Below the pieces are notes generated by a model. The model saw nothing but the letters and a program-made list of their open reading frames with translations. It made no database searches and was not told the DNA's origin. 64,000 bases of DNA, taken from IMG/VR virus record IMGVR_UViG_3300025930_000007, positions 1 through 64,000 of that record; one strand, given 5' to 3'. Every line of letters starts with the position of its first letter. Positions within the stretch are counted from its first letter, which is position 1. The translations under genes were made by a program, and so were the position numbers. This document shows positions 1 to 64,000 of the stretch, piece after piece.

Positions 1-300
1 GGCTGCTGCCAGATGTTCTTCCTCCCCAACGGCACGCGCATCGTCGCGACGCTGTCGGGGATCCCGACGGGCGCGGGGGCGATCCGGATCAACACCGGCG
101 CCATCCTGGCGAACTACACGACGAAGGCGCGGCAGGGCTGCCTCTTCGGCGTCGGCGCCCTGGATGCCCAGCAGCAGGCCTATCCCGTGACGTACCCCTG
201 CCCGTCGACGTTCGGCGCGGCGCAGGCTCCCACCACGTCCCCGGCGGTCGCGCCGACGGGCGTGAGCTTCGGCCCGGCCTCGGGAGTCTCCGGGTCCTAA
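1..300 (+). CDS. 3' end of a hypothetical (probably structural) protein, open at the window edge
   Basis: Frame 1 is open from base 1 to TAA at 298-300 and is followed by a strong hairpin. Confidence 0.6.
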   Translation, partial: GCCQMFFLPNGTRIVATLSGIPTGAGAIRINTGAILANYTTKARQGCLFGVGALDAQQQAYPVTYPCPSTFGAAQAPTTSPAVAPTGVSFGPASGVSGS

Positions 301-325
301 GCTGATCCCAGCAATCCAGTCGATC

Positions 326-353
326 GGGGGAGGGCTCCTTCGGGAGCCCTCCC
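326..353 (+). terminator. Stable hairpin with C(UUCG)G loop, possible terminator or RNA stabiliser
   Basis: GGGGAGGGCTCC-TTCG-GGAGCCCTCCCC perfect stem; U-tract is weak. Confidence 0.5.
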
Positions 354-389
354 CACGGTCTTAACCCAAAAGCCGGACGGAGGCAGCCC

Positions 390-980
390 TTGGCCGAACT
401 TCCACAGTCCATTCTCTGCTACCCGATGTCCTTGGCGGACTACGCCAAGTACTGCTGCACGGGGCAGCTTCCGGCAAGCGTCAAGCACGCTCTTTCGCAG
501 GCGGCGCAGGATCCGGTTCTCAGGGCCATTCTCTGCGCGATGGAGATCGTCGGAGCGCTTGAACCTCTGTCCGCGACAAGACCAGGCGTTTGCGATCCGG
601 TGGTCTTCTTCACCCGGCAGATCACGCTGCCGGCCGCGACACTCAACCCGGACGGCTCGGTGACGCCGAGCGAAGCTCGAGTCATTTCGTTCTGCGCACC
701 GACCAACCGCGCGCTCGTGATTCAGAAGAGCCGGCTGAGCGCGGCCAACGACATCGCCGCCAATCAACCCGTTCCTCTCCCGATCTACAAGCGCGTCAAT
801 CTGGCGACGTTCGGAGAATGGTGCCTGCCCTTCGAGCCTGATAGCCTGCCGGGCGCCTTCGTGAATGTCGAGCACATCATCGTTCCTGCGGGCGCCGGAT
901 TCAGCATTTATACTCAGAACTGGAATCCCAACGGCGAAGCCGTCTTCTTCTACGAAGCTCGCTTCTGGGCTGCCTGCTGA
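390..980 (+). CDS. Hypothetical beta-rich protein, possible virion component
   Basis: 196-aa ORF, GGAGG upstream of TTG start. Confidence 0.6.
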   Translation: MAELPQSILCYPMSLADYAKYCCTGQLPASVKHALSQAAQDPVLRAILCAMEIVGALEPLSATRPGVCDPVVFFTRQITLPAATLNPDGSVTPSEARVISFCAPTNRALVIQKSRLSAANDIAANQPVPLPIYKRVNLATFGEWCLPFEPDSLPGAFVNVEHIIVPAGAGFSIYTQNWNPNGEAVFFYEARFWAAC

Positions 981-1000
981 TCCAGGCAATACTTTACTTC

Positions 1001-1104
1001 TTGCTACCGAGAGCTCCTTGAAGTAGACTTTGTAAGTCGAAGGTCTCCTCCCCCGGGATCTTCTTGATCCGTTAACGGATGTCCGCCCAAGGGAGAATCC
1101 CTTG
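1001..1104 (+). promoter_or_regulatory. Sigma70-type promoter plus conserved leader element, copy 1
   Basis: TTGCTA-17-TAGACT; hairpin GAAGGTCTC/CTCCCCC/GGGATCTTC; TCCGCCC at 1082-1088; SD and TTG start inside CCAAGGGA-GAA-TCCCTTGG hairpin. Confidence 0.8.
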
Positions 1105-3165
1105 GCCTCTCGCCTCCCAGACGGTTCCATTCAACTCTCCGATGGACGCATCGTCTACGCGAACTCCGTCATTTTGGGCGCTGATCTCTGCGAGATCGTG
1201 CCTCTGTGCGTTCCGCCGCCGGCGTGGCCCTTCGTTTCGGGTGGCGGCGGCGGTGGCGCGGGCCCGCAAGGCCCCGCGGGACCTGCAGGGTCGGGCGGCG
1301 GCGGTGCCGGCACGCAAGGCCAGCAGGGTTTCCAGGGAACAAATCCCGGACCTGCAGGACCGCAGGGTAATAACGGACCTCAGGGCTTCCAGGGCCTGGC
1401 AGGATCTGGAGCCCAGGGCCCTCAAGGTCTGCTTGGAAGCCAGGGAAATCAAGGGACTGCCGGAACCCAAGGCTTCCAGGGCCTGACCGGCGCCGGAGTT
1501 CAAGGCGCTCAGGGAAATCAGGGAACCGCGGGAACTCAGGGCTTCCAGGGCTTTCAAGGCGGCCTGAACCCCGACCTCTTCGCTTCGACCCGCATTGTCA
1601 GTTTGATCCCGGGAGAGGGGACAGATCTCACCATCTCTGCGGCTATCGCGGCATTGCCAGCCGCGGGCGGTGACATTTACGTCAAGCCCGGGACATATCC
1701 GATCGCAGCCTCGCTGGACTTCACCACCAAAGTGGTGAGGATCCGCGGCGCTGGGACCAGCATGAACTTCGCAACCGGACCTACGACACTGGTTCCTGCC
1801 GCAGGAATCTCGCTCTTCAAAAACGGCGCTGCGGGCTGCTCTATCGAGGACATGACCATTGAGGGAGACAACACCTCAGCCCAGGTCCTTTACGAGGGCA
1901 GCACCGATATCCGCTTCACCCGCATAGACTGCCACGATGTTGCGGGCATCATCAAGGGGACGCCTGAAGCCCTCTTCCGCGACTCCTTCGTGAACATCCC
2001 GAGCGGTCCTGCAGTCGGCGACCGGTTCTTCTGGCAGGGCGGCGCGGCCGGCGGGACGCTCATCTGGGACAATCTGGAAGTTTTCATCACCGGGTCGGGA
2101 GCGACCTTGATGAGCGGCGTCACGGCAGGCGCCAACGGTCCGACGTTCAAGGTCGTGAACTCCTACACCGGCGGCGGTGGCGGCGGCGGTGCGACGAACT
2201 TCTGGTTCGCCCAGGTCATCGACTGGGTCAACTTCGATTTCGACAATGGCCAGTTCGAGATCAGTGGCGCCCGGAACAACATCGTCAACTGCAACTTCCT
2301 GGACTGCTCGATCAAGTTCCTCGCCGTCTGGAACTTCGTCTCCAATTCCAACTTCTCCCAGGGCGGAACGAATGGCGGCGGCGGGATCTTCGATGCTCAG
2401 TTGTCCTTTGTCCAAAGCCTTGCCGGATTCCCGATCCAGAGCACCGTGACGGGGTGCAACTTCTACGGAAACGCTGTCTCCAACAAAGGTATCTCGATCA
2501 CGGGTCCCGCCGGTGCCTCGAGCGTTTCGGTGACGATCAGCGGCTGCAACTTCAGCAACCACACGCTGAACGACATCTACATCTCTGCCGGCCTGGACAT
2601 CATGATCACCGGATGCGTCTTCGACCACAGCACGGGAGCGAATGTCGACGCGATCGAGATCGTGGCTGGAGCGTCCTTCTCCGGCAGGGTCAATATCGTC
2701 GGGAATACCTTCGGAAGCGGCTATGCGCTTACCGTCAGTACCGCAGGGTTCAACGGCACCATCGCGAACAATATCAACCTTCTCACCGTATCCGACACAG
2801 GGAACGGCAACATCTGGACGGGCAATACAAATTTCGATCCCAGCGGAATCACCGGCAGCGCGGCATCAGACCTCATCAACGACACCAACGTCATCGGTCC
2901 AGTTGCGGCAGACACTCTTCTGAATCTTTTCTATCGGACTGTTACGGTAGACGCGAGCGGAGCTGCCCGGACCATCACGCTACCCACGGCCGCTTCCGCC
3001 AAGTGGCGGAAGTACATCATCAAGAAGGTCGATGCCTCGGCCAACACGGTTACCGTGGACGCGGACGGCGCCGAAACGATCGATGGCGCTCTGACATACG
3101 TTCTGATCGCGCAGTATCAGAGCGTCGAGATCCAGAGCGACGGTTCGACCTGGTGGATCATCTAG
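1102..3165 (+). CDS. Collagen-stalk fibre protein 1 with pectin-lyase-like beta-helix head
   Basis: Shared N-terminus MASRLPDGSIQ..PPPAWPF, G-X-Q repeats, 'AAIAALPAAGGDIYVKPGTY' tailspike-type motif, C-terminal 'TITLPTAA..KKVDASANTVTV..ETIDG' domain. Confidence 0.85.
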   Translation: MASRLPDGSIQLSDGRIVYANSVILGADLCEIVPLCVPPPAWPFVSGGGGGGAGPQGPAGPAGSGGGGAGTQGQQGFQGTNPGPAGPQGNNGPQGFQGLAGSGAQGPQGLLGSQGNQGTAGTQGFQGLTGAGVQGAQGNQGTAGTQGFQGFQGGLNPDLFASTRIVSLIPGEGTDLTISAAIAALPAAGGDIYVKPGTYPIAASLDFTTKVVRIRGAGTSMNFATGPTTLVPAAGISLFKNGAAGCSIEDMTIEGDNTSAQVLYEGSTDIRFTRIDCHDVAGIIKGTPEALFRDSFVNIPSGPAVGDRFFWQGGAAGGTLIWDNLEVFITGSGATLMSGVTAGANGPTFKVVNSYTGGGGGGGATNFWFAQVIDWVNFDFDNGQFEISGARNNIVNCNFLDCSIKFLAVWNFVSNSNFSQGGTNGGGGIFDAQLSFVQSLAGFPIQSTVTGCNFYGNAVSNKGISITGPAGASSVSVTISGCNFSNHTLNDIYISAGLDIMITGCVFDHSTGANVDAIEIVAGASFSGRVNIVGNTFGSGYALTVSTAGFNGTIANNINLLTVSDTGNGNIWTGNTNFDPSGITGSAASDLINDTNVIGPVAADTLLNLFYRTVTVDASGAARTITLPTAASAKWRKYIIKKVDASANTVTVDADGAETIDGALTYVLIAQYQSVEIQSDGSTWWII

Positions 3166-3175
3166 TGAGCGTGCG

Positions 3176-3955
3176 ATGAGTTTTCTTGAATCGAAGGTTA
3201 AAGGATCGATCGCGGTCGGCCGTGGGGATGGGGTAGGAATCCTTCCGGTTGGACCAGATGGCCAGGTCATTATAGCCGACAGCACTCAGCCTCTGGGAGT
3301 CAAGTACGGTAACAATGCCAGCGCCGTTGCAATGTCCATGGAGTCCCTCGCCCTCACGCAATACTTCTCAAATCTCGGGCTCAAGCCAAGCGTGCAGATC
3401 AAGTCCATGACGGAATCTCTGGACACGTTCGATGGCGTGTCCGGGGCCGGCGTGTTCAGCTATGACGGATCTCGCGCCAAGGAGACCGCCATCGCGTCGA
3501 CGTATGCCCGCTATGGTCTTGGTGCCGCGTACACGAAACTGTTGATGATCGTCGGAATGTTTCGCATGTCCACGGCAAACATGGGCATCTGGATCGCCGA
3601 CACGCTTGCGGCAAACGTACCGCAGGACGGAAATATATTCCTGAACGAGATGAACACCAATCGGACATCTCTTTATAAGCTTCCTGCTTTCTCGAACGTG
3701 ACATCGGATACGGATGTCAGCAGCACCCCGCAAACGTGGGCGCCGTACCCGATGATGGCAATTCACGTTGACCTGTCCCTGGCAACGCGCCGGATTCGCT
3801 GCTACTACCGTTGGAACGCCGAAATGTGGTGGCCTGTTCTCGACGTCGCGGACAATACGAAGATCGCCATTACGCAGATGCAGCACGCAGGCGTGCAGTT
3901 CAATTCGGGTCCAGGATTTGTCGGGTGCCCATTTGGAATTTGGGCTGACCTGTAA
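3176..3955 (+). CDS. Fibre-associated protein
   Basis: N-terminal 'KGSIAV..LPVGPDGQVIIADS' resembles a recurrent phage fibre repeat. Confidence 0.65.
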   Translation: MSFLESKVKGSIAVGRGDGVGILPVGPDGQVIIADSTQPLGVKYGNNASAVAMSMESLALTQYFSNLGLKPSVQIKSMTESLDTFDGVSGAGVFSYDGSRAKETAIASTYARYGLGAAYTKLLMIVGMFRMSTANMGIWIADTLAANVPQDGNIFLNEMNTNRTSLYKLPAFSNVTSDTDVSSTPQTWAPYPMMAIHVDLSLATRRIRCYYRWNAEMWWPVLDVADNTKIAITQMQHAGVQFNSGPGFVGCPFGIWADL

Positions 3956-4002
3956 GAAAATTCTGGTACCGGAACGACAAGATGAAGGCAGTGTTATCTC
4001 GC

Positions 4003-4111
4003 TTGCATTCCATCCGGTCATACACTAGAATTTCCTAGTCGGAGGTCTCCTCCCCCCCCTGAGGCCTCCCTGATTTCGAACTGTCGATCCGCCCCCGACC
4101 GGGGTTTCATG
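4003..4111 (+). promoter_or_regulatory. Promoter plus conserved leader element, copy 2
   Basis: TTGCAT-17-TAGAAT; hairpin GGAGGTCTC/C-rich loop/GAGGCCTCC; TCCGCCC at 4088-4094. Confidence 0.8.
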
Positions 4112-5077
4112 GCGATCAGGCTACCGGACGGCTCCATCCAGATGTCGGATGGGCGTATCATCTACGCCAATTCCATCATTCTCGCAAATGATCTGATCGA
4201 ACTCCTTCCGCTACTCATACCTCCGCCGGCGTGGCCTTTCGTCTCCGGCGGCGGTGGCGGCGGCCCAGGTCCTCAGGGGCCCGCGGGTCCCGCGGGCAGC
4301 GGCGGCGGGGGTGGCGGCGGGAGCCAGGGCACCCAAGGGTTCCAGGGAACAAATCCTGGAGTACAAGGACCTCAAGGGTTTTCCGGCGCGGCTGGAACGC
4401 AAGGCAGTCAGGGAAATCAAGGCTTCACTGGAACCGGCGCTCAAGGATTCCAAGGCCTCGGAGGTCCGCAGGGAAATCAAGGCCTCGTTGGATCTGGAGC
4501 ACAAGGAAACCAAGGCGATGAAGGGCCTCAGGGCAATCAAGGCCCTGGTGGTGCGGCCGGCGGTCCTCAAGGCAATCAAGGTCCTCAAGGCCCTCAAGGC
4601 ATCGCCGGGGTTCAGGGACCCCAGGGCTTCCAAGGATTCCAGGGCACCGGAGTCCAGGGACCACAGGGCATTCTTGGCACTCAGGGGAATCAGGGCTTCC
4701 AGGGAACCAGCGGAGCTGGCGCCGCAGCAATCTTCCAGAATGTCCAGGAAAACACACTTACCACGACGGATGCAACACCCACCGTCATTCTATCCGAGAC
4801 TATTGCGGCCGCGACAGTTGGAACTTTCCGAGTCGTGGTCGATGCTCGCTATGATGACGGATCTCTGCATGCAAGCTTCGTAAAGACAGTGAAGGTCGTG
4901 CGTGAAGGGGCCGGCGCGATTCTCGGAACGGAGAATTCCGACTATACCGACGATGAGAGCCTGGCGCTCACCGCAACGTTCACCGTTTCAGGGAACGACA
5001 TCCAAGTCACGGTGATCGGCGTCGCGGCGACCAGCATTACCTGGAAAGCGAGGATGGGTAGAGTCAATCTACCCTGA
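4109..5077 (+). CDS. Collagen-stalk fibre protein 2 with short beta-rich head
   Basis: Shared N-terminal anchor, long G-X-Q run, about 115-aa C-terminal domain. Confidence 0.85.
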   Translation: MAIRLPDGSIQMSDGRIIYANSIILANDLIELLPLLIPPPAWPFVSGGGGGGPGPQGPAGPAGSGGGGGGGSQGTQGFQGTNPGVQGPQGFSGAAGTQGSQGNQGFTGTGAQGFQGLGGPQGNQGLVGSGAQGNQGDEGPQGNQGPGGAAGGPQGNQGPQGPQGIAGVQGPQGFQGFQGTGVQGPQGILGTQGNQGFQGTSGAGAAAIFQNVQENTLTTTDATPTVILSETIAAATVGTFRVVVDARYDDGSLHASFVKTVKVVREGAGAILGTENSDYTDDESLALTATFTVSGNDIQVTVIGVAATSITWKARMGRVNLP

Positions 5078-5083
5078 TGAAAT

Positions 5084-5326
5084 ATGGCAGTAATCGCACA
5101 GATCACGATCGGGCACATCCGCATTCTGGATGTAAACGCAAACCCGAATGGATCCGTGTCCGCGCCTAAAGGTAGCCTTGCTTCCGATGAGGTTGCAGCA
5201 ATCCTTTACATCAACACCGACGGAGCAATGGCCTGGTCACAGGTTTCTGGGGCATCCTCTCTGGATCCTCGGGATGTCTTCCGCTTCAGCATGTTCCATA
5301 ACGTCGGCGTGACGGGAGGCGGCTAA
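5084..5326 (+). CDS. Small fibre-associated protein
   Basis: 'PNGSVSAPKGSLA..LYINTDG..W' motif; tightly coupled to neighbours. Confidence 0.6.
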   Translation: MAVIAQITIGHIRILDVNANPNGSVSAPKGSLASDEVAAILYINTDGAMAWSQVSGASSLDPRDVFRFSMFHNVGVTGGG

Positions 5327-5655
5327 TGCCTATAGTTGCTCTTAATCTTACTCCTGGCCTTCTAGGGACAGCAGAGACAAATCTGTTCGCCGCGATCCCG
5401 GTGGGCCATGAGTACGATCTACCCGTGATCCGTTTCGTGAACAATGACCCGTTGAACTCGCACCAGCTCAGAATCTGGAACAAAGTGGGTGCTGGCGCGG
5501 GGACGAACGCGGACATCGAGTCGATGCTGTCGATCCAGCCGCAGTCGACCTACGAACACGGGCCGCTCGCGCTTCCGGCCGGCCGCGTGATTTCGGTTGC
5601 TGCGGATGAGGCCGGATTCATTAGTTGCCGTCCTACGGGCTGGGATATCACGTAA
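5326..5655 (+). CDS. Small beta-rich structural protein
   Basis: TAATG overlap with the upstream gene, GGAGG SD. Confidence 0.65.
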   Translation: MPIVALNLTPGLLGTAETNLFAAIPVGHEYDLPVIRFVNNDPLNSHQLRIWNKVGAGAGTNADIESMLSIQPQSTYEHGPLALPAGRVISVAADEAGFISCRPTGWDIT

Positions 5656-5670
5656 GGAAGGGGAAATTAG

Positions 5671-5973
5671 ATGGGATTCAAACTTTATTCGGACCAGTTC
5701 TCGGATCTGCCGATGCTGGCCTGCGATGTCTGCGGGGAGAGAATCATCGACATCTGGAATGACCAGGCGACGGGATCTCCCGGACGCGACGGCCAGACGA
5801 CGGATGTCGTCATTCATCATGCAAGCCATGTGGTTACAGGCACGGTCACTATGGCCCTGGTCGATTTCATCCGTCTTTTCATCATCCAGAGTAGACCGGG
5901 CAACCTCGGCTCGGATGGCCAGCACGACCATGTGGACGTGCAATATCCGATGGGAGGGAGGTTCGAAGCATGA
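5671..5973 (+). CDS. Hypothetical protein with CxxC
   Basis: SD present; CDVC motif. Confidence 0.6.
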   Translation: MGFKLYSDQFSDLPMLACDVCGERIIDIWNDQATGSPGRDGQTTDVVIHHASHVVTGTVTMALVDFIRLFIIQSRPGNLGSDGQHDHVDVQYPMGGRFEA

Positions 5974-6086
5974 GCACGATGATCATCAGTCCAATCGTCA
6001 TCATCGATACTTCCTCGGCAAATCCTCAGATCGTCGAGCAGAGCGCTGGAACAGTCGGGGTGGCGATCTCCGTGATGGTGGTGTAG
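5970..6086 (+). CDS. Very small hypothetical protein (38 aa)
   Basis: ATGA overlap with upstream stop, GGGAGG SD, fills the gap exactly. Confidence 0.4.
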   Translation: MSTMIISPIVIIDTSSANPQIVEQSAGTVGVAISVMVV

Positions 6087-6087
6087 G

Positions 6088-6441
6088 ATGAGTAAATTCG
6101 TTCCGGATCCACAGATTCAGTCGCTCAAGGCGATGCGAGCCGGAGATATCGCCATCGCACTACCGACGCCATTGATAATGACGATCGGGACATCGGCTGT
6201 AGCGAGTCCGCAGCCTGTCCAGAACACTTCAATTACCGTGGTGCCCGCGGTGCCAAGCACGGAGGCCCTTGCAGGGACGCCGTCGGAAAGCCCGGTGGTA
6301 TCCAGCGCTTTCGCGACTGTTCTTTCAGCAGACCAAACTCAATCGGTAAGCGCAAGCGCAGTCGATTCTCTGGAAACGCTGGCCGGCACCCCTTCGGAGT
6401 CTCCCGTGGTTGGCGTCGCAACTGGAACTTCAGTCGTCTAA
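6088..6441 (+). CDS. Ser/Thr/Pro/Val-rich protein with an internal repeat (LAGTPSESPVV twice)
   Basis: Repeat visible in the translation. Confidence 0.6.
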   Translation: MSKFVPDPQIQSLKAMRAGDIAIALPTPLIMTIGTSAVASPQPVQNTSITVVPAVPSTEALAGTPSESPVVSSAFATVLSADQTQSVSASAVDSLETLAGTPSESPVVGVATGTSVV

Positions 6442-6454
6442 GGAGGAATTGATC

Positions 6455-7174
6455 ATGTCGACCGTCTATCTGAGGCAGTTTCCCGGGAAACGGCGCTTCC
6501 AGCGTGTCACGAAAGATGACTGGGATGCCCCGCTCCCTCACAAAGACATCGCAGGATTCGGACACATCCTGCGTCTCGAAGCAGACGTGCGTGTCTGGTC
6601 GCCTGACGGCGAACTCCAGATCGCCAGGAAGTGGCCTTCCAAGTCGTATATCCGGAATTTCGCCCGCATCCTGCGTAACACGTTCGGAGAAAATGTTCAG
6701 TTGGTGGACCGTACCGGGGGTGTTCGTACGGTCGCGCTCAACAACAACCCTGGCGTCGGAGCCGTAGGCCTGATCCCGCAGATCCTCCAGGAAACAGTGA
6801 GTGCCGGATCTTCGGGGAATCCGGACGACGCCGGCGCTGCGATGGCGATCGGCAACGGGGTCGCCGCTGAAGTTCATACGCGCAATGATCTTGTGAGCCG
6901 GGTTGGCGGGATTTATGGTGCTCGTCAGAACCTGGTCACCACGGTACTCAATACGGCGACCACGACCCTCCAGGTGACCACGGGCATCACGAATGGCACG
7001 GCGGCCTCCGTCAACATCACGGAAATCGGGATGTTCCTCTTCGCGATGACGACGGGCGTGGCCGCCTCCGTCGTTCCTTTCTCGACGCTGCTCGCCTATG
7101 ACGGTATCACGAGCACCCCGGTCGCGGCCGGCGGTGTGATCGCGCCGCGGTACACCATGGACTTCCCGATGTAA
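6455..7174 (+). CDS. Structural protein resembling phage tail-collar/baseplate fibre-attachment domains
   Basis: AAGGAGG SD before ATG 6455; 'MAIGNG..TEIGMF' pattern; paralog of the next gene. Confidence 0.65.
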   Translation: MSTVYLRQFPGKRRFQRVTKDDWDAPLPHKDIAGFGHILRLEADVRVWSPDGELQIARKWPSKSYIRNFARILRNTFGENVQLVDRTGGVRTVALNNNPGVGAVGLIPQILQETVSAGSSGNPDDAGAAMAIGNGVAAEVHTRNDLVSRVGGIYGARQNLVTTVLNTATTTLQVTTGITNGTAASVNITEIGMFLFAMTTGVAASVVPFSTLLAYDGITSTPVAAGGVIAPRYTMDFPM

Positions 7175-7201
7175 GTCTTTGAAATAAAGAGGAAGAAAAC
7201 A

Positions 7202-7954
7202 ATGAACAGCAAAAATGTGATCTTGAAGCCCGAGAAGGCGATCATCATGCCGGAGGACATTCCTCTGAAGGAAGCGATCCACCTGGGTCTGGCGACCCCG
7301 GCACGCCGGTCTGGCAGGAAGATGATTCCCGCTACACCAGCAGGAATGGGCGTCTTCGCGAAGTTCGCGATCCAGGTCCTGGACAAGAATGGCAAGGCTG
7401 TTGCCTTCCGTCATCCCGTCACCGGGAAGATGGTCAAGAAGATGGAACGGCCGGTCCATTCCTTCAATCGGAACTTCGGATTCTGGATCCGCGGCTTTCT
7501 CCAAAACGTCGACAGCGCACTCAATCTGAACGAAACGCTGACCGACGACGCCGGTGCTTCCTTCCTCTGCCGACTGAAGTCGGGTCTAACCAGCGGTTCT
7601 CAGTCGATCCTCACGGGCGCGGCGAAGATCAAGTTCGGGAACTCGAATGCTGCGCTGCTGACCACTCAGTTCAACCTTCAGGGCACGCTCCTGGGGGCTG
7701 TGACTGAAGCCGCTGTCGTGACGGCTCTCGTCGTCGAGGACTCGGTGCAGACGATCTTTACCTGCACCGGGCAGATCACCAATACGACCGGCGGAAGCTT
7801 CACGGTCCAGGAAATGGGCCTTTTCCCAGAGCTGAACGGATCGACGGGAACGACGAACAACACGACGATGATGCTGCGCGACCTCACCGGCGCGGTGGTC
7901 GTGAACAACGGCCAGACGATCATCGGCACCTATACCTTCACGATCGCGGTTTAA
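7202..7954 (+). CDS. Paralog of the preceding structural protein
   Basis: 'SFNRNF..IKFGNS..QEMGLF' aligns with 'SYIRNF..MAIGNG..TEIGMF'. Confidence 0.65.
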   Translation: MNSKNVILKPEKAIIMPEDIPLKEAIHLGLATPARRSGRKMIPATPAGMGVFAKFAIQVLDKNGKAVAFRHPVTGKMVKKMERPVHSFNRNFGFWIRGFLQNVDSALNLNETLTDDAGASFLCRLKSGLTSGSQSILTGAAKIKFGNSNAALLTTQFNLQGTLLGAVTEAAVVTALVVEDSVQTIFTCTGQITNTTGGSFTVQEMGLFPELNGSTGTTNNTTMMLRDLTGAVVVNNGQTIIGTYTFTIAV

Positions 7955-7994
7955 GCTAGAAGGAGGGGGCGGCATTTCCGCCCCCTCCTTTAGC
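7955..7994 (+). terminator. Long hairpin, probable terminator
   Basis: GCTAGAAGGAGGGGGCGG..CCGCCCCCTCCTTTAGC inverted repeat right after the stop. Confidence 0.6.
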
Positions 7995-8008
7995 TCACAT
8001 TATTCCTC

Positions 8009-8113
8009 TTGCTGTAAAGCTTGATGCCCTGTAGAATCTCCTAGTCGGAGGTCTCCTCCCCCGGGACCTTCTGGATCCTGTAAACGGACGTCCGCCCAAG
8101 GGAGATTCCCTTG
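8009..8113 (+). promoter_or_regulatory. Promoter plus conserved leader element, copy 3
   Basis: TTGCTG-17-TAGAAT; GGAGGTCTC/CTCCCCC/GGGACCTTC; TCCGCCC at 8091-8097; SD and TTG in a hairpin. Confidence 0.8.
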
Positions 8114-10156
8114 GCTTCTCGTCTACCAGACGGCTCAATTCAGCTCTCCGACGGCCGCATCGTCTACGCCAACTCTCTCATCCTTGGCGCTGATCTCTGC
8201 GAGATCGTGCCTCTGTGCGTTCCGCCGCCGGCGTGGCCCTTCGTCTCGGGCGGCGGCGGCGGCGGCGCGGGCCCGCAAGGCCCTGCGGGACCTGCAGGAT
8301 CTGGCGGCGGCGGTGCCGGAACTCAAGGGCAACAGGGCTTCCAGGGGACGAATCCTGGACCTGCAGGTCCGCAGGGAAATAATGGGCCTCAGGGCTTTCA
8401 AGGCTTGGCAGGATCTGGAACCCAGGGCTTCCAGGGAAGCAGTGGGCTTCAGGGAAATCAGGGAAACCAAGGTCTCACTGGAAGTCAGGGAAACCAGGGG
8501 AACCAGGGGAATGCCGGCGCTCAGGGCAATCAGGGAAATCAAGGAACCGCGGGAACCCAGGGCTTCCAGGGATTCCAAGGCCCATCGAATGCTGGTGCCG
8601 ATATCTTCGCAGCCACTCGCGTGGTCAGTCTCATTCCTGGCGATGGAACGGATCTGACCATTGCCGCGGCGATCGCGGCGCTGCCGGCTGAAGGCGGCTA
8701 CATCTACGTCAAGCAGGGGACCTATCCACAGGCCGCGACGTTGACGATGCCGGACAAACCCGTCATCATCAGGGGCTCGGGCGATGGCACCGTCATCTCT
8801 CTCGGCGCGAACGCCATCCCGGCGTTCACGATTCCCACTGGCTTGAGCGTCCGGCGCGACTATGTGTTCGAAAACATGCTCGTCACTGGCACCTCGGTTG
8901 CCAATCAAAAGATCTGGAGCATCGAGGATGCCAATGGCTTCGGTGTGGTCAGGGCGAGCCATGTAAACTCCACGGAAATCCAGTTCCCCATCCACATCAC
9001 GGACGGCTTCGGAACCGAGATTACGACCGTCTGCCTGGACGACTGCCACTTCCGCTTGCTGGCCGATGGATCGAGCATCCTGGTCAATCAACCAGCGCTC
9101 ACGGCCGTGCCCACGAACGTGTGGATGCAGCGCGTCTGGTTCTATACCGAATACTCCGATGCGATCACTGGAGCGCTTACCAGCGATGCTGTCTTTGCCA
9201 CAAGCATCAACTTCCTGGGAGAAGATTGCGTTCTGGCCATCGGCACGAGCTCGATTGTCGGGTGCTTGAATCTTACGGACAGCCATATCTTCAACTTCGG
9301 CCCGGGCGCGAACCCGGTCATCTCAGTATTTGGCGATGACTTCGGCATCATCCCCGACTGCCTCGTAGGCTGCAGCGGTCAGTTCGTCAACTTCAGCTTG
9401 GAAGGAAACGGCTGCGCCGTGATTGGCGGCAGGTATCGCTCCTGCAGTTTCACGGATGGAGCGATCAGCTTCTTCACGGACATATTCTTCTTCACTGATC
9501 TTACGGTGGAGTCGGCCGTCATCATCGGCACCGGCAATACATTCATCAAAGGCTGCGAGTTCACGAACAAGGGCACAACCTTCGTCCTGGACGGGAACTT
9601 TGCATCCATCGTCGGTTGCGAGTTCTCTCTGATCAGCTATGTCGGGCTGACCTCCGTCATCCGGACTACGAATGGTACCGCGAAGATCGCCGACAACCGC
9701 TTCGTGGCGAACACGGTGCCGGCGATCCTGGAAGCTGGTGCCATCTCCACGAACAATATCGACAATAACCGGTGGGCTACCAATCCGACGCTTCTGAATG
9801 ATTCCGACGCGGTCGTGAACGGCTTCAAGCGGAAGAACATCACTGGCGGCGCGACCGTAGATGCCTTGACGGCGGTCTTTACGCACGTAAATGACAAAGG
9901 TTTGGCCGGGGCAGGAAGCCTCAAGAACACTGGCGCGAATGACCTGACGGTCAGACGGACCGTGACCGACGGTTACGGAACGACCGACTTCCAGGAAGAT
10001 GTGGTTCTGTCGGGCGCGTCGATTCAATGGCCCATGGACACCGCCATCGGGACGGCGTTCTCAGCGTATGTGTCCTTCACGATCTCCGTCAAGTCGACCA
10101 CGCCGGGGAGTCCGACGACCTATGATCTCAGGCACTCTTCGACGGGAGCATACTGA
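8111..10156 (+). CDS. Collagen-stalk fibre protein 3, beta-helix head plus C-terminal 'KNTGAN' domain
   Basis: Shared anchor, G-X-Q repeats, 'IYVKQGTY' motif. Confidence 0.85.
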   Translation: MASRLPDGSIQLSDGRIVYANSLILGADLCEIVPLCVPPPAWPFVSGGGGGGAGPQGPAGPAGSGGGGAGTQGQQGFQGTNPGPAGPQGNNGPQGFQGLAGSGTQGFQGSSGLQGNQGNQGLTGSQGNQGNQGNAGAQGNQGNQGTAGTQGFQGFQGPSNAGADIFAATRVVSLIPGDGTDLTIAAAIAALPAEGGYIYVKQGTYPQAATLTMPDKPVIIRGSGDGTVISLGANAIPAFTIPTGLSVRRDYVFENMLVTGTSVANQKIWSIEDANGFGVVRASHVNSTEIQFPIHITDGFGTEITTVCLDDCHFRLLADGSSILVNQPALTAVPTNVWMQRVWFYTEYSDAITGALTSDAVFATSINFLGEDCVLAIGTSSIVGCLNLTDSHIFNFGPGANPVISVFGDDFGIIPDCLVGCSGQFVNFSLEGNGCAVIGGRYRSCSFTDGAISFFTDIFFFTDLTVESAVIIGTGNTFIKGCEFTNKGTTFVLDGNFASIVGCEFSLISYVGLTSVIRTTNGTAKIADNRFVANTVPAILEAGAISTNNIDNNRWATNPTLLNDSDAVVNGFKRKNITGGATVDALTAVFTHVNDKGLAGAGSLKNTGANDLTVRRTVTDGYGTTDFQEDVVLSGASIQWPMDTAIGTAFSAYVSFTISVKSTTPGSPTTYDLRHSSTGAY

Positions 10157-10362
10157 TGCCTTATCCTCAGGATCCGTTCGCCCTGAAAATCACGTCGGGC
10201 TATAAGTGCCCGACTTGCCAGAATCGTCCACTCATCCGCGAAACAAAAGATCAGCAATCTTCTTTCCTGGGACAGGTTCGTTGCGAAAGCTGCGGATTTG
10301 TTTCCGACGCGGCGTCGATGAGAACGGCTCAGACGGCCGCGAGGGTAAAAGCTAAGTCATGA
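10156..10362 (+). CDS. Small Zn-ribbon protein (CxxC..CxxC)
   Basis: CPTC and CESC; paralog of 14653-14859. Confidence 0.7.
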   Translation: MPYPQDPFALKITSGYKCPTCQNRPLIRETKDQQSSFLGQVRCESCGFVSDAASMRTAQTAARVKAKS

Positions 10363-10379
10363 GGAAGAGATAGCCTCGT

Positions 10380-12071
10380 ATGACGATACAATATAACGCT
10401 GTTCCGGACCGCGCGGCGACTATCGTGGTCCATCCCACGCCTGGTATCGGCGACGCGACGACCATTGCCGATGGCCTCAGGTTGCTTCCCGCAGGCGGCG
10501 GGGACATTTTCGTGCGCGAAGGGACGTATCCGATCTCTGCCACGATCACGTTGCCGGTGGGTAAGCCGGTCGCGATCCGCGGCGTGGGAAATGCTGCGAT
10601 CATCGATCTCGGTGCCAACGCGATCCCGGCCTTCACGATTCCTGACGGGGCGACCGTAAACACTCCCGTCATCTTCGATGGCTTCAAAGTCACCGGGAAT
10701 GAGACGGCTGGACAAAAATTGCTCGTTTACGGAGACAACAGCGGCCTGGTCGAAGTCTACATGGAGAACATCGTCACGACTGGAGTCGAGACGACGATCG
10801 ATTCCACGAGCAACGCCTCGGCATCCTCTACCCCGGGCCAGGATGATCCGCGCTTCCATCTCCTCCGGTGCCGGATCCGTCCCTGCGCCACCAACAACAG
10901 CGTCATCCTCCACAATACCGGCTTCGGCCTTCCGCGCGCCTGGCTGACCGAAGTCGAGTTCATCGGGGACTCCCTCTTCGCCATTCCTGCGCTCCGGACA
11001 GCCCCGCTCTTCGGCAGGTTGGCCGATGACAGTTGGTTCGGCGACTGCTACCTGGACAGTTGCGAGATGTCGATCGGGACGGACGAAAGCGACTTCGCGA
11101 CGTTCGAGTGCTTCAATAGCACTCTCTGGAACAATGACAACGTCAATCTGACCGTCACCTACTTCCTGTTCGGCAGCTTTGAGGGCTTGAACCCGGGCAC
11201 CGTCCGCGACTCGGCCTGCCGCGGCATCTACTTCGAGGCTGAAGAAGCCGGGTCGAACTTCTTTTCGAACTGGCTCCAGGACTGCCCCATCGGGATCTTC
11301 GGCGCTGGTGTCGTGGTCGGTGACAACCAGATCATCGAAGTGCGGAATCCATGGCCTGTCGCTCATCCCTTCGGCATCCAGATTCAGAATGAGCAGGCGG
11401 TAATCCGAAACAACCGGTTCCGGTTCCGGCAGACGACTCCCCAGCAGATCATTGATGTCGAGGTCTCCACAAGAATTCTCGGAAACGATTTCTCCGAGTG
11501 CTTCCCCCCTGTAAACGGGACGATCCTGCTCAATAGCGGCGAGAACATCATCACCGACAACTATTTCACATTCGCGCCGACCACGGGACCGAACGTCAAC
11601 GAGACAGGCGGCGGTGGTGCGAGCTATTACGACAACAACAACCGCCTCTTCACGAACAAGACGGGCGGCGGCCCCATCGTGGATCCGATCCTCCCTCATG
11701 GAAACGGGTCGACTATTCAGGGGACCACTGGCGTAGCTGGGAACAGTTCCGTGGGCGGGACGGCCACAAACAGCATCATCGTCTGGTATAGGAATCCCTA
11801 TGGCCTGGCGATGGTGAAGGGATATATCCAGAACACGGGCGCGAACAATATTACCGTCCAGGAGACCTTCCGCCTCGATACCTTAGGCACATTCACGAAG
11901 TCTACGGTAGTAGCCCCGGGTGCTAAGCTGACGCTCGACCCGTATGACTTCGCGGGAACAGCTATCCCGGCGGGTTCATTCCAGTGCTACGACTACCGAG
12001 CGGACGTTTCAGGTACTACGATTTCCTGGTATACGTTCTTCCCGATGCCTGGCGGCGTGCTCGGAACCTAA
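10380..12071 (+). CDS. Beta-helix fibre/spike head lacking the anchor and collagen
   Basis: 'GDIFVREGTYP' motif; C-terminal 'IQNTGANN' domain. Confidence 0.8.
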   Translation: MTIQYNAVPDRAATIVVHPTPGIGDATTIADGLRLLPAGGGDIFVREGTYPISATITLPVGKPVAIRGVGNAAIIDLGANAIPAFTIPDGATVNTPVIFDGFKVTGNETAGQKLLVYGDNSGLVEVYMENIVTTGVETTIDSTSNASASSTPGQDDPRFHLLRCRIRPCATNNSVILHNTGFGLPRAWLTEVEFIGDSLFAIPALRTAPLFGRLADDSWFGDCYLDSCEMSIGTDESDFATFECFNSTLWNNDNVNLTVTYFLFGSFEGLNPGTVRDSACRGIYFEAEEAGSNFFSNWLQDCPIGIFGAGVVVGDNQIIEVRNPWPVAHPFGIQIQNEQAVIRNNRFRFRQTTPQQIIDVEVSTRILGNDFSECFPPVNGTILLNSGENIITDNYFTFAPTTGPNVNETGGGGASYYDNNNRLFTNKTGGGPIVDPILPHGNGSTIQGTTGVAGNSSVGGTATNSIIVWYRNPYGLAMVKGYIQNTGANNITVQETFRLDTLGTFTKSTVVAPGAKLTLDPYDFAGTAIPAGSFQCYDYRADVSGTTISWYTFFPMPGGVLGT

Positions 12072-12080
12072 GGGGGAGCC

Positions 12081-12302
12081 ATGCTAGTTGCCTACTGTGC
12101 CGAGTGCCTTCCACAGAAAGTGGTCCTTGGATATAACGACCGAATCTGTGAGCTCCGGACTCCGCACAACGCACACCCACAGACCAAGAAGAACGGCTAC
12201 TTCCCGATCTCCTACAATGGATGGAAGCAGGTCTTCGTCGAAGGGGACGAAACTCAAACCAAGGCCAATATCGTCGCACAGTTTGGCGGAGAGTTCGTCT
12301 AA
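12081..12302 (+). CDS. Small Cys/His protein
   Basis: CAEC..C..H..H; GGGGGAG SD. Confidence 0.6.
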   Translation: MLVAYCAECLPQKVVLGYNDRICELRTPHNAHPQTKKNGYFPISYNGWKQVFVEGDETQTKANIVAQFGGEFV

Positions 12303-14645
12303 ATGGCTATTCGGCTTCCAGACGGCTCGATCCAGATGGCGGACGGGCGTATTCTCTACGCCAACTCCGTCATCCTCGCAGCCGATCTGATCGAGATCCT
12401 TCCGCTCCTCACGCCTCCGCCGGCGTGGCCTTTCGTCTCGGGCGGCGGCGGCGGCGGCGCGGGCCCGCAAGGCCCCGCGGGACCTGCAGGATCGGGCGGC
12501 GGCGGCGCCGGCACGCAAGGCCAGCAGGGTTTCCAGGGAACGAATCCCGGACCTGTAGGACCGCAGGGCAATAACGGACCTCAGGGCTTCCAGGGCCTGG
12601 CGGGATCCGGAGCTCAGGGCTTCCAGGGAAGCAATGGGCCTCAGGGAAATCAGGGGACTGCCGGAACTCAGGGCTTCCAGGGTCTTACGGGGGCTGGAGT
12701 TCAAGGAAACCAGGGAAATCAGGGCATTGCCGGAGCTGGAACTCAAGGGTTTCAGGGTAATCAGGGCCTGACCGGTGCAGGAGTTCAGGGAAACCAAGGC
12801 AATCAAGGATTGCAAGGGTTCCAAGGTCTAACAGGTGCAGGGACTCAAGGTCCCCAAGGGCCTCAGGGTCTACAGGGGAGTCAAGGTTTCCAAGGCATCA
12901 CAGGAGCTGGAGTCCAGGGCGCGCAGGGACTCCAAGGCCCATCCAGTGCGGGCGCTGACATCTTCGCCGCGACACGCGTCGTCAGCCTGATCGCTGGCGA
13001 CGGCACCGATCTGACGGTAGCCGCCGCGATTGCTGCACTTCCGGCCGAGGGCGGCCGGATCTACGTGAAACAGGGGACGTACACGCTCGCCGCGACGAAC
13101 TCGCTGCCGGACAAGCCGGTCGACATCATCGGCTCCGGCGACGGCACGATCTTCGACCTGACCACGAGCGCCATCGCCGCCTTCACGATCCCGGACATTC
13201 TCACGGAGCGTCGATCCTACACCTTCCAGAACTTCAAGGTGATCGGGAACTCGACAGCCAGCCAGAACGTCGTCGAAATCGCGGATTCCCAATTCTTCGC
13301 GGTCACGAGCATCAAGCGCGTGAACACCGAGGGCATCAAATTCCCCGTCGAGATCACGGGCGGCGGCTTCTCCGCGACCGAGGCCACCCAGATCGAAATC
13401 GAAGACTCCTGGTTCGTCCCCGTTGCGGCTGGTGACGGCGCCCTCGCCAATAACAGCGGGTTCACGAGCTCAGTAGCGGTCACGTGCCGGAACGTGAACT
13501 TCTACGATCCGAACGATAATACGATCGGCGGCACGATCAACAACGACAACTTCTCGAGCCTGGACATCGTCTTCTACGACTGCAACATCTCCTACACCGG
13601 GGAAGACGGCCTCAATACGATCCGGGCTGAGAACAGCAGGATCTTCAACTATCTCGGTCAGGGCGTCGCCACGAACCCGAACTCGATCTTTCTGGGCGGC
13701 CTTGGCGTAGACGACAATAACATCCACCCCTCGTGCTCCTTCGTGAACTGCAACGTCGTGGGAATGTCCTGGATCTTCGGCGAGCAGGTCACCGCCACCG
13801 GTGGCTGGTGGGATTCGAACGTCGTCCAGGCAGAAGTTGTAAACGGGAAATGTACTTTTGATGGGGTTGTCTTCCGCTGCGCCGCGGACGTTCCGCAGTT
13901 CCCGCACTTCGGGACGGACCCCACCGCATATATTCGGGACGGCGGCGAGCTCAATATCATCGGGTGCCGCTTTACGAACCCTGGCGGCCTCGTGAACCGC
14001 TACATCGAAGCTGCGGACTCGATGTACATCGCCTTCTGTGCCTTCGCCAACCAGGCGGCCGGGGCGAATAATTGCGGCATCCATGTAACGGGCCCGAACA
14101 ACATCATCGTCGGCTGCGACTTCGATGCTCTTTGGGCGGCTCCTCCGATCAAGGAGGAAGGTGCCAATGCCGTCGCGAACAACTATACCGACTGCATTGG
14201 CTTGAACGGCAACGGCGGCACGGAGTCGGTCTACGTGACGCCATCGAATATCAGCCCCTCGACCTTCAACGGTTCGGCGCTCTTCCACGCGACAGGGTCG
14301 ACCACCGACGCCCTTGTTGTGATCAAAATGACCCTCTCCGGCCTGGGCACGTCGGACTCCGGCACGAGGATCAACCCGGCTGGCCTGACCGGGCAAGGCA
14401 CGATCAAGAACACGGGTGCCCAGTCCATGGACGTGAAGGAAACGGTTACGGATGCCTTCGGGGTTACCGATAGCGTGACTACGACAGTCACTGCAGGAAA
14501 CGACCTCCTCCTTACGATGGCCGTGAATATAAACACGGCGCGGCCACCCTATGTGTCCTATAAGATCGAGGTAAAGAGCACTGCGGCTGGCGTTCCTACG
14601 ACCTACAGCTACCAGCACACCATGAACTCCGAGGTGACTTGGTGA
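12303..14645 (+). CDS. Collagen-stalk fibre protein 4, beta-helix head plus 'KNTGAQ' domain
   Basis: Shared anchor, G-X-Q repeats; head N- and C-termini homologous to fibre 3. Confidence 0.85.
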   Translation: MAIRLPDGSIQMADGRILYANSVILAADLIEILPLLTPPPAWPFVSGGGGGGAGPQGPAGPAGSGGGGAGTQGQQGFQGTNPGPVGPQGNNGPQGFQGLAGSGAQGFQGSNGPQGNQGTAGTQGFQGLTGAGVQGNQGNQGIAGAGTQGFQGNQGLTGAGVQGNQGNQGLQGFQGLTGAGTQGPQGPQGLQGSQGFQGITGAGVQGAQGLQGPSSAGADIFAATRVVSLIAGDGTDLTVAAAIAALPAEGGRIYVKQGTYTLAATNSLPDKPVDIIGSGDGTIFDLTTSAIAAFTIPDILTERRSYTFQNFKVIGNSTASQNVVEIADSQFFAVTSIKRVNTEGIKFPVEITGGGFSATEATQIEIEDSWFVPVAAGDGALANNSGFTSSVAVTCRNVNFYDPNDNTIGGTINNDNFSSLDIVFYDCNISYTGEDGLNTIRAENSRIFNYLGQGVATNPNSIFLGGLGVDDNNIHPSCSFVNCNVVGMSWIFGEQVTATGGWWDSNVVQAEVVNGKCTFDGVVFRCAADVPQFPHFGTDPTAYIRDGGELNIIGCRFTNPGGLVNRYIEAADSMYIAFCAFANQAAGANNCGIHVTGPNNIIVGCDFDALWAAPPIKEEGANAVANNYTDCIGLNGNGGTESVYVTPSNISPSTFNGSALFHATGSTTDALVVIKMTLSGLGTSDSGTRINPAGLTGQGTIKNTGAQSMDVKETVTDAFGVTDSVTTTVTAGNDLLLTMAVNINTARPPYVSYKIEVKSTAAGVPTTYSYQHTMNSEVTW

Positions 14646-14652
14646 GGATTAA

Positions 14653-14859
14653 ATGAAGCCGTTGCCGCCTGAAGCGCTCTCCGTTAGGGGCCGACTGCTC
14701 AATCGCATGGCCGACTGCCCTGGATGTCAGGTCCACGGGTTGATCTGGACAACGAAGGACGCCAATAGCCCCTACTTGGGCCAGGTCCTATGTCCCTCCT
14801 GCGGCTGGACCAAGACGAAGGAAGAGTTCATGGTCATCTGGAAGGATGCGAATAGCTAA
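14653..14859 (+). CDS. Small Zn-ribbon protein
   Basis: CPGC..'YLGQVLCPSCG' matches 10156-10362. Confidence 0.7.
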   Translation: MKPLPPEALSVRGRLLNRMADCPGCQVHGLIWTTKDANSPYLGQVLCPSCGWTKTKEEFMVIWKDANS

Positions 14860-14862
14860 CCA

Positions 14863-15681
14863 ATGACCGCAACGGCGAGAGCTAATCCTGGAACTACCGC
14901 CCAATTCGTCCAGAACCCCACCGGGTTTGTGGATGGGATCCTATCGGGCGAAATTCTCGCCCAGGCGGTCCCGGCGATGAGCGTTCGGACCGTGAGCTTG
15001 GTCGTCATGCGGAACGGTCTCCAGGAGTCCATTCCCGATCAGACCCTGACGATTACTGCGGCGCCTGCTGCAGGCTTGGTCCGTTGCGATATGGTTCAGT
15101 GGAATGGGACCACGATCAACGTCAAGAATGGCACCGCGGCGGCGATCTCTTCGGCAGACGCACCTACGCCGGACTCTGGCTTCATCCCCCTCGCTCTTAC
15201 GATGGTGTTCAACGGCGACACCACCGTCAGGGATATGGGCAAGCTCGACAGCACATCGTCGAGCAAGGGTCGTATTTATGCCTATTATTTCGCGCGCCGC
15301 GGTATCTTCGCCTCTTCCCAGGCAGCGCAGGACACGACGACGAGCGGCGACGACGTGGAAGTCGCGCTGCCGCTCTACCATCCCAGAAGCAGCGTGATTC
15401 ATATCAAGGGAGCAGGCTCCGCGACTCAAAACTCGAACTTGTCCGGTCTTCAGGTGATCTTGAGACTGGACGGCACACTCATCACGCGATCCCAGGCCAA
15501 GAATCAGTGGAACAGCAATACCGGTTCCATCGGCGACACGGGCAACCAGGATACCGTTGAGACCGAGATGCCGCGCGCCGGCGTGGCCTCCGGAACTCAT
15601 CGCTGGGTGGTCAACTGGACCTTCCGCGCCGCCGGACAAACGCTGACCTATCGGCTTCTGCAGTTGCAGGAAGTCCTGTAA
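14863..15681 (+). CDS. Structural/fibre protein, tandem paralog A
   Basis: First 29 aa identical to the next gene; 'RCDMVQW..KNGTAAA..APTP..IPLA' motif. Confidence 0.75.
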   Translation: MTATARANPGTTAQFVQNPTGFVDGILSGEILAQAVPAMSVRTVSLVVMRNGLQESIPDQTLTITAAPAAGLVRCDMVQWNGTTINVKNGTAAAISSADAPTPDSGFIPLALTMVFNGDTTVRDMGKLDSTSSSKGRIYAYYFARRGIFASSQAAQDTTTSGDDVEVALPLYHPRSSVIHIKGAGSATQNSNLSGLQVILRLDGTLITRSQAKNQWNSNTGSIGDTGNQDTVETEMPRAGVASGTHRWVVNWTFRAAGQTLTYRLLQLQEVL

Positions 15682-15690
15682 GGCGAAACT

Positions 15691-16518
15691 ATGACCGCGA
15701 CAGCGAGAGCTAACCCTGGAACCACCGCCCAATTCGTCCAGAACCCCACCGGGTTTGTGGATGGGATTCTCAGCGGTGTGATCCAGGCTGGTGCTGGCGC
15801 GATGCAGGTCAATTCCTCGAGCCTGATCGTCATGAGGAACGGCATTCAGGAAACCGTTCCTGACACGACGCTCAACGTCACGGCCGCCGACGCTACGAAC
15901 CCTCGCGTGGACATGGTCCAATGGAACGGCACCACGCTTTCCATGAAGAACGGGACAGCGGCGGCGATCGCCACCATGAATGCCCCGACGCCCGATGTAG
16001 GCAACATTCCGCTGGCGCTGATCTTCATCTACGCGAACGGGACGACGATCAAGAACCTCGGTCAGCAGGATGCGACCGGACAGTTTAATGCCATCTTCGC
16101 GTATTATTATGCGCGCCGCGGCCTCTATGCATGCCTCCTTTCGAGGCAGTCGTCGTCGGGACCCTTCGGTGGTACTGCCGACCCGATCGTGGCTCTGCCG
16201 GTGTACAACGCTCGTTCCGGCATCTATCGATTCGAGTACACCGGAAACCTCACGGTAGCAGATGGAAGCACCGTGTGCAGGCTCCAGGTCATTGTAGCCT
16301 TGGATGGGACTCAGTTTACTGGAGCCGGCGGCCCGAACACGACGGTATCTCAGGTCGACACAGCGGCCAGCACCAGCAGTGGTTCGTGCAATGCTCATGT
16401 GAACTACTCTCGAGGGATCATCAGTTCTGGTGTTCACCGCTGGAATCCCTTCATCACGGGGGGAGGCAATACACAGAGTCTGGGCTACCGCCAGGCGGAG
16501 CTCCAGGAGATCCTCTAA
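15691..16518 (+). CDS. Structural/fibre protein, tandem paralog B
   Basis: 'ADATNPRVDMVQW..APTP..IPLA' phage fibre-type motif. Confidence 0.75.
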   Translation: MTATARANPGTTAQFVQNPTGFVDGILSGVIQAGAGAMQVNSSSLIVMRNGIQETVPDTTLNVTAADATNPRVDMVQWNGTTLSMKNGTAAAIATMNAPTPDVGNIPLALIFIYANGTTIKNLGQQDATGQFNAIFAYYYARRGLYACLLSRQSSSGPFGGTADPIVALPVYNARSGIYRFEYTGNLTVADGSTVCRLQVIVALDGTQFTGAGGPNTTVSQVDTAASTSSGSCNAHVNYSRGIISSGVHRWNPFITGGGNTQSLGYRQAELQEIL

Positions 16519-17709
16519 ATGGCTACGCGGCTTTCAGACGGCTCGATCCAGATGGCGGATGGGCGTATCCTGTACGCCAACTCCGTCATCCTCGCAGCCG
16601 ATCTGATCGAGATCCTTCCGCTCCTCATTCCGCCTCCGGCATGGCCTTTCATTTCCGGTGGCGGCGGAGGCGGCGCTGGAACTCCTGGAGCGCGCGGTGC
16701 AGACGGAGCTCCTGGAGCGAATGGCCCTCAAGGCTTCCAGGGACAGAATGGTGCCTTCGGCGGCCCCCAAGGCTCGCAGGGCTTCCAAGGCATGGATGGG
16801 GGTGAGGGGTTCCAAGGCAATCAGGGCTTCCAGGGAACGGGTGCTCAGGGTCCTCAGGGAACGAATCCTGGCGCTCAGGGGCCGCAAGGAAACTTTGGAG
16901 CCCAAGGCTTTCAGGGCTTTCAGGGCATCGATGGGACTCAAGGTACCCAGGGCATTCAAGGGCTGCAGGGAACCAATCCTGGCGTTCAAGGCCCGCAGGG
17001 CAACGACGGGATGCAGGGGATCAACGGTACGCAGGGCCTTCAGGGTTTCCAAGGCAATGAAGGCCTTCAGGGCCTGCAGGGAACGAACCCGGGCGTCCAA
17101 GGGCCTCAGGGCAACCAAGGCTTCCAAGGGATGAACGGAGTCGACGGACCGCAGGGTTTCCAGGGCATTCAGGGCCTGCAGGGAACGAATCCCGGCGTTC
17201 AAGGGCCTCAGGGCAACCAAGGGTTTCAGGGAACGGGAGCGCAAGGCCTGCAGGGTTTCCAAGGCTCCGGCGGCCTTCTCGGGTTTCAAGCACAGGATGC
17301 CGGCACTCTAAGTATCAGCGCGGCTAGTGGAGTCACGGATCTGCCGTCATCCACGCTCAGCTTCACCTTGGCCGCCACCACGCGCGTCGAGTTTTTTGCG
17401 ACCATTTTCAGCAATCAGATGTCACAAGGCCAGCCGGACTCCGGATTCTCCGGCCGTACGCTCCTGCGCGACGTCGGGAACGCGATCACCTACGATCTGG
17501 TTCAGCATGTGAATGCTGGCGCTACCGGTGGAGCTGGCTCATGGACCGGGACAATCGATGCGGGCGTTAGCGGTCGCCGTCTTTTGACGCTTGCTGCCGG
17601 GTCATACACCTTCAAGCTCCAAGCCGTCTGCGACAGCGGTACGGGACTGGACACATTGAATTACACATATCCGCTCGTCTTTACGGTCAAGGACTACGGG
17701 CCGCCGTAA
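16519..17709 (+). CDS. Collagen-stalk fibre protein 5
   Basis: Shared anchor, about 200 aa of G-X-Q, beta-sandwich-like head. Confidence 0.85.
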   Translation: MATRLSDGSIQMADGRILYANSVILAADLIEILPLLIPPPAWPFISGGGGGGAGTPGARGADGAPGANGPQGFQGQNGAFGGPQGSQGFQGMDGGEGFQGNQGFQGTGAQGPQGTNPGAQGPQGNFGAQGFQGFQGIDGTQGTQGIQGLQGTNPGVQGPQGNDGMQGINGTQGLQGFQGNEGLQGLQGTNPGVQGPQGNQGFQGMNGVDGPQGFQGIQGLQGTNPGVQGPQGNQGFQGTGAQGLQGFQGSGGLLGFQAQDAGTLSISAASGVTDLPSSTLSFTLAATTRVEFFATIFSNQMSQGQPDSGFSGRTLLRDVGNAITYDLVQHVNAGATGGAGSWTGTIDAGVSGRRLLTLAAGSYTFKLQAVCDSGTGLDTLNYTYPLVFTVKDYGPP

Positions 17710-17782
17710 TTGAAGGCTAAGAGGCCGTTCGGGATGAAAATTGACGATCCTTCCGTTCCCTCGTTCAAAGTATAAGTCCAGC

Positions 17783-17906
17783 TTGCTTCCTCGGCTCCTT
17801 AAGCGTAAACTTCTAGTACGTCCCGGGCCTCCCCCGGCCTTGGGCTGAGCATTCCAGAGCGTCTTTTCCGCCCAATCTTGGATTATGTCATGAGGCGGAA
17901 TTGATG
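17783..17906 (+). promoter_or_regulatory. Promoter plus conserved leader element, copy 4
   Basis: TTGCTT-17-TAAACT; CCCGGGCC/TCCCCC/GGCCTTGGG; TCCGCCC at 17867-17873 can pair with GGCGGA just before the start. Confidence 0.75.
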
Positions 17907-18560
17907 GCCGATCCAGGCGCCGTCCTCAAGTTTCCCGGGGGAAAGCCTCCTCCTGCTGAAACGCCCCTGCCGCTGACCAGCAAAGGCACGACTGTTCCCA
18001 AACTGAGCTCGTACGACTACGACGAGACCGTAAACCTCTATCAGATCGCCACTTCCGTTAAGAAGAAGGCTGAGGATCTCATTCTGTTCGTAGAACAGAA
18101 TAGATCGGTCGCGCGCCAGGCTGGAATCGAAATGCTGGCCGTGCAGCTCACGTCGATTCTTGAAGGAGAGAAATTCCAAAGAGTAGTCGATTCCCTCGAG
18201 GACTCGGTTTATCGACGCATCCCGGTTGCCTTGACTCAGGCGGGCGTCGATAAAGTCCATCGCATGGAACGGCTCATCGCGGACGCCGATCACGTCATCG
18301 TCAATTACATGAACGGCCGCAAGGTCGAACCGATGATGGGACAGAGTTCGGGTCCTTCCTATTCTCAGATGCCCTTCCCGGTCTATGCCAATTCTGGATC
18401 GAGCGATGCCGGAACCTGGATCCCGGTCGTCATCATCGGGATCGCCGGCATCATAGGAGTGATCGCCATCATTGCGCTCACTAATCGTCCTCGCGAAGCC
18501 GCCCCTGTGGCGCCGGCACCGGCGCTGGCATCGGTGAAAGCCAAGTCGAGAAAAACCTGA
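17904..18560 (+). CDS. Helical protein with C-terminal TM anchor and internal MMGQ motif
   Basis: Hydrophobic 'WIPVVIIGIAGIIGVIAIIAL' followed by a basic tail. Confidence 0.75.
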   Translation: MADPGAVLKFPGGKPPPAETPLPLTSKGTTVPKLSSYDYDETVNLYQIATSVKKKAEDLILFVEQNRSVARQAGIEMLAVQLTSILEGEKFQRVVDSLEDSVYRRIPVALTQAGVDKVHRMERLIADADHVIVNYMNGRKVEPMMGQSSGPSYSQMPFPVYANSGSSDAGTWIPVVIIGIAGIIGVIAIIALTNRPREAAPVAPAPALASVKAKSRKT

Positions 18561-18566
18561 GCTCAA

Positions 18567-20918
18567 ATGAGCGACCTCGACAAGGACATGCAGGGCGGCC
18601 GACTCCGTCGAGTCGGAAAGCCCGAGGACCCGGATGACGCAGTTCGACTTCGCGATATCGCAGGAATCGCGAAGATCGAAGCGCAGAAATGCATTCCTGC
18701 GGCATTCCCGACTGGAATGGGCGGTGGCCGCGGCGATCGCGGAGAGCGCGGGCCACAGGGCCCTGCAGGATCTGGCAGCGGCGGCGGGGGATTCCAGGGA
18801 AATCAGGGCAATCAAGGAAACCAGGGCCCGAGTGGTGCGTTTGGTGGGCCGCAGGGAAATCAAGGATTCCAGGGACAGACAGGACCTCAGGGAAACCAAG
18901 GCAATCTTGGAGCTCAGGGATCCCAAGGATTTCAAGGCTTGCAGGGAAGCGGTGTCCAGGGAAATCAGGGACTTCAGGGCACTTTGGGCCTACAAGGGCC
19001 GCAGGGCTTCCAAGGGACCGGGGCCCAGGGAAATCAGGGTCTACAGGGCTTTCAGGGCCTACAAGGGCCACAGGGCTTTCAGGGAAGCGGATTCCAGGGT
19101 GCTCAAGGTCTGCAGGGACTTCAGGGTATCGATGGAACTCAAGGGTTCCAGGGCTTCCAAGGAACCGGGGCTCAAGGAAATCAGGGCCTGCAGGGCTTTC
19201 AGGGGTTCCAGGGATTCCAGGGATTCCAGGGAACTGCGAACGGCGGAGCTCAAGGGTTCCAGGGATTCCAGGGACCTCAGGGTCTACAAGGTCTCCAGGG
19301 CCTTCAGGGAAATCAGGGCTGGCAGGGTCTACAAGGTCTCCAGGGCCCTCAAGGATTCCAAGGGGCCGACGGGCCGCAAGGTCCTCAGGGCCCCCAAGGA
19401 TTCCAGGGACTTCAAGGAGCTCAGGGAAACCAGGGCTGGCAAGGTCTGCAAGGCCTTCAGGGTCCTCAAGGATTCCAAGGGAACGATGGCCCTCAGGGAA
19501 ACCAGGGGCTGCAGGGACTTCAAGGTCTTCAGGGACCTCAAGGCTTCCAAGGCCTAACCGGGCCTCAGGGAAACCAGGGGCTACAAGGACTTCAGGGGCC
19601 CCAGGGATTCCAAGGACTCACTGGGCCTCAAGGCAATCAAGGTCTCCAAGGCCTTCAGGGTCTGCAAGGGCCTCAAGGGCTGCAGGGACCTCAGGGCTTC
19701 CAAGGATTCCAGGGACCATCCAGTGGATTCTCTGCGGGAGTCTCGACCGGCGGCAATACAGCCGGCAGCACGGGAACAGTTTCCGCGCAGGTCGTGTTTG
19801 CCGGCGGCAATAACATCACGCTCTCGCAGTCAACCCTCGCTGGCGGCCTTGCGACAATCACGATCTCGGGTCGCGATGCTGTTTTTGGTCTCGGCGTATC
19901 GACTGGCGGAAACACTTCGGGCAATACGGGAACGACGAATGGCACCGTTGTTCTAGAGGGAATCGGAGCTGTAACTCTCTCTCAGTCTACTGATGCCGGA
20001 AGTCAAGCGACCATCAGGATTTCCGTAGCGAATGGCATTTTCGGTGCCGGCGTCTCTACGGGCGGCAATACTTCCGGAACGACTGGAACCGTCACAGGCA
20101 CGCTGGTCTTGGCCGGTGGAAACAATATTACTCTCTCGCAATCGACTGATACCGGCGGCGCGACGATCACGATCTCTGGCGCCAATGGCTTCGGCGCCGG
20201 CGTCTCGACGGGCGGCAACACTTCCGGGACGACAGGAACAAATGGCGGGACGCTGGTGCTTGTTGGGGGCAATGGAGTTACGCTCTCTCAAGCAACCGGC
20301 ACCGGCGGTAACACTATCACGATCTCCGGCGATGCTACCAACCTTCGGATCTTGTCCCACAATGCCGAATGGGTCTCCAACTGGACGGTGTTGAACCAGA
20401 CGCTCAGCCTAGTCCGGATCACGGTGCCACGCCTTGTCGTCGGGACGCGCATGGAATTCGTGATCGATCTGACGGGCAACTCGAACTCATCCGGCGCGTT
20501 CACGATCTCGGCCGGCTTCTATACGATGTCGGGATCGACTGCATCTCTCGCTACGAGCGGTTCCAGGCAAATCTCCTGGAGCTCCGGCAGCGCCACCAGC
20601 GTCTCAACCATCTATGGCGGCAATTCCGGAACGAGATTCCGGACATTGGCTATCAATGCCACTCTGACTCCGGGCGATTACCTTGTCGGCCTGAACTTCC
20701 AGACTTCCAATAACGGGACATGGAGGATATTCGGACGGCAGGGAATGTCGATCGTCGGGGCTCTGGACACCAATGAAACAAATATCTTCCTGGATGGAAC
20801 GTCAGTGTCTTCGACAGGCGCGTTCCCGGTCTCCATCAACGTCACGGACACGAACTACGCGCGCACGGGAGGAAGTGCCCTCAGGCAGCCAGGGTTCATC
20901 GTGGCAGGCACGTTGTAA
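18567..20918 (+). CDS. Long collagen fibre with GVSTGGNT(S/A)G repeats
   Basis: About 310 aa of G-X-Q, four roughly 52-aa repeats, C-terminal head. Confidence 0.85.
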
Positions 20919-20927
20919 CGAGGAATT

Positions 20928-22052
20928 ATGGCCGGCGATAACTTTCAGGACAATGTAAAGCTCGACAGCCTGACAAGGCTCGTCAACGAAGGACCGGCCG
21001 TCGTTATCGGCACCGATCCCGGCGCAAAGAGCGTCATCCTCAAGAACGATCTCGGCGAAATGCACGTCGTCGGCAACCCGACCACGAACCGGACGGTTGT
21101 CCTTCCCGACTCCGATGGAACGCTGATCTTTTCAGGTCAGGCTGTTCAAGGGCTCGGAGTCTCAACGGGCGGAAATACCGCAGGCAGCACGGGCACAACG
21201 ATTGGCACCATCGTGTTTGCTGGCATGGGGGGCGTGACGCTCTCGCAATCGACGGCAGCAGGCTCGCTTGCCACAATCACCATCAGTGCTAATCCTGGGG
21301 CGAACGTTAACGCCATCGGCGTTTCCACTGGGGGGAATACCGCAGGAACCACGGGCACGACCATCGGGACCGTCGTGCTCGTCGGAATCGGAAACGTGAC
21401 CCTCAGCCAGTCGACCGCAGCCGGCTCGAACGCGACGATCACGATCAGCGGGGGAGACGCGACACTTAAGAGCTACTCGTATCCCGATCAGCCAGCCGGA
21501 TCCTTCGGATCCTCGAACGGCGGTCTTTCGCTCATGCCGGTTCAGATCCCGGTCAATGTCAACGCGACCAAGGTTGTCTTCCTTGGGCACCTGACGGCAG
21601 CCACAAACTCGACCGGCTCGGTGATTTTCAGCCTTGGCGTCTATACGCTATCGGGATCCACGGCGAGCCTGGCGAGCTCCACGGTACGTCAGTTCTCCTG
21701 GACTACCGGAACCACGAATTCCACAGCGACGACGGCTCTCGGTGGACAGAGCGGAACGCGTTACCGGAGCTTCGATTTGGGAGGCACCTGGGCATTTACG
21801 CCAGGCAACTATCTCTTTGCCTTCTATGGCCGAACCTCGAACGCTGGGAGCTGGACCTTCTGGGGGATGGATCAGACGCTCTCCATCGCGGGTGGCGGCG
21901 AAGCCAACGATACCCAGTTCTTCTACCCTGGCTTCTCAACCTCAAGCTTTACGACCGCAATGCCGGCTTCGATCAACGTGACGGATACAAACTATGTTCG
22001 CACTGGTATCAGTGCCTTCCGGCAAATAGGTTATTGGTTGATAGGGCCGTAA
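20928..22052 (+). CDS. Fibre protein with [10 protein letters not shown] repeats, head paralogous to the previous gene
   Basis: Shared '[35 protein letters not shown]'. Confidence 0.8.
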   Translation: MAGDNFQDNVKLDSLTRLVNEGPAVVIGTDPGAKSVILKNDLGEMHVVGNPTTNRTVVLPDSDGTLIFSGQAVQGLGVSTGGNTAGSTGTTIGTIVFAGMGGVTLSQSTAAGSLATITISANPGANVNAIGVSTGGNTAGTTGTTIGTVVLVGIGNVTLSQSTAAGSNATITISGGDATLKSYSYPDQPAGSFGSSNGGLSLMPVQIPVNVNATKVVFLGHLTAATNSTGSVIFSLGVYTLSGSTASLASSTVRQFSWTTGTTNSTATTALGGQSGTRYRSFDLGGTWAFTPGNYLFAFYGRTSNAGSWTFWGMDQTLSIAGGGEANDTQFFYPGFSTSSFTTAMPASINVTDTNYVRTGISAFRQIGYWLIGP

Positions 22053-22053
22053 A

Positions 22054-22383
22054 ATGCCTTTTACCGTTTCCGGCGTCACGATCAACGGTTTCGTCCAGGT
22101 TGCCCAAGTGGATGGAGGCGACCAGGGACTTTGCTTCTTCGGTTCGATCGTCAATACAGGAGCGAATGGTCTTTCCCTAAGAATCACGGTAACGGACTAT
22201 TATGGAAATACGGATGTCTTTACGCCGGCGACAATAGCAGCGGGAGCGTCCGCAAAGTTCGATAGTATTTCCTTTTCGTTTGGGCCCAATACGAAGCCGC
22301 CGTTTAGGAACATCAAGCTGGAGGTAGCGGCGGCGACCAACAACCAACAAACCACCTTCACGTTCGTCGTCACGCAATTTTAA
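22054..22383 (+). CDS. Stand-alone 'NTGAN' domain protein
   Basis: 'GSIVNTGANGLSLRITVTDYYGNTD' matches the C-termini of fibres 3 and 4. Confidence 0.7.
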   Translation: MPFTVSGVTINGFVQVAQVDGGDQGLCFFGSIVNTGANGLSLRITVTDYYGNTDVFTPATIAAGASAKFDSISFSFGPNTKPPFRNIKLEVAAATNNQQTTFTFVVTQF

Positions 22384-22449
22384 CCCTATTCGTGTTGAGG
22401 GTTTACTTCGGTGGCCTATAATCAATCTTGCCGATGAGGAGATAAAAGG

Positions 22450-23019
22450 ATGTTCATAACGAATAGCGGCGATTACATGACCGGCGGCAAGTTCGTGTTT
22501 GCCGGCCAAGTGGCTCCTTCCGTGGCGGTATCCAGCATTACGTTTTCTGGACTCAATGGTGACAATGATCGGCTCTATGGGGTGAGCTTCCTTTGGAGGA
22601 ATCCAATCACTGGGGCCAGGAAGCTCAAGTTCCAGCCCAATGGGTCGGCAGTACCCTCGGGCTCTTCTATGCGAGTCGATGAGTTCGAAATCCTGGGCGT
22701 CGTAGCAACTCAGCAGAACGACTCGGATTTCGGATGCGCTCAACTGACCGCTGCGGGGGCGGACACTTTCGTTCAGGGAACGGCGTTCTTCGCATGTCAG
22801 TCGATCAACGCAGACGGATCCCCGGTTGGCCGCGCCTACGAAGGCAGAGGCTATGCCGAGGATTCGGCGGCCATCGTCGGCGTCCGGCGCCGCCACTTCT
22901 ACAGGAGTGGCTTCTGGAAGGATGTCAATGACGTGATCGAGTCGATCACCATCATCGCAGATCCGTCAGCCAATGCGATCGATGCGGGTTCGGACTTCAG
23001 GCTTTGGAGGGCAGCATAG
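22450..23019 (+). CDS. Hypothetical beta-rich protein resembling a phage fibre tip domain
   Basis: 'VSSITFSGL..IESITI..IDAGSDFRLW'; TATAAT and GAGGAG upstream. Confidence 0.6.
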   Translation: MFITNSGDYMTGGKFVFAGQVAPSVAVSSITFSGLNGDNDRLYGVSFLWRNPITGARKLKFQPNGSAVPSGSSMRVDEFEILGVVATQQNDSDFGCAQLTAAGADTFVQGTAFFACQSINADGSPVGRAYEGRGYAEDSAAIVGVRRRHFYRSGFWKDVNDVIESITIIADPSANAIDAGSDFRLWRAA

Positions 23020-23021
23020 TT

Positions 23022-23213
23022 ATGAAAATAAAGAGATGGAATGGGAATACGCTCGTCGAAGTGCCCAATCCGAAACTCGATGAGTTCGCAAGAGAAGGCC
23101 TTTATGTCGAGAACGCAGACGGAACCCGACACCTGTGGATCTACAACGGACCTGATCCCGTGCCTTCGTCTGCCGTGATCAAACAGAGGATCGAGAAGGA
23201 AGTTCCCCATTAG
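23022..23213 (+). CDS. Small hypothetical protein
   Basis: ATG at 23022 after GGAGG. Confidence 0.5.
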   Translation: MKIKRWNGNTLVEVPNPKLDEFAREGLYVENADGTRHLWIYNGPDPVPSSAVIKQRIEKEVPH

Positions 23214-23264
23214 ACCCTTGAAGTAAACCGCTTCCATGTTACAATCCTGTCCTGGAGAGAAAAC

Positions 23265-24095
23265 ATGGGAGCGCCTTCATCTGACGGGAACAACCTGGTT
23301 TCTTCGGAAGAGGCTCTGAAGTCTTCCGAAGGACTTGGTTTCGAACGGATCGTCACGATCCCGGGGTCGACGTACAAAGATAATTCGACCATCATCATCG
23401 TGCCGATGCGGGGCATCCTCATTCACTCGAATGATCCGGTCTGCAAGAATGGGGACCATCGCTATTGCAAGAAGCCCTTCGCCCATCAGAAGGTCATCTC
23501 GTCCTGGATGAACCTCATCGCCCCCATGAATCAGAAACGGATGCTCATGCAGATCGTGGGGCATGAGGTCGGGGAAGCCTACAACGACGCCATCCGGCAG
23601 ATTCTAGCCAATCCCGAGTGGTCGAAGTGGAAGTACATCATGACCCTCGAGGATGACAACTTACCTCCGCCGGACGCGCATATCCGGCTCCTCGAGAGCA
23701 TCGAATGGGCCGGCTTCGACGCCATGAGTGGACTCTATTTCACGAAGGGCGACTGCGGGATGCCCATGGCCTACGGAGATCCGGACGAATACCGCCGAAC
23801 CGGCAACCTCGACTTCCGGCCGCGCGACGTTAGGGCTGCTCTCCAGCACGGAAATATCATGGAAGTAAACGGCATCGCCATGGGCTGCGCGCTCTGGCGG
23901 CTGGATCTCTTCAGGCAGGTTCCGCCGCCCTGGTTCGTGACCGTCGCCGACGTCGTTCCTGAACGTGGCGGCGCGATCGCGCAGACGCAGGACCTCAACT
24001 TCTGCGAGAAGGGGCGCCGAGTGGGGAAGAAATTCGGCGTTGACTTCCGTGTCCGGGTCGGCCACCTCGATCTCGACAGCGGCGTTGTCTACTAA
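23265..24095 (+). CDS. GT-A/GT2-like glycosyltransferase
   Basis: 'YIMTLEDDNLPPPD' DxD motif, 'GIAMGCALW..F..VPPPWF', 'QDLNFC', 'VGHLD'; promoter TTGAAG-17-TACAAT upstream. Confidence 0.75.
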   Translation: MGAPSSDGNNLVSSEEALKSSEGLGFERIVTIPGSTYKDNSTIIIVPMRGILIHSNDPVCKNGDHRYCKKPFAHQKVISSWMNLIAPMNQKRMLMQIVGHEVGEAYNDAIRQILANPEWSKWKYIMTLEDDNLPPPDAHIRLLESIEWAGFDAMSGLYFTKGDCGMPMAYGDPDEYRRTGNLDFRPRDVRAALQHGNIMEVNGIAMGCALWRLDLFRQVPPPWFVTVADVVPERGGAIAQTQDLNFCEKGRRVGKKFGVDFRVRVGHLDLDSGVVY

Positions 24096-24134
24096 TGTCC
24101 GTCTTTTTCTACCCCCTACATTCCGGAGCCCGCC

Positions 24135-24824
24135 ATGCCTGAAGGAGCCGACCTGGGCCTCAAACTGGCCATTCCCGCGCCACAGGAAGAGAAAGCGCCT
24201 CTCAAAATGGCCGAAGCCACGAAGGGCGTCCGAATCGACCTGGCATGCGGGCAGAGCTGCCGAGATGGGTTCGATGGCGCGGATCTCCTAGCTCCGAACG
24301 TGAAGTACAAAGTCGACCTCATGAAGTTCCCATGGCCATGGAAGGACAACTCCGTGGATGAGCTCCACTCGTCGCACTTCATCGAGCATATCGAGGCCCG
24401 GAATATCGAGGAGCGAGACTTGGACCTCTCGCGCTGCGCGGAGATCGGCATCGCGGAGAGCGTCGTGAAGAAGGACTTCGTCGGTAAGGACATGCTCTTC
24501 GGGTTCTTCGACGAGTGCTACAGGATCCTCAAGCCCAATGGGAAGATGAACGTGATCTGTCCCGCTCTTAGGAGCAACCGGGCATTCCAGGATCCCACGC
24601 ATAGGCGCTTCATCCCGGCAGAGACGTTCCTTTACCTGAATGGCAAGTGGAGGAGCGACAACAAGCTCGACCACTATCGGGCCATCTGCAACTTCGACGT
24701 GAAGTGCGATCCGATCGTACCGATCGAGATGACGACCTACCACCCAGAGGCACAGCAGGTCAAGCTGATGCACTACTGGAACACCATCGTCGACTGGACG
24801 GCGAATCTGATCGCCTTGAAATGA
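24135..24824 (+). CDS. Class I SAM-dependent methyltransferase (type 11-like)
   Basis: 'IDLACG', 'WPWKDNSVDELHSSHFIEHI', 'RILKPNG', 'DPTH'. Confidence 0.85.
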   Translation: MPEGADLGLKLAIPAPQEEKAPLKMAEATKGVRIDLACGQSCRDGFDGADLLAPNVKYKVDLMKFPWPWKDNSVDELHSSHFIEHIEARNIEERDLDLSRCAEIGIAESVVKKDFVGKDMLFGFFDECYRILKPNGKMNVICPALRSNRAFQDPTHRRFIPAETFLYLNGKWRSDNKLDHYRAICNFDVKCDPIVPIEMTTYHPEAQQVKLMHYWNTIVDWTANLIALK

Positions 24825-25111
24825 CGATGGCGATTCCGGGCGAAGGTTACGTCGATCGCGGGAAGCTCCAATACTTCGGTGGCCGACCATTCGTCTCGGA
24901 TGGGGAGTTCAAGGCTCCCGCGGCCCCTTGCGAACACGCCCTGCTGATCGGGAAGGTCAGGGAAGACTCTGAAATGGGAGTCTGGCGCATCCCGCTGACC
25001 TACGTCATCTTCAAGGGGCATCCCGAGGAATATAAGACTGAAGGCTACTGCGTCCATTGCGCGCTGGCCTATTTGATGCGGTCTCAGGGACGCGAAGAAG
25101 GGATCCCTTGA
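24821..25111 (+). CDS. Small hypothetical protein with C..H..CxxC
   Basis: ATGA overlap with the upstream stop. Confidence 0.55.
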   Translation: MTMAIPGEGYVDRGKLQYFGGRPFVSDGEFKAPAAPCEHALLIGKVREDSEMGVWRIPLTYVIFKGHPEEYKTEGYCVHCALAYLMRSQGREEGIP

Positions 25112-25202
25112 AAGTCCTGGCGCTAAGGATTAGACTCTAATTAGCCCGTCCTCCCCAGGCGGGTTTTGTTTCAAGGCTCCGCCCGGTTGAAGGCGCATCG
25201 TG
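25108..25202 (+). promoter_or_regulatory. Promoter plus conserved leader element, copy 5
   Basis: TTGAAA-17-TAGACT; AGCCCGTC/CTCCCCA/GGCGGGTT; TCCGCCC at 25178-25184. Confidence 0.75.
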
Positions 25203-25931
25203 GCCGATCCGCGGATCTTCGAACCCTTTCGGGATGCTTCCTTTAGGGTCATCCTTTCAAGAGCCTTCAAGTCTTTCCCGAAACGGGTTGAGGAGATCCT
25301 GGCTCGCGAAAACTGGAATCATTTCACGGATTTCATGGCAGCCGTCGAAAGATCCGGACGCGTACTGTTCCAGTTCGAAGGAAAACTTAGCCAAAAACTG
25401 ATCGAGATACACGGTCCTGATGCTGCCGTCAAAACGATGTACAACATTGCCAATACGAATGCGATGAATCAGCTTCTGTCAGGAGCCTTCTTCGGGATTC
25501 AAGAGGGAGAAGTTGATCGAAGACTTTCGGGTGCGGCGATGGCCTCTCTGGGCATAGAGTCCTGGTACAACTTTTCAATGCATATACTTCACTGGTCCTT
25601 GGCAGCCTATTCGGAGATGACCGGAGGAAAGACTCCTCTGGATACTGCGCAACCAGACACGCTCTTGTTTATGGGGCTGACGGATAGCGTTCCGACTCCC
25701 GAAACCATGAACAAGGTGATGAAGGCCTTTGGGATGCCAACGGTCGAGCACCTGACGGCAGCATTTTCTGCGTTCCTCCCAGGCGAGCTCACGGTGGAGG
25801 ATCTTGATCGCTCTATTGGAGATCCGGCTCTACTTACCGAGCTCGTCAATCGCTGTCCATCAAATCCCCATAAAGGCATTGTCTTTTCTGCCGTTGATAA
25901 TCCTATGGCTCTCGGATATGCTGGAGTTTAG
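25200..25931 (+). CDS. Hypothetical protein
   Basis: 243-aa ORF directly after the leader element. Confidence 0.7.
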   Translation: MADPRIFEPFRDASFRVILSRAFKSFPKRVEEILARENWNHFTDFMAAVERSGRVLFQFEGKLSQKLIEIHGPDAAVKTMYNIANTNAMNQLLSGAFFGIQEGEVDRRLSGAAMASLGIESWYNFSMHILHWSLAAYSEMTGGKTPLDTAQPDTLLFMGLTDSVPTPETMNKVMKAFGMPTVEHLTAAFSAFLPGELTVEDLDRSIGDPALLTELVNRCPSNPHKGIVFSAVDNPMALGYAGV

Positions 25932-26405
25932 ATGATCTCTCTCTCCGAATGCGCTCCCTGCAAGGCCATGAGAATGCAGGCCGAGGCTGAAGAAGAATTC
26001 CGCAAGCGCTTTGGCGTCGTCAATCCCCGTCCTGCCGGCATGATGGGCTGGCGCCCCTATATGGGCCAGGCTTCAAGCATGTTCTCCACACCGGCCGCGT
26101 CCCCTGGACTGGCACCCAAGCCCTATGCGAGCCAGGTCCAGGAGCGTCTCTTGTGGTTCGCGGCCGGAAACGTCTTCGGGTTTCCTCTGGGAATCCTCTC
26201 GAATGTTGCCTTCAAGAGTCTTCGCCGGTATCGCAGTGAGGCTGCCATGTTCGCCGCAATGGCCGCTGGCGTGGGACTTCTCTCCGCAGTCCTTCCCATC
26301 GAGAGCCCAGTGATGGGCATGATTTCCAAGGTTTCCGGTATCCTCTCGGGTGGAGCGATGGCAGACATCGTCCTTCCGAAGAAACCGGTCCTGCTGCCCG
26401 CATAA
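25932..26405 (+). CDS. Multi-TM protein with 'RPYMGQ' motif
   Basis: Three hydrophobic segments after MGQ. Confidence 0.7.
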   Translation: MISLSECAPCKAMRMQAEAEEEFRKRFGVVNPRPAGMMGWRPYMGQASSMFSTPAASPGLAPKPYASQVQERLLWFAAGNVFGFPLGILSNVAFKSLRRYRSEAAMFAAMAAGVGLLSAVLPIESPVMGMISKVSGILSGGAMADIVLPKKPVLLPA

Positions 26406-26469
26406 AATTCCCTTTCCAGCCATCGGTAAACGCGGTATTATCCCTTCGATAAAATGTCGAGGGGGATAA

Positions 26470-29400
26470 TTGCCGATTGCGGGGATCAAGCTTCTCATCA
26501 TCGGGCCCGCCATCCAGCTTCCGTACGAGTGCAAGGTCATCAGCGACAGCGCAGCGATTCTTCCGACGATTGCACAGTTCCAGCCGGACGTCATCATGAC
26601 GACGGCCTTCATACCGGGATCGCTTAACAGCGCTACCTTCGAACTTAGGAAGCGCTGGATCCATGTACCGGCAAACACGTCGCCGGAGGCCGCAAGGCAG
26701 GCCGTGGAGAACTGCTATCTGTCCAACATCTGGGCTGTTCATCAATACCAGGCCGCCAACCCTCTGATCTCCGTCTATACCGGCACCTATAACACCGGCG
26801 ATTACCTGAGAGATACCTACCAGTCGCTTCGAGACCAGACCTATGCGAACTGGGAGTGGGTCGTTATCGACGATCATTCAAACGATGGGACCTGGGAACG
26901 TCTTGAGGCCTTGGCGAAAGACGACATCCGGGTTCGTCCATATCGTTCAGGAAAACGGCTCGAAAAGATTGGGGCAGTGAAGGACCAGGCCACCCGTCTT
27001 TCGAAGGGCGTTTATCTCGTGGAACTCGACCACGACGACATGCTGACGGATTTCGCTCTCGCTGATATTAGGGATGCCTTCGAAAAGAATCCGGAAGTAG
27101 GCTTCGTCTATTCAAACTCGAGCAACTTCTTCGAGAACGGCCAATTCCATCGGTTCGACGACGAATTCTGGAAGAATCGCTACCGGGAGACCGAGTACCG
27201 CGGGAAGAAATGGCTGGAATGCCTGAATCCGGACATCTACGACCGCTTCGGACCTGACTTCCAACAGCAGTTCGGATGGTTTCTGACGGTCGGTCCCAAT
27301 CACGTCCGGGCCTTCCGGGCGAAGACCCTGTTTGAACTCGGCGGTTATAATCCGAGTCTTCCGGTCGCCGATGACTGGGACCTCTATGCGAGATTCTTCC
27401 TTTATTCGAAGTGCCATCACGTCGACAAGATGCTGTATCTCTACCGTTTCAAGGACAACTGGGCGAACACGACCTTCACAAGGAACAAGGCGATCCAGGA
27501 TCACCTGCAACTCGGCCGTGGTAACTACGCGGCGGCGTTCAAGGCCTTCAACGAGCAGCGCCAGAGATCGGCGTCGACCGGAGGTGGCGAGCTCCTGCTG
27601 ACGGTCATCGTTCCCTCCATCCCATCGCGGATGGAATCCTTGTATGGGGTGCTGAACGATCTCTTTAAGCAGGCGGATGGGAAGCCGGTCGAAATCGTCT
27701 GCCTGCTCGACAACAGGAAGAGCAACCTCAGCGAGAAGCGAAACCAGGCGATCAAGAATGCCAAGGGCAGGTTCATCTCGTTCGTCGATGATGACGACAA
27801 GATCGAGCCGGATTACGTCGATCAGATCCTCGAAGCCATCAAGACCAATCCTAAGGCCGACTGCGTTGTCTTTGACGTTCTGGTTCACGGCTACACGCCG
27901 GAGCCCAAGCTCTGCGCTTACGGGATCGAGTACGAACAGGGGGAAAACGAGACCTCCTATCTCCGGAAGCCGAATCACGTCATGGCCTATCGGACGGAGA
28001 TCTCTCGGAAGCACGAGTACCGGAAGGATCTCTCCGCGATCAGCGAAGACACCGAATGGGCTGAAAGGGCCTCGAAAGACATTCAGTCCCAGGCCAGGAT
28101 TTCGAAGACCCTTTATCACTACTTCTACAACCCGAAGACCACGACGCAGCTCATGCCGGCTCCAGGCCAGAGAACGCTGAAGGATGTCTCGTTCATCGTG
28201 CTCGAGGCCGCCGAGACTGCGCTCACAAAACGCTGCATCCAATCCATCCGGGAGCATGCACCTGGCTCGGAAGTCGTCTACGTCTCAAACGGCGTCATTT
28301 CCTGTCCGGATCGGAAGGCAGACGTCCAGGTCGACTTCAACGTCAATCTGGGGTTTGCGGCTGGATGTAACGCCGGCGCGGCCGCGGCCACGCGCCCAAT
28401 CCTATGCTTCATGAACAATGATGCGGCTTTCGTGGACGATACTCCGGCGAAGCTGCTCGCGGGCCTGTCGGATGCGAATCCGATCACCGCGCCATTCTCC
28501 AATAAGGCAAAACCCCCTCAGGGTGATATTCCCAGGGCAGCCGTCCCTAAGACCGACGTCTTTCCGGATATGGTAGTCGGGCTCTGCATGATGATCCCAA
28601 AGGCGCTCTTCCAGGAGCTCGACGGCTTTGATCCCGATCTTCTCACCTACGAAGACGACGAATTCTGCCGGAAGGCGGCGATCAAGGGCTTCAAGCCCAA
28701 GGTCGTGGCCAATACCTGGGTCGACCATGAACGTCATGAAACCTTCAAAAAGCTGGGCCTCGATGTCGACAAGGTGATGGCCAAGAATGCCCTCATCTAC
28801 CGGAAGAAGAACCCTGTCATCCGCGTGATCGTGATTGCAAAAGACGAGGAAAAGGCGCTGCCCGGCTTCTTCAAGCAGTTCGAGCAGATCACGCGCGACT
28901 GGTGCGTCCTGGACACAGGTTCGAAAGATCGCACGGAGATCCTGGCGAAGGATCTCGGATGTCGCGTGGAGAAAGGGCCTTTCGAGGACTTTGCCTCCGC
29001 GCGGAACGATGCGGTCAGCCGCTTCGGCGCCGGCGCCGACTGGATCATCATGATCGATCCGGATGAAAGGCTGGATGAACATACGCTCAAGCATCTCAAG
29101 GAGCTGCTCTATCGCACGACGGACGACATCCTTTATTCGATGCTCCAGGCGAAATATCCGGATGGGAGCATACGCCGTTTCGTTTCAAAGCCCTTCATCT
29201 GGCGTAACAAGCCGGAAATCAAGTGGGTGTTCAAGGTCCATGAGAAGCTCATTGGATCCAAGCACCAGGCCGTGGTCGTGAACTCCATGAATACGCACCT
29301 GATCGAGCTCCACGAAGATGGACGTCGGCAGGCCGCGAGCGGCTTCTACGACGCGCTCATGAAGGCGGAGCCCTATTTCACGGATCCGGCTTACAAGAGG

Positions 29401-30105
29401 AAGATGATCGAGGAATGGCCGATCCTCGATTACGACCGCATGGAAGATCCTCGCATCCGGGCGATCTATGCTGGACCCCTAGTCTCCGTCGTCATTCCGA
29501 CCTACAAGCGGGCCGAGCTGCTTAATCGAGCCATTTCATCGGCGCTTGCCCAGGATTACGCCAATATCGAAGTGATCGTCGTCGGTGATAAGTGCCCTGA
29601 TCTTGCGGAACTGATACCGCTCGGTCCTCCGCCAGATCGCGTCCGGCTGTTCAATCTGGTCCACAATCATGGCGCCGGCGGTGCCGTTCCGCGCAATCAT
29701 GCGATCGCCGCGGCCGGCGGTTCGCTCATCGCCTACTTGGATGACGACAATGTCTGGAAGTCGGATCACGTCTCATCGCTCTATACGGCGATGATGGAAA
29801 ATGGAGCCTCGTTCGCCTTTTCATCCATGGAAGTGAACGGTACCGACCTCAAATTCTCGGAACCGAAACACGGTAGCATCGACACGTCATGCATCCTCCA
29901 TCGGAAGAACCTCGTGGAGAAGTACGGAGGCTGGAAGGACCGGACGAAGGCAAATTACTATCACGATTGGGAGTTCGTGAGTCGCTGGGTGAATGGTAGC
30001 GAGAGGTGGGTGGCTACCAGGAAGCCGACGCTGATCTATAACGCGGAGACCTGCGGACAGCGTGAATTCCTCGAGGCGCTTGCCTTGTCGAAGGCATCCA
30101 AGTAG
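26470..30105 (+). CDS. Multi-domain glycosyltransferase with five GT2-type modules
   Basis: Five strand-1 plus DxD-type sets: LISVYTGTYN/LDHDD, LTVIVPSIP/FVDDDD, VSFIVL/MNNDA, VIVIAKDEE/IDPDE, VSVVIPTYKR/LDDDN. Confidence 0.85.
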   Translation: MPIAGIKLLIIGPAIQLPYECKVISDSAAILPTIAQFQPDVIMTTAFIPGSLNSATFELRKRWIHVPANTSPEAARQAVENCYLSNIWAVHQYQAANPLISVYTGTYNTGDYLRDTYQSLRDQTYANWEWVVIDDHSNDGTWERLEALAKDDIRVRPYRSGKRLEKIGAVKDQATRLSKGVYLVELDHDDMLTDFALADIRDAFEKNPEVGFVYSNSSNFFENGQFHRFDDEFWKNRYRETEYRGKKWLECLNPDIYDRFGPDFQQQFGWFLTVGPNHVRAFRAKTLFELGGYNPSLPVADDWDLYARFFLYSKCHHVDKMLYLYRFKDNWANTTFTRNKAIQDHLQLGRGNYAAAFKAFNEQRQRSASTGGGELLLTVIVPSIPSRMESLYGVLNDLFKQADGKPVEIVCLLDNRKSNLSEKRNQAIKNAKGRFISFVDDDDKIEPDYVDQILEAIKTNPKADCVVFDVLVHGYTPEPKLCAYGIEYEQGENETSYLRKPNHVMAYRTEISRKHEYRKDLSAISEDTEWAERASKDIQSQARISKTLYHYFYNPKTTTQLMPAPGQRTLKDVSFIVLEAAETALTKRCIQSIREHAPGSEVVYVSNGVISCPDRKADVQVDFNVNLGFAAGCNAGAAAATRPILCFMNNDAAFVDDTPAKLLAGLSDANPITAPFSNKAKPPQGDIPRAAVPKTDVFPDMVVGLCMMIPKALFQELDGFDPDLLTYEDDEFCRKAAIKGFKPKVVANTWVDHERHETFKKLGLDVDKVMAKNALIYRKKNPVIRVIVIAKDEEKALPGFFKQFEQITRDWCVLDTGSKDRTEILAKDLGCRVEKGPFEDFASARNDAVSRFGAGADWIIMIDPDERLDEHTLKHLKELLYRTTDDILYSMLQAKYPDGSIRRFVSKPFIWRNKPEIKWVFKVHEKLIGSKHQAVVVNSMNTHLIELHEDGRRQAASGFYDALMKAEPYFTDPAYKRKMIEEWPILDYDRMEDPRIRAIYAGPLVSVVIPTYKRAELLNRAISSALAQDYANIEVIVVGDKCPDLAELIPLGPPPDRVRLFNLVHNHGAGGAVPRNHAIAAAGGSLIAYLDDDNVWKSDHVSSLYTAMMENGASFAFSSMEVNGTDLKFSEPKHGSIDTSCILHRKNLVEKYGGWKDRTKANYYHDWEFVSRWVNGSERWVATRKPTLIYNAETCGQREFLEALALSKASK

Positions 30106-30185
30106 AATTCTGAGACAGCAGGAAGGTCTCCCCCGACCCGTCCCTGGTGATTTGCTTGGTCCGCCCCCGTCAGCCTATACCCATG
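30080..30185 (+). promoter_or_regulatory. Promoter plus conserved leader element, copy 6
   Basis: TTGCCT-17-TAGAAT (the -10 overlaps the GT stop codon); GGTC/TCCCCC/GACC; TCCGCCC at 30160-30166. Confidence 0.7.
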
Positions 30186-30734
30186 GCTTGGCAACGCTGC
30201 GGAAACCTGCCCTACTATCGCAAGGCCATGGGAAGGACGACGTTCTACGTCAACCCCTTCAACTGGAGCCAGGTCATCGTCTCGGCGGAGAGGCAAGACG
30301 AATGGGCGGGCATCGCCACTATCCTATACCGAAAAGCCTTGAGATATGATTGGGACGCGCTAAAAAGCGGCTCCAGGATCATCGACGAAAAAGACAAGAC
30401 GAACGTTCTCCGGGCTACGCATGAATGGTTTGTCGATCGAATGAAGGCGGAAGAAGCGAAGCTTCCGAGTTCCGAGGTCATTCGACTCTTCAAAAATGCG
30501 CCCAATGATGCCCGAGATTTCGTGCTGGAAGGCGTGGGAGCATTGATCACTGGCCTGGGCGCATCGATCGAAGCTCCCGTCACGCTCATCGCCGTCGAGA
30601 AAGACAGTCCGGCTTACAAGGATATCTCGGATCTACGCGAAGTGTTCAATTATGCCCAGAAGTTCTTCATCGCTCCGACCCTCGACCAGGCGATCAGCGA
30701 GGCTCTCGATTACCTGGGCATCTACGAATGCTAA
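30183..30734 (+). CDS. Hypothetical protein
   Basis: In-frame ATG at 30183 follows the leader element. Confidence 0.65.
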   Translation: MAWQRCGNLPYYRKAMGRTTFYVNPFNWSQVIVSAERQDEWAGIATILYRKALRYDWDALKSGSRIIDEKDKTNVLRATHEWFVDRMKAEEAKLPSSEVIRLFKNAPNDARDFVLEGVGALITGLGASIEAPVTLIAVEKDSPAYKDISDLREVFNYAQKFFIAPTLDQAISEALDYLGIYEC

Positions 30735-30742
30735 AAAGCATC

Positions 30743-30835
30743 TTGCCCATAAGTCATTCTAGCGCTACACTTCGTTAGCCCTTTCCCCAAAGGGTCTTTG
30801 GCATTAGGTATCCGCCCTCGGCCCGTGTGGTGATG
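30743..30835 (+). promoter_or_regulatory. Promoter plus conserved leader element, copy 7
   Basis: TTGCCC-17-TACACT; GCCCTTT/CCCC/AAAGGGT; TCCGCCC at 30811-30817. Confidence 0.75.
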
Positions 30836-31279
30836 GGAAGCGATAACTTCGAGCAGGACCTTGGGGAACTCAGCGGGCAGCTCAAGGCGCTCATGCCTAC
30901 CCTTGAGCGGATGGAGGCCCGGCTTCACCAGGCCCAGATCGATGCTGCGGCCGCAGAAGCACGGAATCAGGCCCTCCGCAAAGAATTCGATGACCTGAAA
31001 ACCAAGGTCTCCAACCGTCTGGCTGATCTTTACAAGAAGGCCCAAGATGCCGTTCTCGAAAACGGCAAAATCAAAAATCAGAACGGGAACCTGAAACGTG
31101 ATATCAAGGAAGCAGTAAATAATGCGGTACAGCCGTTGCTGACGCGCGTTACTGACTTGGAAACCAAGCTCACGGCAATTGAAGAGAAAAAAAAGAGCAT
31201 CTGGAATAAGGCTTGGGAAGTTGCGAAAATTCTGATGGCTGCCGGCGTTGGAGCAGTGGTGACCAAGCTGCTCAAGTAG
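30833..31279 (+). CDS. Coiled-coil protein with C-terminal TM helix
   Basis: Heptad-rich body; 'ILMAAGVGAVVTKLLK' end. Confidence 0.7.
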   Translation: MGSDNFEQDLGELSGQLKALMPTLERMEARLHQAQIDAAAAEARNQALRKEFDDLKTKVSNRLADLYKKAQDAVLENGKIKNQNGNLKRDIKEAVNNAVQPLLTRVTDLETKLTAIEEKKKSIWNKAWEVAKILMAAGVGAVVTKLLK

Positions 31280-31289
31280 GAGATCGACC

Positions 31290-31727
31290 ATGGACAAGAA
31301 GAAGAGGGTCCTGGTTGTCGAGGACGACAATGGAATCCGATTGGCCATCTCCAGCATCTTGGAGCGCCAGGGATACGAAGTGACCAACGTCACCGACGGC
31401 GAGAAGGCAATGGAACAGGTGGACAAGGCCGACGTCGTCCTGCTGGATATCTTTCTGCCCAAGATCACGGGGGACGAGTTCCTGAGACGGATCCGAAACA
31501 AAGGGAATATGGTGCCCGTCGTCCTCATGAGCGCCGCAATGCCGGAGGCTGAAGCAATGGAATGCTTCAAGCCATTCAAAGTGGTCGATTACGTGGCAAA
31601 GCCGTTCCGAACCAAGGAACTGGTCGAGAAGGTCAACAAAGCGGCTTCAATCGCGGACAATCTTTCCGTGGTCAAGAACACGGCGGATCGACTGAAGGGC
31701 TTCATCAGCCGGCAGGCGGCTCTCTGA
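31290..31727 (+). CDS. Single-domain response regulator (CheY-like receiver)
   Basis: 'VLVVEDD', 'LLDIFLPKITG', 'LMSA', 'KPF'. Confidence 0.9.
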   Translation: MDKKKRVLVVEDDNGIRLAISSILERQGYEVTNVTDGEKAMEQVDKADVVLLDIFLPKITGDEFLRRIRNKGNMVPVVLMSAAMPEAEAMECFKPFKVVDYVAKPFRTKELVEKVNKAASIADNLSVVKNTADRLKGFISRQAAL

Positions 31728-31728
31728 G

Positions 31729-32286
31729 ATGAGCTTCGAATCCTACCTTGGCGCCGTTGTGGAAGCGGAAGCCGCCTCCGGCGCATCCCAGAAAGCCCTT
31801 GAAGAGATGATCGCGGAGATCATCGGCATCTTCAAAGATCCCGTCATCCTCTATCCGGGAGGCTGGGAAGACTCCTTGCCTCCTACACTCTGGGAGATGA
31901 TTCGCCTGGAGCGCTTGGTCCAGCAGATGAAGGCGAAGGGCAAGAAGATCGAGGAATCGACCGACGCGGAGGCCATGGCATACCTCTATTCGGCATCGCT
32001 CGTAGCCCCCATGAGCAATGATTGGGCGAGCATCTACATGTGGCTTGGAAGAGATCTGTTGCCGGAGGGCGTTCCCAGAGATCAGTTCGTGCCGAAGGCC
32101 CTCAGCAGCGATCAGCAGCGCCAGCTTGATGACCTGAAGCGCTGGATTTACCGGAAGAAGACTTCTGGAAGAAAGAGCATCAAGCCATATCCCCTGGAAA
32201 AGCCTTCCAGAAAGAAGAAGGCCAGGAAGCTGCAGCCGGCAATCGGCGATCTCTATGGGCCCGAGATCATCGAAGCCGAGTACTAG
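31729..32286 (+). CDS. Conserved-looking hypothetical protein
   Basis: 'TDAEAMAYLYSASLVAPMSNDWASIY' motif; ORF coupled to the upstream gene. Confidence 0.7.
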   Translation: MSFESYLGAVVEAEAASGASQKALEEMIAEIIGIFKDPVILYPGGWEDSLPPTLWEMIRLERLVQQMKAKGKKIEESTDAEAMAYLYSASLVAPMSNDWASIYMWLGRDLLPEGVPRDQFVPKALSSDQQRQLDDLKRWIYRKKTSGRKSIKPYPLEKPSRKKKARKLQPAIGDLYGPEIIEAEY

Positions 32287-32328
32287 TCCCGGCACCCCCG
32301 GGCAAACGTGAAAAAACGCGATCTCCTG

Positions 32329-32460
32329 TTGAATTTCATAGCCCATCCCGTATAATCAAGTCGCCTTCCCCCAAGGCACCTGTAGTGGTCTGGCAGACAA
32401 TTCCGCCCAACGAGACAATATGTCTATTTGCAACTTGAGTGGCGGAGAAAAAAAATCATG
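32329..32460 (+). promoter_or_regulatory. Promoter plus conserved leader element, copy 8
   Basis: TTGAAT-16-TATAAT; GCCTT/CCCCC/AAGGC; TCCGCCC at 32402-32408 can pair with GGCGGAG (the SD) before ATG 32458. Confidence 0.75.
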
Positions 32461-33258
32461 ACGGCTCCGCAAATCTATCCTTTCGTCGTTGATCAGACTC
32501 GCCATGGGGGCACGGGATCGGGCCAACGTCATGGATTCAACCTGATGGCCGGTCCGCGCTGGAAGACGGATCCCAATGCCGCTCCCCAGCAGCAAGCCCA
32601 TGCTCCGGCCCCGGTTCAAGCCATGGTCCGCCAGGAAATCGCGCCTCCTCCCATGAGGCTCGGAGAACTGGGGTACGGACTCATGGCGGCTCCGCAGCTT
32701 ACGGCGGACCAGGTCAAGGCCATTCAGACTGCGGCGGGTCCGCTCGTCGAGGCGATCCGGACGGAGCTCGAGGGCCTCAAGCTTGAAGGAAGAACGCTCA
32801 GTCCTGAGAGCATCCGGGAAAACCCGGATATCTACAAGAGCATCAGCGAACTGGGGCTTTACTTCACGCCGGCCGAGATGCGGACTCAGGTCATCACGGA
32901 TACCAAGGCCTTGATGGGTGAGGCGTCGCGTCTTCTTACGGGCGCGGTAGCGTCCTATCTGACAGAACCCCAGGTGACGGCCCTCAATACGGCTGTCAAT
33001 GATTCCAGGGATCTCATCGCCTATCTTCAGCAGTTCGACATCAGCCCGGTGACGGGCGCAAAGTCGAAGCTGTCGGACGATGAAGTCAAGCAACGCCTTA
33101 CCGCTATCCGCTCCGCGGTCGCGGATACCGAAAAGATGGTCGTCTCACAGGAAGCTCCAAGCGTTCCAGTCGCCGAAGACAGCGGAAGCACGATCGGCAC
33201 GATCATCGCGCTTGGCGTGCTTGCGGCCGTGGGTTGGTATCTGATCGATCAAGGGTAG
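32458..33258 (+). CDS. Helical protein with RLGE leader motif and C-terminal TM
   Basis: 'PPMRLGE'; TM 'IGTIIALGVLAAVGWYL'. Confidence 0.75.
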   Translation: MTAPQIYPFVVDQTRHGGTGSGQRHGFNLMAGPRWKTDPNAAPQQQAHAPAPVQAMVRQEIAPPPMRLGELGYGLMAAPQLTADQVKAIQTAAGPLVEAIRTELEGLKLEGRTLSPESIRENPDIYKSISELGLYFTPAEMRTQVITDTKALMGEASRLLTGAVASYLTEPQVTALNTAVNDSRDLIAYLQQFDISPVTGAKSKLSDDEVKQRLTAIRSAVADTEKMVVSQEAPSVPVAEDSGSTIGTIIALGVLAAVGWYLIDQG

Positions 33259-33269
33259 GAGGGCAGGCA

Positions 33270-33644
33270 ATGGATGGGAACTTCACTCAGTGGGATCTCC
33301 TGACGTATCCAGGGCTGATGGCGGCGGTCATCGCCATCATCGGCGCGATCAAGAAGTTGTTCCCGAGCTGGGCCGTGGACAAGGAACCCTATCTCGGCTT
33401 GGCTTTCTCCTATGTGCTGGGCATCGCGACCAAGCTTTCGATTCCCGGGGCCTTTGCCAAGGTCCACTGGATCGTCTTCCTGGTCTCCCTGCTGTTCGTG
33501 GCGGTGGGTGCCAAGCTCGGTCATGATCACCTTCTGAACGAGGTCATCAAGGGGCATTCGCCGGATAAGAAGCTCGATGAGAAGGTCACCGAGAAGGTCG
33601 AAGAGAAGATCGAAGAGAAGATCGCGGAAATCAAGAAAGCCTAA
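33270..33644 (+). CDS. Three-TM holin-like membrane protein
   Basis: Three hydrophobic helices plus a highly charged C-tail; GGAGG SD. Confidence 0.55.
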   Translation: MDGNFTQWDLLTYPGLMAAVIAIIGAIKKLFPSWAVDKEPYLGLAFSYVLGIATKLSIPGAFAKVHWIVFLVSLLFVAVGAKLGHDHLLNEVIKGHSPDKKLDEKVTEKVEEKIEEKIAEIKKA

Positions 33645-33653
33645 GGAGAACCC

Positions 33654-33896
33654 GTGAAGAAACTGGCCATCGCGCTCCTGTCGTGCGTCCTAGCGCTCTC
33701 GCTCTCCTCCTGCAAGTGCTCGGTTGAGAAGACCGCAGTGACGCAGGTTGAGAACAGCCACAAGCTGATCGCCACCAAGTTGCTCAAATACGTGGATGCG
33801 GATGCATCGCTCGATGCGAAGGCCAAGGATGACTGGCACAAGCTGGTCGAATCCGACCAGCGGAATATCGACGCCCTCAAGAAGGCGATGGAGTAA
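33654..33896 (+). CDS. Small lipoprotein
   Basis: MKK + hydrophobic core + LSSC lipobox. Confidence 0.7.
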   Translation: MKKLAIALLSCVLALSLSSCKCSVEKTAVTQVENSHKLIATKLLKYVDADASLDAKAKDDWHKLVESDQRNIDALKKAME

Positions 33897-33899
33897 GGC

Positions 33900-34250
33900 A
33901 TGGCCATCGACTACGCCAAAATCGTCGAGGACCTGAAGAACTCGATCATCGCCCCGGTCACCGAGGCCGCGAAGAAACTGCTTCGTGACAATCAGGATGC
34001 TGCTCAGTTCCTCGAGGAGCGGGCCAAGCGCGTTGCCGAGCTCGGCGTCGAGTACCTGAAGGCTTCGGACGATGCCGCCCGGGCACAGGTGATCGAACAG
34101 CTCGAGGTGGTCAAGCAGTCGATCCAGAACGAGATCTCTCAGGTCGCGGTGAATGCCTCTGCCGCGGCTCGGGCGACCTTCAAGAACGTGCTGGACGTCG
34201 CGCTGGGCGTTCTGATCAAGGCTCTTCCGATCATCGTATCGGCTCTTTAA
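33900..34250 (+). CDS. Helical hypothetical protein
   Basis: SD present; amphipathic helices. Confidence 0.7.
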   Translation: MAIDYAKIVEDLKNSIIAPVTEAAKKLLRDNQDAAQFLEERAKRVAELGVEYLKASDDAARAQVIEQLEVVKQSIQNEISQVAVNASAAARATFKNVLDVALGVLIKALPIIVSAL

Positions 34251-34261
34251 GGTGGAATGAC

Positions 34262-34432
34262 GTGTTCGATCATTTCGACGATCAGGGGGCCATCCGGTGC
34301 GCGGTGGCGGATATCCTGATCATCGTGTCGAAGAAGAACTGTCCGGATGAGATCAAGAAGGAAATCCGGGCACTTCTGGAGAAGGCTGTGGACGTGGCGC
34401 ACAAGAACAGCATCGAGGAGATGAAAGCGTGA
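34262..34432 (+). CDS. Small hypothetical protein (56 aa, not in the ORF track)
   Basis: GTG..TGA frame MFDHFDDQGAIRC..EEMKA fills the gap and overlaps the next start. Confidence 0.5.
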   Translation: MFDHFDDQGAIRCAVADILIIVSKKNCPDEIKKEIRALLEKAVDVAHKNSIEEMKA

Positions 34433-35130
34433 GCGAGCCTTTCCAGGTCAAGCCGAAGAGCCAGAAGTCGGAGAGTATCCGGCAGTGGTATGGACGTACC
34501 ACATCCGGAGCTAGGAAGGCTCTCTTGATCTTCTCGGCCCTCGCGATCGGCGTGGCCGTTCTCCTCTTCATCTATGCTCCCCAATCGATGCATCAATCGC
34601 TCCAGCAGTTCAACGGCGCTTATGTCATCCCGGTCGCCGGAGGCATCTGGATTGCCGGGTTCCTGTACATCTTCCTCATTCCGCAGCGCGAGGTCGGCTT
34701 CCGTAGCCAGGAGTTCATCGAATCCATGGCGACTGTGGTGAAGGAGACGATCGAGAAGGATATCGTCCCCGCCGCCATCGTTTGGAAACGCCTCGGTGAA
34801 AAACTGGAAGAACAGCTTCCAATCTTCATGAAGAAGCTGGATGAAGGCGTTCTCGAGATCCGCGCGGCCTCCCAGAAGCTTTCGGGAGCCATCGAGAAGA
34901 ACGAAGGACTTGCTGCAGAAGCAAAGCCTGCGATCGAAGCCCTGCGCCGGATCGAGGCGAAAGTCGAAGAAGAAATCAAGGGCGGCTTCTTCGAAAACGT
35001 CAAGGCCACAATGGAATCCGTCCGCGGATTCGCCGGGATCCCCAAGCAGGCCGATGCCGAAGAAGACTTGAGCTACGCCCTGCAGTCCATCCGGAAGAAT
35101 AAGGAGAAGGCTGCCGGGAGGACCTCGTGA
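34429..35130 (+). CDS. Two-TM coiled-coil membrane protein
   Basis: Two N-terminal hydrophobic helices. Confidence 0.7.
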   Translation: MSEPFQVKPKSQKSESIRQWYGRTTSGARKALLIFSALAIGVAVLLFIYAPQSMHQSLQQFNGAYVIPVAGGIWIAGFLYIFLIPQREVGFRSQEFIESMATVVKETIEKDIVPAAIVWKRLGEKLEEQLPIFMKKLDEGVLEIRAASQKLSGAIEKNEGLAAEAKPAIEALRRIEAKVEEEIKGGFFENVKATMESVRGFAGIPKQADAEEDLSYALQSIRKNKEKAAGRTS

Positions 35131-35318
35131 GCCGTCTTCGGTGGGTCCCGGCCAAAGCGAAGCTGGGACAGTCGGAGCCGATGATTTCGGCGCCCATATA
35201 TAGCCAGGAGCAGCCTGCGCCGGCCGACAAGAGGGTGTTTCTTGAAAAAGTCATCTATGGTGGCCTGATTTTGGCAGGTGCCGCGGCCTTCATAACCTTT
35301 GTCTTTGGGAAGGACTAG
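35127..35318 (+). CDS. Small LGQ-leader membrane protein
   Basis: MSRLRWVPAKAKLGQ + C-terminal TM. Confidence 0.7.
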   Translation: MSRLRWVPAKAKLGQSEPMISAPIYSQEQPAPADKRVFLEKVIYGGLILAGAAAFITFVFGKD

Positions 35319-35327
35319 GAGCTTGGC

Positions 35328-35723
35328 ATGAGAAGCATGTTCGTGAACGCGGCCTTCAGCCGATACGATCTGGGGCGTCATGCCCTGGGCGGCGGCGTCG
35401 GCCTACCCAGGCTCCAGCTTGGCGCCGGTTCGCCCGGTCTGCTGTCGCAGATCCAGGCGCTCGCGAGCGAGACGGACAAAGCTGCGCTCAAGAAAAAATA
35501 TGATGAGTGCGAGAGCAAGAGCGGCACGGCGGAGATCGTCTGCTATGCGGGATTGGCTGCTGACATCTACGCTGGCAGGACAGGCACCACCGCCACAACT
35601 CCAGCGCCGATGCCGATGCCGCAGCCTGCGCCGGCCTCGTCTTTCCCAATCGTACCCGTGCTGATCGCGACTTTGGGCGCCGGCGCGCTCATCTATTTCC
35701 TGGTCTCCAGAGGTAAGAAATAG
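35328..35723 (+). CDS. LGA-leader membrane protein
   Basis: 'LPRLQLGA'; C-terminal TM followed by GKK. Confidence 0.75.
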   Translation: MRSMFVNAAFSRYDLGRHALGGGVGLPRLQLGAGSPGLLSQIQALASETDKAALKKKYDECESKSGTAEIVCYAGLAADIYAGRTGTTATTPAPMPMPQPAPASSFPIVPVLIATLGAGALIYFLVSRGKK

Positions 35724-36244
35724 TGTTCGGACAGAGTGGTTTCCGTCCTATGGGATCCCAAGGGCTTCGGATGGCGCCGATGGCTAACGGCCATGGTAGC
35801 GCGGCCCGGATGGGCCAGGCTACTTCTGCCGCGGCCTGGTGGCCGTCTGAAGGATTGGCGACCGTCCAGGCATGGGACGCTCTGCTTGCCCGGACGGCAA
35901 AGCTGGCCGACAAGAATGCCCAGACGCAAATTCTGGACTGGGTCGGACGTTCGGATACTCCCAGCAGCCCGGCCGAACGATACCAGGTCGTCGTCAACGA
36001 CATCAATTCGCAATTCAGCCCCTCGACGGATGCGGAAATTGCGAGCTTGAGACAGCGGCTCGATCAACTTGAGAGTTTTCTTCATCAACTCGAAGCGAAA
36101 GTGAAGGCTGCGGAACAGTCTTCCGGTGCGCTTCCGGCTTCGTCTGAAGCCCGGAGCACGCCGGAACGGGACATGATGATGGAGTGCGTAACCGCGGGCA
36201 TTGCGCTCCTCGGGCTCATCATCCTGCCCTTGGTTCTGGATTGA
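35723..36244 (+). CDS. MGQ-leader helical membrane protein, paralog family A
   Basis: 'AARMGQ'; 'WDALLARTAKLADK..QILDWVG' matches 48894, 49461 and 50037. Confidence 0.75.
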   Translation: MFGQSGFRPMGSQGLRMAPMANGHGSAARMGQATSAAAWWPSEGLATVQAWDALLARTAKLADKNAQTQILDWVGRSDTPSSPAERYQVVVNDINSQFSPSTDAEIASLRQRLDQLESFLHQLEAKVKAAEQSSGALPASSEARSTPERDMMMECVTAGIALLGLIILPLVLD

Positions 36245-36258
36245 CGGAGGGATTTCCG

Positions 36259-36375
36259 ATGATCGTCCGGGTGAAGATGAAGGCGAGCGGTGCGTGCCGG
36301 AAGGGTTCGCGGCACATCAAGGGCCGGAAGGGCTGCTGGCGCAAGACCGGCTCGAGCATGGGGAAGAGGAAGTAG
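36259..36375 (+). CDS. Very small basic protein (38 aa), possibly nucleic-acid binding
   Basis: GGAGG SD; K/R-rich with two Cys. Confidence 0.5.
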   Translation: MIVRVKMKASGACRKGSRHIKGRKGCWRKTGSSMGKRK

Positions 36376-36463
36376 GAAGCTTAGGGGCTTTCGGCCTCCC
36401 CTTCGCCAAGGGAGGCCGAAAAACTCCCTTTTCAGCTTCTACGAATAAAAGGAGAAAAGAACT

Positions 36464-36931
36464 ATGGGCAGCTTGGACAACTTCAAGCCTGCTGGCGGCG
36501 TGCAGGTCAATGCGTATGCCCTGTCCGGACCCTCGGGTCCTCCTCAGGGTGTGCCCATCGGCAAGCCGAACGGCCAGTACACGCAGCCGATCCTGCAGCA
36601 GGGTCAGCAGCAGGTCATTCAGCAGCCGGTGACGGGTGGAACGATGTTCGGCGGCGGCGCTCCTCAGGGAGCTCCCAAGGGCGCGCAGCCCGTTCCGCTG
36701 GCCGGATCTCCGATGATGGCCGGAAACAACGGGCCGAAGCTGCCGCTGTCCCCTCAGGGCCAGCAGGCGCAGGCGGCTCTTCAGGGTCCGAAGGCCCCGT
36801 CGGACAGCGAGGTCCACATCATCAAGGTCGAAGGGAAGGGCTTGGACGGCAAGACGTATATCGCCGAGTTCGAGGCTCTGTTCCCCCGCGGCACGAAGGT
36901 GATGGGCGTCACGGAGGTCGAGCCCGGATAA
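36464..36931 (+). CDS. Pro/Gly/Gln-rich protein with a small C-terminal beta domain
   Basis: AAGGAG SD; preceded by a hairpin at about 36390-36420. Confidence 0.75.
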   Translation: MGSLDNFKPAGGVQVNAYALSGPSGPPQGVPIGKPNGQYTQPILQQGQQQVIQQPVTGGTMFGGGAPQGAPKGAQPVPLAGSPMMAGNNGPKLPLSPQGQQAQAALQGPKAPSDSEVHIIKVEGKGLDGKTYIAEFEALFPRGTKVMGVTEVEPG

Positions 36932-36941
36932 GGAGGCGTCT

Positions 36942-37358
36942 GTGAACCTGCTTCTGGATCCAAGATCTGCGGCTCTGCTGGCTGAAAAGACCGCGCACCT
37001 GATCGTCGCTGGACGTGAGCTTTCGGCATTCGGAGAAGAGGATCCTTCGCTGGCCGGCGAGTGCGGCGTGGAGATCTGTTCTCTGGAGGCGAGGACCATT
37101 CTATCGAGCGGCGCTCCTATTCGCGTAGCTCAGTTGGCAGGAGAAGCAGCCAGATCCAGGCGGCAGGTGAGCGTTTCCTCCCAGGACCTCGAGACGCTGT
37201 CTCGGCTGGAAGCTGTGGTCGCAATGGGATCTTCAAGGATCGGCCTGAAACTGGCGACGCTAGATGCTTCGGCTTCTCAGGAACCGATGGCAAGGCTTGG
37301 AAATCTGATCGGTCTTGCGACCGGAGCAGCCGGTTTGATTCGGAGCCTTCTCTCGTAA
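36942..37358 (+). CDS. Helical protein, paralog family B
   Basis: AAGGAGG SD; 'VSVSSQDLETLSRLEAVV'. Confidence 0.7.
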   Translation: MNLLLDPRSAALLAEKTAHLIVAGRELSAFGEEDPSLAGECGVEICSLEARTILSSGAPIRVAQLAGEAARSRRQVSVSSQDLETLSRLEAVVAMGSSRIGLKLATLDASASQEPMARLGNLIGLATGAAGLIRSLLS

Positions 37359-37368
37359 GAGAATAACC

Positions 37369-38253
37369 ATGGATTCGAACGTAAAGTCCGAAGGTGGGCG
37401 CAAGCTCATCGTTGCTCAGCCAAAGAGCGATGAGAAGTGCGTTCATGGCAAAGAAAAAGGCATGGGCTGCTGCGGCTACGACGAGCTGGCCGTAAAGCCT
37501 GCCACCACCAGGCCGATCACCTTCGGAACGAGCATCCCGAAGGCGAAGCCGAAGGCGGAAGAAAAGCCGGAACCTGAGATGGGCGCGCGTCCGCGTATCC
37601 AGGCGAAGGCCATGCCGGCACCGGACATTCAGCTTCCAATGGCGCCTCAGGGGATTCCTGTTCAGGGCGCCAATGGTGGGCGCATCCCGGATAACAACAT
37701 GGGCATGGGTGCCCAGGCCCGTAGTTTTTTCGATGCTCCAAAAGCTCAGCCTCAGATTCAAGCTGCTCAACAGCGTCCTCGGGTCACCGCCGTTGCGATG
37801 GGTCAGACTCCGGCCCCGGAAGCTCCTGCTCCTACGCCTGCGCCTCCTCCTCCAGCACCGCCAAGCCCTCCCAAGATCGAGGCGATTCTGAAGAGAGAGG
37901 CGACGCCAGAAGGACTGACCAAGGTCGAGGCTCAGGATCTCGCAATGGCTCTCGCTCCAGCCCTGGAAAATTCGGCCCTGGCCTTGGCGGAAGGGGAACA
38001 GTGTTTCGGAATAGACAATTCCACTCTGGTAAAAGCGACCGGCCTTCGGGACGGCCTGACCAAGTTCGCGACGACGGCCGCGGATAATGCGCGTCTGCAG
38101 ATCGAGGTCAAGGACATCACGCTCATGGAACAGGTCCTCGATTGCAGCGCGATCTATCTGAACAAGAAGCAGGCCGATATGGCCAAGACCGTGGCGTTCG
38201 TGGCCGGAGGTCTCCTCGTAGGCGGTGCCATCCTCTGGTGGGTGAATTCATGA
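37369..38253 (+). CDS. Long-leader MGQ membrane protein, family B
   Basis: MGA and MGQ motifs, Pro-rich linker, C-terminal TM. Confidence 0.75.
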   Translation: MDSNVKSEGGRKLIVAQPKSDEKCVHGKEKGMGCCGYDELAVKPATTRPITFGTSIPKAKPKAEEKPEPEMGARPRIQAKAMPAPDIQLPMAPQGIPVQGANGGRIPDNNMGMGAQARSFFDAPKAQPQIQAAQQRPRVTAVAMGQTPAPEAPAPTPAPPPPAPPSPPKIEAILKREATPEGLTKVEAQDLAMALAPALENSALALAEGEQCFGIDNSTLVKATGLRDGLTKFATTAADNARLQIEVKDITLMEQVLDCSAIYLNKKQADMAKTVAFVAGGLLVGGAILWWVNS

Positions 38254-38555
38254 TGGGACCAAGTCGTATTCCTATCGTTCATAATCGGGCTTTCGGCCAC
38301 GTCGCGCTGTTTCCGATGGCGCCGACGATCGCCGGCCGGGGCAATCGGCTGGGCGAACCGCCAGGCCCGACGATCGATGGGAGCACGATCGACTATCAGA
38401 AGACGAAGGACTATTACGAGGGCATTCGCAACAATTACGGCGCGCTGGTTTCGCTGATCGGTGAAGATTCAGCGAAAGCGGCGCTGGATGAAGCGAAACA
38501 GTCTTATGAGGAGGCTCTTCAGGCTTGGACGGCGTCCCAGCCGACGAGGATCTGA
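38250..38555 (+). CDS. LGE-leader small helical protein
   Basis: ATGA overlap; 'GRGNRLGE'. Confidence 0.65.
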   Translation: MMGPSRIPIVHNRAFGHVALFPMAPTIAGRGNRLGEPPGPTIDGSTIDYQKTKDYYEGIRNNYGALVSLIGEDSAKAALDEAKQSYEEALQAWTASQPTRI

Positions 38556-38557
38556 CC

Positions 38558-38899
38558 ATGAGATGGCGCCTGTGTCAGTGCGAGATCAATGGACTCGTTC
38601 GTCCTACGAATGGACCTCTCCGGATCAAATGGACGGACATCAAGGACAAGGATGTCCTCAGGGCTCGGCTATCCGGCCCGCAAGGCGGGACTGCGCACAC
38701 GGTCCGGATCCAGGGCAAGTATTTCTACGTCGGGCCCGACAAGGAGTTTCGGGAGGTCCCGGCGGATACTCTGACCGATGCTCTTCATGCGGGAGTATTC
38801 ATGCGCAATGAAGAGATCAAGGCCAAAAAGAAACTGCCTCACAAGAAGCGGCCGATGCCGCACGTATCCCTCAGCAAACCGAAAAAGAAGAAGGCTTAG
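38558..38899 (+). CDS. Basic hypothetical protein
   Basis: GAGGA SD; Lys-rich tail. Confidence 0.6.
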   Translation: MRWRLCQCEINGLVRPTNGPLRIKWTDIKDKDVLRARLSGPQGGTAHTVRIQGKYFYVGPDKEFREVPADTLTDALHAGVFMRNEEIKAKKKLPHKKRPMPHVSLSKPKKKKA

Positions 38900-38907
38900 G
38901 AGGATCT

Positions 38908-39258
38908 ATGATGACCGTGGTTCCTATTTCGAAGGCGGCCCCGGGCTGGAGCCCGTCGCCTTTCCAGGCGCCTGTGCTGAAGCCCGCCGCGCGGCCGATG
39001 CTGGCTCAGGCGGTCGTGGCCACGCCGTCGACGCCTCCAGGCACGGTCATCGTGAATCCACCGACGACGCCTCCACCTTTCGTGGATAGCGCGTTTGTGA
39101 ACGCGATCGTCGCGGGCCTGGGGACGGTGGCCTGGTACACCATGACGAGGGCGTTCTACAGCGCCGAACGCTACAAGACGGCGATCTTCACGGGCACTCT
39201 GACCGGGCTTCTCGGCATCAAGACTCTGTTTGATATCTGGGATCTGCGTGTGCGATAG
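38908..39258 (+). CDS. Two-TM membrane protein with basic Pro-rich leader (MLAQ variant)
   Basis: AGGAGG SD; two TM segments. Confidence 0.7.
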   Translation: MMTVVPISKAAPGWSPSPFQAPVLKPAARPMLAQAVVATPSTPPGTVIVNPPTTPPPFVDSAFVNAIVAGLGTVAWYTMTRAFYSAERYKTAIFTGTLTGLLGIKTLFDIWDLRVR

Positions 39259-39269
39259 AGGATGAAGCG

Positions 39270-39542
39270 ATGATTGCAAAGCCGAACAAGATGTCCTGGG
39301 CGCCGGCGCCAATGAAGCGCATGCCGATCCCTGCATCCAGACCGAATCTGGGGCAGCAGCCGCCGAAGACGGCCTTGTCGTCCAAGGAAGTCGCGATTGC
39401 GACCGACATGGCGGTGCTGACCGGCTCGGCGCTGATGGTCTGGGCGAACAAGAAGGCCGGAAATGACTGGAGCACCTTCTGGTGGATCGTCAGCGGCGTC
39501 ACGGCAATGAAGATGCTGCACGACTTCTCCAGGCCCTACTAA
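39270..39542 (+). CDS. LGQ-leader two-TM protein
   Basis: 'SRPNLGQ'. Confidence 0.7.
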   Translation: MIAKPNKMSWAPAPMKRMPIPASRPNLGQQPPKTALSSKEVAIATDMAVLTGSALMVWANKKAGNDWSTFWWIVSGVTAMKMLHDFSRPY

Positions 39543-39555
39543 CAGGGGGATCACG

Positions 39556-39822
39556 ATGAAGATCAAGCTCTCGGATCTTCCGGTAGGGAACTGTTTCACC
39601 GGAAAGAACGGTGAAATGAAGAAGAAGATCGGCGATCGGAAGGTCGCGACCGTCGGAGAGATGAGCGGTCGCGTCCGGACCCGCAAGGTGAAGGGTAATC
39701 CCGAAGTCGAGCCTTCGCCGTGTTCGCTCCGGCTGTTCGGAGTCGGATTGCGTCGGCATCCCGACCTGATGGTGGAGATCGGCGACGGTAACCCCCTGAA
39801 GAACAAGAAGAACAGCAAATAG
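39556..39822 (+). CDS. Small basic protein
   Basis: K/R-rich; SD present. Confidence 0.65.
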   Translation: MKIKLSDLPVGNCFTGKNGEMKKKIGDRKVATVGEMSGRVRTRKVKGNPEVEPSPCSLRLFGVGLRRHPDLMVEIGDGNPLKNKKNSK

Positions 39823-39836
39823 ACGAGGGGAAATTT

Positions 39837-40241
39837 ATGAAACTGAAGATTCAGATGGGTGCCCGCGAACTGGTCGAGCTCGGCCGCGGCTGCGGCCCCG
39901 GGCAGATCATGCGCCACGGCTTCACCCGAAAAGACGGCGTATACGTTCCTCCCGGCTGCGTGAAAGATCAAGGCGCTAGGGGCCGGACGCCGGCGTCCAA
40001 GAGGATCCTCCCTCAGCCGAAGGCCGGCATGCTGAAGGGCTGGGAAGCCAAGAAGAGCGCAGAGCAGCGTCATGCCTCTCTCCGCAAGGCCGTCAAGGCG
40101 GAAGGCTGCCGCAACGTCATCAATCGGCTCAGCCTCGAGCGTGGCTTCACGAAGACAACATCTCCCAAGACTGCGGCGACTGCCAAGAAAGATTGGCAGT
40201 GGCTTCGTAAGCAGGGCTTCTGCAAGCTCAAGACCAAATAG
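39837..40241 (+). CDS. Basic protein resembling a conserved giant-virus (NCLDV) hypothetical family
   Basis: 'CGPGQIMRHGFTRKDGV..CVKDQG..RHASLRKAVK..RL..KKDWQWL' pattern recalled from NCLDV proteins; unverified. Confidence 0.65.
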   Translation: MKLKIQMGARELVELGRGCGPGQIMRHGFTRKDGVYVPPGCVKDQGARGRTPASKRILPQPKAGMLKGWEAKKSAEQRHASLRKAVKAEGCRNVINRLSLERGFTKTTSPKTAATAKKDWQWLRKQGFCKLKTK

Positions 40242-40253
40242 TGATCGAGGAAT

Positions 40254-41417
40254 ATGTTGAAGGCGCGTCCTCTCATCCAGAACTCCCTGTTTCCGCTGCG
40301 GCGTGGGCCGTCCTTGGGAGCCGAGATGCTGATCGAGCTCGGCCAAACGGTCGCGTCTCCCAGTGTGCCTCCGCCTACCGCCCCCAGGGTTTCTACTCCT
40401 ACGACGCCTGCAACTAAGACTCCGCAACTGGTTCAGATCTCGGCGGATGAAGGAAACCTCGTCATCAAGACCGTCGAGAACATCGTCAACTTCTCCCAGG
40501 ATTTCCCTATCGAGTTCACTTCCTACTGTCCCACCGACCGCTGGCAGGAGACGCTGACCCAGGTCGGCACCTGGAGCCATGAGGTCGAGCGTCAGATCAA
40601 GGCGGGGGCCCAGACGGTATCGGTTCCGGCGGAGGCGATCTTCCGTCTGGTGGATCTCGAGAAATGCGCCACCGCGGCACGGGAGTCTCGCTTGACGGCG
40701 GCAAAATGGGCCTTCAGCCTGTCCGCCGGCGGGACGATAGCCAACGTCCTCTTCGGGCTGTCATGGATCACGGTACCGACGTACATCGCGGGCCTTGCAA
40801 TTCTCTTCGGAGGCCCGTTGATTGCGAGAATGAGGGCTCAGCCGGAAGATCCCTACAAGCCGTCGATCGGTTGCACGAAATCTCATCAGCTCTCGGGTTG
40901 CGCGGCGCCATACGAGAGCGAAGAAGAGCAAAAGATGATCAAGCTGGTGGAGCGCGTCATTCTGGTCGAACGGCCAGGCCGACGCGAACACTGGTGGGGA
41001 TCGGTCGACTGCAATCCGGGTGGCGCCCAGGCGTCGACGTGTCTCAAGAAGGGACGCCTTCGCGTTCGTATCGAAGGCTGGGAGGGCGACACGGTGAATC
41101 CGGCTCCGGGATGGGAGTTCTCCACGGACTGCGAGGAAGGCTCTCTCAACGTGATCGCCGTCATGGAGACTGGATCCGAAATCCGCGAGACTGGTTTCGG
41201 AGCGGTTCCGGAGAAATCCAGGCACAAGGAAACCTACTGGGTCGAATATATCGGACCGAAGACCGGCGGCATTATCCGTCGCGCCGGTCCCTTCGGCTGT
41301 CCAATGGATACCCGCGATCATGCCATCGATGACGGCGGGATCACGAAGAAGGGCCAGGACGGCGATTACGTGCTTCTCAACATGGAAGGCGAGGAAGTGC
41401 CGGTGCCCAAATCATGA
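40254..41417 (+). CDS. LGA/LGQ-leader membrane protein, family B, with Cys-containing C-terminal domain
   Basis: 'PSLGAEMLIELGQ'; two TM segments. Confidence 0.75.
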   Translation: MLKARPLIQNSLFPLRRGPSLGAEMLIELGQTVASPSVPPPTAPRVSTPTTPATKTPQLVQISADEGNLVIKTVENIVNFSQDFPIEFTSYCPTDRWQETLTQVGTWSHEVERQIKAGAQTVSVPAEAIFRLVDLEKCATAARESRLTAAKWAFSLSAGGTIANVLFGLSWITVPTYIAGLAILFGGPLIARMRAQPEDPYKPSIGCTKSHQLSGCAAPYESEEEQKMIKLVERVILVERPGRREHWWGSVDCNPGGAQASTCLKKGRLRVRIEGWEGDTVNPAPGWEFSTDCEEGSLNVIAVMETGSEIRETGFGAVPEKSRHKETYWVEYIGPKTGGIIRRAGPFGCPMDTRDHAIDDGGITKKGQDGDYVLLNMEGEEVPVPKS

Positions 41418-41917
41418 CGACGTTCGCGAAAGGTCTTGCAAGCGGAACGATTCAGGCTCCGCCGAAGACATCCTGGTGGCCGCGTCATACGCGGACCATG
41501 ATGAGGTACCTGGCGTTGTCCGGGGCAAAGACACCGAATGCGAAGATCGAGATTCAGGGTAATATGCAGAAGGGCGCCCAGGAATGGGAGGCCATGATTC
41601 CAAAGGTCGCCAAGCAAGGGCTGATGATCGAACATGCCGCTCTCGAGATCGCACTGGTTGATGCCGTGCGCCTGAATAAAGAGGCGGATATCGATGGTAT
41701 CGGCAGAAAGCTGCTGGACAATGCCGGTCAGCTTGCGGCGGTCCTGGGGATCGCGGTCAAGGAGTTTCCGGAAGAGCATTTCAGGCGGCTGTTCATGGAT
41801 CACGTAGGTTTGTATGCTGGTAGTGTTCGAAAGAAAATAGAAGGCGTGGTGGTGAACAGCGCCGAAATCGAGTCGAACATGCTGCAGCTTGCGGACTTTA
41901 CCGCAGAGTGGCTTTAG
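41414..41917 (+). CDS. Helical-bundle hypothetical protein
   Basis: ATGA overlap; spaced His residues in helices. Confidence 0.7.
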   Translation: MTTFAKGLASGTIQAPPKTSWWPRHTRTMMRYLALSGAKTPNAKIEIQGNMQKGAQEWEAMIPKVAKQGLMIEHAALEIALVDAVRLNKEADIDGIGRKLLDNAGQLAAVLGIAVKEFPEEHFRRLFMDHVGLYAGSVRKKIEGVVVNSAEIESNMLQLADFTAEWL

Positions 41918-41926
41918 AGGGACGAT

Positions 41927-43651
41927 ATGGCTGAATACTTCATGGGACAAGAGCTCATCCAGGGCGAGCTCCCGGCCAATTCGCCCAAGCCCGCTGCGAC
42001 TCCGCCGGAAGGCGTGATCATGACCGATGTCTCCCGGGACGGATGGAGCCGCCGATACATCTACATCGCCATGGCCGGAGCCGCTCCGGAGGAAATTCTG
42101 ATCTCGGAGACTCCTCCGACCCAGAAAGCTCGCGTTTCCGGCGCCGCGGTGGCGGTCGAAGATGATTTCTCTTCTTCGATGGAAGGCGTTTCGGTACCTG
42201 ACGGCGTGATTCTGCCGGAAGGTGCCGTGCTTCCCGAAAATGCCGTCTTCAGCGGCATCCCTTCTCAGGGCAGGCCCACCATGGGACGGCCGGCGGTTCC
42301 GACTGCTGCTCCTAGAATCGCGGTTCCCGTCCAGGGGCAGAATGTGCCGCTGGTCGCGCGTCAGAATCCGCTGCCGCAGCCTCAGCAGTCTTTCCGCACG
42401 AATATTGCGGTTGCGGCTCCTTCGTCGGTTCCAACGGTGAGCATCCAGAAAGCAGCTCCTCCGGCTCCCGTCATGGTTCAGCCGCAAGGCCCTCTTCCTG
42501 GAGTGGAAGTTCAGGTGCCCTTCATCCAGACGCCGATCGACAAGTCTACAGACATACCGAGCAACGTCAGGATCTCGAATTCCATCGACTCTCTCAGGCC
42601 GGCCGTGGCTCAATCCGTTATGGATTCGCCTCGTCCGGTCCAGCAGGAGCGCCCCGCCATGATGCTCGGGCAGATCTCCAGGCCTCTTCCACTGACCACC
42701 CAGGAGGGCAGGAAGGACACTTATCCGGTCAGCAACCCGATCGCGCCGGCAGGGCCCATGGGCGGAATGAGCCAGATCGGAGGATCTCCGGGCTTGAGCC
42801 AGAATCAGATCCCGCTGCGGCATATGGGTCAGACCCCTGCGCCTGCTCCCGCGCCTGCTCCCGCGCCTGCTTCGACGGGCGGCAAGTGCCCGGGTGCTGT
42901 GGAAATGCCGGATGGCACCACGATCGAGCCGGATCAGTACATCACGCTGGCAGCGCTCTGCGAGCTGATGCCGTTCCTCGCGAGCACGCTCACCGACCTG
43001 CAGGCCAAGAGCCTGGCTCCAGGACAGAAGGTCTCCGTCGTCGGCCAGCAGCCTAATGGCCAGACCGTCGTTCCCACGTCCGCGTCGTTCGGTCCAGCCG
43101 GACAAGGCGGCCCGATGGGCCGTGCCGTGGGTGGCATGGGGAGCTTCGGCGGCGGCGGTGGGTCGCCCGGCCCGGCAGGATCTCAGGGCCCGAGGGGCCT
43201 CACCGGTCCCGCGGGACCGGGCAGCATCACGGAACCTCCCGTCGTCAAGGTGGACGGAGACTTCGTGGCAGGCCCCGGCGCCTTCGTCCCGGTCCCCGGC
43301 ACGGCGGTGCCGTTCTCGATGTCCACGGCAGGGGTCGCCGAAGTCAAGGTCCTGGTCACTCTCGGCACCGGGCCCACACAGCAAGCCGAGAACGTGCAGC
43401 TCGGGATCCGAGTCAACGGAACCGACTACCCGCTTACCGTTCGCCTTCTTCACACGTTCGCGGCCAACGTCGGGGAGTTCGACATCGGCCAGTGCTTCCT
43501 CTTCCCGATCCAGCTCCCGGCCGGCAGCTACACCGCGGAATTGCTGCTCCGTGGTCTCCTGCCGGGGGAATTCGGCGGCGGCACCGGCGCTTCGGCGGCG
43601 GTGAACGCGAATCCGTCGATCCCGCTTATCATCACTGTTTCCCATAACTAG
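41927..43651 (+). CDS. Fibre-like protein: long Pro-rich pro-region with MGQ/LGQ sites, divergent anchor, mini-collagen and head
   Basis: 'EMPDG..LAALCELMPFL' resembles the fibre anchor; GPAGSQGPRGLTGPAGPG. Confidence 0.75.
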   Translation: MAEYFMGQELIQGELPANSPKPAATPPEGVIMTDVSRDGWSRRYIYIAMAGAAPEEILISETPPTQKARVSGAAVAVEDDFSSSMEGVSVPDGVILPEGAVLPENAVFSGIPSQGRPTMGRPAVPTAAPRIAVPVQGQNVPLVARQNPLPQPQQSFRTNIAVAAPSSVPTVSIQKAAPPAPVMVQPQGPLPGVEVQVPFIQTPIDKSTDIPSNVRISNSIDSLRPAVAQSVMDSPRPVQQERPAMMLGQISRPLPLTTQEGRKDTYPVSNPIAPAGPMGGMSQIGGSPGLSQNQIPLRHMGQTPAPAPAPAPAPASTGGKCPGAVEMPDGTTIEPDQYITLAALCELMPFLASTLTDLQAKSLAPGQKVSVVGQQPNGQTVVPTSASFGPAGQGGPMGRAVGGMGSFGGGGGSPGPAGSQGPRGLTGPAGPGSITEPPVVKVDGDFVAGPGAFVPVPGTAVPFSMSTAGVAEVKVLVTLGTGPTQQAENVQLGIRVNGTDYPLTVRLLHTFAANVGEFDIGQCFLFPIQLPAGSYTAELLLRGLLPGEFGGGTGASAAVNANPSIPLIITVSHN

Positions 43652-43659
43652 GAGGCATC

Positions 43660-44091
43660 GTGGCCACGCTCGTTGAGAAGACCGTCCTGGTGAACAGCAA
43701 AGTCCAGGATCTCTGGGGTCTGTTCATGGACCTTCGCCGGGCGGATTTCAAGGTCCGCAACGTGGGCATGGACGTTCGGGGGACTTACGTTCACCTCGAG
43801 CTCAATGAGGAGAAGGATCCGACGCCGATCGTGGAAGCCTGGGTTGGGAAAGAACCGGCAAAAAGTTCTCTCTTGGTGAAAGAGATCCGTCAAAAGGAGC
43901 TCGAAAAGGTGAAGGAAGAAGAGCAGATCCGCCTTCAGGCTCAGATCGAGGCAGAACGAAAGGCAGAAGCAGCGAAGCAGAGATCGCCGGAAATAGTCGT
44001 GAATAGTGCGCCGCCGGAAGTCTCCGTCAAGGAGACGGAAACCGCGGAGAAAGTTGGAATCTTGAAGAGGATCTTCAGGAAATTCTTCTAA
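43660..44091 (+). CDS. Hypothetical protein with coiled coil
   Basis: AGGAGG SD, GTG start. Confidence 0.7.
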   Translation: MATLVEKTVLVNSKVQDLWGLFMDLRRADFKVRNVGMDVRGTYVHLELNEEKDPTPIVEAWVGKEPAKSSLLVKEIRQKELEKVKEEEQIRLQAQIEAERKAEAAKQRSPEIVVNSAPPEVSVKETETAEKVGILKRIFRKFF

Positions 44092-44094
44092 GAA

Positions 44095-44730
44095 ATGCTG
44101 TCGTATAAACCCGTCCTGGCCTCGCGACATCGGCTCGGGCAACTCGAAACGCTGACGAGCGGATTGACGTCCAATTTCGCCAAGCAGATCGTGACCGAGG
44201 CGGAGCCGGTCGTCCGCAAGATCATCAAACAGGAACGGAACAAGTACGCCCAGGCATTGATCGGAGCCATTCCGTTCGGAGTCATCTCCGCACTGGCATA
44301 CGTCGGAACGAAGTACATGATCCCCGATGAGAAGGCGATGGCCAAGACGGTGGGCTATGTCACATCCGCCATCGCCGCTGCGGGCGGCGCTTGGTGGACT
44401 GTTTCGAACCTGACCGAGGATATTCGTCCCGAGCCTTCCAAGGGAGGGCCGACTGCCGCAGATCCTTATGTCCAGCAAGCATCGCAGGCTATTGTGACGG
44501 CTGCGGAACCCAAGGTGCGGGCTATCGTCGACGACGAACGGCGGAAGCTGGCAGAAGCCGGCATTATGGCTCTTCCATTCGCTATCGCGTCGCTGGGGGC
44601 ATTCCTTTCGACCATGTTCCTTGTGGATCCCGAGAACAAGGGGACCAAGGCCATCGGATATGCTGGGAGTGCCCTGCTACTCGGCGCTGGAGCCTGGTTC
44701 GGGCTTCAGAAAGAACTGGAGGCCGCGTGA
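44095..44730 (+). CDS. LGQ-leader four-TM protein with an internal duplication
   Basis: 'RHRLGQ'; 'IVTEAEPVVRKII..ER' and 'IVTAAEPKVRAIV..ER' repeats. Confidence 0.8.
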   Translation: MLSYKPVLASRHRLGQLETLTSGLTSNFAKQIVTEAEPVVRKIIKQERNKYAQALIGAIPFGVISALAYVGTKYMIPDEKAMAKTVGYVTSAIAAAGGAWWTVSNLTEDIRPEPSKGGPTAADPYVQQASQAIVTAAEPKVRAIVDDERRKLAEAGIMALPFAIASLGAFLSTMFLVDPENKGTKAIGYAGSALLLGAGAWFGLQKELEAA

Positions 44731-45137
44731 TCGCGCAGGCTCAAAGAATTCCCAGCCGAGACATCTTTATGGGCGGCGGAGGCCCTTTCGGAAGACAGGG
44801 AGCATCGCTTGGCCAGTGGGGAGAGATCATCAGCATTGCGACCGGACTGCTTCAAGCTACTCCTGCCGTCATCGCGACCTATCAGGCAAAGCGTGCGGCA
44901 GATCGGGCAAAGCAGGACAAGGAAAGGCAAGAGGCTGCTTTGAAGGCCCAGGCTGAGGCAGACGCAGCAAATGCTGAAGCTGCCAAAGCCCAAGCAATGG
45001 CTCAGCAGGGTCTCACGCCGCAGGGAACACCTATTGCGAACCAGAAGCCTTTCGGAGTCGATCCGGTGGTACTGGCTGTCGGCGGCCTCGGAATTCTGGG
45101 CCTTGGTGCGGCTCTCTTTATGGCTTTGAAGAAATAG
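44727..45137 (+). CDS. LGQ-leader Ala-rich membrane protein
   Basis: GTG at 44727 after GGAGG; 'GASLGQ'; C-terminal TM + KK. Confidence 0.7.
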   Translation: MIAQAQRIPSRDIFMGGGGPFGRQGASLGQWGEIISIATGLLQATPAVIATYQAKRAADRAKQDKERQEAALKAQAEADAANAEAAKAQAMAQQGLTPQGTPIANQKPFGVDPVVLAVGGLGILGLGAALFMALKK

Positions 45138-45144
45138 TGATGCT

Positions 45145-45576
45145 ATGAAAACACTCTTCACGACCGGCTTCAGCAGACCCTCCTTCAACCCGATGCTGGG
45201 ACAGGAGATCATCACGTCTTATGATGAAGGCCAGTCTTCGGGAGGGATCCCGAATCTGTATACTTCCGTCGATCAGGGTCCTGCAGCGACAACTGTCCCA
45301 GGGCTTGTGACCGATCGGGATCTTTATAAGTCTCCCAGTTCGACGGCATCCACGGACTTTGGGAAAATCCTTCAGGAGATGGTCAAGGCCGGTTCGGCGA
45401 GCTATGCCGGCTACACGAAGGCTCAGATCGCTGAAGCTGCAGCCAAGCAGAAGGCTGGCCTTCCTACAGGACTTCCGAAAGTGCTTCCGCAACCTTCCGG
45501 CATCAGCCCCAATACGGTATTCTTGGTCGGAGGACTCGCGGCGGCGGTGATCATTGCGGTAATCGCGGCAAGCTAG
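45145..45576 (+). CDS. LGQ-leader membrane protein
   Basis: 'FNPMLGQ'; C-terminal TM. Confidence 0.75.
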   Translation: MKTLFTTGFSRPSFNPMLGQEIITSYDEGQSSGGIPNLYTSVDQGPAATTVPGLVTDRDLYKSPSSTASTDFGKILQEMVKAGSASYAGYTKAQIAEAAAKQKAGLPTGLPKVLPQPSGISPNTVFLVGGLAAAVIIAVIAAS

Positions 45577-45577
45577 G

Positions 45578-46996
45578 ATGCATTCTATCTCTGGACGTCA
45601 CATGTTCTGGCAGGCTCCCGCTCAAGGCGGGAGCCTTCGGACAATCCCATTTCGTCAGGGCGGTCGTTCGGTCATGCTGGGCGGTGGAATGTTCATGGGC
45701 CAGATGCCCATCAACAGGCTCGACCAGGTCAGCATTCCGGCGATCATCGGACGTATCCAGATCGAGCCCGCGGTGCAGCAATATCTCGATGATCTGAATA
45801 AAGAGAATGCGGGCTTGGGCGCGATCTGGGCTGCCAGACCTCAACCAAAGCCGGTACCGAGTTTCCCCCCGATGACCGAAGCGGAAAAACAAATCCTCTT
45901 CGAGATCTCCAAGAATCCGACCGATGAGGAGCTGAAGGACCTGGCAACCATCGACAGTCTCTTCAGCCAGAATTTCCAGGCGGATTATCTTACGACAAAC
46001 GAGGTTTGCTATTACGCGGACAGCGGCAAACTGCCGGGGGTACGCGTGTTTGCCAAGGCGCCAGCTATCATTCCGACTACGGGGCAAGAAGGTGCCGAGT
46101 ACGCTGTTGCCCATTATTTTAATCCCAAACCTATTCCAATGTTCGGTAAATGGGGCGGGAAGAAGCCGCCTCCCCCTCCGGATAAATCCTTTACCAACGA
46201 CAAGTTCTGGTGCCCTGATCCATCCACTACGGAACCGACGCTATTCCTGGATCATGTGCGGCAACTTGGAAAGTTCGGGTCCTTCGCCCAGATGTTCGGG
46301 ATCGATGTGAACAAGACATGGGGGCAGATCAAGTTACAGACAAAGAATGGCTTGATCGTCCTGAACGTGAAATCGTCGTATCCTCTTCCTCCGCCGCTCG
46401 ACATGGCGCCAGATTTTGTCTGGAACATGGCCGCGGTTCCTCATCTTCCGGAGATGGTGAACCTCGGCGTTGTCGTCGATCCGGAGGCCTTCCGCTCCTG
46501 GTATACGATGGCAGTGCTCGAGAAGTACAACGACGCGGCCGATGCTATCATTGCCGAACAGAAGAGGAAGGCGAAGAAAGCAAAACGCAAGGCTATCCTG
46601 AAGGCCGTCGGCTTCGCAATCGCTGGAGTCGTTCTTTCCTTCATCGTTCCAGCCATCATTGCAGCAGCCGTCGCCGCGATCAAAGCGGCCGTGGACGTCT
46701 ACATCCAGGCCAAGCAGCGCGCGGAAGCCGCGAAGGCGATGGCCGAGGCCGCCAAGATGTTCGAGGAGGATGCTCCGGCCTTTGCAGCCGAAGTCCAGAA
46801 GACCGCCGACATGATGGATTATGCCGTGGCGCAGGAAGAGGCGAATGCGCCGCTCACTCAAGAGCAGCTTGATGCGATTCAAGAGGTCAAGGATAACCCT
46901 GAGCCCGGCACCGGCCCCACGACGGGACAGGCCCTCGTGACGGGCGGCGCCGCAGCGGGAATCATCGCGGCGATGATCGCCATCTTTCATCGGTGA
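45578..46996 (+). CDS. Large MGQ-leader membrane protein
   Basis: 'GGMFMGQ'; internal and C-terminal hydrophobic helices. Confidence 0.75.
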   Translation: MHSISGRHMFWQAPAQGGSLRTIPFRQGGRSVMLGGGMFMGQMPINRLDQVSIPAIIGRIQIEPAVQQYLDDLNKENAGLGAIWAARPQPKPVPSFPPMTEAEKQILFEISKNPTDEELKDLATIDSLFSQNFQADYLTTNEVCYYADSGKLPGVRVFAKAPAIIPTTGQEGAEYAVAHYFNPKPIPMFGKWGGKKPPPPPDKSFTNDKFWCPDPSTTEPTLFLDHVRQLGKFGSFAQMFGIDVNKTWGQIKLQTKNGLIVLNVKSSYPLPPPLDMAPDFVWNMAAVPHLPEMVNLGVVVDPEAFRSWYTMAVLEKYNDAADAIIAEQKRKAKKAKRKAILKAVGFAIAGVVLSFIVPAIIAAAVAAIKAAVDVYIQAKQRAEAAKAMAEAAKMFEEDAPAFAAEVQKTADMMDYAVAQEEANAPLTQEQLDAIQEVKDNPEPGTGPTTGQALVTGGAAAGIIAAMIAIFHR

Positions 46997-47637
46997 GGTT
47001 CATGAACACTATTTTTCTCGGCGGAGTTCAGCCGCGATCTGGCTTCCGGATTGGCCAGCGCTTCGTGATGGGACAGACTCTCACGAAAGCGGACCGCGAT
47101 CACTATCTCGTCGCCGTCAATCGCGCCCTCTCGGAAGCGGATGAGATCGATGCGTGGCTGCTCGCCAATCCGCTCGCAAAGCTGAAGCCCACGGAACTGG
47201 AGATGGCCCAGGGTTCCGATGTCGTCATCTCTCCATTCTTCACCAAGTGGATCAACTTCCAAGCTCAGCGGCCGGGCATGGTCGCCTTCCGGGATCGTCT
47301 TCAGAATGAAGACCCCAGCACTTGGGGATCTCTCTCGGATGCCGAGCACAAGATCTTCGGTTGGGTCAACGTAGTCGACCAGATCTATGGTTCATTCAAG
47401 GCGGATCCCAAGAATCTGACTGCTGGAAGATGGGTAGCTGGCGTAAGGCAGCCGGATCCGGTTTCCACGGGTGCCGCGACGACAGCACCTGCCATGCCCC
47501 TCGAGCCCGTCACAGTCCTGGGCTATGAGCTTCCTCCGACGATGTTGGGGATGCCTACGAAAGTAGCCCTGGTAGTGGGGACCATGGGTTTGATCAGTAC
47601 CGGAGTAGCTCTCTGGGCCCTATTCCGGAAGAAGTAA
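46993..47637 (+). CDS. MGQ-leader membrane protein
   Basis: 'RFVMGQ'; C-terminal TM + RKK. Confidence 0.75.
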   Translation: MRFMNTIFLGGVQPRSGFRIGQRFVMGQTLTKADRDHYLVAVNRALSEADEIDAWLLANPLAKLKPTELEMAQGSDVVISPFFTKWINFQAQRPGMVAFRDRLQNEDPSTWGSLSDAEHKIFGWVNVVDQIYGSFKADPKNLTAGRWVAGVRQPDPVSTGAATTAPAMPLEPVTVLGYELPPTMLGMPTKVALVVGTMGLISTGVALWALFRKK

Positions 47638-47642
47638 GGCTC

Positions 47643-48077
47643 ATGGGCTGCAGCCCTGGCGCTATTTCCTTCGGAAAAGAACTCAGCCAATTCCTTTCCA
47701 ACCTCCTCTACATGAAAGAATGGTGGACCCATGGAGGATGTTGGACGCTTGCCCAAGCACTTCACGAATACCTGGGAGACGATCGCACGGAGCTCTGGGG
47801 TATTGGAAGTCCATTTGCCGGAACTGCGTATCACGTGGCAGTGAAGGCGGATGACTGTTTCTTTGATGCGGACGGAGCTTCTACGCTTGAGCAGATTCTG
47901 AAGCGCTGGAAAAAGAAGTTTCCGGGGCAATACTTGATTGCGAGGAAGCTTTCGGACAATGAAAAGAAGACCCTTCTCTGTAAAGATTCCGAAGACTTCG
48001 CTGTCGAGGAAATGGTCGATCAACTGACGTTAAAGCTAGGCCCATCCGAACTCCTCTGGAGGCGATTTTTCTCTTAA
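47643..48077 (+). CDS. Small protein with papain/transglutaminase-like Cys-His-Asp pattern (candidate protease)
   Basis: 'GGCWTLAQALH', 'YHVAV', 'FFDADG'. Confidence 0.6.
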   Translation: MGCSPGAISFGKELSQFLSNLLYMKEWWTHGGCWTLAQALHEYLGDDRTELWGIGSPFAGTAYHVAVKADDCFFDADGASTLEQILKRWKKKFPGQYLIARKLSDNEKKTLLCKDSEDFAVEEMVDQLTLKLGPSELLWRRFFS

Positions 48078-48084
48078 AAAGGGC

Positions 48085-48211
48085 TTTTCTTACAGGCTTC
48101 CCTATAGTAATATTCAGGCAGTTCCCAAGGCGTCCTCCCCCGACGCCGCAAGAGCTGCCTCACGGCAATCTTGCATTGAACTAAATCCGCCCGCGGAGAT
48201 CCTTTGCAATG
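48085..48211 (+). promoter_or_regulatory. Conserved leader element, copy 9 (promoter match weaker)
   Basis: GGCGTC/CTCCCCC/GACGCC; TCCGCCC at 48186-48192; TATAGT/TAATAT upstream. Confidence 0.7.
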
Positions 48212-48673
48212 TTCTGGCGCGGCGGGATGAGCCCAACGGGCTACTTCAATCGTGACGGATGGTATGGTCGCGGTCCGCTTCTAGGAGCGGCCGATACCGA
48301 GTGCAACGGCGATACCTGCGTCATCATTGCTTCTCGTCTCACTCCAGATCAAGCGAAGGCCTCTTACGAGAAGATGAAGTACGCGATGCTCAATAAGACC
48401 GACTGCATCAGCCAGGGAGTCCCTGGAGATGTGAGTGACTCGGTCGCCTCGAAGCTTGAGAAGGCGGTTCTCGGCATCGAGTCGTCCGCGCCTCTCACTA
48501 GGTCCGAAGCGGACTATTTGGCGAAGTTGGAAGCGTGCGTAGGCGTCATCCCGGCTGCAGTAGTGCCTCGGGGACCGATTGCTGCGCTGCCTAATCCTTC
48601 GTCGCCAAGCCCGCTTCTGATTGGAGCGGGGGCGCTGGCTGTCATCGGGGTTCTTGTGGCGCTTGCAAGCTGA
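48209..48673 (+). CDS. LGA-leader membrane protein, family B
   Basis: 'RGPLLGA'; 'PLTRSEADYLAKLEAC'; C-terminal TM. Confidence 0.75.
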   Translation: MFWRGGMSPTGYFNRDGWYGRGPLLGAADTECNGDTCVIIASRLTPDQAKASYEKMKYAMLNKTDCISQGVPGDVSDSVASKLEKAVLGIESSAPLTRSEADYLAKLEACVGVIPAAVVPRGPIAALPNPSSPSPLLIGAGALAVIGVLVALAS

Positions 48674-48683
48674 AGGGAAGGAC

Positions 48684-48887
48684 ATGAACGTTCTCAGGAT
48701 GCCCGGAGCTCCTCGCATGGGTCAGGCGGCCGCTCCTGCTGCTCCTGCTGTTCCGTCCGCAGGGCCGATCGTCGCCGTGGGCCCCGCTGCCGTGGTGGGA
48801 CCAACCGACGGTTACCTCTGGCCGATCGTCATCGGCGCGCTAGTACTGGGCGGAGTCGCCCTGCTGATCAGCGCCTCTAAGAAGTAG
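48684..48887 (+). CDS. Minimal MGQ-leader membrane protein
   Basis: MNVLRMPGAPRMGQ + Ala/Pro linker + TM + KK. Confidence 0.75.
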   Translation: MNVLRMPGAPRMGQAAAPAAPAVPSAGPIVAVGPAAVVGPTDGYLWPIVIGALVLGGVALLISASKK

Positions 48888-48893
48888 GAGCTC

Positions 48894-49460
48894 ATGAATC
48901 TCGGAACTGTGCGCATGATGCCGATCTCGGGTAAGAGCGCCCGGCCTTCTCTGTTCGGCTTTTCGGCCGATCAGTCGAGGGGATTCTTCGGCTTAGGCGC
49001 GATTGAAACCCCCTCCGATTGGTATCAAAGGGCCAAAGAAGGACTGGCAAAATACGATGATCTCTTCGCTCGTGTAGGCCGGATCGCCGATCAGACGGAA
49101 CGCCAGAACATACAGAATTGGCTCGGATCTCCGATCGTCGACGGCACTCCTGCAAACGCCGCTCAGCAGGTGTTGACGGATATCCGGGAAGACGTGGAGT
49201 CGTTCATTCCTGCGAACGTCAATGCCTATCAGGTATCGAGCAGAACGGAGAAGATCCAGAAGCTCGAATCGATCAATCATGATTTCGAGGCGATGGTGGC
49301 CAACGCATCGGCCAAGGCGGGTGTCTTGCCGGTGACCCACGGCATCGTCCCTCCTCCTCAGCCTGATCCCGGTCCGTCATGGCTCCTTCCGGTCGTGGTC
49401 GTCGCCGGAGCCCTGGGGATCGCGACGCTAGTGACCTACGTCTACGGAGGGAAGGCTTAG
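48894..49460 (+). CDS. LGA-leader membrane protein, family A
   Basis: 'WYQRAKEGLAKYDDLFAR..ESFIPANVNAY'. Confidence 0.8.
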   Translation: MNLGTVRMMPISGKSARPSLFGFSADQSRGFFGLGAIETPSDWYQRAKEGLAKYDDLFARVGRIADQTERQNIQNWLGSPIVDGTPANAAQQVLTDIREDVESFIPANVNAYQVSSRTEKIQKLESINHDFEAMVANASAKAGVLPVTHGIVPPPQPDPGPSWLLPVVVVAGALGIATLVTYVYGGKA

Positions 49461-50027
49461 ATGAATCTCTCCGGAGCTCCGATCGGAAGAAACGCCAACA
49501 TGGGCGGCTCCATGTTCCATAGGTCCGGTTTTGCGCCGGTCATATCCTCTCCCGTGCAGAAGCGCCGGCTGGGAGAGGACGAGCAGAAGTGGTTCACCCG
49601 GGCCAAGGCTGCAGTAGCGGCTTATGACGATCTCTGGACTCGCACGCTGCTGATCAACGACAAGACCTATCGCGAACAGCTTGCGGCGAAGTACCACCCG
49701 AAGCCCGAAGATCAGAATGGGGCATTGTATCGCCGCAATTCGGTTGCGTACAAAGTCTCCGAAGCGGAAAGCTTTACGCCGGTCAATTATAAGATCTTCG
49801 AAGACACCCAGCAGCAGGATAAAGTCACCAAGCTGGAAGAGCTGAACTCCGACTTCCGCAAGGACGTCGAGTACGGTGAGAAGACCTACGGTCTTCTTCA
49901 GGCGCCGGCGATTATTGAACAGACGACGACAACTGCTCCGCCGACGGAGGTTCCTGGTTGGCTGATTCCAGCCGGGATCGGTCTTGGAGCTTTGATTATC
50001 GGTGCTCTGCTGTTCGGCGGAGACTAG
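49461..50027 (+). CDS. LGE-leader membrane protein, family A
   Basis: 'WFTRAKAAVAAYDDLWTR..ESFTPVNY..TYGLL'. Confidence 0.8.
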   Translation: MNLSGAPIGRNANMGGSMFHRSGFAPVISSPVQKRRLGEDEQKWFTRAKAAVAAYDDLWTRTLLINDKTYREQLAAKYHPKPEDQNGALYRRNSVAYKVSEAESFTPVNYKIFEDTQQQDKVTKLEELNSDFRKDVEYGEKTYGLLQAPAIIEQTTTTAPPTEVPGWLIPAGIGLGALIIGALLFGGD

Positions 50028-50036
50028 GAGGAATTC

Positions 50037-50621
50037 ATGATCCCATTGCGGATGGCTTCGATCGGTGGTTTCAACGGTCCCCGCGGAACGATGTTCCACG
50101 GCAGCGCGACTGATTCTTTCAGCGTGGGTCGGATCTCCCTGGGCGAATCCGATCTGGGCGTGAACACGACCGGACTGGCTCGCTATGAGCTGGCGAAGAA
50201 GGAACTCGCTCAGTACGACAGTCTGGTCGAGCGGGTCAAGCGTATCGGCAACAAGGCTGCCCGCGAGCAGATCATCGATACCTACGGCCTGAGCGAGCCG
50301 GACAACAAGGACAAGTCGCTCTACGCGCGTAACGTGGTCGCGTCCGACCTCGCGAACGCGGAGAGCTACACGCCCATCAACTATGACATCTACACGGCTC
50401 CTGGACCCGCCAAGAACCGTCCTGGCAGGCTCCAGGATTGGAACTCGAGTTTCGCAAAAGACGTCAAGTACGCGGAAGACACGTACGGCATCCTGCCGGA
50501 ACCCCAGGTGATCGAGCGGACGACCACCGTCAGCCAGGTTCCGGCCTGGGTGATGCCGGTCACGATCGGTGCGCTCGCGGTGGCTGGTCTGGCTGCCTTG
50601 GGAGTCTTCAGCAAAAAGTAA
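50037..50621 (+). CDS. LGE-leader membrane protein, family A
   Basis: 'YELAKKELAQYDSLVER..ESYTPINY..TYGIL'. Confidence 0.8.
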   Translation: MIPLRMASIGGFNGPRGTMFHGSATDSFSVGRISLGESDLGVNTTGLARYELAKKELAQYDSLVERVKRIGNKAAREQIIDTYGLSEPDNKDKSLYARNVVASDLANAESYTPINYDIYTAPGPAKNRPGRLQDWNSSFAKDVKYAEDTYGILPEPQVIERTTTVSQVPAWVMPVTIGALAVAGLAALGVFSKK

Positions 50622-50649
50622 TGGCCTTATTTTTATAAAGGGGAGAAAG

Positions 50650-51021
50650 ATGATTGCCTTCCAGCCGGTTTACTCGCGTGGTCGGTACATGGGTCAGGCG
50701 GCTCCGGCCGCGGCTCCTGCTCCCGCTCCTGCTGCAGCTCCGGCTGCGCCGGCGGCGGCTCCTGTCGTGCCGATGGTGACCACCACGTCCTACACGGGCG
50801 TTCCGGGCTTCCTCGAGACCGTCGCCGTTCTGGGCGTTTCCGCGGCGGCCGCCTGGACCGGCGTCCGCGCGGGCATGAACAAGAGCACGCCGAAGCTTCA
50901 GCGGGCGGCTGGCTGGGTCGGCGGCGTGGGCGGTGCGCTGCTCGGGCTGCTCTATCTCGGCACCAAGACCGGCATCACGCGCTCGATCGCGCTGCCGCAG
51001 ATCCAGGTGAACCCCGCATGA
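50650..51021 (+). CDS. MGQ-leader two-TM protein
   Basis: GGGAG SD before ATG 50650; 'RGRYMGQ'; paralog of the next gene. Confidence 0.75.
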   Translation: MIAFQPVYSRGRYMGQAAPAAAPAPAPAAAPAAPAAAPVVPMVTTTSYTGVPGFLETVAVLGVSAAAAWTGVRAGMNKSTPKLQRAAGWVGGVGGALLGLLYLGTKTGITRSIALPQIQVNPA

Positions 51022-51410
51022 GACCCTTCACGCCGTACAATCGGACGATCGAGCCGGCCAGGATCGGATTGGGCCAGTTCTCTCCATTCATAAATCCGTT
51101 CGAAGTGACTGGAGATCAGACGCCCACGACGACCCCGTCGCCTTCCGTTCAGGCGGCAGGACCTGCATCCGCGATCAAGCCGATCGTGGTACTGACTGGG
51201 CTCATGCTGACGGGGCTATCGGCCGCCACGGCTTATGTCGGGATGTCCTACGGCATGGACAAGAGCAAGAAGGATCTCCAGCGTGCGATCGGCTGGACGG
51301 TCGGCGTAGCCGGTGTGCTGTCCGGCCTGGTCCGACTGGCCGGAACCACTGCCGCACTGCTCATTCCGGCGCCCACTTCAGCGCCCATGGTCATGGCAGG
51401 GAGACGCTAA
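51018..51410 (+). CDS. LGQ-leader two-TM protein
   Basis: 'RIGLGQ'; 'GMDKSKKDLQRAIGW' matches 'GMNKSTPKLQRAAGW'. Confidence 0.75.
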   Translation: MRPFTPYNRTIEPARIGLGQFSPFINPFEVTGDQTPTTTPSPSVQAAGPASAIKPIVVLTGLMLTGLSAATAYVGMSYGMDKSKKDLQRAIGWTVGVAGVLSGLVRLAGTTAALLIPAPTSAPMVMAGRR

Positions 51411-51413
51411 GAG

Positions 51414-51932
51414 ATGCGCTTCGACCTCGTCGCCTTCCTGGGAGGCCTGACTGTTGGAGCCGCGGCTGCGGCTCTATACGGTGCCACACGGAGCACGAAG
51501 CTCGGCTGGAGTGGCGGCGGTGCAGGCGGTGGTCCTGGCGGCGGCGGTAGCTTCGGAGGCAGTCCCAGCGGCTCGGGGGGCTCATCCTATGCCCCCGGTG
51601 GTACAGGAGTCTATTCTGGACCGCCTGGACCCTTCGGTGGAGGGTTCATGGGACCTAGCGTCCTGGAATCGACGCCTTCTGAGGGAGAAGGAGAGATCGG
51701 GCCGATCGTTTCCGTTCCTCCGATCATTCATGACGGAGATGGTAACGGAATATTCGGAGGCTCATTCTTTGGGGTCAACGTGGCCCCTTGGTTCTGGCCT
51801 CTGAACATCGTGCCCCGGAACGACGAGATCATCTGCAAGAAGATTCCAGGCGATCCTGAAGAGACGATGGTATGTAAACGCAGATATCCGGTTCGAGCGG
51901 TGGCTTGGGGGCCACCCGCCGGCTGGCTCTAG
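51414..51932 (+). CDS. N-terminal TM, Gly-rich protein
   Basis: N-terminal hydrophobic helix, 'TKLGW', Gly-rich linker. Confidence 0.7.
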   Translation: MRFDLVAFLGGLTVGAAAAALYGATRSTKLGWSGGGAGGGPGGGGSFGGSPSGSGGSSYAPGGTGVYSGPPGPFGGGFMGPSVLESTPSEGEGEIGPIVSVPPIIHDGDGNGIFGGSFFGVNVAPWFWPLNIVPRNDEIICKKIPGDPEETMVCKRRYPVRAVAWGPPAGWL

Positions 51933-51940
51933 GAGATCTT

Positions 51941-52288
51941 ATGAGAACTCTTTTTGATACATCTTGGGTTCGCGATGCCTGGTCTCCTAATCTGAGCCTC
52001 GGCCAGGCTGGAACAGGAAACGTCTTCGGCGACATTGCCAATGCCGCCGCTACGGGCACGGCAGCGTACTTCCAGGCCGAAAAGGCAAAGGAAGAAGCCG
52101 CCGCCAAAGAAGCGCAGGCGAAGGCTCAGGCCGCCACCGCGGCCGCGCAGGCTCAGGCAGCGGCGGCTGCCGCCTATGCTTCCGGTCAGAATACTATTCT
52201 TGGCATGTCGCCGGGCACGGCAGCGATTGTAGGGTTGCTCGGAGTGGGCGCCATCGTCGCCGTGGTTATGGCTACGAAGAAGAAATAG
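51941..52288 (+). CDS. LGQ-leader Ala-rich membrane protein
   Basis: AGGAG SD; 'NLSLGQ'; TM + KKK. Confidence 0.75.
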   Translation: MRTLFDTSWVRDAWSPNLSLGQAGTGNVFGDIANAAATGTAAYFQAEKAKEEAAAKEAQAKAQAATAAAQAQAAAAAAYASGQNTILGMSPGTAAIVGLLGVGAIVAVVMATKKK

Positions 52289-52297
52289 GAGACGATC

Positions 52298-52567
52298 ATG
52301 TACCAGTACTCCCGCGCTCCACAGCAGATCGCGCCCCGCAACGGCTACGCGCCGTCGAGCCTCGGTCAGCTCCAGATGAGCCCCACGACTCCAGTCGGTC
52401 GTGAGAACCTCATGAAGCTCACCACGGGCGTCGCTCTCGGCGGCGGCGCTGCGTACGCGCTCTACAACATGCCCGGCCAGTCCAAGAAGAACAAGACTGC
52501 CCTGGGCGTGCTGGCTGGCGGCCTGGCCGCGACGGCGATCCTGAGCCTCGTGGACGCGTTCATCTAA
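52298..52567 (+). CDS. LGQ-leader two-TM protein
   Basis: 'APSSLGQ'. Confidence 0.75.
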   Translation: MYQYSRAPQQIAPRNGYAPSSLGQLQMSPTTPVGRENLMKLTTGVALGGGAAYALYNMPGQSKKNKTALGVLAGGLAATAILSLVDAFI

Positions 52568-52596
52568 GAGCCCTACGAACTTGAGGGAAGCTGCCG

Positions 52597-53439
52597 ATGA
52601 TCGGCAGCTTCCCTAGTTCGATCCAGGTCGCGCAAACAGCGGAGATTCGGATGCTGCTTCACTCCGGACCACGGCTTCTGCCTCCGCTACCACTCCGTCC
52701 TAAGCTCAGCCGGCGCATGGGCCAGATGGTCGCTTTCGATCCCAAAGTAGACTTCAACCCGGATGTCAAGGTGCAGGTTCCCGTCAACGTGGAACTGGGC
52801 GGCCTTCCGCTTTCGGTTGGCCTATTCTTGGGTTCCGGCCTTTCCTTTCTGATTCGGCCTCAGCTTCAGGAAGGATTCGCCAAAACAGCGGCATTGGTTC
52901 TTGGGGCGGGCCTGGCGGTCGCAGGCATCACGAATCTGATCTTGCCGAAGGCTCAGGCCTCGGCACCCGCGCCCGCAGCACCGAGCTCGACCCCAACAAC
53001 AGCAGCTCCCTCGGCTCCTGGCGGCGGCGGCGCCGTCAGCGCGCCGGCTGGAGTTGCGGTTTCGGACCAGGGGATCTTTAACGGCATCAGTGGGCAGGTG
53101 ACTTATCCCGGAGAGGGTGAATCGGTCAATATCTGGCCGTTGGCTTCGACCTATCCGATACGGGTTCAGGTCTACAATCCATCTGCAGCCTCGGCGACCT
53201 TCTATCTGCAGATCGTCGCAAACGAATCCCCGTTGCCATTCGGCAACGCGGCCCGCACGACGTTCCCCCTGCAAGTCACCGTCGGACCTGGTCAGACGCG
53301 AGATATCGACATCAATATGCCGATCTCGACGTGGGCCTGGAACGTGAAGTACGTGGACGTCGCTCTATCCGTCTATAAGCAACGTATGGCTGGGGAGAAC
53401 CCAGTGCTGATGGCGCAACGCTATCTTGTCGTTTCATAG
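52597..53439 (+). CDS. MGQ-leader two-TM protein with C-terminal Ig-like beta domain
   Basis: 'LSRRMGQ'; 'IRVQVYNP..VTVGPGQTR'. Confidence 0.75.
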   Translation: MIGSFPSSIQVAQTAEIRMLLHSGPRLLPPLPLRPKLSRRMGQMVAFDPKVDFNPDVKVQVPVNVELGGLPLSVGLFLGSGLSFLIRPQLQEGFAKTAALVLGAGLAVAGITNLILPKAQASAPAPAAPSSTPTTAAPSAPGGGGAVSAPAGVAVSDQGIFNGISGQVTYPGEGESVNIWPLASTYPIRVQVYNPSAASATFYLQIVANESPLPFGNAARTTFPLQVTVGPGQTRDIDINMPISTWAWNVKYVDVALSVYKQRMAGENPVLMAQRYLVVS

Positions 53440-53453
53440 GAGAGATTACGGCG

Positions 53454-53879
53454 ATGACACTGACGAAACCTTCCGGCTGGGCCCCCTATAAGAAGGGGTT
53501 GGGCACTTCTCGCGTGTCCATGGGCGCCATGTCCAATGCCGAGACACAGATGCTCGGAGTCGCGGTGCTGTCGGCGATCTCCATCGCAGGCATCCATTCG
53601 GCGATCTGCCCGAGCTACTTCACGATGAAGACGTTCGCGTCGCAGCCTGAGGCCAAGGCTCGCTCGATGGAAGGTCTCTGGATCTCTCTGGGTGTGTCGG
53701 CCCTGACGTCGGCGTCCCTCTACTGGGTCTTCAAGAGCTGGATGCCCGTGATCTTCGCCGGCGCCACCTCGCTCCTGCTCTTCGGCATCGGCGTTGCGGC
53801 GACGAATTCTGAGCCGCCGAAGAACATCCCGCCGATCGAGAAGCAGAGCGTCGTGACCGAGTCAGCGGGCATTCCTTAG
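53454..53879 (+). CDS. MGA-leader three-TM protein
   Basis: 'RVSMGA'; three hydrophobic helices. Confidence 0.75.
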   Translation: MTLTKPSGWAPYKKGLGTSRVSMGAMSNAETQMLGVAVLSAISIAGIHSAICPSYFTMKTFASQPEAKARSMEGLWISLGVSALTSASLYWVFKSWMPVIFAGATSLLLFGIGVAATNSEPPKNIPPIEKQSVVTESAGIP

Positions 53880-53905
53880 ACGGCCAATGTATAATCAGAG
53901 GCGCG

Positions 53906-54715
53906 ATGAATGCATGGCTCGGTCCGGTGGCTCTCAGCCTAGCTGATCGGAGACCATCACTAGGCGGCTTCCGTCGGCCGATCCAGGGCATTTATCGGCC
54001 TTCGGCTGCACGGTCGCATCTGGGTGCCACACAGTCTTTCCCACAGATCACGGCTACTCCGGAGGCACCCAATACCATCACCGGCTTCTCTCCAGAGAGC
54101 GCCAAAGATGGCGTAGTGATTGGGATCGGAGGAATCGGGTTGGCTCTGGTTTCCAGGTTCATTCCTGGAGTCGGCGAACCTGTTGCCCTGGTCGGCGGCG
54201 TCGGAATGATCGGTCTGGGTCTCTACAAGATCTACGAAGCAGTCACCGGTCGAGGAACTCCTACGGTTCAGAGCTTCATCACGCCTCCGGATCAGCAGGT
54301 TAGCGACATCTCCTTCATTACCGGCAAGATCCTTGAGCCGTCCGATAAGGGCCAGGCAGATGTAGGAGCCGGGTGGCAGGCGGTCTTTGAAGGCAAACGT
54401 ACCTTCAAGATCAAGTTCATGGTGACGAATACCGGTCCGAAGCCGATGACCGTCCTTGTCGAATTCCGGACGGAGCAGACTTCCAGGCCGTGGGTGGGAG
54501 ATCCCGAGGTATCCAACTTCTCGACCAGCTACGTCCTTGAACTTTCGCCTGGAGAAAGTAAGGTCATCCCAGGCTACCAGCCGGCCAAGGTTCTGGAATC
54601 CATGCTGCAGATCCAGTCCTATAGAAGCCAGGACATTACGGCGACTCTGCTCGCTCGGACTTCTTCGAGCGACACGGGAAAGAAGCTCGACCAGATCAGT
54701 TTTACAGCTTGGTAA
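53906..54715 (+). CDS. LGA-leader two-TM protein with Ig-like domain (paralog of 52597)
   Basis: 'RSHLGA'; 'IKFMVTNTG..LELSPGESK'; TATAAT upstream. Confidence 0.75.
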   Translation: MNAWLGPVALSLADRRPSLGGFRRPIQGIYRPSAARSHLGATQSFPQITATPEAPNTITGFSPESAKDGVVIGIGGIGLALVSRFIPGVGEPVALVGGVGMIGLGLYKIYEAVTGRGTPTVQSFITPPDQQVSDISFITGKILEPSDKGQADVGAGWQAVFEGKRTFKIKFMVTNTGPKPMTVLVEFRTEQTSRPWVGDPEVSNFSTSYVLELSPGESKVIPGYQPAKVLESMLQIQSYRSQDITATLLARTSSSDTGKKLDQISFTAW

Positions 54716-55669
54716 GTGATGAACGAATGGCTTGGTCCTGTTTCTTTGAGGCTCGTTGATCGTGGTCCTCTCTTTGGGGGCTTCGGATCTCGTATCCAGG
54801 ACATCCGCCAGCCACAGCCTTTTCTCGGCCAGGCAAGATTGAAGCAGTCCTATGAACTTGGACGGCCGGTCGCGCATCTGGATCAACCTCCGGACTGCTG
54901 CAATAGTCCGGATGGAACCAAATGCTTCGATCACTCGACCGGCGAATGCATCAATACCTGGAACAGCACTGTGGCAACTCCAAATGCTCCTGATTGCGTT
55001 CAGGACACTCGTGGAGAATTGGTTCATCCCTATTGCTATACCCCTCCTGTAGCTCCCACTCGCATGGAAGGAAGAGTTCGTAGAGTTCCTTTCTTCTCTC
55101 TGGGGGCTTGGGTCAACGATAAACCGGCGAAGTGCTGCAATAGGACTCATCCGGATGGAACGGCCTATCTGGAATGCTGCGAACCACTATGGAATGGTCC
55201 GGGATCAGATCCGAGCTTCCCGAGCTGCGACTCTCCGGATAATCCCTGCCCCTCCACGGGAGCCGCCCCGACTCCGACCCCGACCCCGACTCCGACTCCG
55301 ACTCCGACCCCGACTCCGACTCCGACCCCGACTCCGACTCCGACCCCCACCCCAACGCCAACACCGACACCTACACCAAGCCCGACCCCGACGTCTACAA
55401 CTGGTCCAATTCCAACGGATAATACGACCTCGGCTGGCAATGAACCGATACCGGCTACCGGAGGCGGCTCTTTTGTTCCCGTGCTTCCGCCTCGGCAGAG
55501 CATGACGACGGCATCTCCTCCGACCGGAGCCTTCCCTGGTCAACCATTTGCCGCCATGCGCCCTCCTCAGAAGCCTGTTCCGATCGCCAAGGCTCCTGCT
55601 CCACTTCCGCCGCCATGTCCGCTTGGACCGGTCCCTCTTCGTAAGTGGATCGAAGGCTGCATGGGGTAA
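54716..55669 (+). CDS. LGQ-leader Cys-rich protein with a (PT)n stalk
   Basis: Two CCN-containing Cys-rich modules; about 20 PT repeats. Confidence 0.75.
   Translation: MMNEWLGPVSLRLVDRGPLFGGFGSRIQDIRQPQPFLGQARLKQSYELGRPVAHLDQPPDCCNSPDGTKCFDHSTGECINTWNSTVATPNAPDCVQDTRGELVHPYCYTPPVAPTRMEGRVRRVPFFSLGAWVNDKPAKCCNRTHPDGTAYLECCEPLWNGPGSDPSFPSCDSPDNPCPSTGAAPTPTPTPTPTPTPTPTPTPTPTPTPTPTPTPTPTPTPSPTPTSTTGPIPTDNTTSAGNEPIPATGGGSFVPVLPPRQSMTTASPPTGAFPGQPFAAMRPPQKPVPIAKAPAPLPPPCPLGPVPLRKWIEGCMG
55268..55393 (+). repeat. Hexamer tandem repeat (CCGACY)n encoding Pro-Thr
   Basis: Directly visible; degenerate toward the 3' end. Confidence 0.85.
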
Positions 55670-55676
55670 TCGCTTC

Positions 55677-55988
55677 TTGATCTGTTCGAAGTGCCAAGCT
55701 CCCAATCCTCCAGTTCACATGGCCATCAAGGTCGGGAACGCCTACCTCGAGCTGAATTTCTGCGAAGGTTGCGCACCCAATCCCGACATCAAGGTTGAAC
55801 AGATCGCGACGAACATGATTTGCTGCCCGCGCTGCGGCACCCAGGCGAAGGACATCAATACTCGTGGCTTCGGCTGCGCAGACGATTACGAAATCTTTGC
55901 GACTGCGATCGCCAATTGGATTCAGCAATACCATGGGGCCTCCAGGCACGTCGGGAAGAATCCGGCGAAAAAATTATTTTGCGCTTGA
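55677..55988 (+). CDS. McsA-like zinc-finger protein lacking the C-terminal UVR domain
   Basis: CSKC..VH..ELNFCEGCA..CPRCG..GCADDYEIF..HG..HVGKNP follows the McsA layout; TTG start inferred. Confidence 0.7.
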   Translation: MICSKCQAPNPPVHMAIKVGNAYLELNFCEGCAPNPDIKVEQIATNMICCPRCGTQAKDINTRGFGCADDYEIFATAIANWIQQYHGASRHVGKNPAKKLFCA

Positions 55989-56013
55989 CAGCGAACCTTT
56001 TCGCGGGTACCGT
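55985..56013 (+). promoter_or_regulatory. Sigma70-type promoter at the head of the RNA island
   Basis: TTGACA-17-TACCGT. Confidence 0.65.
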
Positions 56014-56019
56014 GTTTAC

Positions 56020-56296
56020 TGTAATAGCTGTTCGAACCGTGGGAAGGAGCTGACCTTCAATGTTCCGCGCGATGGACTCAAGAAAAACGCAAGCAAGGAC
56101 AACCTTGCGGTGCGATCTGAGTCTGTCCGTAGATCGCCCGCACCAGGGTTCGTATCTCCGCACGAATGGGAAGTTCCCCGCGGAGATCGAACGAGCCACC
56201 GTGTGGGGACAAGATGGGCGCGGAGACACGGTGGCGTAAAAAACGAAAAAACCGAAAACCCCGCGCCCGGAAACGGACGCGGGGTTTTTTGTTTTT
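56020..56296 (+). ncRNA. Structured RNA (three long hairpins plus terminator), possibly containing a 59-aa uORF at 56060-56239
   Basis: Tandem stems including GCCACCGTGT/ACACGGTGGC; AAGGAG SD before ATG 56060. Confidence 0.5.
56256..56296 (+). terminator. Intrinsic terminator or attenuator
   Basis: AAAACCCCGCG..CGCGGGGTTTTTTGTTTTT. Confidence 0.8.
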
Positions 56297-56588
56297 CCGG
56301 ATGAAGTAAAAATTTTGGCCCGTCGGAGAAGTCTCCGACGGGCCGTGCTGAGAAGTCCTCAGTAGGAGCGATGGGGTACGCCCCCGTGCCTACCGAGAAG
56401 TGTGCTGCGTGGTTAAGACGCAGCGTTTTGACAATCGGGCTTGAATCTAAAGAGCGAAAGGCCGGGGGCACCGGCCGGGAAAGCTGGTGCCCCCGGACCT
56501 CATTCTATCTCTTCGTCCCAAAACTTCAAGCTGTCACTTGAGCGGGTGGCGGTTTGGCATTTGGCGCCCTGGGCTCAGGGCGCCTTTC

Positions 56589-56948
56589 GGGGCCGAAATA
56601 GTATCGACGGAGATCCAAGACAGGAAAGCTGCGTGTCGTGGACGCCGGTTGGCCACGTAAAACATCCGGTAAAAACCTAACTGGCAAGAGCCAGCTCGCT
56701 CGCGCGGCCTAGCCGTGTCGTCGCCCCTAGTGACGCCGATAGCCTGGGTGCGACGTTAATAATCGGTCGCTACCCGTAAGGTGATTCCTACCTTCCGGGG
56801 ATAAGAATAAGTGGAACGTGAAGCCCGCAAACCTGCTGGTGAGCGAGCGGAGCTTCGAGAGCCGCAAGGCAGAATCATCAGATACACACGTAGATGCCCC
56901 TAGACTGTGATCTTCGGACGGGGGTTGCAAAGCCCCCCGGCTCCACCA
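56589..56948 (+). ncRNA. ssrA: tmRNA with tag peptide (A)GKSQLARAA
   Basis: 5' GGGGCCGAAA..TCGAC and 3' CGGCTCCACCA with G3:U70; TAACT-GGC resume context, tag at 56683-56712. Confidence 0.9.
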
Positions 56949-56949
56949 T

Positions 56950-57023
56950 GCGGTCAAGATGTTACAGTAGCATGCCAGTTTTCCAAACTGGACGCGCGGG
57001 TGCGACTCCCGCTGACCGCACCA
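56950..57023 (+). tRNA. tRNA-Gly(TCC)
   Basis: Cloverleaf; CCAGT-TTTCCAA-ACTGG; CCA end. Confidence 0.9.
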
Positions 57024-57138
57024 ATATTTTTAGAAATAGAATGAGCGGCGCTTTTCGCCTACAATAAGAGGGTACGACCGGGGCTCTCCTCCAGAGGTTG
57101 GCGGAGATCGACATCTTGAAGAATGTCTTGGGGGCCCT

Positions 57139-57396
57139 GTGGTGGAGTTTCCGGAAGACAAGACACTTCAACCCGGATCCTGGTACCTCTGGCGCACCGG
57201 GAAGCAACGCATCTTCATTGCCTGCCCGCTCTGCAGCCAGGTCGTCTCGATCGATCCGGAGGAGATCGAGATTCTGGAGGACGGCAGATTGTCCAAGATC
57301 ATCGACTGTCCCAACATGATCTGCGATTTCACTGATGCAATACGGCTGCAGGGCTGGGGTGAACAGGGATCATCTTCCAGTCTTCCGAAAGTTTAG
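57139..57396 (+). CDS. Small Cys-rich hypothetical protein
   Basis: 'IACPLC..CPNMIC..IRLQGW'; start uncertain. Confidence 0.5.
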   Translation: MVEFPEDKTLQPGSWYLWRTGKQRIFIACPLCSQVVSIDPEEIEILEDGRLSKIIDCPNMICDFTDAIRLQGWGEQGSSSSLPKV

Positions 57397-57398
57397 AT

Positions 57399-57472
57399 CG
57401 GGGCGTGTTGTAGCGGCAGCAAGCGACGTTCCCAACGTTGAGGTGTGGGTTCGACTCCCATCGCCCCGTCCA
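57399..57472 (+). tRNA. tRNA-Gly(CCC)
   Basis: CGACG-TTCCCAA-CGTTG; GTTCGA; CCA. Confidence 0.9.
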
Positions 57473-57480
57473 ATTTTGCT

Positions 57481-57600
57481 GTGAATCAAGACCGTGGGTC
57501 ACCCAAGGGACGCTGCAAGGTGACATCTGGCCCGGCAGCCGTGGAGTCCTCCCGGCCGGGGAATAACTGAGGACCTAGGCGTCCCACTATCTTGATTCAC
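57481..57600 (+). ncRNA. Unidentified end-closed structured RNA
   Basis: GTGAATCAAGA..TCTTGATTCAC terminal stem between tRNAs. Confidence 0.5.
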
Positions 57601-57602
57601 AT

Positions 57603-57673
57603 AGGCCACGATCCAGCGATCAGCTTGGTCTCCAAAACCGAGCAGTGGGGGGCGGCACCCCGGTGGCCTGCCA
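57603..57673 (+). tRNA. tRNA-Trp(CCA), atypical D and T arms
   Basis: AGGCCAC/GTGGCCT acceptor; CTCCAAA loop; CCA. Confidence 0.7.
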
Positions 57674-57681
57674 GAATTCAT

Positions 57682-57755
57682 GGTCCCTGAGTATGTCGGC
57701 AGTACGCTACCTTGTCACGGTAGAAGGACGGGTTCGACTCCCGTAGGGATCGCCA
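57682..57755 (+). tRNA. tRNA-Asp(GTC)
   Basis: CTACC-TTGTCAC-GGTAG. Confidence 0.9.
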
Positions 57756-57763
57756 AAAGAAAA

Positions 57764-57840
57764 CCCCCGGAGGCCGAAGTCGTGGAGGCGCCGGCTTGTC
57801 ACGCCGGAGAAAGCGGGTGCGACTCCCGTCCGGGGGGCCA
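57764..57840 (+). tRNA. tRNA-Asp(GTC), second copy
   Basis: CCGGC-TTGTCAC-GCCGG. Confidence 0.85.
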
Positions 57841-57856
57841 ACCTTAGTCTCGATAC

Positions 57857-57931
57857 TCCCAGATCGTCTAACTGGTAGGACGACAGACTCTGAATCTGTA
57901 AATTGGGGTTCGAATCCCTATCTGGGAACCA
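57857..57931 (+). tRNA. tRNA-Gln(CTG)
   Basis: ACAGA-CTCTGAA-TCTGT. Confidence 0.9.
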
Positions 57932-57934
57932 GTC

Positions 57935-58249
57935 TTATGCGCCGAGATGCTTGGCGATCAGGGCCTCGAGCTGTTCCCTGGTCATCTCGCCTTCAGTCCG
58001 ATGGACCTCCTGGCCCTCCTTGAAGAAGACGAGTGCCGGCAGGCCGTCGATGTCGTAGCCGTTGGCCGACTTCTTGCACTGGTCGATCCGGGCGCCCACG
58101 ATCAGGACGGAATCGTTGTAATCGTTGGCAGCCTGCTCGATCACGGGCTTGAAGTCGACGCAATGGGTGCATTCGGGGTGCCAGAAGTCGACGATCGCGA
58201 GCGGCGCCCCCAGGACTTCGCTGAAGTTCTTGTCCGTCACGGAAAGCAT
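57935..58249 (-). CDS. Thioredoxin family protein
   Basis: 'IVDFWHPECTHC', 'IDGLPALVFFKEG..R..G'; AGGAG SD. Confidence 0.85.
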   Translation of the reverse strand: MLSVTDKNFSEVLGAPLAIVDFWHPECTHCVDFKPVIEQAANDYNDSVLIVGARIDQCKKSANGYDIDGLPALVFFKEGQEVHRTEGEMTREQLEALIAKHLGA

Positions 58250-58281
58250 TCGAATTCTCCTAATCTCCAAGCATTATACAA

Positions 58282-58356
58282 GCCGGTCTAGCTCAGCAGT
58301 AGAGCGCCCGTCTGAAAAGCGGGAGGTGGCGGGTGCGACACCCGCGGCCGGCACCA
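58282..58356 (+). tRNA. tRNA-Phe(GAA)
   Basis: CCCGT-CTGAAAA-GCGGG. Confidence 0.9.
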
Positions 58357-58363
58357 AATATTT

Positions 58364-58438
58364 GGGGGCATCGTCCAATTGGTAGGACACCAGCATGGCA
58401 TGCTGGGGATCGGGGTTCAAGTCCCCGTGCTTCCACCA
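58364..58438 (+). tRNA. tRNA-Ala(GGC)
   Basis: CCAGC-ATGGCAT-GCTGG; G3:U70. Confidence 0.9.
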
Positions 58439-58446
58439 GAAAACTT

Positions 58447-58522
58447 GCGCAGGAGAGGCACGGTGACCTCACCAGTCTCATAAGCTGGGGATAGCGGGTT
58501 CGACTCCCGCCTGTCGCTACCA
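58447..58522 (+). tRNA. tRNA with CAT anticodon (Met or Ile2), bulged acceptor stem
   Basis: CCAGT-CTCATAA-GCTGG; GTTCGA; CCA. Confidence 0.7.
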
Positions 58523-58538
58523 AGATTCCCTTATACGA

Positions 58539-58615
58539 CGCGGGGTGGAGTAGCCCGGTAACTCGCCAGGCTCATAACCTGGAAACCGCAGGTTCAAATC
58601 CTGCCCCCGCAACCA
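58539..58615 (+). tRNA. Initiator tRNA-fMet(CAT)
   Basis: CGCGGGG..CCCCGCAACCA with C1:A72 mismatch. Confidence 0.9.
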
Positions 58616-58622
58616 AAAATTC

Positions 58623-58748
58623 GGAGGCTGACTGACGAGGGTACTTCGCTGGTTCAATTCCAGCCTGCCCGACTAGGGCGCTCGGATCCCGAGCTCCCCA
58701 GCGGGCAGGCGCCCGATGCCTGGGCACCCCTTGTCTCCAATCGCCTCC
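58623..58748 (+). ncRNA. Y-RNA (YrlA)-like RNA 1
   Basis: GGAGGC/GCCTCC closing stem, GAGGGTACTTC, then T arm, acceptor-like stem and D-like arm. Confidence 0.6.
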
Positions 58749-58757
58749 AAAATCTTC

Positions 58758-58887
58758 AGGGGCTGCAGAGCGAGCTTACTTCACCAGACTCTTAATCTGG
58801 AGGACCTGGTTCGAGTCCAGGCTTCGGCCGAAAGGTCGATGTGGTGTATCGGTAGCACACTCAGTGGCTTGTTCGACAATTGCCCCT
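58758..58887 (+). ncRNA. Y-RNA-like RNA 2 containing a circularly permuted tRNA-Lys(CTT)-like module
   Basis: AGGGGC/GCCCCT stem, TTACTTC, anticodon arm, T arm, GAAA-capped acceptor stem, D arm. Confidence 0.65.
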
Positions 58888-58897
58888 ATAAAAATTC

Positions 58898-59082
58898 GCG
58901 GGCTGATGGATCGAGGTTACTTCGCCCTACAAAACCCCCGAAAAGGAAGGTCCGTCGAACCTTCCTCTACCGCGAAAGCGAACGGGTTGAGCGTGAGGTG
59001 CTTGTGGTAACACGCCGGCGCAAGCCGGAGAAGGAGGTTCGACTCCTCCCAAATCGACATGGCCTTGGCCGTAATTGCCCGC
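58898..59082 (+). ncRNA. Y-RNA-like RNA 3
   Basis: GCGGGC/GCCCGC stem, GAGGTTACTTC, D arm + GCAA-capped stem + T arm. Confidence 0.6.
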
Positions 59083-59091
59083 ATAATATTC

Positions 59092-59182
59092 GAGCGCTGA
59101 CTAGCGGCGTTACTTCGGAGCCTGGGCTCGAAGCCCGACACGGCGAAAGCCGTGGGCAAGTCGCTGCTTAATGATTGCGCTC
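59092..59182 (+). ncRNA. Y-RNA-like RNA 4 (short)
   Basis: GAGCGC/GCGCTC stem, GCGTTACTTC, two small hairpins. Confidence 0.55.
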
Positions 59183-59186
59183 ACAA

Positions 59187-59261
59187 GGGGCCATAGCTCA
59201 GCAGGGAGAGCGCCGGTTTCGCATACCGGAGACGCGAGTTCGATTCTCGCTGGTTCCACCA
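59187..59261 (+). tRNA. tRNA-Ala(CGC)
   Basis: CCGGT-TTCGCAT-ACCGG; G3:U70. Confidence 0.9.
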
Positions 59262-59282
59262 AAATTTAGCATCATCAGACCT

Positions 59283-59358
59283 GGGCCGGCATGTACCGTA
59301 GTGGCGACACTGCCTTGCAAGCAGCGTGTGGTGGGTGCGACTCCCATCCGGTCCACCA
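59283..59358 (+). tRNA. tRNA-Ala(TGC)
   Basis: CTGC-CTTGCAA-GCAG; G3:U70. Confidence 0.8.
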
Positions 59359-59365
59359 AATATTC

Positions 59366-59492
59366 GAGAGCTGCAGATTGAGGTTACTTCTCTACCACTT
59401 ACGAGACGTGGTGTAGCGGTCTGCACACCGGCCAAAAGCCGGAGGTGGTCGTCCGACTCGACCCGTTGTTGCCTTGATCATCAATTGCTCTC
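59366..59492 (+). ncRNA. Y-RNA-like RNA 5
   Basis: GAGAGC/GCTCTC stem, GAGGTTACTTC, D arm + anticodon-less stem + T-like arm. Confidence 0.6.
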
Positions 59493-59496
59493 AAAT

Positions 59497-59583
59497 GGGG
59501 TCGCTTGGAGAGAAGGATCTCCACCTGTCTGTAAAACAGGCGTCCGTTTGGACTAAGCGGCGCGATACCGCACGGCCCCACCA
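59497..59583 (+). tRNA. tRNA-Tyr(GTA)
   Basis: CCTGT-CTGTAAA-ACAGG; long variable arm. Confidence 0.8.
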
Positions 59584-59584
59584 C

Positions 59585-59660
59585 TGCCTCGTCTGTCTAA
59601 TTGGTAGGACGCCGGTCTTTGAAGCCGGAGATCTCGGTTCGAATCCGAGCGAGGCAACCA
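59585..59660 (+). tRNA. tRNA-Gln(TTG)
   Basis: CCGGT-CTTTGAA-GCCGG. Confidence 0.9.
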
Positions 59661-59673
59661 AAGCTCTCTAGAT

Positions 59674-59749
59674 GCGGCCGTGGTGTAGCTTGGTAGCACG
59701 AGAACTTGCCATGTTCTAAGCACGGGTTCAAATCCCGTCGGCCGCTCCA
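59674..59749 (+). tRNA. tRNA-Gly(GCC)
   Basis: AGAAC-TTGCCAT-GTTCT. Confidence 0.9.
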
Positions 59750-59760
59750 ATATTTCCCAT

Positions 59761-59834
59761 CGGCTCGTAGTTCAACAGCAGAACGTTCGCTTGATAAGCG
59801 AAAAACGCAGGTGCGACTCCTGCCGGGCCGACCA
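59761..59834 (+). tRNA. tRNA-Ile(GAT)
   Basis: TTCGC-TTGATAA-GCGAA. Confidence 0.85.
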
Positions 59835-59837
59835 TAC

Positions 59838-59913
59838 GGTGGCCGTGGTGTAATGGTTTGCACATCTGGTTGTGGCCCAGAGGGTGCGGGTTCGATCCCC
59901 GTCGGTCACCCCA
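59838..59913 (+). tRNA. tRNA-His(GTG)
   Basis: G-1, TCTGG-TTGTGGC-CCAGA, C73. Confidence 0.9.
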
Positions 59914-59936
59914 AAAAATAATGCTACAATGGCTGG

Positions 59937-60134
59937 GTGCCATATGTAGAACCGTCCTGGCGACAATGGCCTCAGTGGAGATGGCTCTCCCGGACTCTTT
60001 GCTTCTTCGGAAACCATCACTGGATGAGGAGCAAAAGCCTCCAGAATCTTCCGATCGCCTGCGCGGTCTGCTCGAAGAAGACGAAGCATTTCAATACGTA
60101 CATCAAGCTCGCCAAGAAACACGCCGGGCTGTAG
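59937..60134 (+). CDS. Small Cys/His hypothetical protein
   Basis: 'LCFFGNHHW..CAVC'; its stop overlaps the tRNA-Pro 5' end. Confidence 0.5.
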   Translation: MPYVEPSWRQWPQWRWLSRTLCFFGNHHWMRSKSLQNLPIACAVCSKKTKHFNTYIKLAKKHAGL

Positions 60135-60200
60135 GGTAGCGGCCAACCCGCCTGCTTCGGGAGCAGGAAATCGCGAGTTCGAATCTCGCCAGCCCGACCA
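60125..60200 (+). tRNA. tRNA-Pro(CGG)
   Basis: CCTGC-TTCGGGA-GCAGG. Confidence 0.9.
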
Positions 60201-60203
60201 TTC

Positions 60204-60280
60204 CAGGGACATGGGGAGATAGCGCCCCACCTGTTTCGGATACAGGCATAGGCCCGGTGCGAGTCCGGGGTCCCTGACCA
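60204..60280 (+). tRNA. tRNA-Pro(CGG), divergent
   Basis: CCTGT-TTCGGAT-ACAGG (A37). Confidence 0.75.
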
Positions 60281-60289
60281 AAAACTCAT

Positions 60290-60366
60290 CAGGCACAGGG
60301 TCAGATAGCGGGCCGCCTGCCTTGGAAGCAGGAGATAGACTGGTGCAAGTCCAGTGTGCCTGACCA
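60290..60366 (+). tRNA. tRNA-Pro(TGG), divergent
   Basis: CCTGC-CTTGGAA-GCAGG (A37). Confidence 0.75.
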
Positions 60367-60379
60367 ATCTTTTTAATCT

Positions 60380-60455
60380 CGGGCTCAAGGGAAGGTAGCG
60401 TCCCGCCTGTTTGGGGTACAGGAGCAGGCCGGTGCAAGTCCGGCGAGCCCGACCA
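60380..60455 (+). tRNA. tRNA-Pro(GGG)
   Basis: CCTGT-TTGGGGT-ACAGG. Confidence 0.8.
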
Positions 60456-60462
60456 AAATCAT

Positions 60463-60543
60463 CCGGAGGCAGGTCGGCTGACGGCTGGCTGGGTCGCTCC
60501 CAGCATGACAGCCGGTTGGGTTCGGTTCCCGAACTCCGGTCCA
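60463..60543 (+). ncRNA. tRNA-sized CCA-ending RNA without a normal cloverleaf
   Basis: CCGGAG/CTCCGG-T-CCA ends; one long internal hairpin. Confidence 0.4.
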
Positions 60544-60617
60544 CGGCGCGTATTTCAATAGCAGAATATCTGCGTGACATGCAGAAGATGGGGGTGCGAT
60601 TCCCTCCGCGCCGACCA
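60544..60617 (+). tRNA. tRNA-Val(GAC)
   Basis: TCTGC-GTGACAT-GCAGA. Confidence 0.85.
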
Positions 60618-60640
60618 ATCTTGTTTGCTATGATTTCGCC

Positions 60641-60838
60641 ATGGGACCCAACAAAGACGAAATCCTTCGGAACGCCAAGAAGATGGCCGAGGAAGAAAAG
60701 AAGCGACGTGCCAGCATAGCGACGGAGAAGCCCCTTGGGAGAATGCAGTCCAGGATGCCGATCGGCTGCTGGATGTGGATCCTGGCCGCGGCCGCGCTGA
60801 TCATCTGGCTCATCAAAAAGTACGGACCTGGGATATAA
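60641..60838 (+). CDS. Small membrane protein
   Basis: Charged N-terminus plus TM 'WMWILAAAALIIWLI'. Confidence 0.6.
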   Translation: MGPNKDEILRNAKKMAEEEKKRRASIATEKPLGRMQSRMPIGCWMWILAAAALIIWLIKKYGPGI

Positions 60839-60947
60839 TCCTTGCGACGGCTGAGATGGACCCCTAACTCTGGTGGCGGGGTTTCGGGTCGCGCGTCGTG
60901 AGGGTGTGTGCCTTCACGGAGGGTGTTTCGGGGCCCCGCTCCCATTT

Positions 60948-61023
60948 GCCGGCGTAGTTTAGCAGCTCTGAATGCCAGTTCGGTAAACTGGAGGTGTGGG
61001 GGCAGCACCCACCGCCGGCTCCA
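60948..61023 (+). tRNA. tRNA-Thr(GGT), atypical (C33, non-canonical T loop)
   Basis: CCAGT-TCGGTAA-ACTGG. Confidence 0.75.
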
Positions 61024-61194
61024 GAAATAAAAAACCACGGCGACAGGCCGTGGCATTTGAGGGATCGGCGAATCCCGAAATTGGGATTCGTGCGAACAAG
61101 ATACGGGAAACAATAGCGAGGTGTCCAGAAAAGAAAAAGCCCGGGGAACACCCCCGGGCCTCGAGCGGGATTCGGTGCTTGCAGTGTACCACAT

Positions 61195-61269
61195 GCTGGC
61201 ATAGCTCAATAGTAGAGCACCTGTTTTGTAAACAGGCGGTTGCCGGTGCAAGTCCGGCTGCCAGCTCCA
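61195..61269 (+). tRNA. tRNA-Thr(TGT)
   Basis: CCTGT-TTTGTAA-ACAGG. Confidence 0.9.
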
Positions 61270-61281
61270 AATATTCATCAC

Positions 61282-61355
61282 GCCGGCCTAGTTCAACAGT
61301 AGAATGCTCGCTTCATAAGTGAGAGATCCCAGGGCAGCTCTGGGGGCCGGTACCA
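61282..61355 (+). tRNA. tRNA with CAT anticodon (Met or Ile2)
   Basis: CTCGC-TTCATAA-GTGAG. Confidence 0.75.
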
Positions 61356-61387
61356 TTTCATCTACCCAAAGGAAGGATAGGAACACC

Positions 61388-61564
61388 GTGAAGTACATCG
61401 TGGAGGCCCGCGCCGGCGACCGCTGGGTGACGCTGGGCCAGCCGTACATCCTCAAGGAAAAGGCCATGGCGGCCGAGGAAGCGGCTCTGGAAAGCACGCT
61501 CTGGGAAGACGCCAGGATCCTGGTCGTGAACGATCGGCAGCAGATCGTCAAGATCATCGACTGA
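61388..61564 (+). CDS. Small hypothetical protein
   Basis: GTG at 61388 after AGGA. Confidence 0.6.
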   Translation: MKYIVEARAGDRWVTLGQPYILKEKAMAAEEAALESTLWEDARILVVNDRQQIVKIID

Positions 61565-61568
61565 CCTC

Positions 61569-61660
61569 GGAGGGGTTGGTACATAGGCAGGTCCGCTCGT
61601 TTCGAAAACGAGTAGGTCTCGAAAGGGGCCTTGCCGGTTCGACTCCGGTCCCCTCCTCCA
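61569..61660 (+). tRNA. tRNA-Ser(CGA)
   Basis: CTCGT-TTCGAAA-ACGAG; long variable arm. Confidence 0.85.
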
Positions 61661-61721
61661 GAATTCTCGATTGATGCAGCGCCTCGAGGCCGGTATACTT
61701 TCCTTATTGGGGGGTATCAAG

Positions 61722-61973
61722 ATGATCGGTTACCAGGCTCCTGCATATCGTCCGGCGCAGCGGTCTCAAATGGGCGCGATCTCGTCCATGACCGGCACGG
61801 ACTGGTTGCTGCTGCTCGGCGGCGCCGTGGTCGGCGGCGCAGGCATCAATGGGCTCCGGAATCAGTTCACGGGCCCGGAGAAGGCCAATGCGATCGGCGT
61901 GCTCGTCGACCTGGTCCTGACGGGCGTCGGCCTCACGCTCTTCATCCAGAAGGGCTCACAGGCGATCGCGTAA
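61722..61973 (+). CDS. MGA-leader two-TM protein inside the tRNA island
   Basis: MIGYQAPAYRPAQRSQMGA; own promoter TTGATG-17-TATACT at 61671-61699. Confidence 0.75.
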   Translation: MIGYQAPAYRPAQRSQMGAISSMTGTDWLLLLGGAVVGGAGINGLRNQFTGPEKANAIGVLVDLVLTGVGLTLFIQKGSQAIA

Positions 61974-62093
61974 GGCGGCGAGAATCCATCTGCTCATGCG
62001 ACGGAGATTCTCTAAAAAGAAACACCCAGGGCTCTTCGAAGGAAGAGTCCCGGGTGCGAGAGAGGGAAACCTTTCGGTACTGTAATTATACCC

Positions 62094-62184
62094 GGAGATG
62101 AAGGCAGTGGGCATGCCACCACGTCTTGAAAACGTTGGACCCGGGAAACCGGGGCGGTGGGTTCGAGTCCCCCCGTCTCCGCCA
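62094..62184 (+). tRNA. tRNA-Ser(TGA)
   Basis: ACGT-CTTGAAA-ACGT; long variable arm; G73. Confidence 0.8.
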
Positions 62185-62195
62185 AAAATCAGTGC

Positions 62196-62322
62196 AGATC
62201 GATCCGCCGTTGCTCACTGGCAGCACGAGGAATGCGCGAAGCTGGCGTGTGAATCGTGAAGGGCGTGACGGCTTCCGGAGCCTTGGGGTGCAAACACATC
62301 CTCAGCGGCGGGTCAATCTCCA
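62196..62322 (+). ncRNA. Unidentified end-closed structured RNA
   Basis: AGATCGATCCGCCGTTG..CAGCGGCGGGTCAATCT long terminal stem. Confidence 0.45.
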
Positions 62323-62325
62323 TTT

Positions 62326-62416
62326 GGAGGGGTTGGGCATTGGCAGGCCCACCTCGTTGGAAACGAGACAGCCGGCGCAAGCCGGCTTGCAGGTTCGACC
62401 CCTGTCCCCTCCGCCA
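62326..62416 (+). tRNA. tRNA-Ser(GGA)
   Basis: CTCG-TTGGAAA-CGAG; long variable arm. Confidence 0.85.
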
Positions 62417-62419
62417 GAA

Positions 62420-62905
62420 TTACTTGAAGATCGCGTAGAGGATCCCGGCGACCGCAACGGCGCCGATCGCATAAGGCGCGATCTCCTTCGCCGTGGGAGC
62501 GGCTGGCGTCGGTTCCTGAGCGACCAGAACGGTCGTCCGGGGCTGAGGATAGGCCGTCACGGGGAAGAGGTAGGGATACGGATAATAGACATTCCAGGGG
62601 TTCGGCCCAGGCGGGCACGGACCATTTCTCTTCTCGAAGGTGATCACGCCGTCCGTGTTGCACTCGAACATCTGGTAGCAGATGCTGTTCTCCACGAAAG
62701 GCTTCCCAACCGGCTTGCAGGTCTTTACGGGAGGAGGAGGCGGCGGCGGGGGCGGCGGCTCCGGTTCCGGAGCAGGTTCTGGTTCAGGAGCTGGAGGTGG
62801 CTCGGGCATCGGGGCCGGCTCAAGTGGCGCTTCATCGACGCCGAGCCGGAAAGGTGTCCCGAACAGGTATCCGGTTCTACGAAGTGAGACCAGACGCATG
62901 ACCAT
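62420..62905 (-). CDS. LG-leader Pro-rich membrane protein
   Basis: AAGGAGG SD; 'PFRLGV', poly-Pro, Cys module, C-terminal TM. Confidence 0.75.
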   Translation of the reverse strand: MVMRLVSLRRTGYLFGTPFRLGVDEAPLEPAPMPEPPPAPEPEPAPEPEPPPPPPPPPPVKTCKPVGKPFVENSICYQMFECNTDGVITFEKRNGPCPPGPNPWNVYYPYPYLFPVTAYPQPRTTVLVAQEPTPAAPTAKEIAPYAIGAVAVAGILYAIFK

Positions 62906-62982
62906 CCTCCTTTTACCGCGGTGCCGGGGGGGATGGCGACCTTGGTCTTCTTTGAGTATACTGAAACCAGGAAGGAAATAAA

Positions 62983-63714
62983 GTGAGAATTGCGATCATC
63001 TCGGATACCCATCTGAGGCACCGGAAATATCCGATCGATGTTCCTGAATGTGATCTGCTGATCCACTGCGGCGATGCCATGATCGAGGGTACGGCCGCTG
63101 AGGTCAGGATGTTCGCGTCCTGGTTCGAAGCTCTCAAAGCAAAATATAAGGTCTTCGTCGCGGGAAATCACGACTGGCTTTTCGAGAAAGACAATGCCCT
63201 GGCAAGAAGCCTTCTCCCCAAGGGCGTCATCTATCTCCAAGACAGCCAGATCGAGATCGAGGGCCTCAAGATCTACGGAAGTCCCTGGCAGCCGGAGTTC
63301 TGCGAATGGGCTTTCAACCTGAAGCGGGGCTGGCCTCTCCGGAAGAAGTGGGAGCTGATCCCGGCCGGAATCGACATCCTGATCACGCATGGACCGCCGC
63401 TCGGGATCCTGGATTTCAGCAAGTTCGGAGACGAGCATGTCGGCTGCGCGGATCTCCGGCAGGAACTTCAGCGGATCAAGCCGAAGGTGCATTGCTTCGG
63501 CCACATCCACGGAGATTATGGGACGGCCACCTGGGCAAATACGCTCTTCGTGAACGCCTCTCTCTGCGACGAGGCATACGTCGCGAATCATCCTCCGATC
63601 CTGATCGAGATGGAAGCCGGCAAGGCTCCCGTGCTTCTGAAGGCGCCTGGTCTCCCGCCTCCCACGAAGGGAGCCGTTCCCATCAGGGCAACTGGAAAAG
63701 CTCTCTGGACCTAG
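62983..63714 (+). CDS. Calcineurin-like metallophosphoesterase
   Basis: SDTH, HCGD, GNHD, THGPP and FGHIH motifs. Confidence 0.92.
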   Translation: MRIAIISDTHLRHRKYPIDVPECDLLIHCGDAMIEGTAAEVRMFASWFEALKAKYKVFVAGNHDWLFEKDNALARSLLPKGVIYLQDSQIEIEGLKIYGSPWQPEFCEWAFNLKRGWPLRKKWELIPAGIDILITHGPPLGILDFSKFGDEHVGCADLRQELQRIKPKVHCFGHIHGDYGTATWANTLFVNASLCDEAYVANHPPILIEMEAGKAPVLLKAPGLPPPTKGAVPIRATGKALWT

Positions 63715-63715
63715 A

Positions 63716-63853
63716 GAGAGTTCTTCCCAGGCGAATCCAGTGTTGAAGCTCGACGTCCGTCTAGCTAGCGCACGTCGAGGGGAAACAACGCGAATGCCGG
63801 CCGCGATGGCCGGACTGCATGCGCGCGGCTGGGTTCTCCTCGAAAGAACTCTC
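63716..63853 (+). ncRNA. Unidentified end-closed structured RNA
   Basis: GAGAGTTCTT..AAGAACTCTC terminal stem. Confidence 0.45.
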
Positions 63854-63857
63854 AACT

Positions 63858-63954
63858 GGAAGCGACGCGGATAGCAGGTGGCCGCAACGATTTGCTAAAT
63901 CGTCCACCCGGCACAAACCGGGTGTTGCCGGGGCAGCACCGGCCGCTTCCGCCA
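63858..63954 (+). tRNA. tRNA-Ser(GCT)
   Basis: ACGAT-TTGCTAA-ATCGT; long variable arm; G73 CCA. Confidence 0.8.
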
Positions 63955-64000
63955 AAATTTCTGATTCGCTTTTTTGTTCTTGACAGAAAGCGATTCATCC

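What the first reader, a model, noticed from the sequence alone, without database searches (positions are those of the whole stretch)
1082..48211. The UCCGCCC element tends to base-pair over the ribosome-binding site
Seen: in copies 1 and 3 its 3' Cs start a hairpin (CCAAGGGA..TCCCTTGG) burying both the SD and the TTG start. In copies 4 and 8, TCCGCC is complementary to GGCGGA just before the start. Copy 2 has CCCC/GGGG, copy 5 has CGCC/GGCG and copy 9 has TCCG/CGGA pairings. Copies 6 and 7 show no clear pairing. Inference: default translational repression that is relieved when a trans factor captures UCCGCCC, like a natural toehold switch.
Basis: partly seen in the sequence, partly recalled or inferred. 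Interest (0 to 1): 0.75.

Follow-up and report, generated by a model that had tools for sequence, protein, structure and literature searches.

The report
Conserved C-rich leader cassette, jumbo phage
UCCGCCC is a real, unchanging 7-letter word in the 5' leaders of about 17 operons of an uncultivated soil jumbo phage, always downstream of a host-type promoter and usually of a C-loop hairpin; it pairs with the ribosome-binding site in only a few leaders, so it is more likely a shared recognition signal than a general self-repressing switch.

Summary
TCCGCCC is not enriched overall (16 copies vs 21.9 expected). It is enriched in upstream regions (14 vs 3.4).

Each listed copy belongs to a larger cassette:
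- a sigma70-like promoter;
- a hairpin at the transcript 5' end with a yCCCCC loop;
- 12-38 nt of spacer;
- UCCGCCC;
- a start codon, mostly 17-25 nt downstream.

The 266-kb phage genome holds about 17 such leaders. Metagenomic relatives down to 53% protein identity keep them: hairpin stems and spacers change, the 7-mer does not.

In folding ensembles the real word pairs with the RBS no more than composition-matched permutations (21 leader families: 1.63 vs 1.61 bp, p=0.89). RBSs of genes without the word are equally complementary to it.

Only copies 4 and 8 have a motif-specific UCCGCC:GGCGGA helix over the SD. In the copy 8 family it is kept in 9/9 relatives, together with a conserved coupled uORF.

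Best reading (confidence 0.4): a recognition word for a shared, unidentified trans-acting factor acting next to the RBS. The toehold-like model is plausible for a minority of leaders. No factor was found and no transcript data exist.

The parts
1001..1104 (+). Leader 1. -35 TTGCTA 1001-1006; -10 TAGACT 1024-1029; hairpin 1039-1063 (loop CUCCCCC); UCCGCCC 1082-1088; RBS hairpin CCAAGGGAGAATCCCTTGG 1086-1104, which includes the TTG start at 1102. The gene is a collagen-like tail fibre.
4003..4111 (+). Leader 2. -35 TTGCAT 4003-4008; -10 TAGAAT 4026-4031; hairpin 4041-4069 (loop CUCCCCCCCCU); UCCGCCC 4088-4094; ATG 4109. The gene is a paralogous tail fibre.
8009..8113 (+). Leader 3, a near copy of leader 1. 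-35 8009-8014; -10 8032-8037; hairpin 8047-8071; UCCGCCC 8091-8097; TTG 8111.
17783..17906 (+). Leader 4. -35 TTGCTT 17783-17788; -10 TAAACT 17806-17811; hairpin 17825-17840 (extendable); UCCGCCC 17867-17873; 4-codon mini-uORF 17890-17904; GGCGGA 17894-17899 pairing with the word; main ATG 17904.
25108..25202 (+). Leader 5. Promoter 25108-25136; hairpin 25143-25165 (loop CUCCCCA); UCCGCCC 25178-25184; GTG 25200.
30080..30185 (+). Leader 6. Promoter 30080-30108; short hairpin 30125-30138; UCCGCCC 30160-30166; ATG 30183. No SD and no pairing.
30743..30835 (+). Leader 7. -35 TTGCCC 30743-30748; -10 TACACT 30766-30771; hairpin 30778-30795 (loop CCCC); UCCGCCC 30811-30817; ATG 30833.
32329..32461 (+). 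Leader 8. Promoter 32329-32356; hairpin 32363-32377; UCCGCCC 32402-32408; 13-codon uORF 32420-32461, whose TGA overlaps the main ATG at 32458; GGCGGA 32441-32446 (the SD of the main ORF) pairing with the word.
48103..48211 (+). Leader 9. -10 TATAGT 48103-48108 (-35 unclear); hairpin 48129-48147 (loop CUCCCCC) inside a longer outer stem; UCCGCCC 48186-48192; ATG 48209.

Best explanation
UCCGCCC is one of two short C-rich modules of a clade-specific, promoter-proximal 5'-leader cassette. The other module is a hairpin at the transcript 5' end with a yCCCCC loop.

Host RNA polymerase starts at a sigma70-type promoter (inferred from consensus only). The RNA begins with the hairpin, whose structure is supported and whose loop sequence is conserved. 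The single invariant word UCCGCCC lies 12-38 nt further on, directly 5' of the ribosome-binding site.

I propose that the word, probably with the loop, is the address label of a regulon of about 17 operons. Several of these are virion and tail-fibre operons. An unidentified trans-acting factor, a C-rich-RNA-binding protein or a G-rich RNA of phage or host, would read the label. It would then set translation initiation or mRNA fate at the adjacent start codon.

In a minority of leaders (the families of copies 4 and 8, and weakly 1/3, 5 and relatives of 7) the fixed word has also been recruited into a helix with the SD or start codon. In the copy 8 family this is combined with a conserved, translationally coupled 11-13-codon uORF.

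Shown: the cassette's anatomy, its conservation, hairpin covariation, invariance of the word, and the lack of general RBS pairing. Inferred: action at RNA level, the existence of a trans factor, and an effect on translation.
For: - Composite anatomy in 16 leaders of the genome, plus two with the word but no hairpin.
- Promoter-like sites confirmed by the scan tool at 25108, 30080 and 32329.
- The word and the loop are among the eight most enriched 7-mers in upstream regions.
- 13 of 14 leader C-runs have flanking stems of at least 5 bp, against 12.9% for background C-runs (p=3e-11). Compensatory stem changes occur among orthologues.
- The word is exact in every orthologous leader found by synteny in relatives of 53-91% protein identity and 56-65% GC, while spacers diverge.
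- All leader copies are in the sense orientation.
- The word lies 17-25 nt before a start codon in 13 of 18 leaders. In the two long outliers a small uORF begins at +18 or +23.
- The uORF with its ATGA overlap is conserved 9/9.
- Distance to the promoter varies: about 45-85 nt from the -10 hexamer (46 at leader 8, 83 at leader 9). This argues against a promoter-linked DNA site.
- No Rfam family covers it.
Against: - No trans factor was identified. No NusG, sigma70, S21, S1, CSD, RRM, KH or RegA domain is detectable in the genome. No G-rich non-coding partner was found either.
- No transcript data: the single RNA run gave one 207-nt contig. TSSs and RNA-level action are therefore inferred.
- SD strength of genes with the word is not significantly weaker than that of other genes (median -5.9 vs -6.4 kcal/mol, p about 0.1). 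There is thus no evidence that the word substitutes for an SD.
- Closeness to the start codon could simply reflect compact leaders.
- The hairpin occurs without the word in at least 6 promoter leaders, and the word occurs without the hairpin in 2, so the modules may have separate functions.
Confidence: 0.4

Rival explanations
1. One reading: UCCGCCC is a cis anti-RBS that keeps every leader translationally off until a trans factor sequesters it, like a natural toehold switch.
For: - Motif-specific helices over the SD in copies 4 and 8, kept in 2/3 and 9/9 family members.
- In relatives of copy 7, CCC(A/G)UGG can pair with UCAUGGG at the start.
- A 4-bp CGCC:GGCG helix is invariant in the copy 5 family.
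- Copies 1 and 3, and relative L144:6398, bury the SD and the TTG start in a hairpin that begins in the word.
Against: - Across 17 leaders and across 21 families, the real word pairs with the RBS no more than permuted words (p=0.55 and 0.89). It does not lower RBS accessibility: 0.44 vs 0.41, if anything more open.
- RBSs of genes without the word are equally complementary to it.
- About 12 of 17 independent leaders show no specific pairing, and several have no SD to hide.
- L001:3479 keeps the word without the GGCGGA partner.
- No paired position covaries.
Confidence: 0.15
2. A co-transcriptional signal. The hairpin plus the linear word would act like boxB plus boxA (nut), put, or the ops/RfaH and LoaP leader elements. 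It would load an antitermination or elongation factor onto RNA polymerase at the start of each long operon.
For: - Promoter-proximal position, a hairpin with a conserved loop plus a short linear word, and one site per operon in many operons.
- Several sites head long structural or glycosylation operons.
- This rests partly on established knowledge of nut, rrn, ops and LoaP leaders.
Against: - No NusG-like (NGN) domain in the phage, and no recognisable N or Q gene.
- The word bears no resemblance to boxA or ops.
- The word hugs the start codon rather than the promoter, and in two families it is integrated with the SD and a uORF.
- Downstream terminators were not examined.
Confidence: 0.15
3. 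An mRNA stability or processing signal. The 5'-terminal hairpin would protect against 5'-end-dependent decay, and UCCGCCC would be a cleavage or entry site for a host or phage ribonuclease or for Rho. That would time the decay or attenuation of these transcripts.
For: - The hairpin begins 6-9 nt after the -10 hexamer in most leaders, that is, at the very 5' end of the RNA. This is the arrangement known to stabilise mRNAs such as ompA (established knowledge).
- C-rich words resemble Rho-binding YC-rich RNA.
Against: - The conserved loop sequence is not needed for a simple protective hairpin.
- The leaders are not G-poor over 60-80 nt, as rut sites are.
- No 5'-end data.
Confidence: 0.12
4. A DNA-level site: an asymmetric 7-bp operator for a phage DNA-binding protein acting as a roadblock or activator downstream of these promoters.
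For: - Exact conservation of a short word near promoters.
- The genome clearly uses DNA operators elsewhere, namely the palindrome GGTAAACnnnGTTTACC inside another promoter class.
Against: - The distance to the promoter varies by about 40 bp, while the distance to the start codon is tight.
- Orientation is strictly sense.
- The word is non-palindromic and only 7 bp long.
- It occurs with RNA-level features: a covarying hairpin and helices with the SD.
Confidence: 0.1
5. No function of its own: the word hitch-hikes in a promoter cassette that spread by duplication or recombination, as PeSL cassettes do in T4-like phages.
For: - Leaders 1, 2 and 3 and the one at 87279 precede paralogous tail-fibre genes.
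- The same promoter-hairpin cassette precedes different genes in relatives: window 30160 versus L001:14298 and L007:14371.
Against: - Between non-orthologous leaders only the promoter hexamers, the C-run and the 7-mer are shared. Stems and spacers are unrelated.
- Within orthologous leaders the word stays exact while its neighbours diverge.
Confidence: 0.05

Closest known systems
Start-Associated Sequences (SAS) and extended SAS of Cluster K mycobacteriophages (Pope et al. 2011, PMC3203893)
   Same: Both are short asymmetric words repeated 11-19 times per phage genome, in one orientation, just upstream of start codons. Both are conserved across subclusters in front of unrelated genes. About half of the SAS copies come with an upstream inverted repeat. 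The function is still unknown, and a host or phage RNA or protein partner has been proposed.
   Different: - SAS (GGGATAGGAGCCC) is 13 nt, contains the SD itself and lies 3-7 nt from the start. UCCGCCC is 7 nt, pyrimidine-rich, and lies 5' of the SD with 10-18 nt from its end to the start.
- The ESAS repeats have conserved sequences and do not support RNA pairing, so they were thought to be DNA sites. Here the stems are unrelated in sequence but complementary, with a conserved loop.
- SAS lie in non-structural regions. These leaders include tail-fibre and structural regions.
- There is no sequence relationship.
Cis anti-SD elements and engineered toehold or riboregulator switches
   Same: In leaders 4 and 8 a C-rich upstream word pairs with the SD (UCCGCC:GGCGGA). 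An opener binding the word would free the SD.
   Different: Most leaders lack such a helix. The word is fixed rather than co-varying with its target. No trigger RNA was found.
C-rich (UCCC) hairpin loops of Staphylococcus and Listeria sRNAs that target SD sequences (Geissmann et al. 2009, PMC2790875)
   Same: A C-rich heptaloop presented on a short stem, complementary to G-rich SDs. Several SDs in these leaders are GGGAG or GGGGG.
   Different: Here the loop sits in cis at the 5' end of the mRNAs themselves. Loop-RBS complementarity is no higher than for genes outside the family.
nut sites (boxA + boxB), rrn leader boxB-boxA, and ops/JUMPstart leaders
   Same: A hairpin with a conserved loop plus a short linear word in the promoter-proximal leader of operons.
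   Different: There is no sequence similarity and no cognate factor gene. The word is tied to the start codon rather than to the promoter.
PeSL promoter/stem-loop cassettes of T4-like phages (PMC2839356, PMC4122927)
   Same: A repeated composite of a sigma70-type promoter and a stem-loop between genes of a large phage. It may serve as a point of modular exchange.
   Different: In PeSLs the stem-loop is a terminator joined to an early promoter. Here the hairpin is downstream of the promoter, has no U-tract as a rule, carries a conserved loop, and is followed by the 7-mer.

Membership tests
Cis-repressing anti-RBS / toehold-like switch | The element base-pairs with the SD or start codon in the default fold, more than control sequences do | tested here: not met
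   17 leaders: 1.71 vs 1.53 expected bp (p=0.55). 21 families: 1.63 vs 1.61 (p=0.89). Only 2 leaders are motif-specific.
Cis-repressing anti-RBS / toehold-like switch | RBS accessibility is lowered by the element | tested here: not met
   Mean unpaired probability of the RBS zone is 0.447 vs 0.436 and 0.44 vs 0.41.
Cis-repressing anti-RBS / toehold-like switch | A trigger RNA, or other opener, complementary to the element exists | tested here: inconclusive
   Every non-coding place in the genome that scored as a GGCGGA + G-run site lies opposite a copy of the word itself or in the tRNA array. Host RNAs could not be searched because the host is unknown.
Cis-repressing anti-RBS / toehold-like switch | Helix supported by covariation | tested here: inconclusive
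   The UCCGCC:GGCGGA helix is invariant on both sides in 9/9 sequences, so there is no covariation. The 3' arm is also the SD and uORF codons.
SAS/ESAS (Cluster K mycobacteriophages) | 13-nt word GGGATAGGAGCCC containing the SD, 3-7 nt from the start | tested here: not met
   The word here is different, does not contain the SD, and its end lies 10-18 nt from the start.
SAS/ESAS (Cluster K mycobacteriophages) | Many same-orientation copies upstream of starts of unrelated genes, conserved across related phages | tested here: met
nut-type antitermination site | A boxA-like word and a boxB hairpin recognised by N/Nus factors, with a cognate antiterminator gene | tested here: not met
   No boxA consensus. 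No NusG/NGN domain in the genome. N- and Q-like genes were not specifically searched. Function is not testable here.
Any described RNA family (Rfam 15) | Match at gathering score | tested here: not met
   Only tRNAs and one tmRNA are found in the whole 266-kb genome.
PeSL cassettes | A terminator stem-loop joined to an early promoter | tested here: not met
   The hairpin lies downstream of the -10 hexamer and is not followed by a U-run, except in leader 5.
Structured RNA hairpin (5'-terminal stem-loop) | Complementary arms kept while the sequence changes | tested here: met
   13 of 14 leader C-runs have stems of at least 5 bp vs 12.9% background, p=3e-11. 3 of 4 consensus pairs in family E have compensatory changes.

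The most novel reading that the evidence does not exclude
A previously undescribed post-transcriptional regulon signal of a clade of uncultivated soil jumbo phages. It would be a bipartite C-rich leader code: a 5'-terminal yCCCCC-loop hairpin plus the invariant word UCCGCCC next to the RBS. An unknown C-rich-RNA reader, a protein or a G-rich RNA, would read it to switch on or time translation of about 17 operons transcribed by unmodified host polymerase. In some leaders this would work by melting a UCCGCC:GGCGGA anti-SD helix and driving a coupled uORF.
Probability: 0.3. Interest if true: 0.7.

Novelty: new variant of a known kind. Interest (0 to 1): 0.5.

Why it matters
Large phages that lack their own RNA polymerase or sigma factor still have to time the expression of structural genes. 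Here about 17 operons carry ordinary host-type promoters followed by the same two C-rich RNA words. These words are kept unchanged across relatives that share only about half of their protein residues. That points to control after transcription starts, through a reader that is not yet known.

Comparable start-associated words in Cluster K mycobacteriophages have remained unexplained since 2011. A second, unrelated case with clearer RNA features gives a more tractable handle: a covarying hairpin, an anti-SD helix and a coupled uORF.

For the finding as submitted, the practical message is a caution. C-rich words always look complementary to purine-rich ribosome-binding sites, so such pairings need composition-matched and non-member controls.

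Tried and rejected
- Enrichment of the bare 7-mer: none in the window.
- Sense-strand avoidance inside genes: zero in the window, but about 10 sense coding copies genome-wide on a crude gene map, so there is no ban.
- The word as an SD substitute: SD strength is not significantly different.
- Kissing of the hairpin loop with the SD: loop-RBS duplex energies are the same as for genes outside the family.
- A phage G-rich sRNA partner: none found.
- Phage RNA-binding or transcription-factor domains (NusG, sigma70 r2, S21, S1, CSD, RRM, KH, RegA): none. The RegA search rang nowhere, not even in controls, so it is uninformative.
- Terminase family search: no hit.
- GenBank phage relatives: none by DNA or by two structural-region proteins.
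- IMG/VR and GTDB scans with gene C homologues: nothing.
- Myxococcus phage Mx1, the best match of the Ro-like gene: no such leaders in its first 50 kb.
- Metatranscriptome: one RNA run with a single 207-nt contig inside a gene, so no 5' ends.
- A single covariance model of the whole cassette: abandoned. Loops of 4-11 nt shift the stem register in MAFFT alignments. Covariation was taken from orthologue families instead.
- Apparent 'reverse order' copy at 244959(-): the word overlaps the -35 of a hairpin-only promoter, so it is a chance occurrence.

Full report
WHAT THE WINDOW IS

The window is the first 64 kb of a 266,490-bp single-contig virus record (IMG/VR, linear, about 92% complete, 57.7% GC). 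It encodes several paralogous collagen-like tail-fibre proteins and large glycosyltransferases. It also carries about 40 tRNAs and a tmRNA. It has no close relative among GenBank phages. Near-identical DNA is present in many rhizosphere and soil metagenomes. It is therefore an uncultivated soil jumbo phage of unknown host.

CHECKING THE OBSERVATION

TCCGCCC occurs 16 times in the window against 21.9 expected, so the bare word is not enriched. Ten copies are on the + strand. The tenth (7977) is the 3' arm of a G+C-rich terminator-like hairpin.

Every one of the nine copies sits in the same larger arrangement. Three of the promoters were also found by the promoter scan. The arrangement is:
- a sigma70-like promoter (TTGnnn, 16-17 bp, TAnAnT);
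- 6-20 nt further on, a hairpin whose loop is C-rich (CUCCCCC, UCCCCC, CCCC);
- 12-38 nt of unrelated spacer;
- UCCGCCC;
- a start codon.

Outside the window the genome has seven more full copies: 124590+, 137763+, 144935+, 207654+, 231266-, 190805-, 188184-. Two more have the word but no hairpin (87279-, 90524+). At least six promoter-plus-hairpin leaders lack the word.

An unbiased 7-mer count in upstream regions ranks CTCCCCC (13 vs 2.0 expected) and TCCGCCC (14 vs 3.4, p=1.4e-5) among the eight most enriched words. They sit beside the SD consensus AAGGAGAT.

The hairpin is a real structure. Of 14 leader C-runs, 13 are flanked by at least 5 complementary bases, against 12.9% of all C-runs in the genome (p=3e-11). 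The stems have unrelated sequences in different leaders.

CONSERVATION IN RELATIVES

Homologues of two downstream genes exist only in metagenomes, at 48-94% and 53-91% identity. Contigs carrying them were fetched. They have 56-65% GC and hold the same cassette at the orthologous leaders.

When leaders are located by synteny rather than by the word, TCCGCCC is exact in 5/5 (family of copy 5), 7/7 (copy 7) and 10/10 (copy 8). Spacers diverge and hairpin stems change with compensation. Examples are GCCTT/AAGGC, GCGCCT/AGGCGC, ACGCCC/GGGCGT and GCCCTC/GAGGGT. In the RNAalifold consensus for family E, 3 of 4 hairpin pairs have both-sided changes. No Rfam family matches anywhere in the genome except tRNA and tmRNA.

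DOES THE WORD PAIR WITH THE RBS?

I folded 17 leaders from the predicted 5' end to 33 nt past the start and summed pair probabilities between the word and the zone from -15 to +3. The real word gives 1.71 expected pairs. The 41 other permutations of its letters give 1.53 (Wilcoxon p=0.55). The RBS unpaired probability is 0.447 vs 0.436.

Repeating this per leader family, including relatives (21 families), gives 1.63 vs 1.61 (p=0.89). The RBS zone is slightly more open with the real word, 0.44 vs 0.41.

As a second control, the RBS zones of 109 genes of the related contigs that have no word upstream bind UCCGCCC as well as the leaders that carry it: -6.0 vs -5.5 kcal/mol. A C-rich word is generically complementary to purine-rich SDs.

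Only two window leaders are specific:
- Copy 4: 6.2 vs 0.8 pairs.
- Copy 8: 3.8 vs 0.85 pairs.

Both pair through GGCGGA. GGCGG in the RBS zone is found in 2/18 window-genome leaders and 4/14 relatives' leaders, all from these two families. Among other genes it is found in 4/109.

In copies 1 and 3 the 8-bp hairpin over the SD and the TTG start is real and is kept in relative L144. It uses only the last two Cs of the word and forms with permuted words too.

Family-level consensus folds add two weaker cases. One is an invariant 4-bp CGCC:GGCG helix in the copy 5 family.

None of these helices shows covariation, because both arms are invariant. One member of the copy 4 family (L001:3479) keeps the word while its partner is replaced by GGGGAG and a palindromic hairpin.

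WHERE THE WORD SITS

The word's first base lies 17-25 nt before the start codon in 13 of 18 leaders. The two long outliers have small upstream ORFs starting at that distance:
- Leader 8 has a 13-codon uORF (32420-32461, MSICNLSGGEKKS) whose TGA overlaps the main ATG. It is conserved in frame in all nine relatives, at 11-13 codons and always ending ATGA. It contains the GGCGGAG that is both the main SD and the partner of the word.
- Leader 4 has a 4-codon uORF with a TGATG overlap. This one is not conserved in L007.

The distance from the promoter -10 to the word varies by about 40 nt. SD strength of genes with the word is only slightly, and not significantly, weaker than that of other genes.

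SEARCH FOR A PARTNER

No NusG, sigma70, S21, S1, cold-shock, RRM, KH or RegA domain was detected in the genome. No G-rich non-coding sequence complementary to both words was found: every non-coding hit lies opposite a copy of the word or in the tRNA array. The only RNA run holding the phage gave a single 207-nt contig. So there are no 5'-end data, and RNA-level action is inferred from strand specificity, hairpin covariation and the ties to start codons.

INTERPRETATION

The invariance of a 7-mer in front of unrelated genes, across relatives in which everything around it changes, is best explained by recognition by one shared trans-acting factor. A purely cis-pairing element would be free to co-vary with its partner. 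Its position immediately 5' of the RBS, and its integration with the SD and a coupled uORF in some leaders, point to translation initiation or mRNA fate as the controlled step.

It is not the general mechanism. The rivals that cannot be excluded are a nut/ops-like co-transcriptional signal, a stability or processing site, and a DNA operator. Hitch-hiking in a mobile promoter cassette is disfavoured by the conservation pattern.

COMPARISON WITH KNOWN SYSTEMS

The closest precedent is the Start-Associated Sequence of Cluster K mycobacteriophages with its extended inverted repeats. It too has many copies, one orientation, a position upstream of the starts of unrelated genes, and an unknown function. 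It differs in sequence, in containing the SD, in spacing, and in lacking RNA-pairing support.

PeSL promoter/terminator cassettes of T4-like phages and the C-rich UCCC loops of staphylococcal sRNAs share single features only.

I file the element as a new variant of a known kind, a phage-specific leader or start-associated regulon motif, and not as a member of any described family.

VERDICT

- Observation: partly confirmed.
- Interpretation: partly supported.
- The element is real, conserved and unexplained.

Noticed in passing
window 26425-26431 and 60982-60988; G000 70003, 76063, 78045, 90958, and 228105-, 206235-, 199038-, 186018- and others: There is a second promoter class: TTGACn, 5-7 nt, GGTAAAC(nnn)GTTTACC-like palindrome overlapping the -10 hexamer. 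GGTAAAC is the most enriched upstream 7-mer (10 vs 1.0 expected). It looks like an operator for a phage repressor on a different, probably early, set of host-type promoters.
   Followed up: partly
window 32420-32461: A conserved 11-13-codon uORF (MSI..GGE..) whose TGA overlaps the main ATG (ATGA). It is kept in frame in all 9 relatives examined. Its start codon sits in a conserved small hairpin (AGACA/UGUCU).
   Followed up: yes
window 7955-7995: A perfect 13-bp terminator-like hairpin whose arms read GGAGGGGGCGG / CCGCCCCCTCC. The 3' arm fuses the two leader words (UCCGCCC and CCCCUCC). Coincidence has not been excluded.
   Followed up: no
G000 65257-66981 (L011:5257-6981), just beyond the window: A Ro60/TROVE + vWA (Rsr-like) RNA-binding protein gene lies beside the tRNA/tmRNA array. 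Its best phage match is Myxococcus phage Mx1 (28% identity). No Y RNA was detected at Rfam gathering score.
   Followed up: partly
window 56589-62416, continuing to about G000 84 kb: A tmRNA (56589-56948) is followed by a dispersed array of about 40 tRNA genes.
   Followed up: no
window 51634-51725: ARAGORN, but not Rfam, calls an odd 'tRNA-???' with a 4-base anticodon.
   Followed up: no
window 1102-3165, 4109-5077, 8111-10156, 12303-14645, 16519-17709, 18567-20918; G000 86487-87257(-): A family of paralogous collagen-repeat tail-fibre genes. At least four (1102, 4109, 8111 and 86487-) share the N-terminus MA(S/I)R(L/R)PDG(S/T)IQ(L/M)SDGRI. Two use a TTG start buried in a hairpin.
   Followed up: partly
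window 31290-31727: A stand-alone response-regulator receiver-domain gene (about 145 aa) lies directly after the gene of leader 7. The Pfam assignment comes from its positional equivalents in relatives L001, L005, L008, L009, L141, L142 and L144; the window's own ORF was not scanned.
   Followed up: no
G000 237950-238030 (+): A canonical promoter (TTGACT-17-TAGATT) is followed by the word at the RNA 5' end and then a CUCCCCA-loop hairpin. It points antisense into the 3' end of a minus-strand gene (238031-239174). This may be a cis-antisense RNA carrying both modules.
   Followed up: partly
window 30080-30166 vs L001:14257-14320 and L007:14331-14393: The same promoter-hairpin-word cassette precedes different genes in different relatives: an unknown 183-aa protein here, and tail-fibre-like N-termini there. 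This suggests the cassettes are points of modular exchange.
   Followed up: no
window 26470-30105: A 1,211-aa protein with several GT2 glycosyltransferase domains. Relatives carry 1,000-1,400-aa versions with added methyltransferase domains.
   Followed up: no
window 25143-25175: The 5' hairpin of leader 5 is followed by UUUUGUUU and scores as terminator-like. The word can alternatively pair with the hairpin's 3' arm (GGCGG), which is an attenuator-like alternative seen only in this family.
   Followed up: partly

Follow-up and report, generated by a model that had tools for sequence, protein, structure and literature searches.

The stretch of DNA analysed here (the window) comprises bases 1-64000 of the 266,490-bp contig IMGVR_UViG_3300025930_000007. 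On its plus strand, positions 39837-40241 hold an exact open reading frame that begins with ATG and, as read from the sequence, encodes 134 amino acids, and a Shine-Dalgarno (SD) site, GAGGGG (39825-39830, +), is found 6 nt before the start codon. Since the TAG stop of the upstream gene (39820-39822) lies close to this SD site, coupling between the two genes is tight. Promoter and terminator signals did not rise above background in the 36-46 kb region around the gene. Its GC content by codon position is 0.59/0.50/0.76, the same as in the adjacent genes, including the third-position value (GC3 0.76). The protein contains four cysteines and is strongly basic, as a sequence-only reading of this DNA had claimed, with a pI of 10.8 and 32 Lys and Arg residues compared to 9 Asp and Glu residues. 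The open reading frame is an expressed-looking gene and a true member of the DUF5771 family. In Pfam, PF19075 (DUF5771) was the sole match of the protein, at 40.3 bits versus a cutoff of 26.2 (E=3.8e-10), with model positions 7-67 of 69 aligned to residues 68-126. DUF5771 was the family that the sequence-only reading had tentatively named, with a Pfam profile search proposed as a check; this search returned the expected NCLDV-family profile above its gathering threshold, and the name was correct also by the structural matches described below and by distant members that sit among genes of eukaryotic viruses. The residue pattern given along with the name fared less well in its spacing, as several gap lengths were wrong (six residues separate G34 from C41, where four had been given); with the spacing relaxed, all the named conserved residues occur in order across residues 19-122, and the pattern is near-exact in the consensus of 113 family members.

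An exhaustive search returned 461 clusters at 50% identity with E<=1e-3, a minority of which have a known genomic context, and the matches span residues 17-126, indicating that conservation extends beyond the Pfam model. DUF5771 was found in 95 of 113 aligned relatives at E<=0.01 and in 99 of 113 at E<=10, most of the homologues retrieved carried precomputed PF19075 labels, and no other Pfam family recurred across the 113 members. All 181 members examined for charge have a pI above 9.5 (median 10.85), and ten long members inspected for domain fusions had only tandem DUF5771 copies and low-complexity basic tails. When the structure was searched against BFVD, ranks 1 to 19 were all Nucleocytoviricota proteins (E from 7e-8, 22-36% identity), from Marseillevirus, Harvfovirus, Iridovirus, Catovirus, Klosneuvirus, Tetraselmis virus, Edafosvirus, Hyperionvirus, Yasminevirus, Hokovirus, Chlorovirus and Bodo saltans virus, and no phage protein scored among the matches. 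The 134-aa protein had no match in PHROGs, no tblastn match at E<=1 in 50,697 phage records, and no relative in 185,579 prokaryotic reference genomes searched with clade-specific peptide patterns. Sequence and profile searches of the PDB gave no match and Foldseek against the PDB gave nothing at E<=1; a wide structural search of the PDB yielded generic helical matches with Z at most 6.6, below the noise level of the tool for helical folds, so that no similarity to solved nucleoid or histone-like DNA-binding folds was found by sequence, profile or fold. A 2,501-aa archaeal match (P0151) was set aside as non-homologous, its similarity being weak, repeated and to PKD beta-hairpins that lack the cysteines. 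DUF5771 is widespread in Nucleocytoviricota and was previously catalogued only from giant viruses of eukaryotes; one paper (PMC8715426) includes it when tabulating, in its supplement, the Pfam families found in NCLDV gene clusters, beyond which a full-text literature search for the name DUF5771 found no paper on it. The gene in the window lies outside that catalogued range, and its membership by sequence is unaffected.

An AlphaFold model built from the family alignment (pLDDT 82) and the alignment itself divide the protein into three parts. The N-terminal leader (residues 1-16; 39837-39884, +) has [L/M]-G at residues 7-8 followed by the helix ARELVELG; it is predicted to be disordered or weakly helical (residues 1-15 are modelled as disordered, pLDDT <50) and is absent from giant-virus members. 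It is followed by a two-cysteine beta-hairpin module (residues 19-50; 39891-39986, +) that lies outside the Pfam model and has the consensus C..G.I.R.GYTRK.G..V...C..D.G.PGKTP, with predicted strands at 23-26 and 40-43 between C19 and C41. The Pfam domain proper, supported by both the profile match and the model, is a three-helix bundle (residues 68-126; 40038-40214, +) with helices at 75-89, 91-104 and 110-125 at pLDDT >90. The family build is likewise a two-cysteine hairpin, a conserved linker (PGKTP...LP...G.L), which is less confident in the model, and the three-helix bundle. In the wide family alignment R78 is invariant and D119 nearly so; R26, G34, V37, G46, G49, G68 and D119 are at least 90% conserved in the 113-member consensus, and H79 and W122 are conserved inside the phage-type clade, whose median is four cysteines versus two in the other clan. 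For the hairpin we considered the 2-cysteine adaptor domain (2C_adapt) of giant viruses, presumably a similar short two-cysteine module in giant-virus proteins, and dropped this identity as none of the 113 members had even a weak match at E<=10. An AT-hook or SPKK-like reading of RGRTP/TSPKT was also dropped because the family consensus there is PGKTP.

Neighbouring genes and the N-terminal motif

The gene directly follows four small basic proteins (38525-39822), the last of which is the 88-aa upstream partner (39556-39822, +; pI 10.2, two cysteines). Downstream lie a 387-aa partner with eight cysteines and one transmembrane helix (40254-41417, +), for which a low-confidence model (pLDDT 53) gave no viral fold match, and a 167-aa gene (41414-41917, +) that comes after this partner in most phage-type loci. 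The order seen in the window (88-aa basic, DUF5771, 387-aa Cys-rich membrane, 167-aa) was found in 11 loci of 56-64% GC and is kept down to 38-47% identity of the DUF5771 protein. Some relatives have two nearby DUF5771 copies (L009 8001-8438 and 8452-8874; L008 9454-9837 and 10210-10551), indicating that the gene was duplicated within the phage lineage. Around the gene extends a block of 42 orphan proteins of late type (32428-55669, +) with no Pfam or PHROG matches. Between 30147 and 50621 (+), 24 of 37 proteins have a predicted transmembrane or hydrophobic segment, which in 11 or more of these lies at the very C-terminus in the manner of a tail anchor, and so many tail-anchored proteins are unusual for the late region of a tailed phage. 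We infer the late or virion character of the block solely from the fibre genes, the leaders and a weak scaffold-like match. Tandem paralogues with similar lengths and N-termini were observed as pairs at 14863-15681/15691-16518 and 53906-54715/54716-55669, and as a trio at 48894-49460, 49461-50027 and 50037-50621.

The leader carries a motif that recurs through the block. [L/M]GQ was present at residues 9-60 in 16 of the 42 block proteins versus 0.9 expected, and the controls gave a maximum of 5 in 1,000 shuffles and 0/30 internal control windows; the wider form [L/M/I]G[Q/A/E] was present at the same residues in 25 of 42 versus 6.4 expected, with [L/M]-G-[Q/A/E] sitting 13-41 residues from the start in those 25. 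A short N-terminal motif shared across the protein set of one virus, as in the processed proteins of T4 and phiKZ, is thus found here. Within the DUF5771 family, 45 of the 48 phage-clan members that could be scored have [L/M]-G within the 7 residues ahead of their first core cysteine, compared to 1 of 104 members of the other clan, a short fragment on a long branch; in phage-type proteins the [L/M]-G of the leader stands 1-4 residues before the core. The N-terminus takes two forms, one in which a short, basic pre-sequence runs up to [L/M]-G and A-x-E-L-V-E-L-G-R follows, and the other with a direct start at M-[A/S]-E-x-L-I-E-[L/M]-G-R. The leaderless orthologues begin exactly after the first [L/M]-G, which is the pattern expected from removal of the pre-sequence, and one clade member (P0041) has a canonical LGQ. 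A 10-residue element, [L/M]GA..L[I/V]ELG, occurred twice in the six-frame translated window and not at all in 50 shuffles, the two sites being the DUF5771 protein and its 387-aa neighbour (SLG-AEMLIELGQ), in whose orthologues it was also found. Judged from these sequences, the block-wide [L/M]-G-[Q/A/E] probably serves as a common leader or cleavage signal. A search of the regions examined identified no protease for leader cleavage. A type IV pilin-like leader had been considered for G-A-x-x-L-I-E-L and was rejected because no hydrophobic helix follows.

The reading we favour, with a probability of roughly 55%, combines one old transfer of the gene with its recruitment into a late or virion module, in which the leader would act as a targeting or cleavage signal and the protein would be packaged as a polyanion-binding core protein. 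The leader would be read by the viral maturation system, and the mature basic core, with a net charge of about +20, would be packaged and bind the genome or another polyanion, so that the mature protein would have the role of a core protein or a condensing protein; its small domains may be stapled by the cysteine pairs. The packaged role is suggested by the charge, by the place of the gene after the four small basic proteins and by the shared leader, and it is the weakest link of the explanation; nucleic-acid binding is itself suggested by charge alone.

An intracellular role is the principal alternative, and we regard it as unlikely but deserving of weight. According to this alternative, the protein would be a nucleoid- or RNA-binding factor, or an adaptor that docks on the neighbouring membrane protein, and the shared N-terminal element would be an interaction helix and not a cleaved leader. 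Such extreme basicity suits any nucleic-acid binder, the gene directly adjoins a PIF1 helicase in two unrelated giant-virus contexts, ELVELG is predicted to be helical and is shared only with the adjacent gene, and structural hallmark genes are absent nearby. Set against this, the [L/M]-G before the core belongs to an N-terminal motif found block-wide in 16-25 proteins, a member of the clade has the canonical LGQ noted above, and fibre genes share the long co-directional block of the gene, which stands apart from the divergent replication genes.

Family tree and origin

The relationships within the family were examined in an unrooted tree of 184 members over 127 columns, obtained by a quick search in which the leader columns were not used. 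A branch at 95% SH-aLRT parts 58 rows from 126. The 58-row side holds the window protein, its close family and the phage-context relatives, and the three members with giant-virus contexts are all on the 126-row side. Among the 58, four deep rows are without phage-type features and are probably giant-virus members, which leaves a phage clan of 54 rows. When all 55 leader-bearing rows were held as one clade, the likelihood was better (p-AU 0.90). Members at about 31% identity sit among eukaryote-virus genes on both strands, including ATG8, ATG9, SNF2-RING, Ulp1, OTU, XRN, PIF1, patatin, P9_TM and zf-MYND, and the two such loci with readable DNA (L007 and L047) have 24-27% GC, with an SD site at 0-1 of 17-19 genes. 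The phage-type DUF5771 proteins are a lineage-specific subfamily, marked by fixed synteny, a composition matched to the genome, the added leader and two added cysteines.

On the favoured reading, one old gene crossing would have taken place between a giant virus and the ancestor of the phage lineage, and the direction from giant virus to phage would be the more likely one, since members are spread more widely on the giant-virus side and belong to a single lineage on the phage side. The reverse direction, with an origin of DUF5771 in huge phages or in the bacteria they infect and its uptake by an early giant virus, seems to us improbable. It draws on the tree being unrooted and on the depth of the phage-type clan, whose members reach about 35-45% identity and fill more than 50 clusters at 50% identity. 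The giant-virus side is nevertheless the larger, with 126 of 184 rows, and spans Imitervirales, Pimascovirales and Algavirales as compared to the one syntenic lineage on the phage side; no relative appeared in the 185,579 prokaryotic reference genomes under the clade-specific patterns or in the 50,697 phage records; and the leader and extra cysteines look like additions to a shared core. With the giant virus as donor, the locus would display the adaptation of a transferred gene, to which the recipient's own leader and extra cysteines were added. DUF5771 spans viruses of eukaryotes and of bacteria alike, and what is new here is a deep, single-origin, syntenic DUF5771 subfamily in soil viruses of roughly 350 kb with bacterial translation, which offers a tractable bacterial-virus setting for finding the role of the family.

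Genome setting and virion type

The source soils are rhizosphere samples (3300025930 and 3300005544). The window has a GC content of 58.8%, and nearly all of its genes are tightly packed on the plus strand. SD cores precede 46% of crudely called starts versus 14% at random positions, and overlaps of a stop codon with an SD site, such as TAGGAGG, are frequent. A full-length tmRNA (56589-56948, +; Rfam RF00023, 116 bits versus a gathering score of 47), which ARAGORN missed, directly precedes a tRNA array with about 24 genes in the window (56950-62416, +) that continues to about 71.5 kb of the contig, with about 10 more tRNA genes just past the window (L010 14076-18571). ARAGORN also returned an odd call with a 4-base anticodon at 51634-51725. 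The contig at 64-74 kb encodes Ro60/TROVE, DnaJ, peptide deformylase and class II ribonucleotide reductase; the protein at contig 65.2-67 kb (L010 12275-13999) joins Ro60/TROVE to vWA, and its gene stands beside additional tRNA genes. Y-RNA families all stayed below the Rfam gathering score in the region that was searched. Other assemblies run upstream of base 1 through more plus-strand orphan genes to a replication module, beside which this orphan block starts about 10 kb upstream of the window; the module is transcribed divergently and encodes a bacterial-type SSB, two UvrD helicases and a ResIII helicase (L021/L023, 10-20 kb upstream). An 83-kb contig from the same sample (Ga0207701_10000079; L024) abuts the window start, which implies a genome of about 350 kb, and a 236-kb contig from another sample is compatible with this size, so that the genome is probably about 350 kb. 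The tmRNA, the peptide deformylase, the SD-coupled translation and the bacterial-type SSB point to a bacterial host, and the bacterial expression signals that had been noted from the sequence were upheld by the SD enrichment and the tmRNA in the window together with the deformylase and SSB just outside it. A stand-alone response-regulator receiver (31290-31727, +; Pfam E=1e-24) was also found, and a second receiver-type domain (cREC_REC) was observed at contig about 71.2 kb; through such receiver domains the virus may tap the two-component signalling of its host.

The remainder of the window is rich in fibre and glycan genes. Four collagen-repeat paralogues (1102-3165, 8111-10156, 12303-14645 and 16519-17709) have a near-identical N-terminal domain of about 45 residues, in which …RLPDGSIQ.SDGRI.YANS.IL.ADL.EI.PL..PPPAWPF was noted, and a fifth collagen protein (18567-20918) has a different N-terminus. 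A 563-aa protein at 10380-12071 reads like a beta-helix depolymerase, and a 1,211-aa protein (26470-30105, +) contains four to five GT2 domains. Farther along, at contig about 74-108 kb (L056, L057, L058), sugar-nucleotide epimerase and nucleotidyltransferase genes were observed together with those for a GT/FkbM-type methyltransferase, a CmcI-like methyltransferase and an acyl carrier protein, with unrelated genes between. A metallophosphoesterase (62983-63714, +) has relatives of 47-54% identity on other IMG/VR contigs, 100-365 kb long, and may be a second gene shared with giant-virus-like genomes; among the contigs bearing these relatives are AT-rich ones (26-33% GC) and the fragment GVMAG-M-3300027721-1.

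Between 20 kb upstream of the window and contig position 139 kb (about 160 kb), no gene for a capsid, portal, terminase or tail protein could be recognised. This result comes from Pfam or PHROGs for the window with the 10 kb before it, from Pfam labels computed beforehand for the stretches out to 20 kb upstream and as far as contig 92 kb, and, at contig 92-139 kb, from tblastn and PDB searches confined to the largest ORFs. The genes found on this walk were for replication, nucleotide, sugar and glycan functions. Late genes that are nearly all orphans, a proteome-wide Gly-site leader motif and the many tail-anchored proteins set the lineage apart as an unusual megaphage. One could go further and propose that it is not a conventional tailed phage at all, but an internal-membrane giant virus of bacteria in which DUF5771 is a virion core protein held in common with Nucleocytoviricota, as the leader-bearing tail-anchored proteins, the glycosylated collagen-like fibrils and the basic core protein in a 67-kb late block might suggest; if true, DUF5771 would be shared through common descent or module exchange and not through an isolated transfer. 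We consider this a long shot. A wider link to membrane-containing large DNA viruses had been suggested in the sequence-only reading too, and such a link may exist: the block around the gene is unusually rich in tail-anchored membrane proteins with Gly-site leaders, but no capsid type was recognised in the roughly 160 kb covered.

Less probable still, and hardly to be entertained, is a contig that belongs to a GC-rich eukaryotic giant virus or a relative of one, so that no host-domain crossing occurred. Such a virus would account for the collagen-like fibres and many glycosyltransferases of the window, for the recurrence of sugar-nucleotide enzymes and sugar- and methyltransferases at contig 74-108 kb, for the relatives that the 62983-63714 phosphoesterase has on contigs of 330-365 kb that are AT-rich and on one fragment bearing a giant-virus MAG label, and for the failure to find tailed-phage hallmarks. 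It would not account for the SD enrichment with its stop/SD overlaps, the dense one-strand gene packing, the tmRNA, peptide deformylase, bacterial-type SSB and receiver domains, nor for about 160 kb in which no NCLDV core gene was found. That the match is spurious or the ORF not a gene can be dismissed almost entirely, as short length is all that speaks for it, against a Pfam score that exceeds the cutoff, 26 close homologues of 42-100% identity that keep the same length, conserved gene order, a codon-position GC typical of the genes of this genome and a confident model (pLDDT 82).

Comparison with known systems

The internal proteins of T4, with their capsid-targeting sequence, and the inner-body proteins of phiKZ carry short shared N-terminal sequences that the prohead protease removes. 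As in these internal head proteins, the protein studied here is small, and 16-25 proteins from a single block bear a common N-terminal motif; the L-V-E triplet in the DUF5771 protein also resembles the L/I-x-E site of T4 type. The resemblance does not extend to sequence or fold, the motif here is [L/M]-G-[Q/A/E] and not a Glu-site, no protease, capsid or portal was identified in this genome, and many of the leader-bearing proteins are tail-anchored. A second precedent is provided by the maturation proteases of adenovirus, poxvirus and asfarvirus, which act on Gly-site propeptides of core proteins. Here too a basic protein has an N-terminal piece that ends at Gly, and the motif extends over many proteins; in contrast to those systems, the motif consists of a hydrophobic residue, Gly and then Gln, Ala or Glu, the cleavage is putative, and the regions examined yielded no clan CE protease.

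The heavy investment in glycans is shared with mimiviruses and chloroviruses. The closest comparison is with the giant-virus members of PF19075 themselves, which have the same three-helix bundle with R78 and D119, a similarly high pI of about 10-11 and, in most of them, the same two-cysteine hairpin and PGKTP linker before the bundle. The virus described here differs from theirs in its use of bacterial signals for translation, in a fixed arrangement of genes that giant viruses were not seen to have and in a genome of 59% GC, compared to 24-27% in the two giant-virus loci with readable DNA, and its DUF5771 protein differs from theirs in the added leader ending in [L/M]-G and in the extra cysteine pair, C91 and C129.

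Follow-up and report, generated by a model that had tools for sequence, protein, structure and literature searches.

The locus considered here raises the question of what a small soluble protein does in the midst of a run of genes for leader-bearing membrane proteins, and in particular whether it is the enzyme that processes them. The window comprises nucleotides 1–64,000 of a 266,490-bp IMG/VR virus record (labelled G000) of an uncultured virus with an estimated completeness of 92%. An earlier inspection (the sequence-only reading) had described a soluble, leaderless open reading frame (ORF), here P0001, whose product could cut the [LM]G sites of its neighbors by means of a Cys-His-Asp triad.

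47643..48077, + strand: gene of P0001, ATG to TAA (stop included), encoding a soluble, leaderless, YunG-like Cys-His-Asp protein of 144 aa

The start codon is located 5 nt past the stop of the upstream gene (47637) on the same strand. The strings on which the sequence-only reading was built are all present in the translation, with GGCWTLAQAL at residues 31–40, YHVAV at residues 63–67, and FFDADG at residues 73–78. The highest 19-residue Kyte-Doolittle mean of the protein is 0.69 and no membrane span is therefore predicted. The motif [LMI]G[QAEGT] is absent from the first 60 residues, and the pI is 5.6 (acidic). The description of a soluble and leaderless ORF was thus confirmed with respect to the reading frame, the quoted strings, the low hydropathy, and the missing leader motif. 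An antisense ORF of 166 aa (47523–48023) overlaps the gene, and the conserved homologs belong to the + strand frame of P0001, not to this antisense ORF. A scan for promoters and terminators around the gene gave nothing beyond the shuffled expectation.

The sole match in a Pfam scan of P0001 was Phage_YunG-like (PF24591), with an E-value of 0.0054 and a score of 17 bits, which is below the gathering cut-off of 27 bits. Positions 19–64 of the profile were aligned to residues 28–80 of P0001. A PHROGs scan of the protein gave nothing useful, and a word-index search found only six homolog clusters (64–99% identity, all 144 aa). PF24591 was matched by six of the seven sequences of the close-homolog alignment, P0001 included (best E-value of 2e-4). 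An exhaustive profile search retrieved 230 cluster representatives at E ≤ 1e-3, of which 14 were found at E ≤ 1e-10; these relatives are mostly 110–165 aa in length and have a common core at about residues 25–92. Among 80 remote relatives, PF24591 was the only recurrent family and was matched by 25 sequences (best E-value of 2.9e-6). The feature search of the ESM Atlas returned YunG-like clusters at 0.94–0.97 and the shape search returned clusters carrying PF24591/PF24585 at TM 0.59–0.76. The look-alikes in BFVD come from giant viruses and from a wide range of unrelated phages, of which several are jumbo phages, and these proteins are uncharacterised. When P0001 and its relative P0087 were used as tblastn queries against 50,697 phage records, no match was obtained; the same search with another relative, P0034, gave one match, in virus Rctr197k. 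Kinship to PF24591 at the superfamily level was found through intermediate sequences and shape, and fusion proteins match PF24591 over the same segment. Together, the profiles and the structural model support the assignment of P0001 as a divergent member of the YunG-like superfamily, outside the curated threshold. YunG-like proteins are frequent in phages and bacteria as well as in giant viruses and plasmids. Our literature search found no experimental work on it (PF24591/PF24585) and no member with a tested function. Since no function is known for the family, membership gives no mechanism.

The part of P0001 that is common to its relatives contains the predicted catalytic residues. Conservation was counted in 157 family sequences that were aligned to an HMM built from an 80-sequence alignment.

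47712..47918, + strand: conserved catalytic core, residues 24–92, the part common to all remote relatives and Pfam PF24591
47739..47741, + strand: TGT codon of Cys33, the predicted nucleophile, in the motif W-x-x-G-G-C-W-x-L-A-x-A-L; kept in 154 of 154 aligned sequences
47832..47834, + strand: CAC codon of His64, the predicted general base, first residue of strand 64–69; kept in 157 of 157
47865..47867, + strand: GAT codon of Asp75, the predicted third member of the triad, at the end of strand 72–75 in the motif [FY]-x-D-x-D-G; kept in 156 of 157

Gly78 is likewise kept in 156 of the 157 family sequences, and Trp28, Gly31, and Gly32 are conserved in more than 90% of them. In the 80-sequence alignment, whose members are 22–35% identical to P0001, Cys33, His64, and Gly78 are invariant and Trp28, Gly31, Gly32, Ala37, Ala39, and Asp75 are each conserved in at least 90%. 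Two further cysteines are common among the relatives: Cys3 is present in 32 of the 48 sequences that cover its position, and Cys113 in 82 of 157. A Cys/His/Asp pattern in a single sequence carries little weight, while near-invariance across 157 sequences is a family signature.

The AlphaFold2 model, which was built with the 80-sequence alignment, has a mean pLDDT of 90.8 and a pTM of 0.86. It consists of helices at residues 5–20, 24–44, 82–92, 105–111, 117–132, and 135–142 and strands at residues 50–55, 64–69, 72–75, 78–80, and 99–102. The placement of His and Asp on adjacent strands, which had been proposed from the letters, holds in the model, where His64 opens strand 64–69 and Asp75 closes the next strand (72–75). 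The proposed helix start at GGC is tentative. Cys33 does lie in a helix, but DSSP places it inside helix 24–44 and not in the first turn, and residues 21–30 are the least confident in the model (mean pLDDT of 69). The order of elements in papain/transglutaminase-like folds, a helix with Cys and then consecutive strands with His and Asp, is present in the model.

A Foldseek search against the PDB gave no match below an E-value of 0.26, and its weak list is rich in cysteine proteases and deubiquitinases. A sequence search of PDB chains at E ≤ 10 with the close and the 80-sequence profiles gave no match, and Pfam scans of P0001, the close homologs, and the remote relatives matched no peptidase or transglutaminase family. 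In an exhaustive structure search, 26 of the 28 best matches were Cys-His-Asp(/Asn/Glu) enzymes of the papain/transglutaminase-like superfamily. The best structural matches were protein-glutaminases, and the others included PMT-C3, OspI, NTAQ1 (3c9q), Ceg10, LapG, PeiW, AvrPphB, vasohibin, PatoxP, CPR-C4, SpvD, tegument-like deubiquitinases, and TecA. Enzymes of this superfamily recurred in a second structure search, which added Bacillus-type transglutaminase, PNGase, and NlpC/P60, and an ESM Atlas cluster with Peptidase_C93 was matched by shape at TM 0.47. The triad and fold class named in the sequence-only reading are therefore supported by the family-wide invariance, the confident model, and the exhaustive structure search, with Foldseek itself being weak. 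Model and alignments support the classification of P0001 as a predicted minimal thiol enzyme of the papain/transglutaminase type.

In the proposed mechanism, Cys33 on the central helix would be deprotonated by His64 of the adjacent strand, as suggested by the fold class and the conservation, and Asp75 on the following strand would orient His64. The thiolate would attack an amide carbonyl, which may belong to a peptide or isopeptide bond or to the side chain of a protein Gln or Asn. A thioester acyl-enzyme would then form and would be resolved by water or an amine. The fold class takes in proteases, Gln/Asn deamidases, transglutaminases, and acyltransferases, and the data favor no one of these over the others.

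The role of P0001 is judged here from the distribution of the family. The YunG-like domain occurs in large proteins together with Nuc_deoxyri_tr2, GNAT, and ART-PolyVal (P0092), with pentapeptide repeats, a methyltransferase, Zeta toxin, and Topo IB (P0127), with GGACT, PARP, and NUDIX (P0134), and with RadC (P0094), and it is fused to ART-PolyVal in P0027. In virus Rctr197k, the domain is located inside a 6.5-kb ORF (Rctr197k_045) adjoining the terminase. ART-PolyVal is also found near the YunG-like gene in loci L004/L005 and weakly in L018; in the whole record G000, a six-frame search gave no match to it. This arrangement matches the one reported for effector domains which are delivered into the host by phages and conjugative elements (Iyer, Burroughs, Anand, de Souza, and Aravind, 2017; PMC5512222). 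That study lists four superfamilies of peptidases (zincin-like, assemblin-like, DD, and LonC), and its main text makes no mention of YunG, papain, transglutaminase, thiol peptidase, catalytic triad, NlpC, cysteine, or thiol. The YunG-like domain is embedded in polyvalent proteins of 1,700–5,000 aa, whereas P0001 is a single-domain protein. The distribution is thus that of a mobile accessory module carried by phages and conjugative elements. Because the family occurs both as small single-domain genes in the company of accessory genes and as one of many domains in polyvalent proteins, we rate an accessory or conflict role above that of a dedicated leader peptidase. The reading that we favor, at somewhat better than an even chance, is that P0001 is a stand-alone YunG-like thiol enzyme, predicted to be catalytically intact, which targets a protein of the host or of a phage in a general accessory or conflict function.

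The neighborhood of the gene is the origin of the competing proposal that P0001 is a leader peptidase. We tabulated the 21 + strand genes between 43.6 and 55.7 kb, taking a mean of 1.5 or more as a hydrophobic span. Such a span is present in 17 of the 21, in most cases at the very C-terminal end with only a few basic residues after it. The motif [LMI]G[QAEGT] is found within the first 60 residues in 19 of the 21, most often as R/F-[LM]-G-Q, with Gln being the commonest residue after [LM]G. Only P0001 and the gene at 43660–44091 have neither span nor leader motif. Further leader-bearing genes are located at 25.9, 32.4, and 35.1–40.3 kb in the window and at 111–112, 131, 146, and 209 kb in the full 266-kb record. 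P0001 is thus embedded in the 44–55 kb run of leader-bearing genes as had been noted, but it is not singular in interrupting it, as 43660–44091 is likewise soluble and leaderless, and the leaders extend well outside this run. The background frequency of [LMI]GQ, 6e-4 per residue in a crude ORF set, corresponds to about 3–4% of proteins expected to carry it in the first 60–70 residues. More than half of the proteins in the block carry it, and the leader motif is therefore considered real. Two neighbors are of particular relevance.

45578..46996, + strand: context, 472-aa membrane protein whose conserved N-terminal leader ends in F-M-G-Q
46993..47637, + strand: context, 214-aa tail-anchored protein directly upstream of P0001, with IGQ at residue 20 and MGQ at residue 26

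The leader of the 472-aa family is conserved across 32 homolog clusters, down to 35% identity, with the site F-[LM]-[GSA]-[QERA], which also speaks for a real motif. A Pfam scan of ten module genes matched only DUF5771. The unusual biology of the locus lies more in these neighbors, with a genome-wide leader on tail-anchored membrane proteins, than in the P0001 gene.

Viral maturation proteases trim N-terminal segments of virion proteins at short motifs of Gly or small residues. Their cleavage motifs include (M/L/I)-x-G-G↓x for adenain, A-G↓x for I7L, and L/I-x-E↓ for T4. By analogy, P0001 would be a maturation (leader) peptidase that cuts the tail-anchored membrane proteins at F/R-[LM]-[GSA]↓[QEA]. 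Several observations are in favor of this. The gene is embedded in the module and is probably translationally coupled to the leader-bearing gene upstream, and a small residue follows Leu/Met in the conserved site of the 472-aa family. Papain-type enzymes prefer a hydrophobic P2 residue, and a site with such a residue followed by a small P1 would fit them. In relatives with 64–69% identity, the whole module is syntenic and the P0001 homolog is in place. In locus L021 (an 84-kb contig, GCA_037024415.1), the module proteins are 26–88% identical to those of G000 and internally rearranged, and a copy with 55% identity to P0001 is retained just upstream of the homolog of gene 48209. The annotation of GCA_037024415.1 calls the antisense ORF in place of this copy. 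Locus L022 provides a pairing in an unrelated context. Its neighborhood is otherwise different from that of G000 (thioredoxin, helicase, integrase), and its YunG-like gene, which is 29% identical to P0001 (family HMM E-value of 5e-34), is located directly downstream of a 472-aa homolog, the one gene with a leader in that neighborhood. Only for the 472-aa family was a place next to a YunG-like gene found in two contexts, the G000 module and L022. Genes with an [LM]GQ leader and a C-terminal transmembrane segment are also found near the YunG-like copies in L003 and L017.

The scarcity of other candidates in the genome also speaks for a leader peptidase. The sequence-only reading had named an adenain- or Ulp1-like protease elsewhere as a rival explanation of processing, and no such protease was found: a six-frame search of the whole 266-kb record gave no match to the models C5 (PF00770) and C48 (PF02902), nor to Peptidase_S77, S78, C39, or CLP_protease. 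The same search gave no match to Capsid_NCLDV, Phage_capsid, or Terminase_6N, and when ten large ORFs located beyond the window were scanned with PHROGs, none was annotated as structural or as a protease. With one protein folded and about 30 others scanned, P0001 has the only protease-like fold recognised in G000; the handful of models used could readily overlook a divergent prohead protease, in a virus that is poorly covered by profiles.

The distribution of the family weighs against the leader peptidase. The family is far wider than the leaders, as it occurs in polyvalent proteins and in L004/L005 and L018, where no such leaders are found near the YunG-like gene. L002 and L003 belong to the virus group of G000 and their genes match G000 genes scattered over 83–245 kb; their YunG-like gene adjoins a homolog of the G000 gene at 123.2–123.8 kb, outside the membrane module. 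Conversely, homologs of the 472-aa and/or 214-aa proteins are present in L020, L023, and L024/L025 (L023 and L024 pair the two), and the 8–21 kb of sequence examined at these loci contain no YunG-like gene. Co-inheritance of the YunG-like gene with the leader proteins is thus seen in G000, its 64–69% relatives, L021, and L022, but not in the stretches of L020, L023, and L024/L025. A related-locus search of viral contigs with the close-homolog alignment and with the 472-aa neighbor found no relatives. Furthermore, leader genes are numerous and scattered, and adjacency to them therefore carries little weight, and the cleavage of the leaders is itself putative. A complex prediction of P0001 with residues 1–45 of the product of 45145–45576 gave an ipSAE of 0.01, which speaks neither for nor against binding. 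On balance, the earlier proposal that P0001 cuts the [LM]G sites is not supported, given the breadth of the family, the location of the gene in L002/L003, and the leader proteins of L020, L023, L024, and L025 that lack it as a neighbor, and we consider a leader peptidase unlikely. Its stronger form, in which P0001 would be the dedicated peptidase of an undescribed viral maturation system that processes about 15–20 or more tail-anchored proteins at F/R-[LM]-[GSA]↓[QEA], is less likely again. Such an enzyme would give YunG-like proteins in general their first function, in a virus without a detectable standard capsid, terminase, or maturation-protease family, and the copies in polyvalent proteins could then be processing peptidases as well. 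For the processing of [LM]GQ leaders, P0001 is the cheapest first candidate.

The fold class also includes acyltransferases. In the manner of arylamine N-acetyltransferases (NATs), P0001 might be a small-molecule acyltransferase or amidase that acts on a metabolite, an antibiotic, or a nucleotide-derived signal. NATs are proteins of about 270 aa with three domains, while P0001 is reduced to the minimal core and has no recognised CoA-binding features. The matches are weak, and we consider this assignment very improbable. Even more doubtful is a Gln-directed enzyme (protein glutaminase, N-terminal Gln amidase, or transglutaminase) that would deamidate the Gln of [LM]GQ or cross-link it to Lys. 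This idea draws on the protein-glutaminases at the top of the structure matches, with NTAQ1 listed too, on the prevalence of Gln after [LM]G, and, as no more than a lead, on the resemblance of GGCW-x-L-A to G-Q-C-W-V-F-A, the active-site motif of animal transglutaminases. The Gln is, however, swapped for E, R, or A in orthologs and paralogs, and we ranked a Gln-specific role low because of this replaceability. The least credible reading is that of a non-catalytic structural or binding protein whose conserved residues serve folding or metal binding, because the Cys, His, and Asp are near-absolute, in canonical order and on the elements of a thiol enzyme, at an overall identity of 22–35%, even though no activity is known for any family member and the second Cys pair is frequent.

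As a probable stand-alone accessory thiol enzyme, P0001 can be placed among known systems at several levels. For the YunG-like family as a whole, the near-invariant predicted triad offers a testable chemistry together with a clean negative control, C33A. PF24591 and PF24585, which are named after Bacillus subtilis YunG, are similar in size to P0001 (about 110–160 aa) and are present in phages and bacteria, and P0001 differs from PF24591 in its added helices at both ends (residues 5–20 and 105–142). The viral maturation proteases, including the prohead proteases of families S77 (T4 gp21) and S78 (HK97), resemble P0001 in the proposed role only. In clan CE (adenain of family C5, poxvirus I7L, ASFV pS273R, and Ulp1 of family C48), the catalytic His comes first, then Asp/Glu, and Cys last, while P0001 has the sequence Cys33, His64, Asp75; membership of P0001 in clan CE was ruled out by this order together with the lack of a match to the C48 and C5 models. 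Parallels are also found among the enzymes of the papain/transglutaminase fold, namely protein-glutaminase (2zk9, 8z3i), the deamidases SseI, OspI, PMT-C3, and TecA, and NTAQ1, as well as the arylamine N-acetyltransferases and the proteases LapG/BTLCP (Peptidase_C93), vasohibin, AvrPphB, and PeiW. P0001 shares with them the order of Cys on a helix, His on a strand, and Asp on the next strand.

The gene for P0001, the 144-aa soluble YunG-like protein with a predicted Cys-His-Asp triad, is surrounded by a run of genes for leader-bearing, tail-anchored membrane proteins (the module). The features of the window and of the full record (G000) are as follows.

Features of the window, except where G000 is specified.
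1102-20918 and 41927-43651: six or more collagen-like Gly-X-Y repeat proteins
25932-26405, 32428-33258, 35127-36244, 37369-40241 and 44095-55669: leader-bearing genes
26470-30105: 1,211-aa protein with four tandem family-2 glycosyltransferase domains
39837-40241: 134-aa protein matching DUF5771 (E 3.8e-10)
47649-47651 and 47979-47981: codons of Cys3 and Cys113 of P0001
48894-50621: three tandem paralogs of 188, 188 and 194 aa, with leaders ending in LGA, LGE and LGE
54716-55669: 317-aa Cys-rich protein with an LGQ motif at residue 37
57399-62416 (+): array of 21 tRNA genes
G000 111273-112848, 131009-131554, 146269-147289 and 209026-209808: leader-bearing genes

The DUF5771 protein heads the module and is kept in all relatives, including L021, an 84-kb contig of GCA_037024415.1. 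The three tandem paralogs have a common helical domain and C-terminal anchors. The Cys-rich protein contains a long (Pro-Thr)n repeat, with some 20 dipeptide units in the region of 55.2-55.4 kb, and no membrane span was found in it. The leader-bearing proteins of 214 aa (directly upstream of P0001) and 472 aa are an adjacent pair that is kept in distant relatives (L023:243-2263 and L024:4576-6567), where the gene order is the reverse of that in G000. Two copies of the 188/188/194-aa paralogs adjoin the pair at L024, and no YunG-like gene was found near the pair at either locus.

A second pair of cysteines, frequent in the family, is located at residues 3 (in an N-terminal C-x-P) and 113 (in a later x-C-P) of P0001. 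Of the 48 sequences that align at residue 3, 32 have Cys3, while Cys113 occurs in 82 of 157 sequences. Together the two cysteines may form a disulfide or a metal site, or contribute to the substrate cleft. The YunG-like domain recurs as a fusion with, or in the neighbourhood of, an ART-PolyVal ADP-ribosyltransferase domain (the larger multidomain proteins P0027 and P0092; L004:1886-2296; L018:3592-4083). This association may hint at a common pathway or target; no ART-PolyVal domain was detectable in G000.

At the YunG-like locus of L021, the GCA_037024415.1 annotation calls an antisense ORF (8482-9153 (+) vs about 8584-9010 (-)), while the YunG-like gene itself, 55% identical to P0001 and on the opposite strand, is uncalled. 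Long antisense ORFs likewise occur in the window (e.g. 47523-48023 (-) and 41366-43645 (-)) and are typical GC-rich artefacts. Two neighbouring tRNA-Pro(CGG) genes, two for tRNA-Met and three for tRNA-Ser with a long arm lie within the tRNA array; an extra "tRNA-???" call with a four-base anticodon (51634-51725), within a Gly-rich ORF, is probably spurious.

The PHROG "tail fibre" matches of the Gly-X-Y proteins are driven by the repeats. One of them, the 574-aa protein, has a Gly-rich stretch followed by a beta-rich domain at its end. Across the whole G000 record (266,490 bp), no match was found to Phage_capsid, Capsid_NCLDV or Terminase_6N, nor to the prohead proteases S77, S78 and ClpP, and neither PHROG nor Pfam gave a match for most of the large ORFs.

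Genome-wide, the small leader-bearing proteins number about 15-20 or more (28 crude motif matches). Their leader is N-terminal and non-hydrophobic and ends in R/F-[LM]-G-[QEA], and most of them are anchored by a transmembrane segment at the C-terminus, with basic residues after it. In the 472-aa family, both the leader and the site are kept down to 35% identity. The leader has the look of a targeting or cleavage signal. For a tailed phage, it would be unusual for tail-anchored membrane proteins to carry such a signal.
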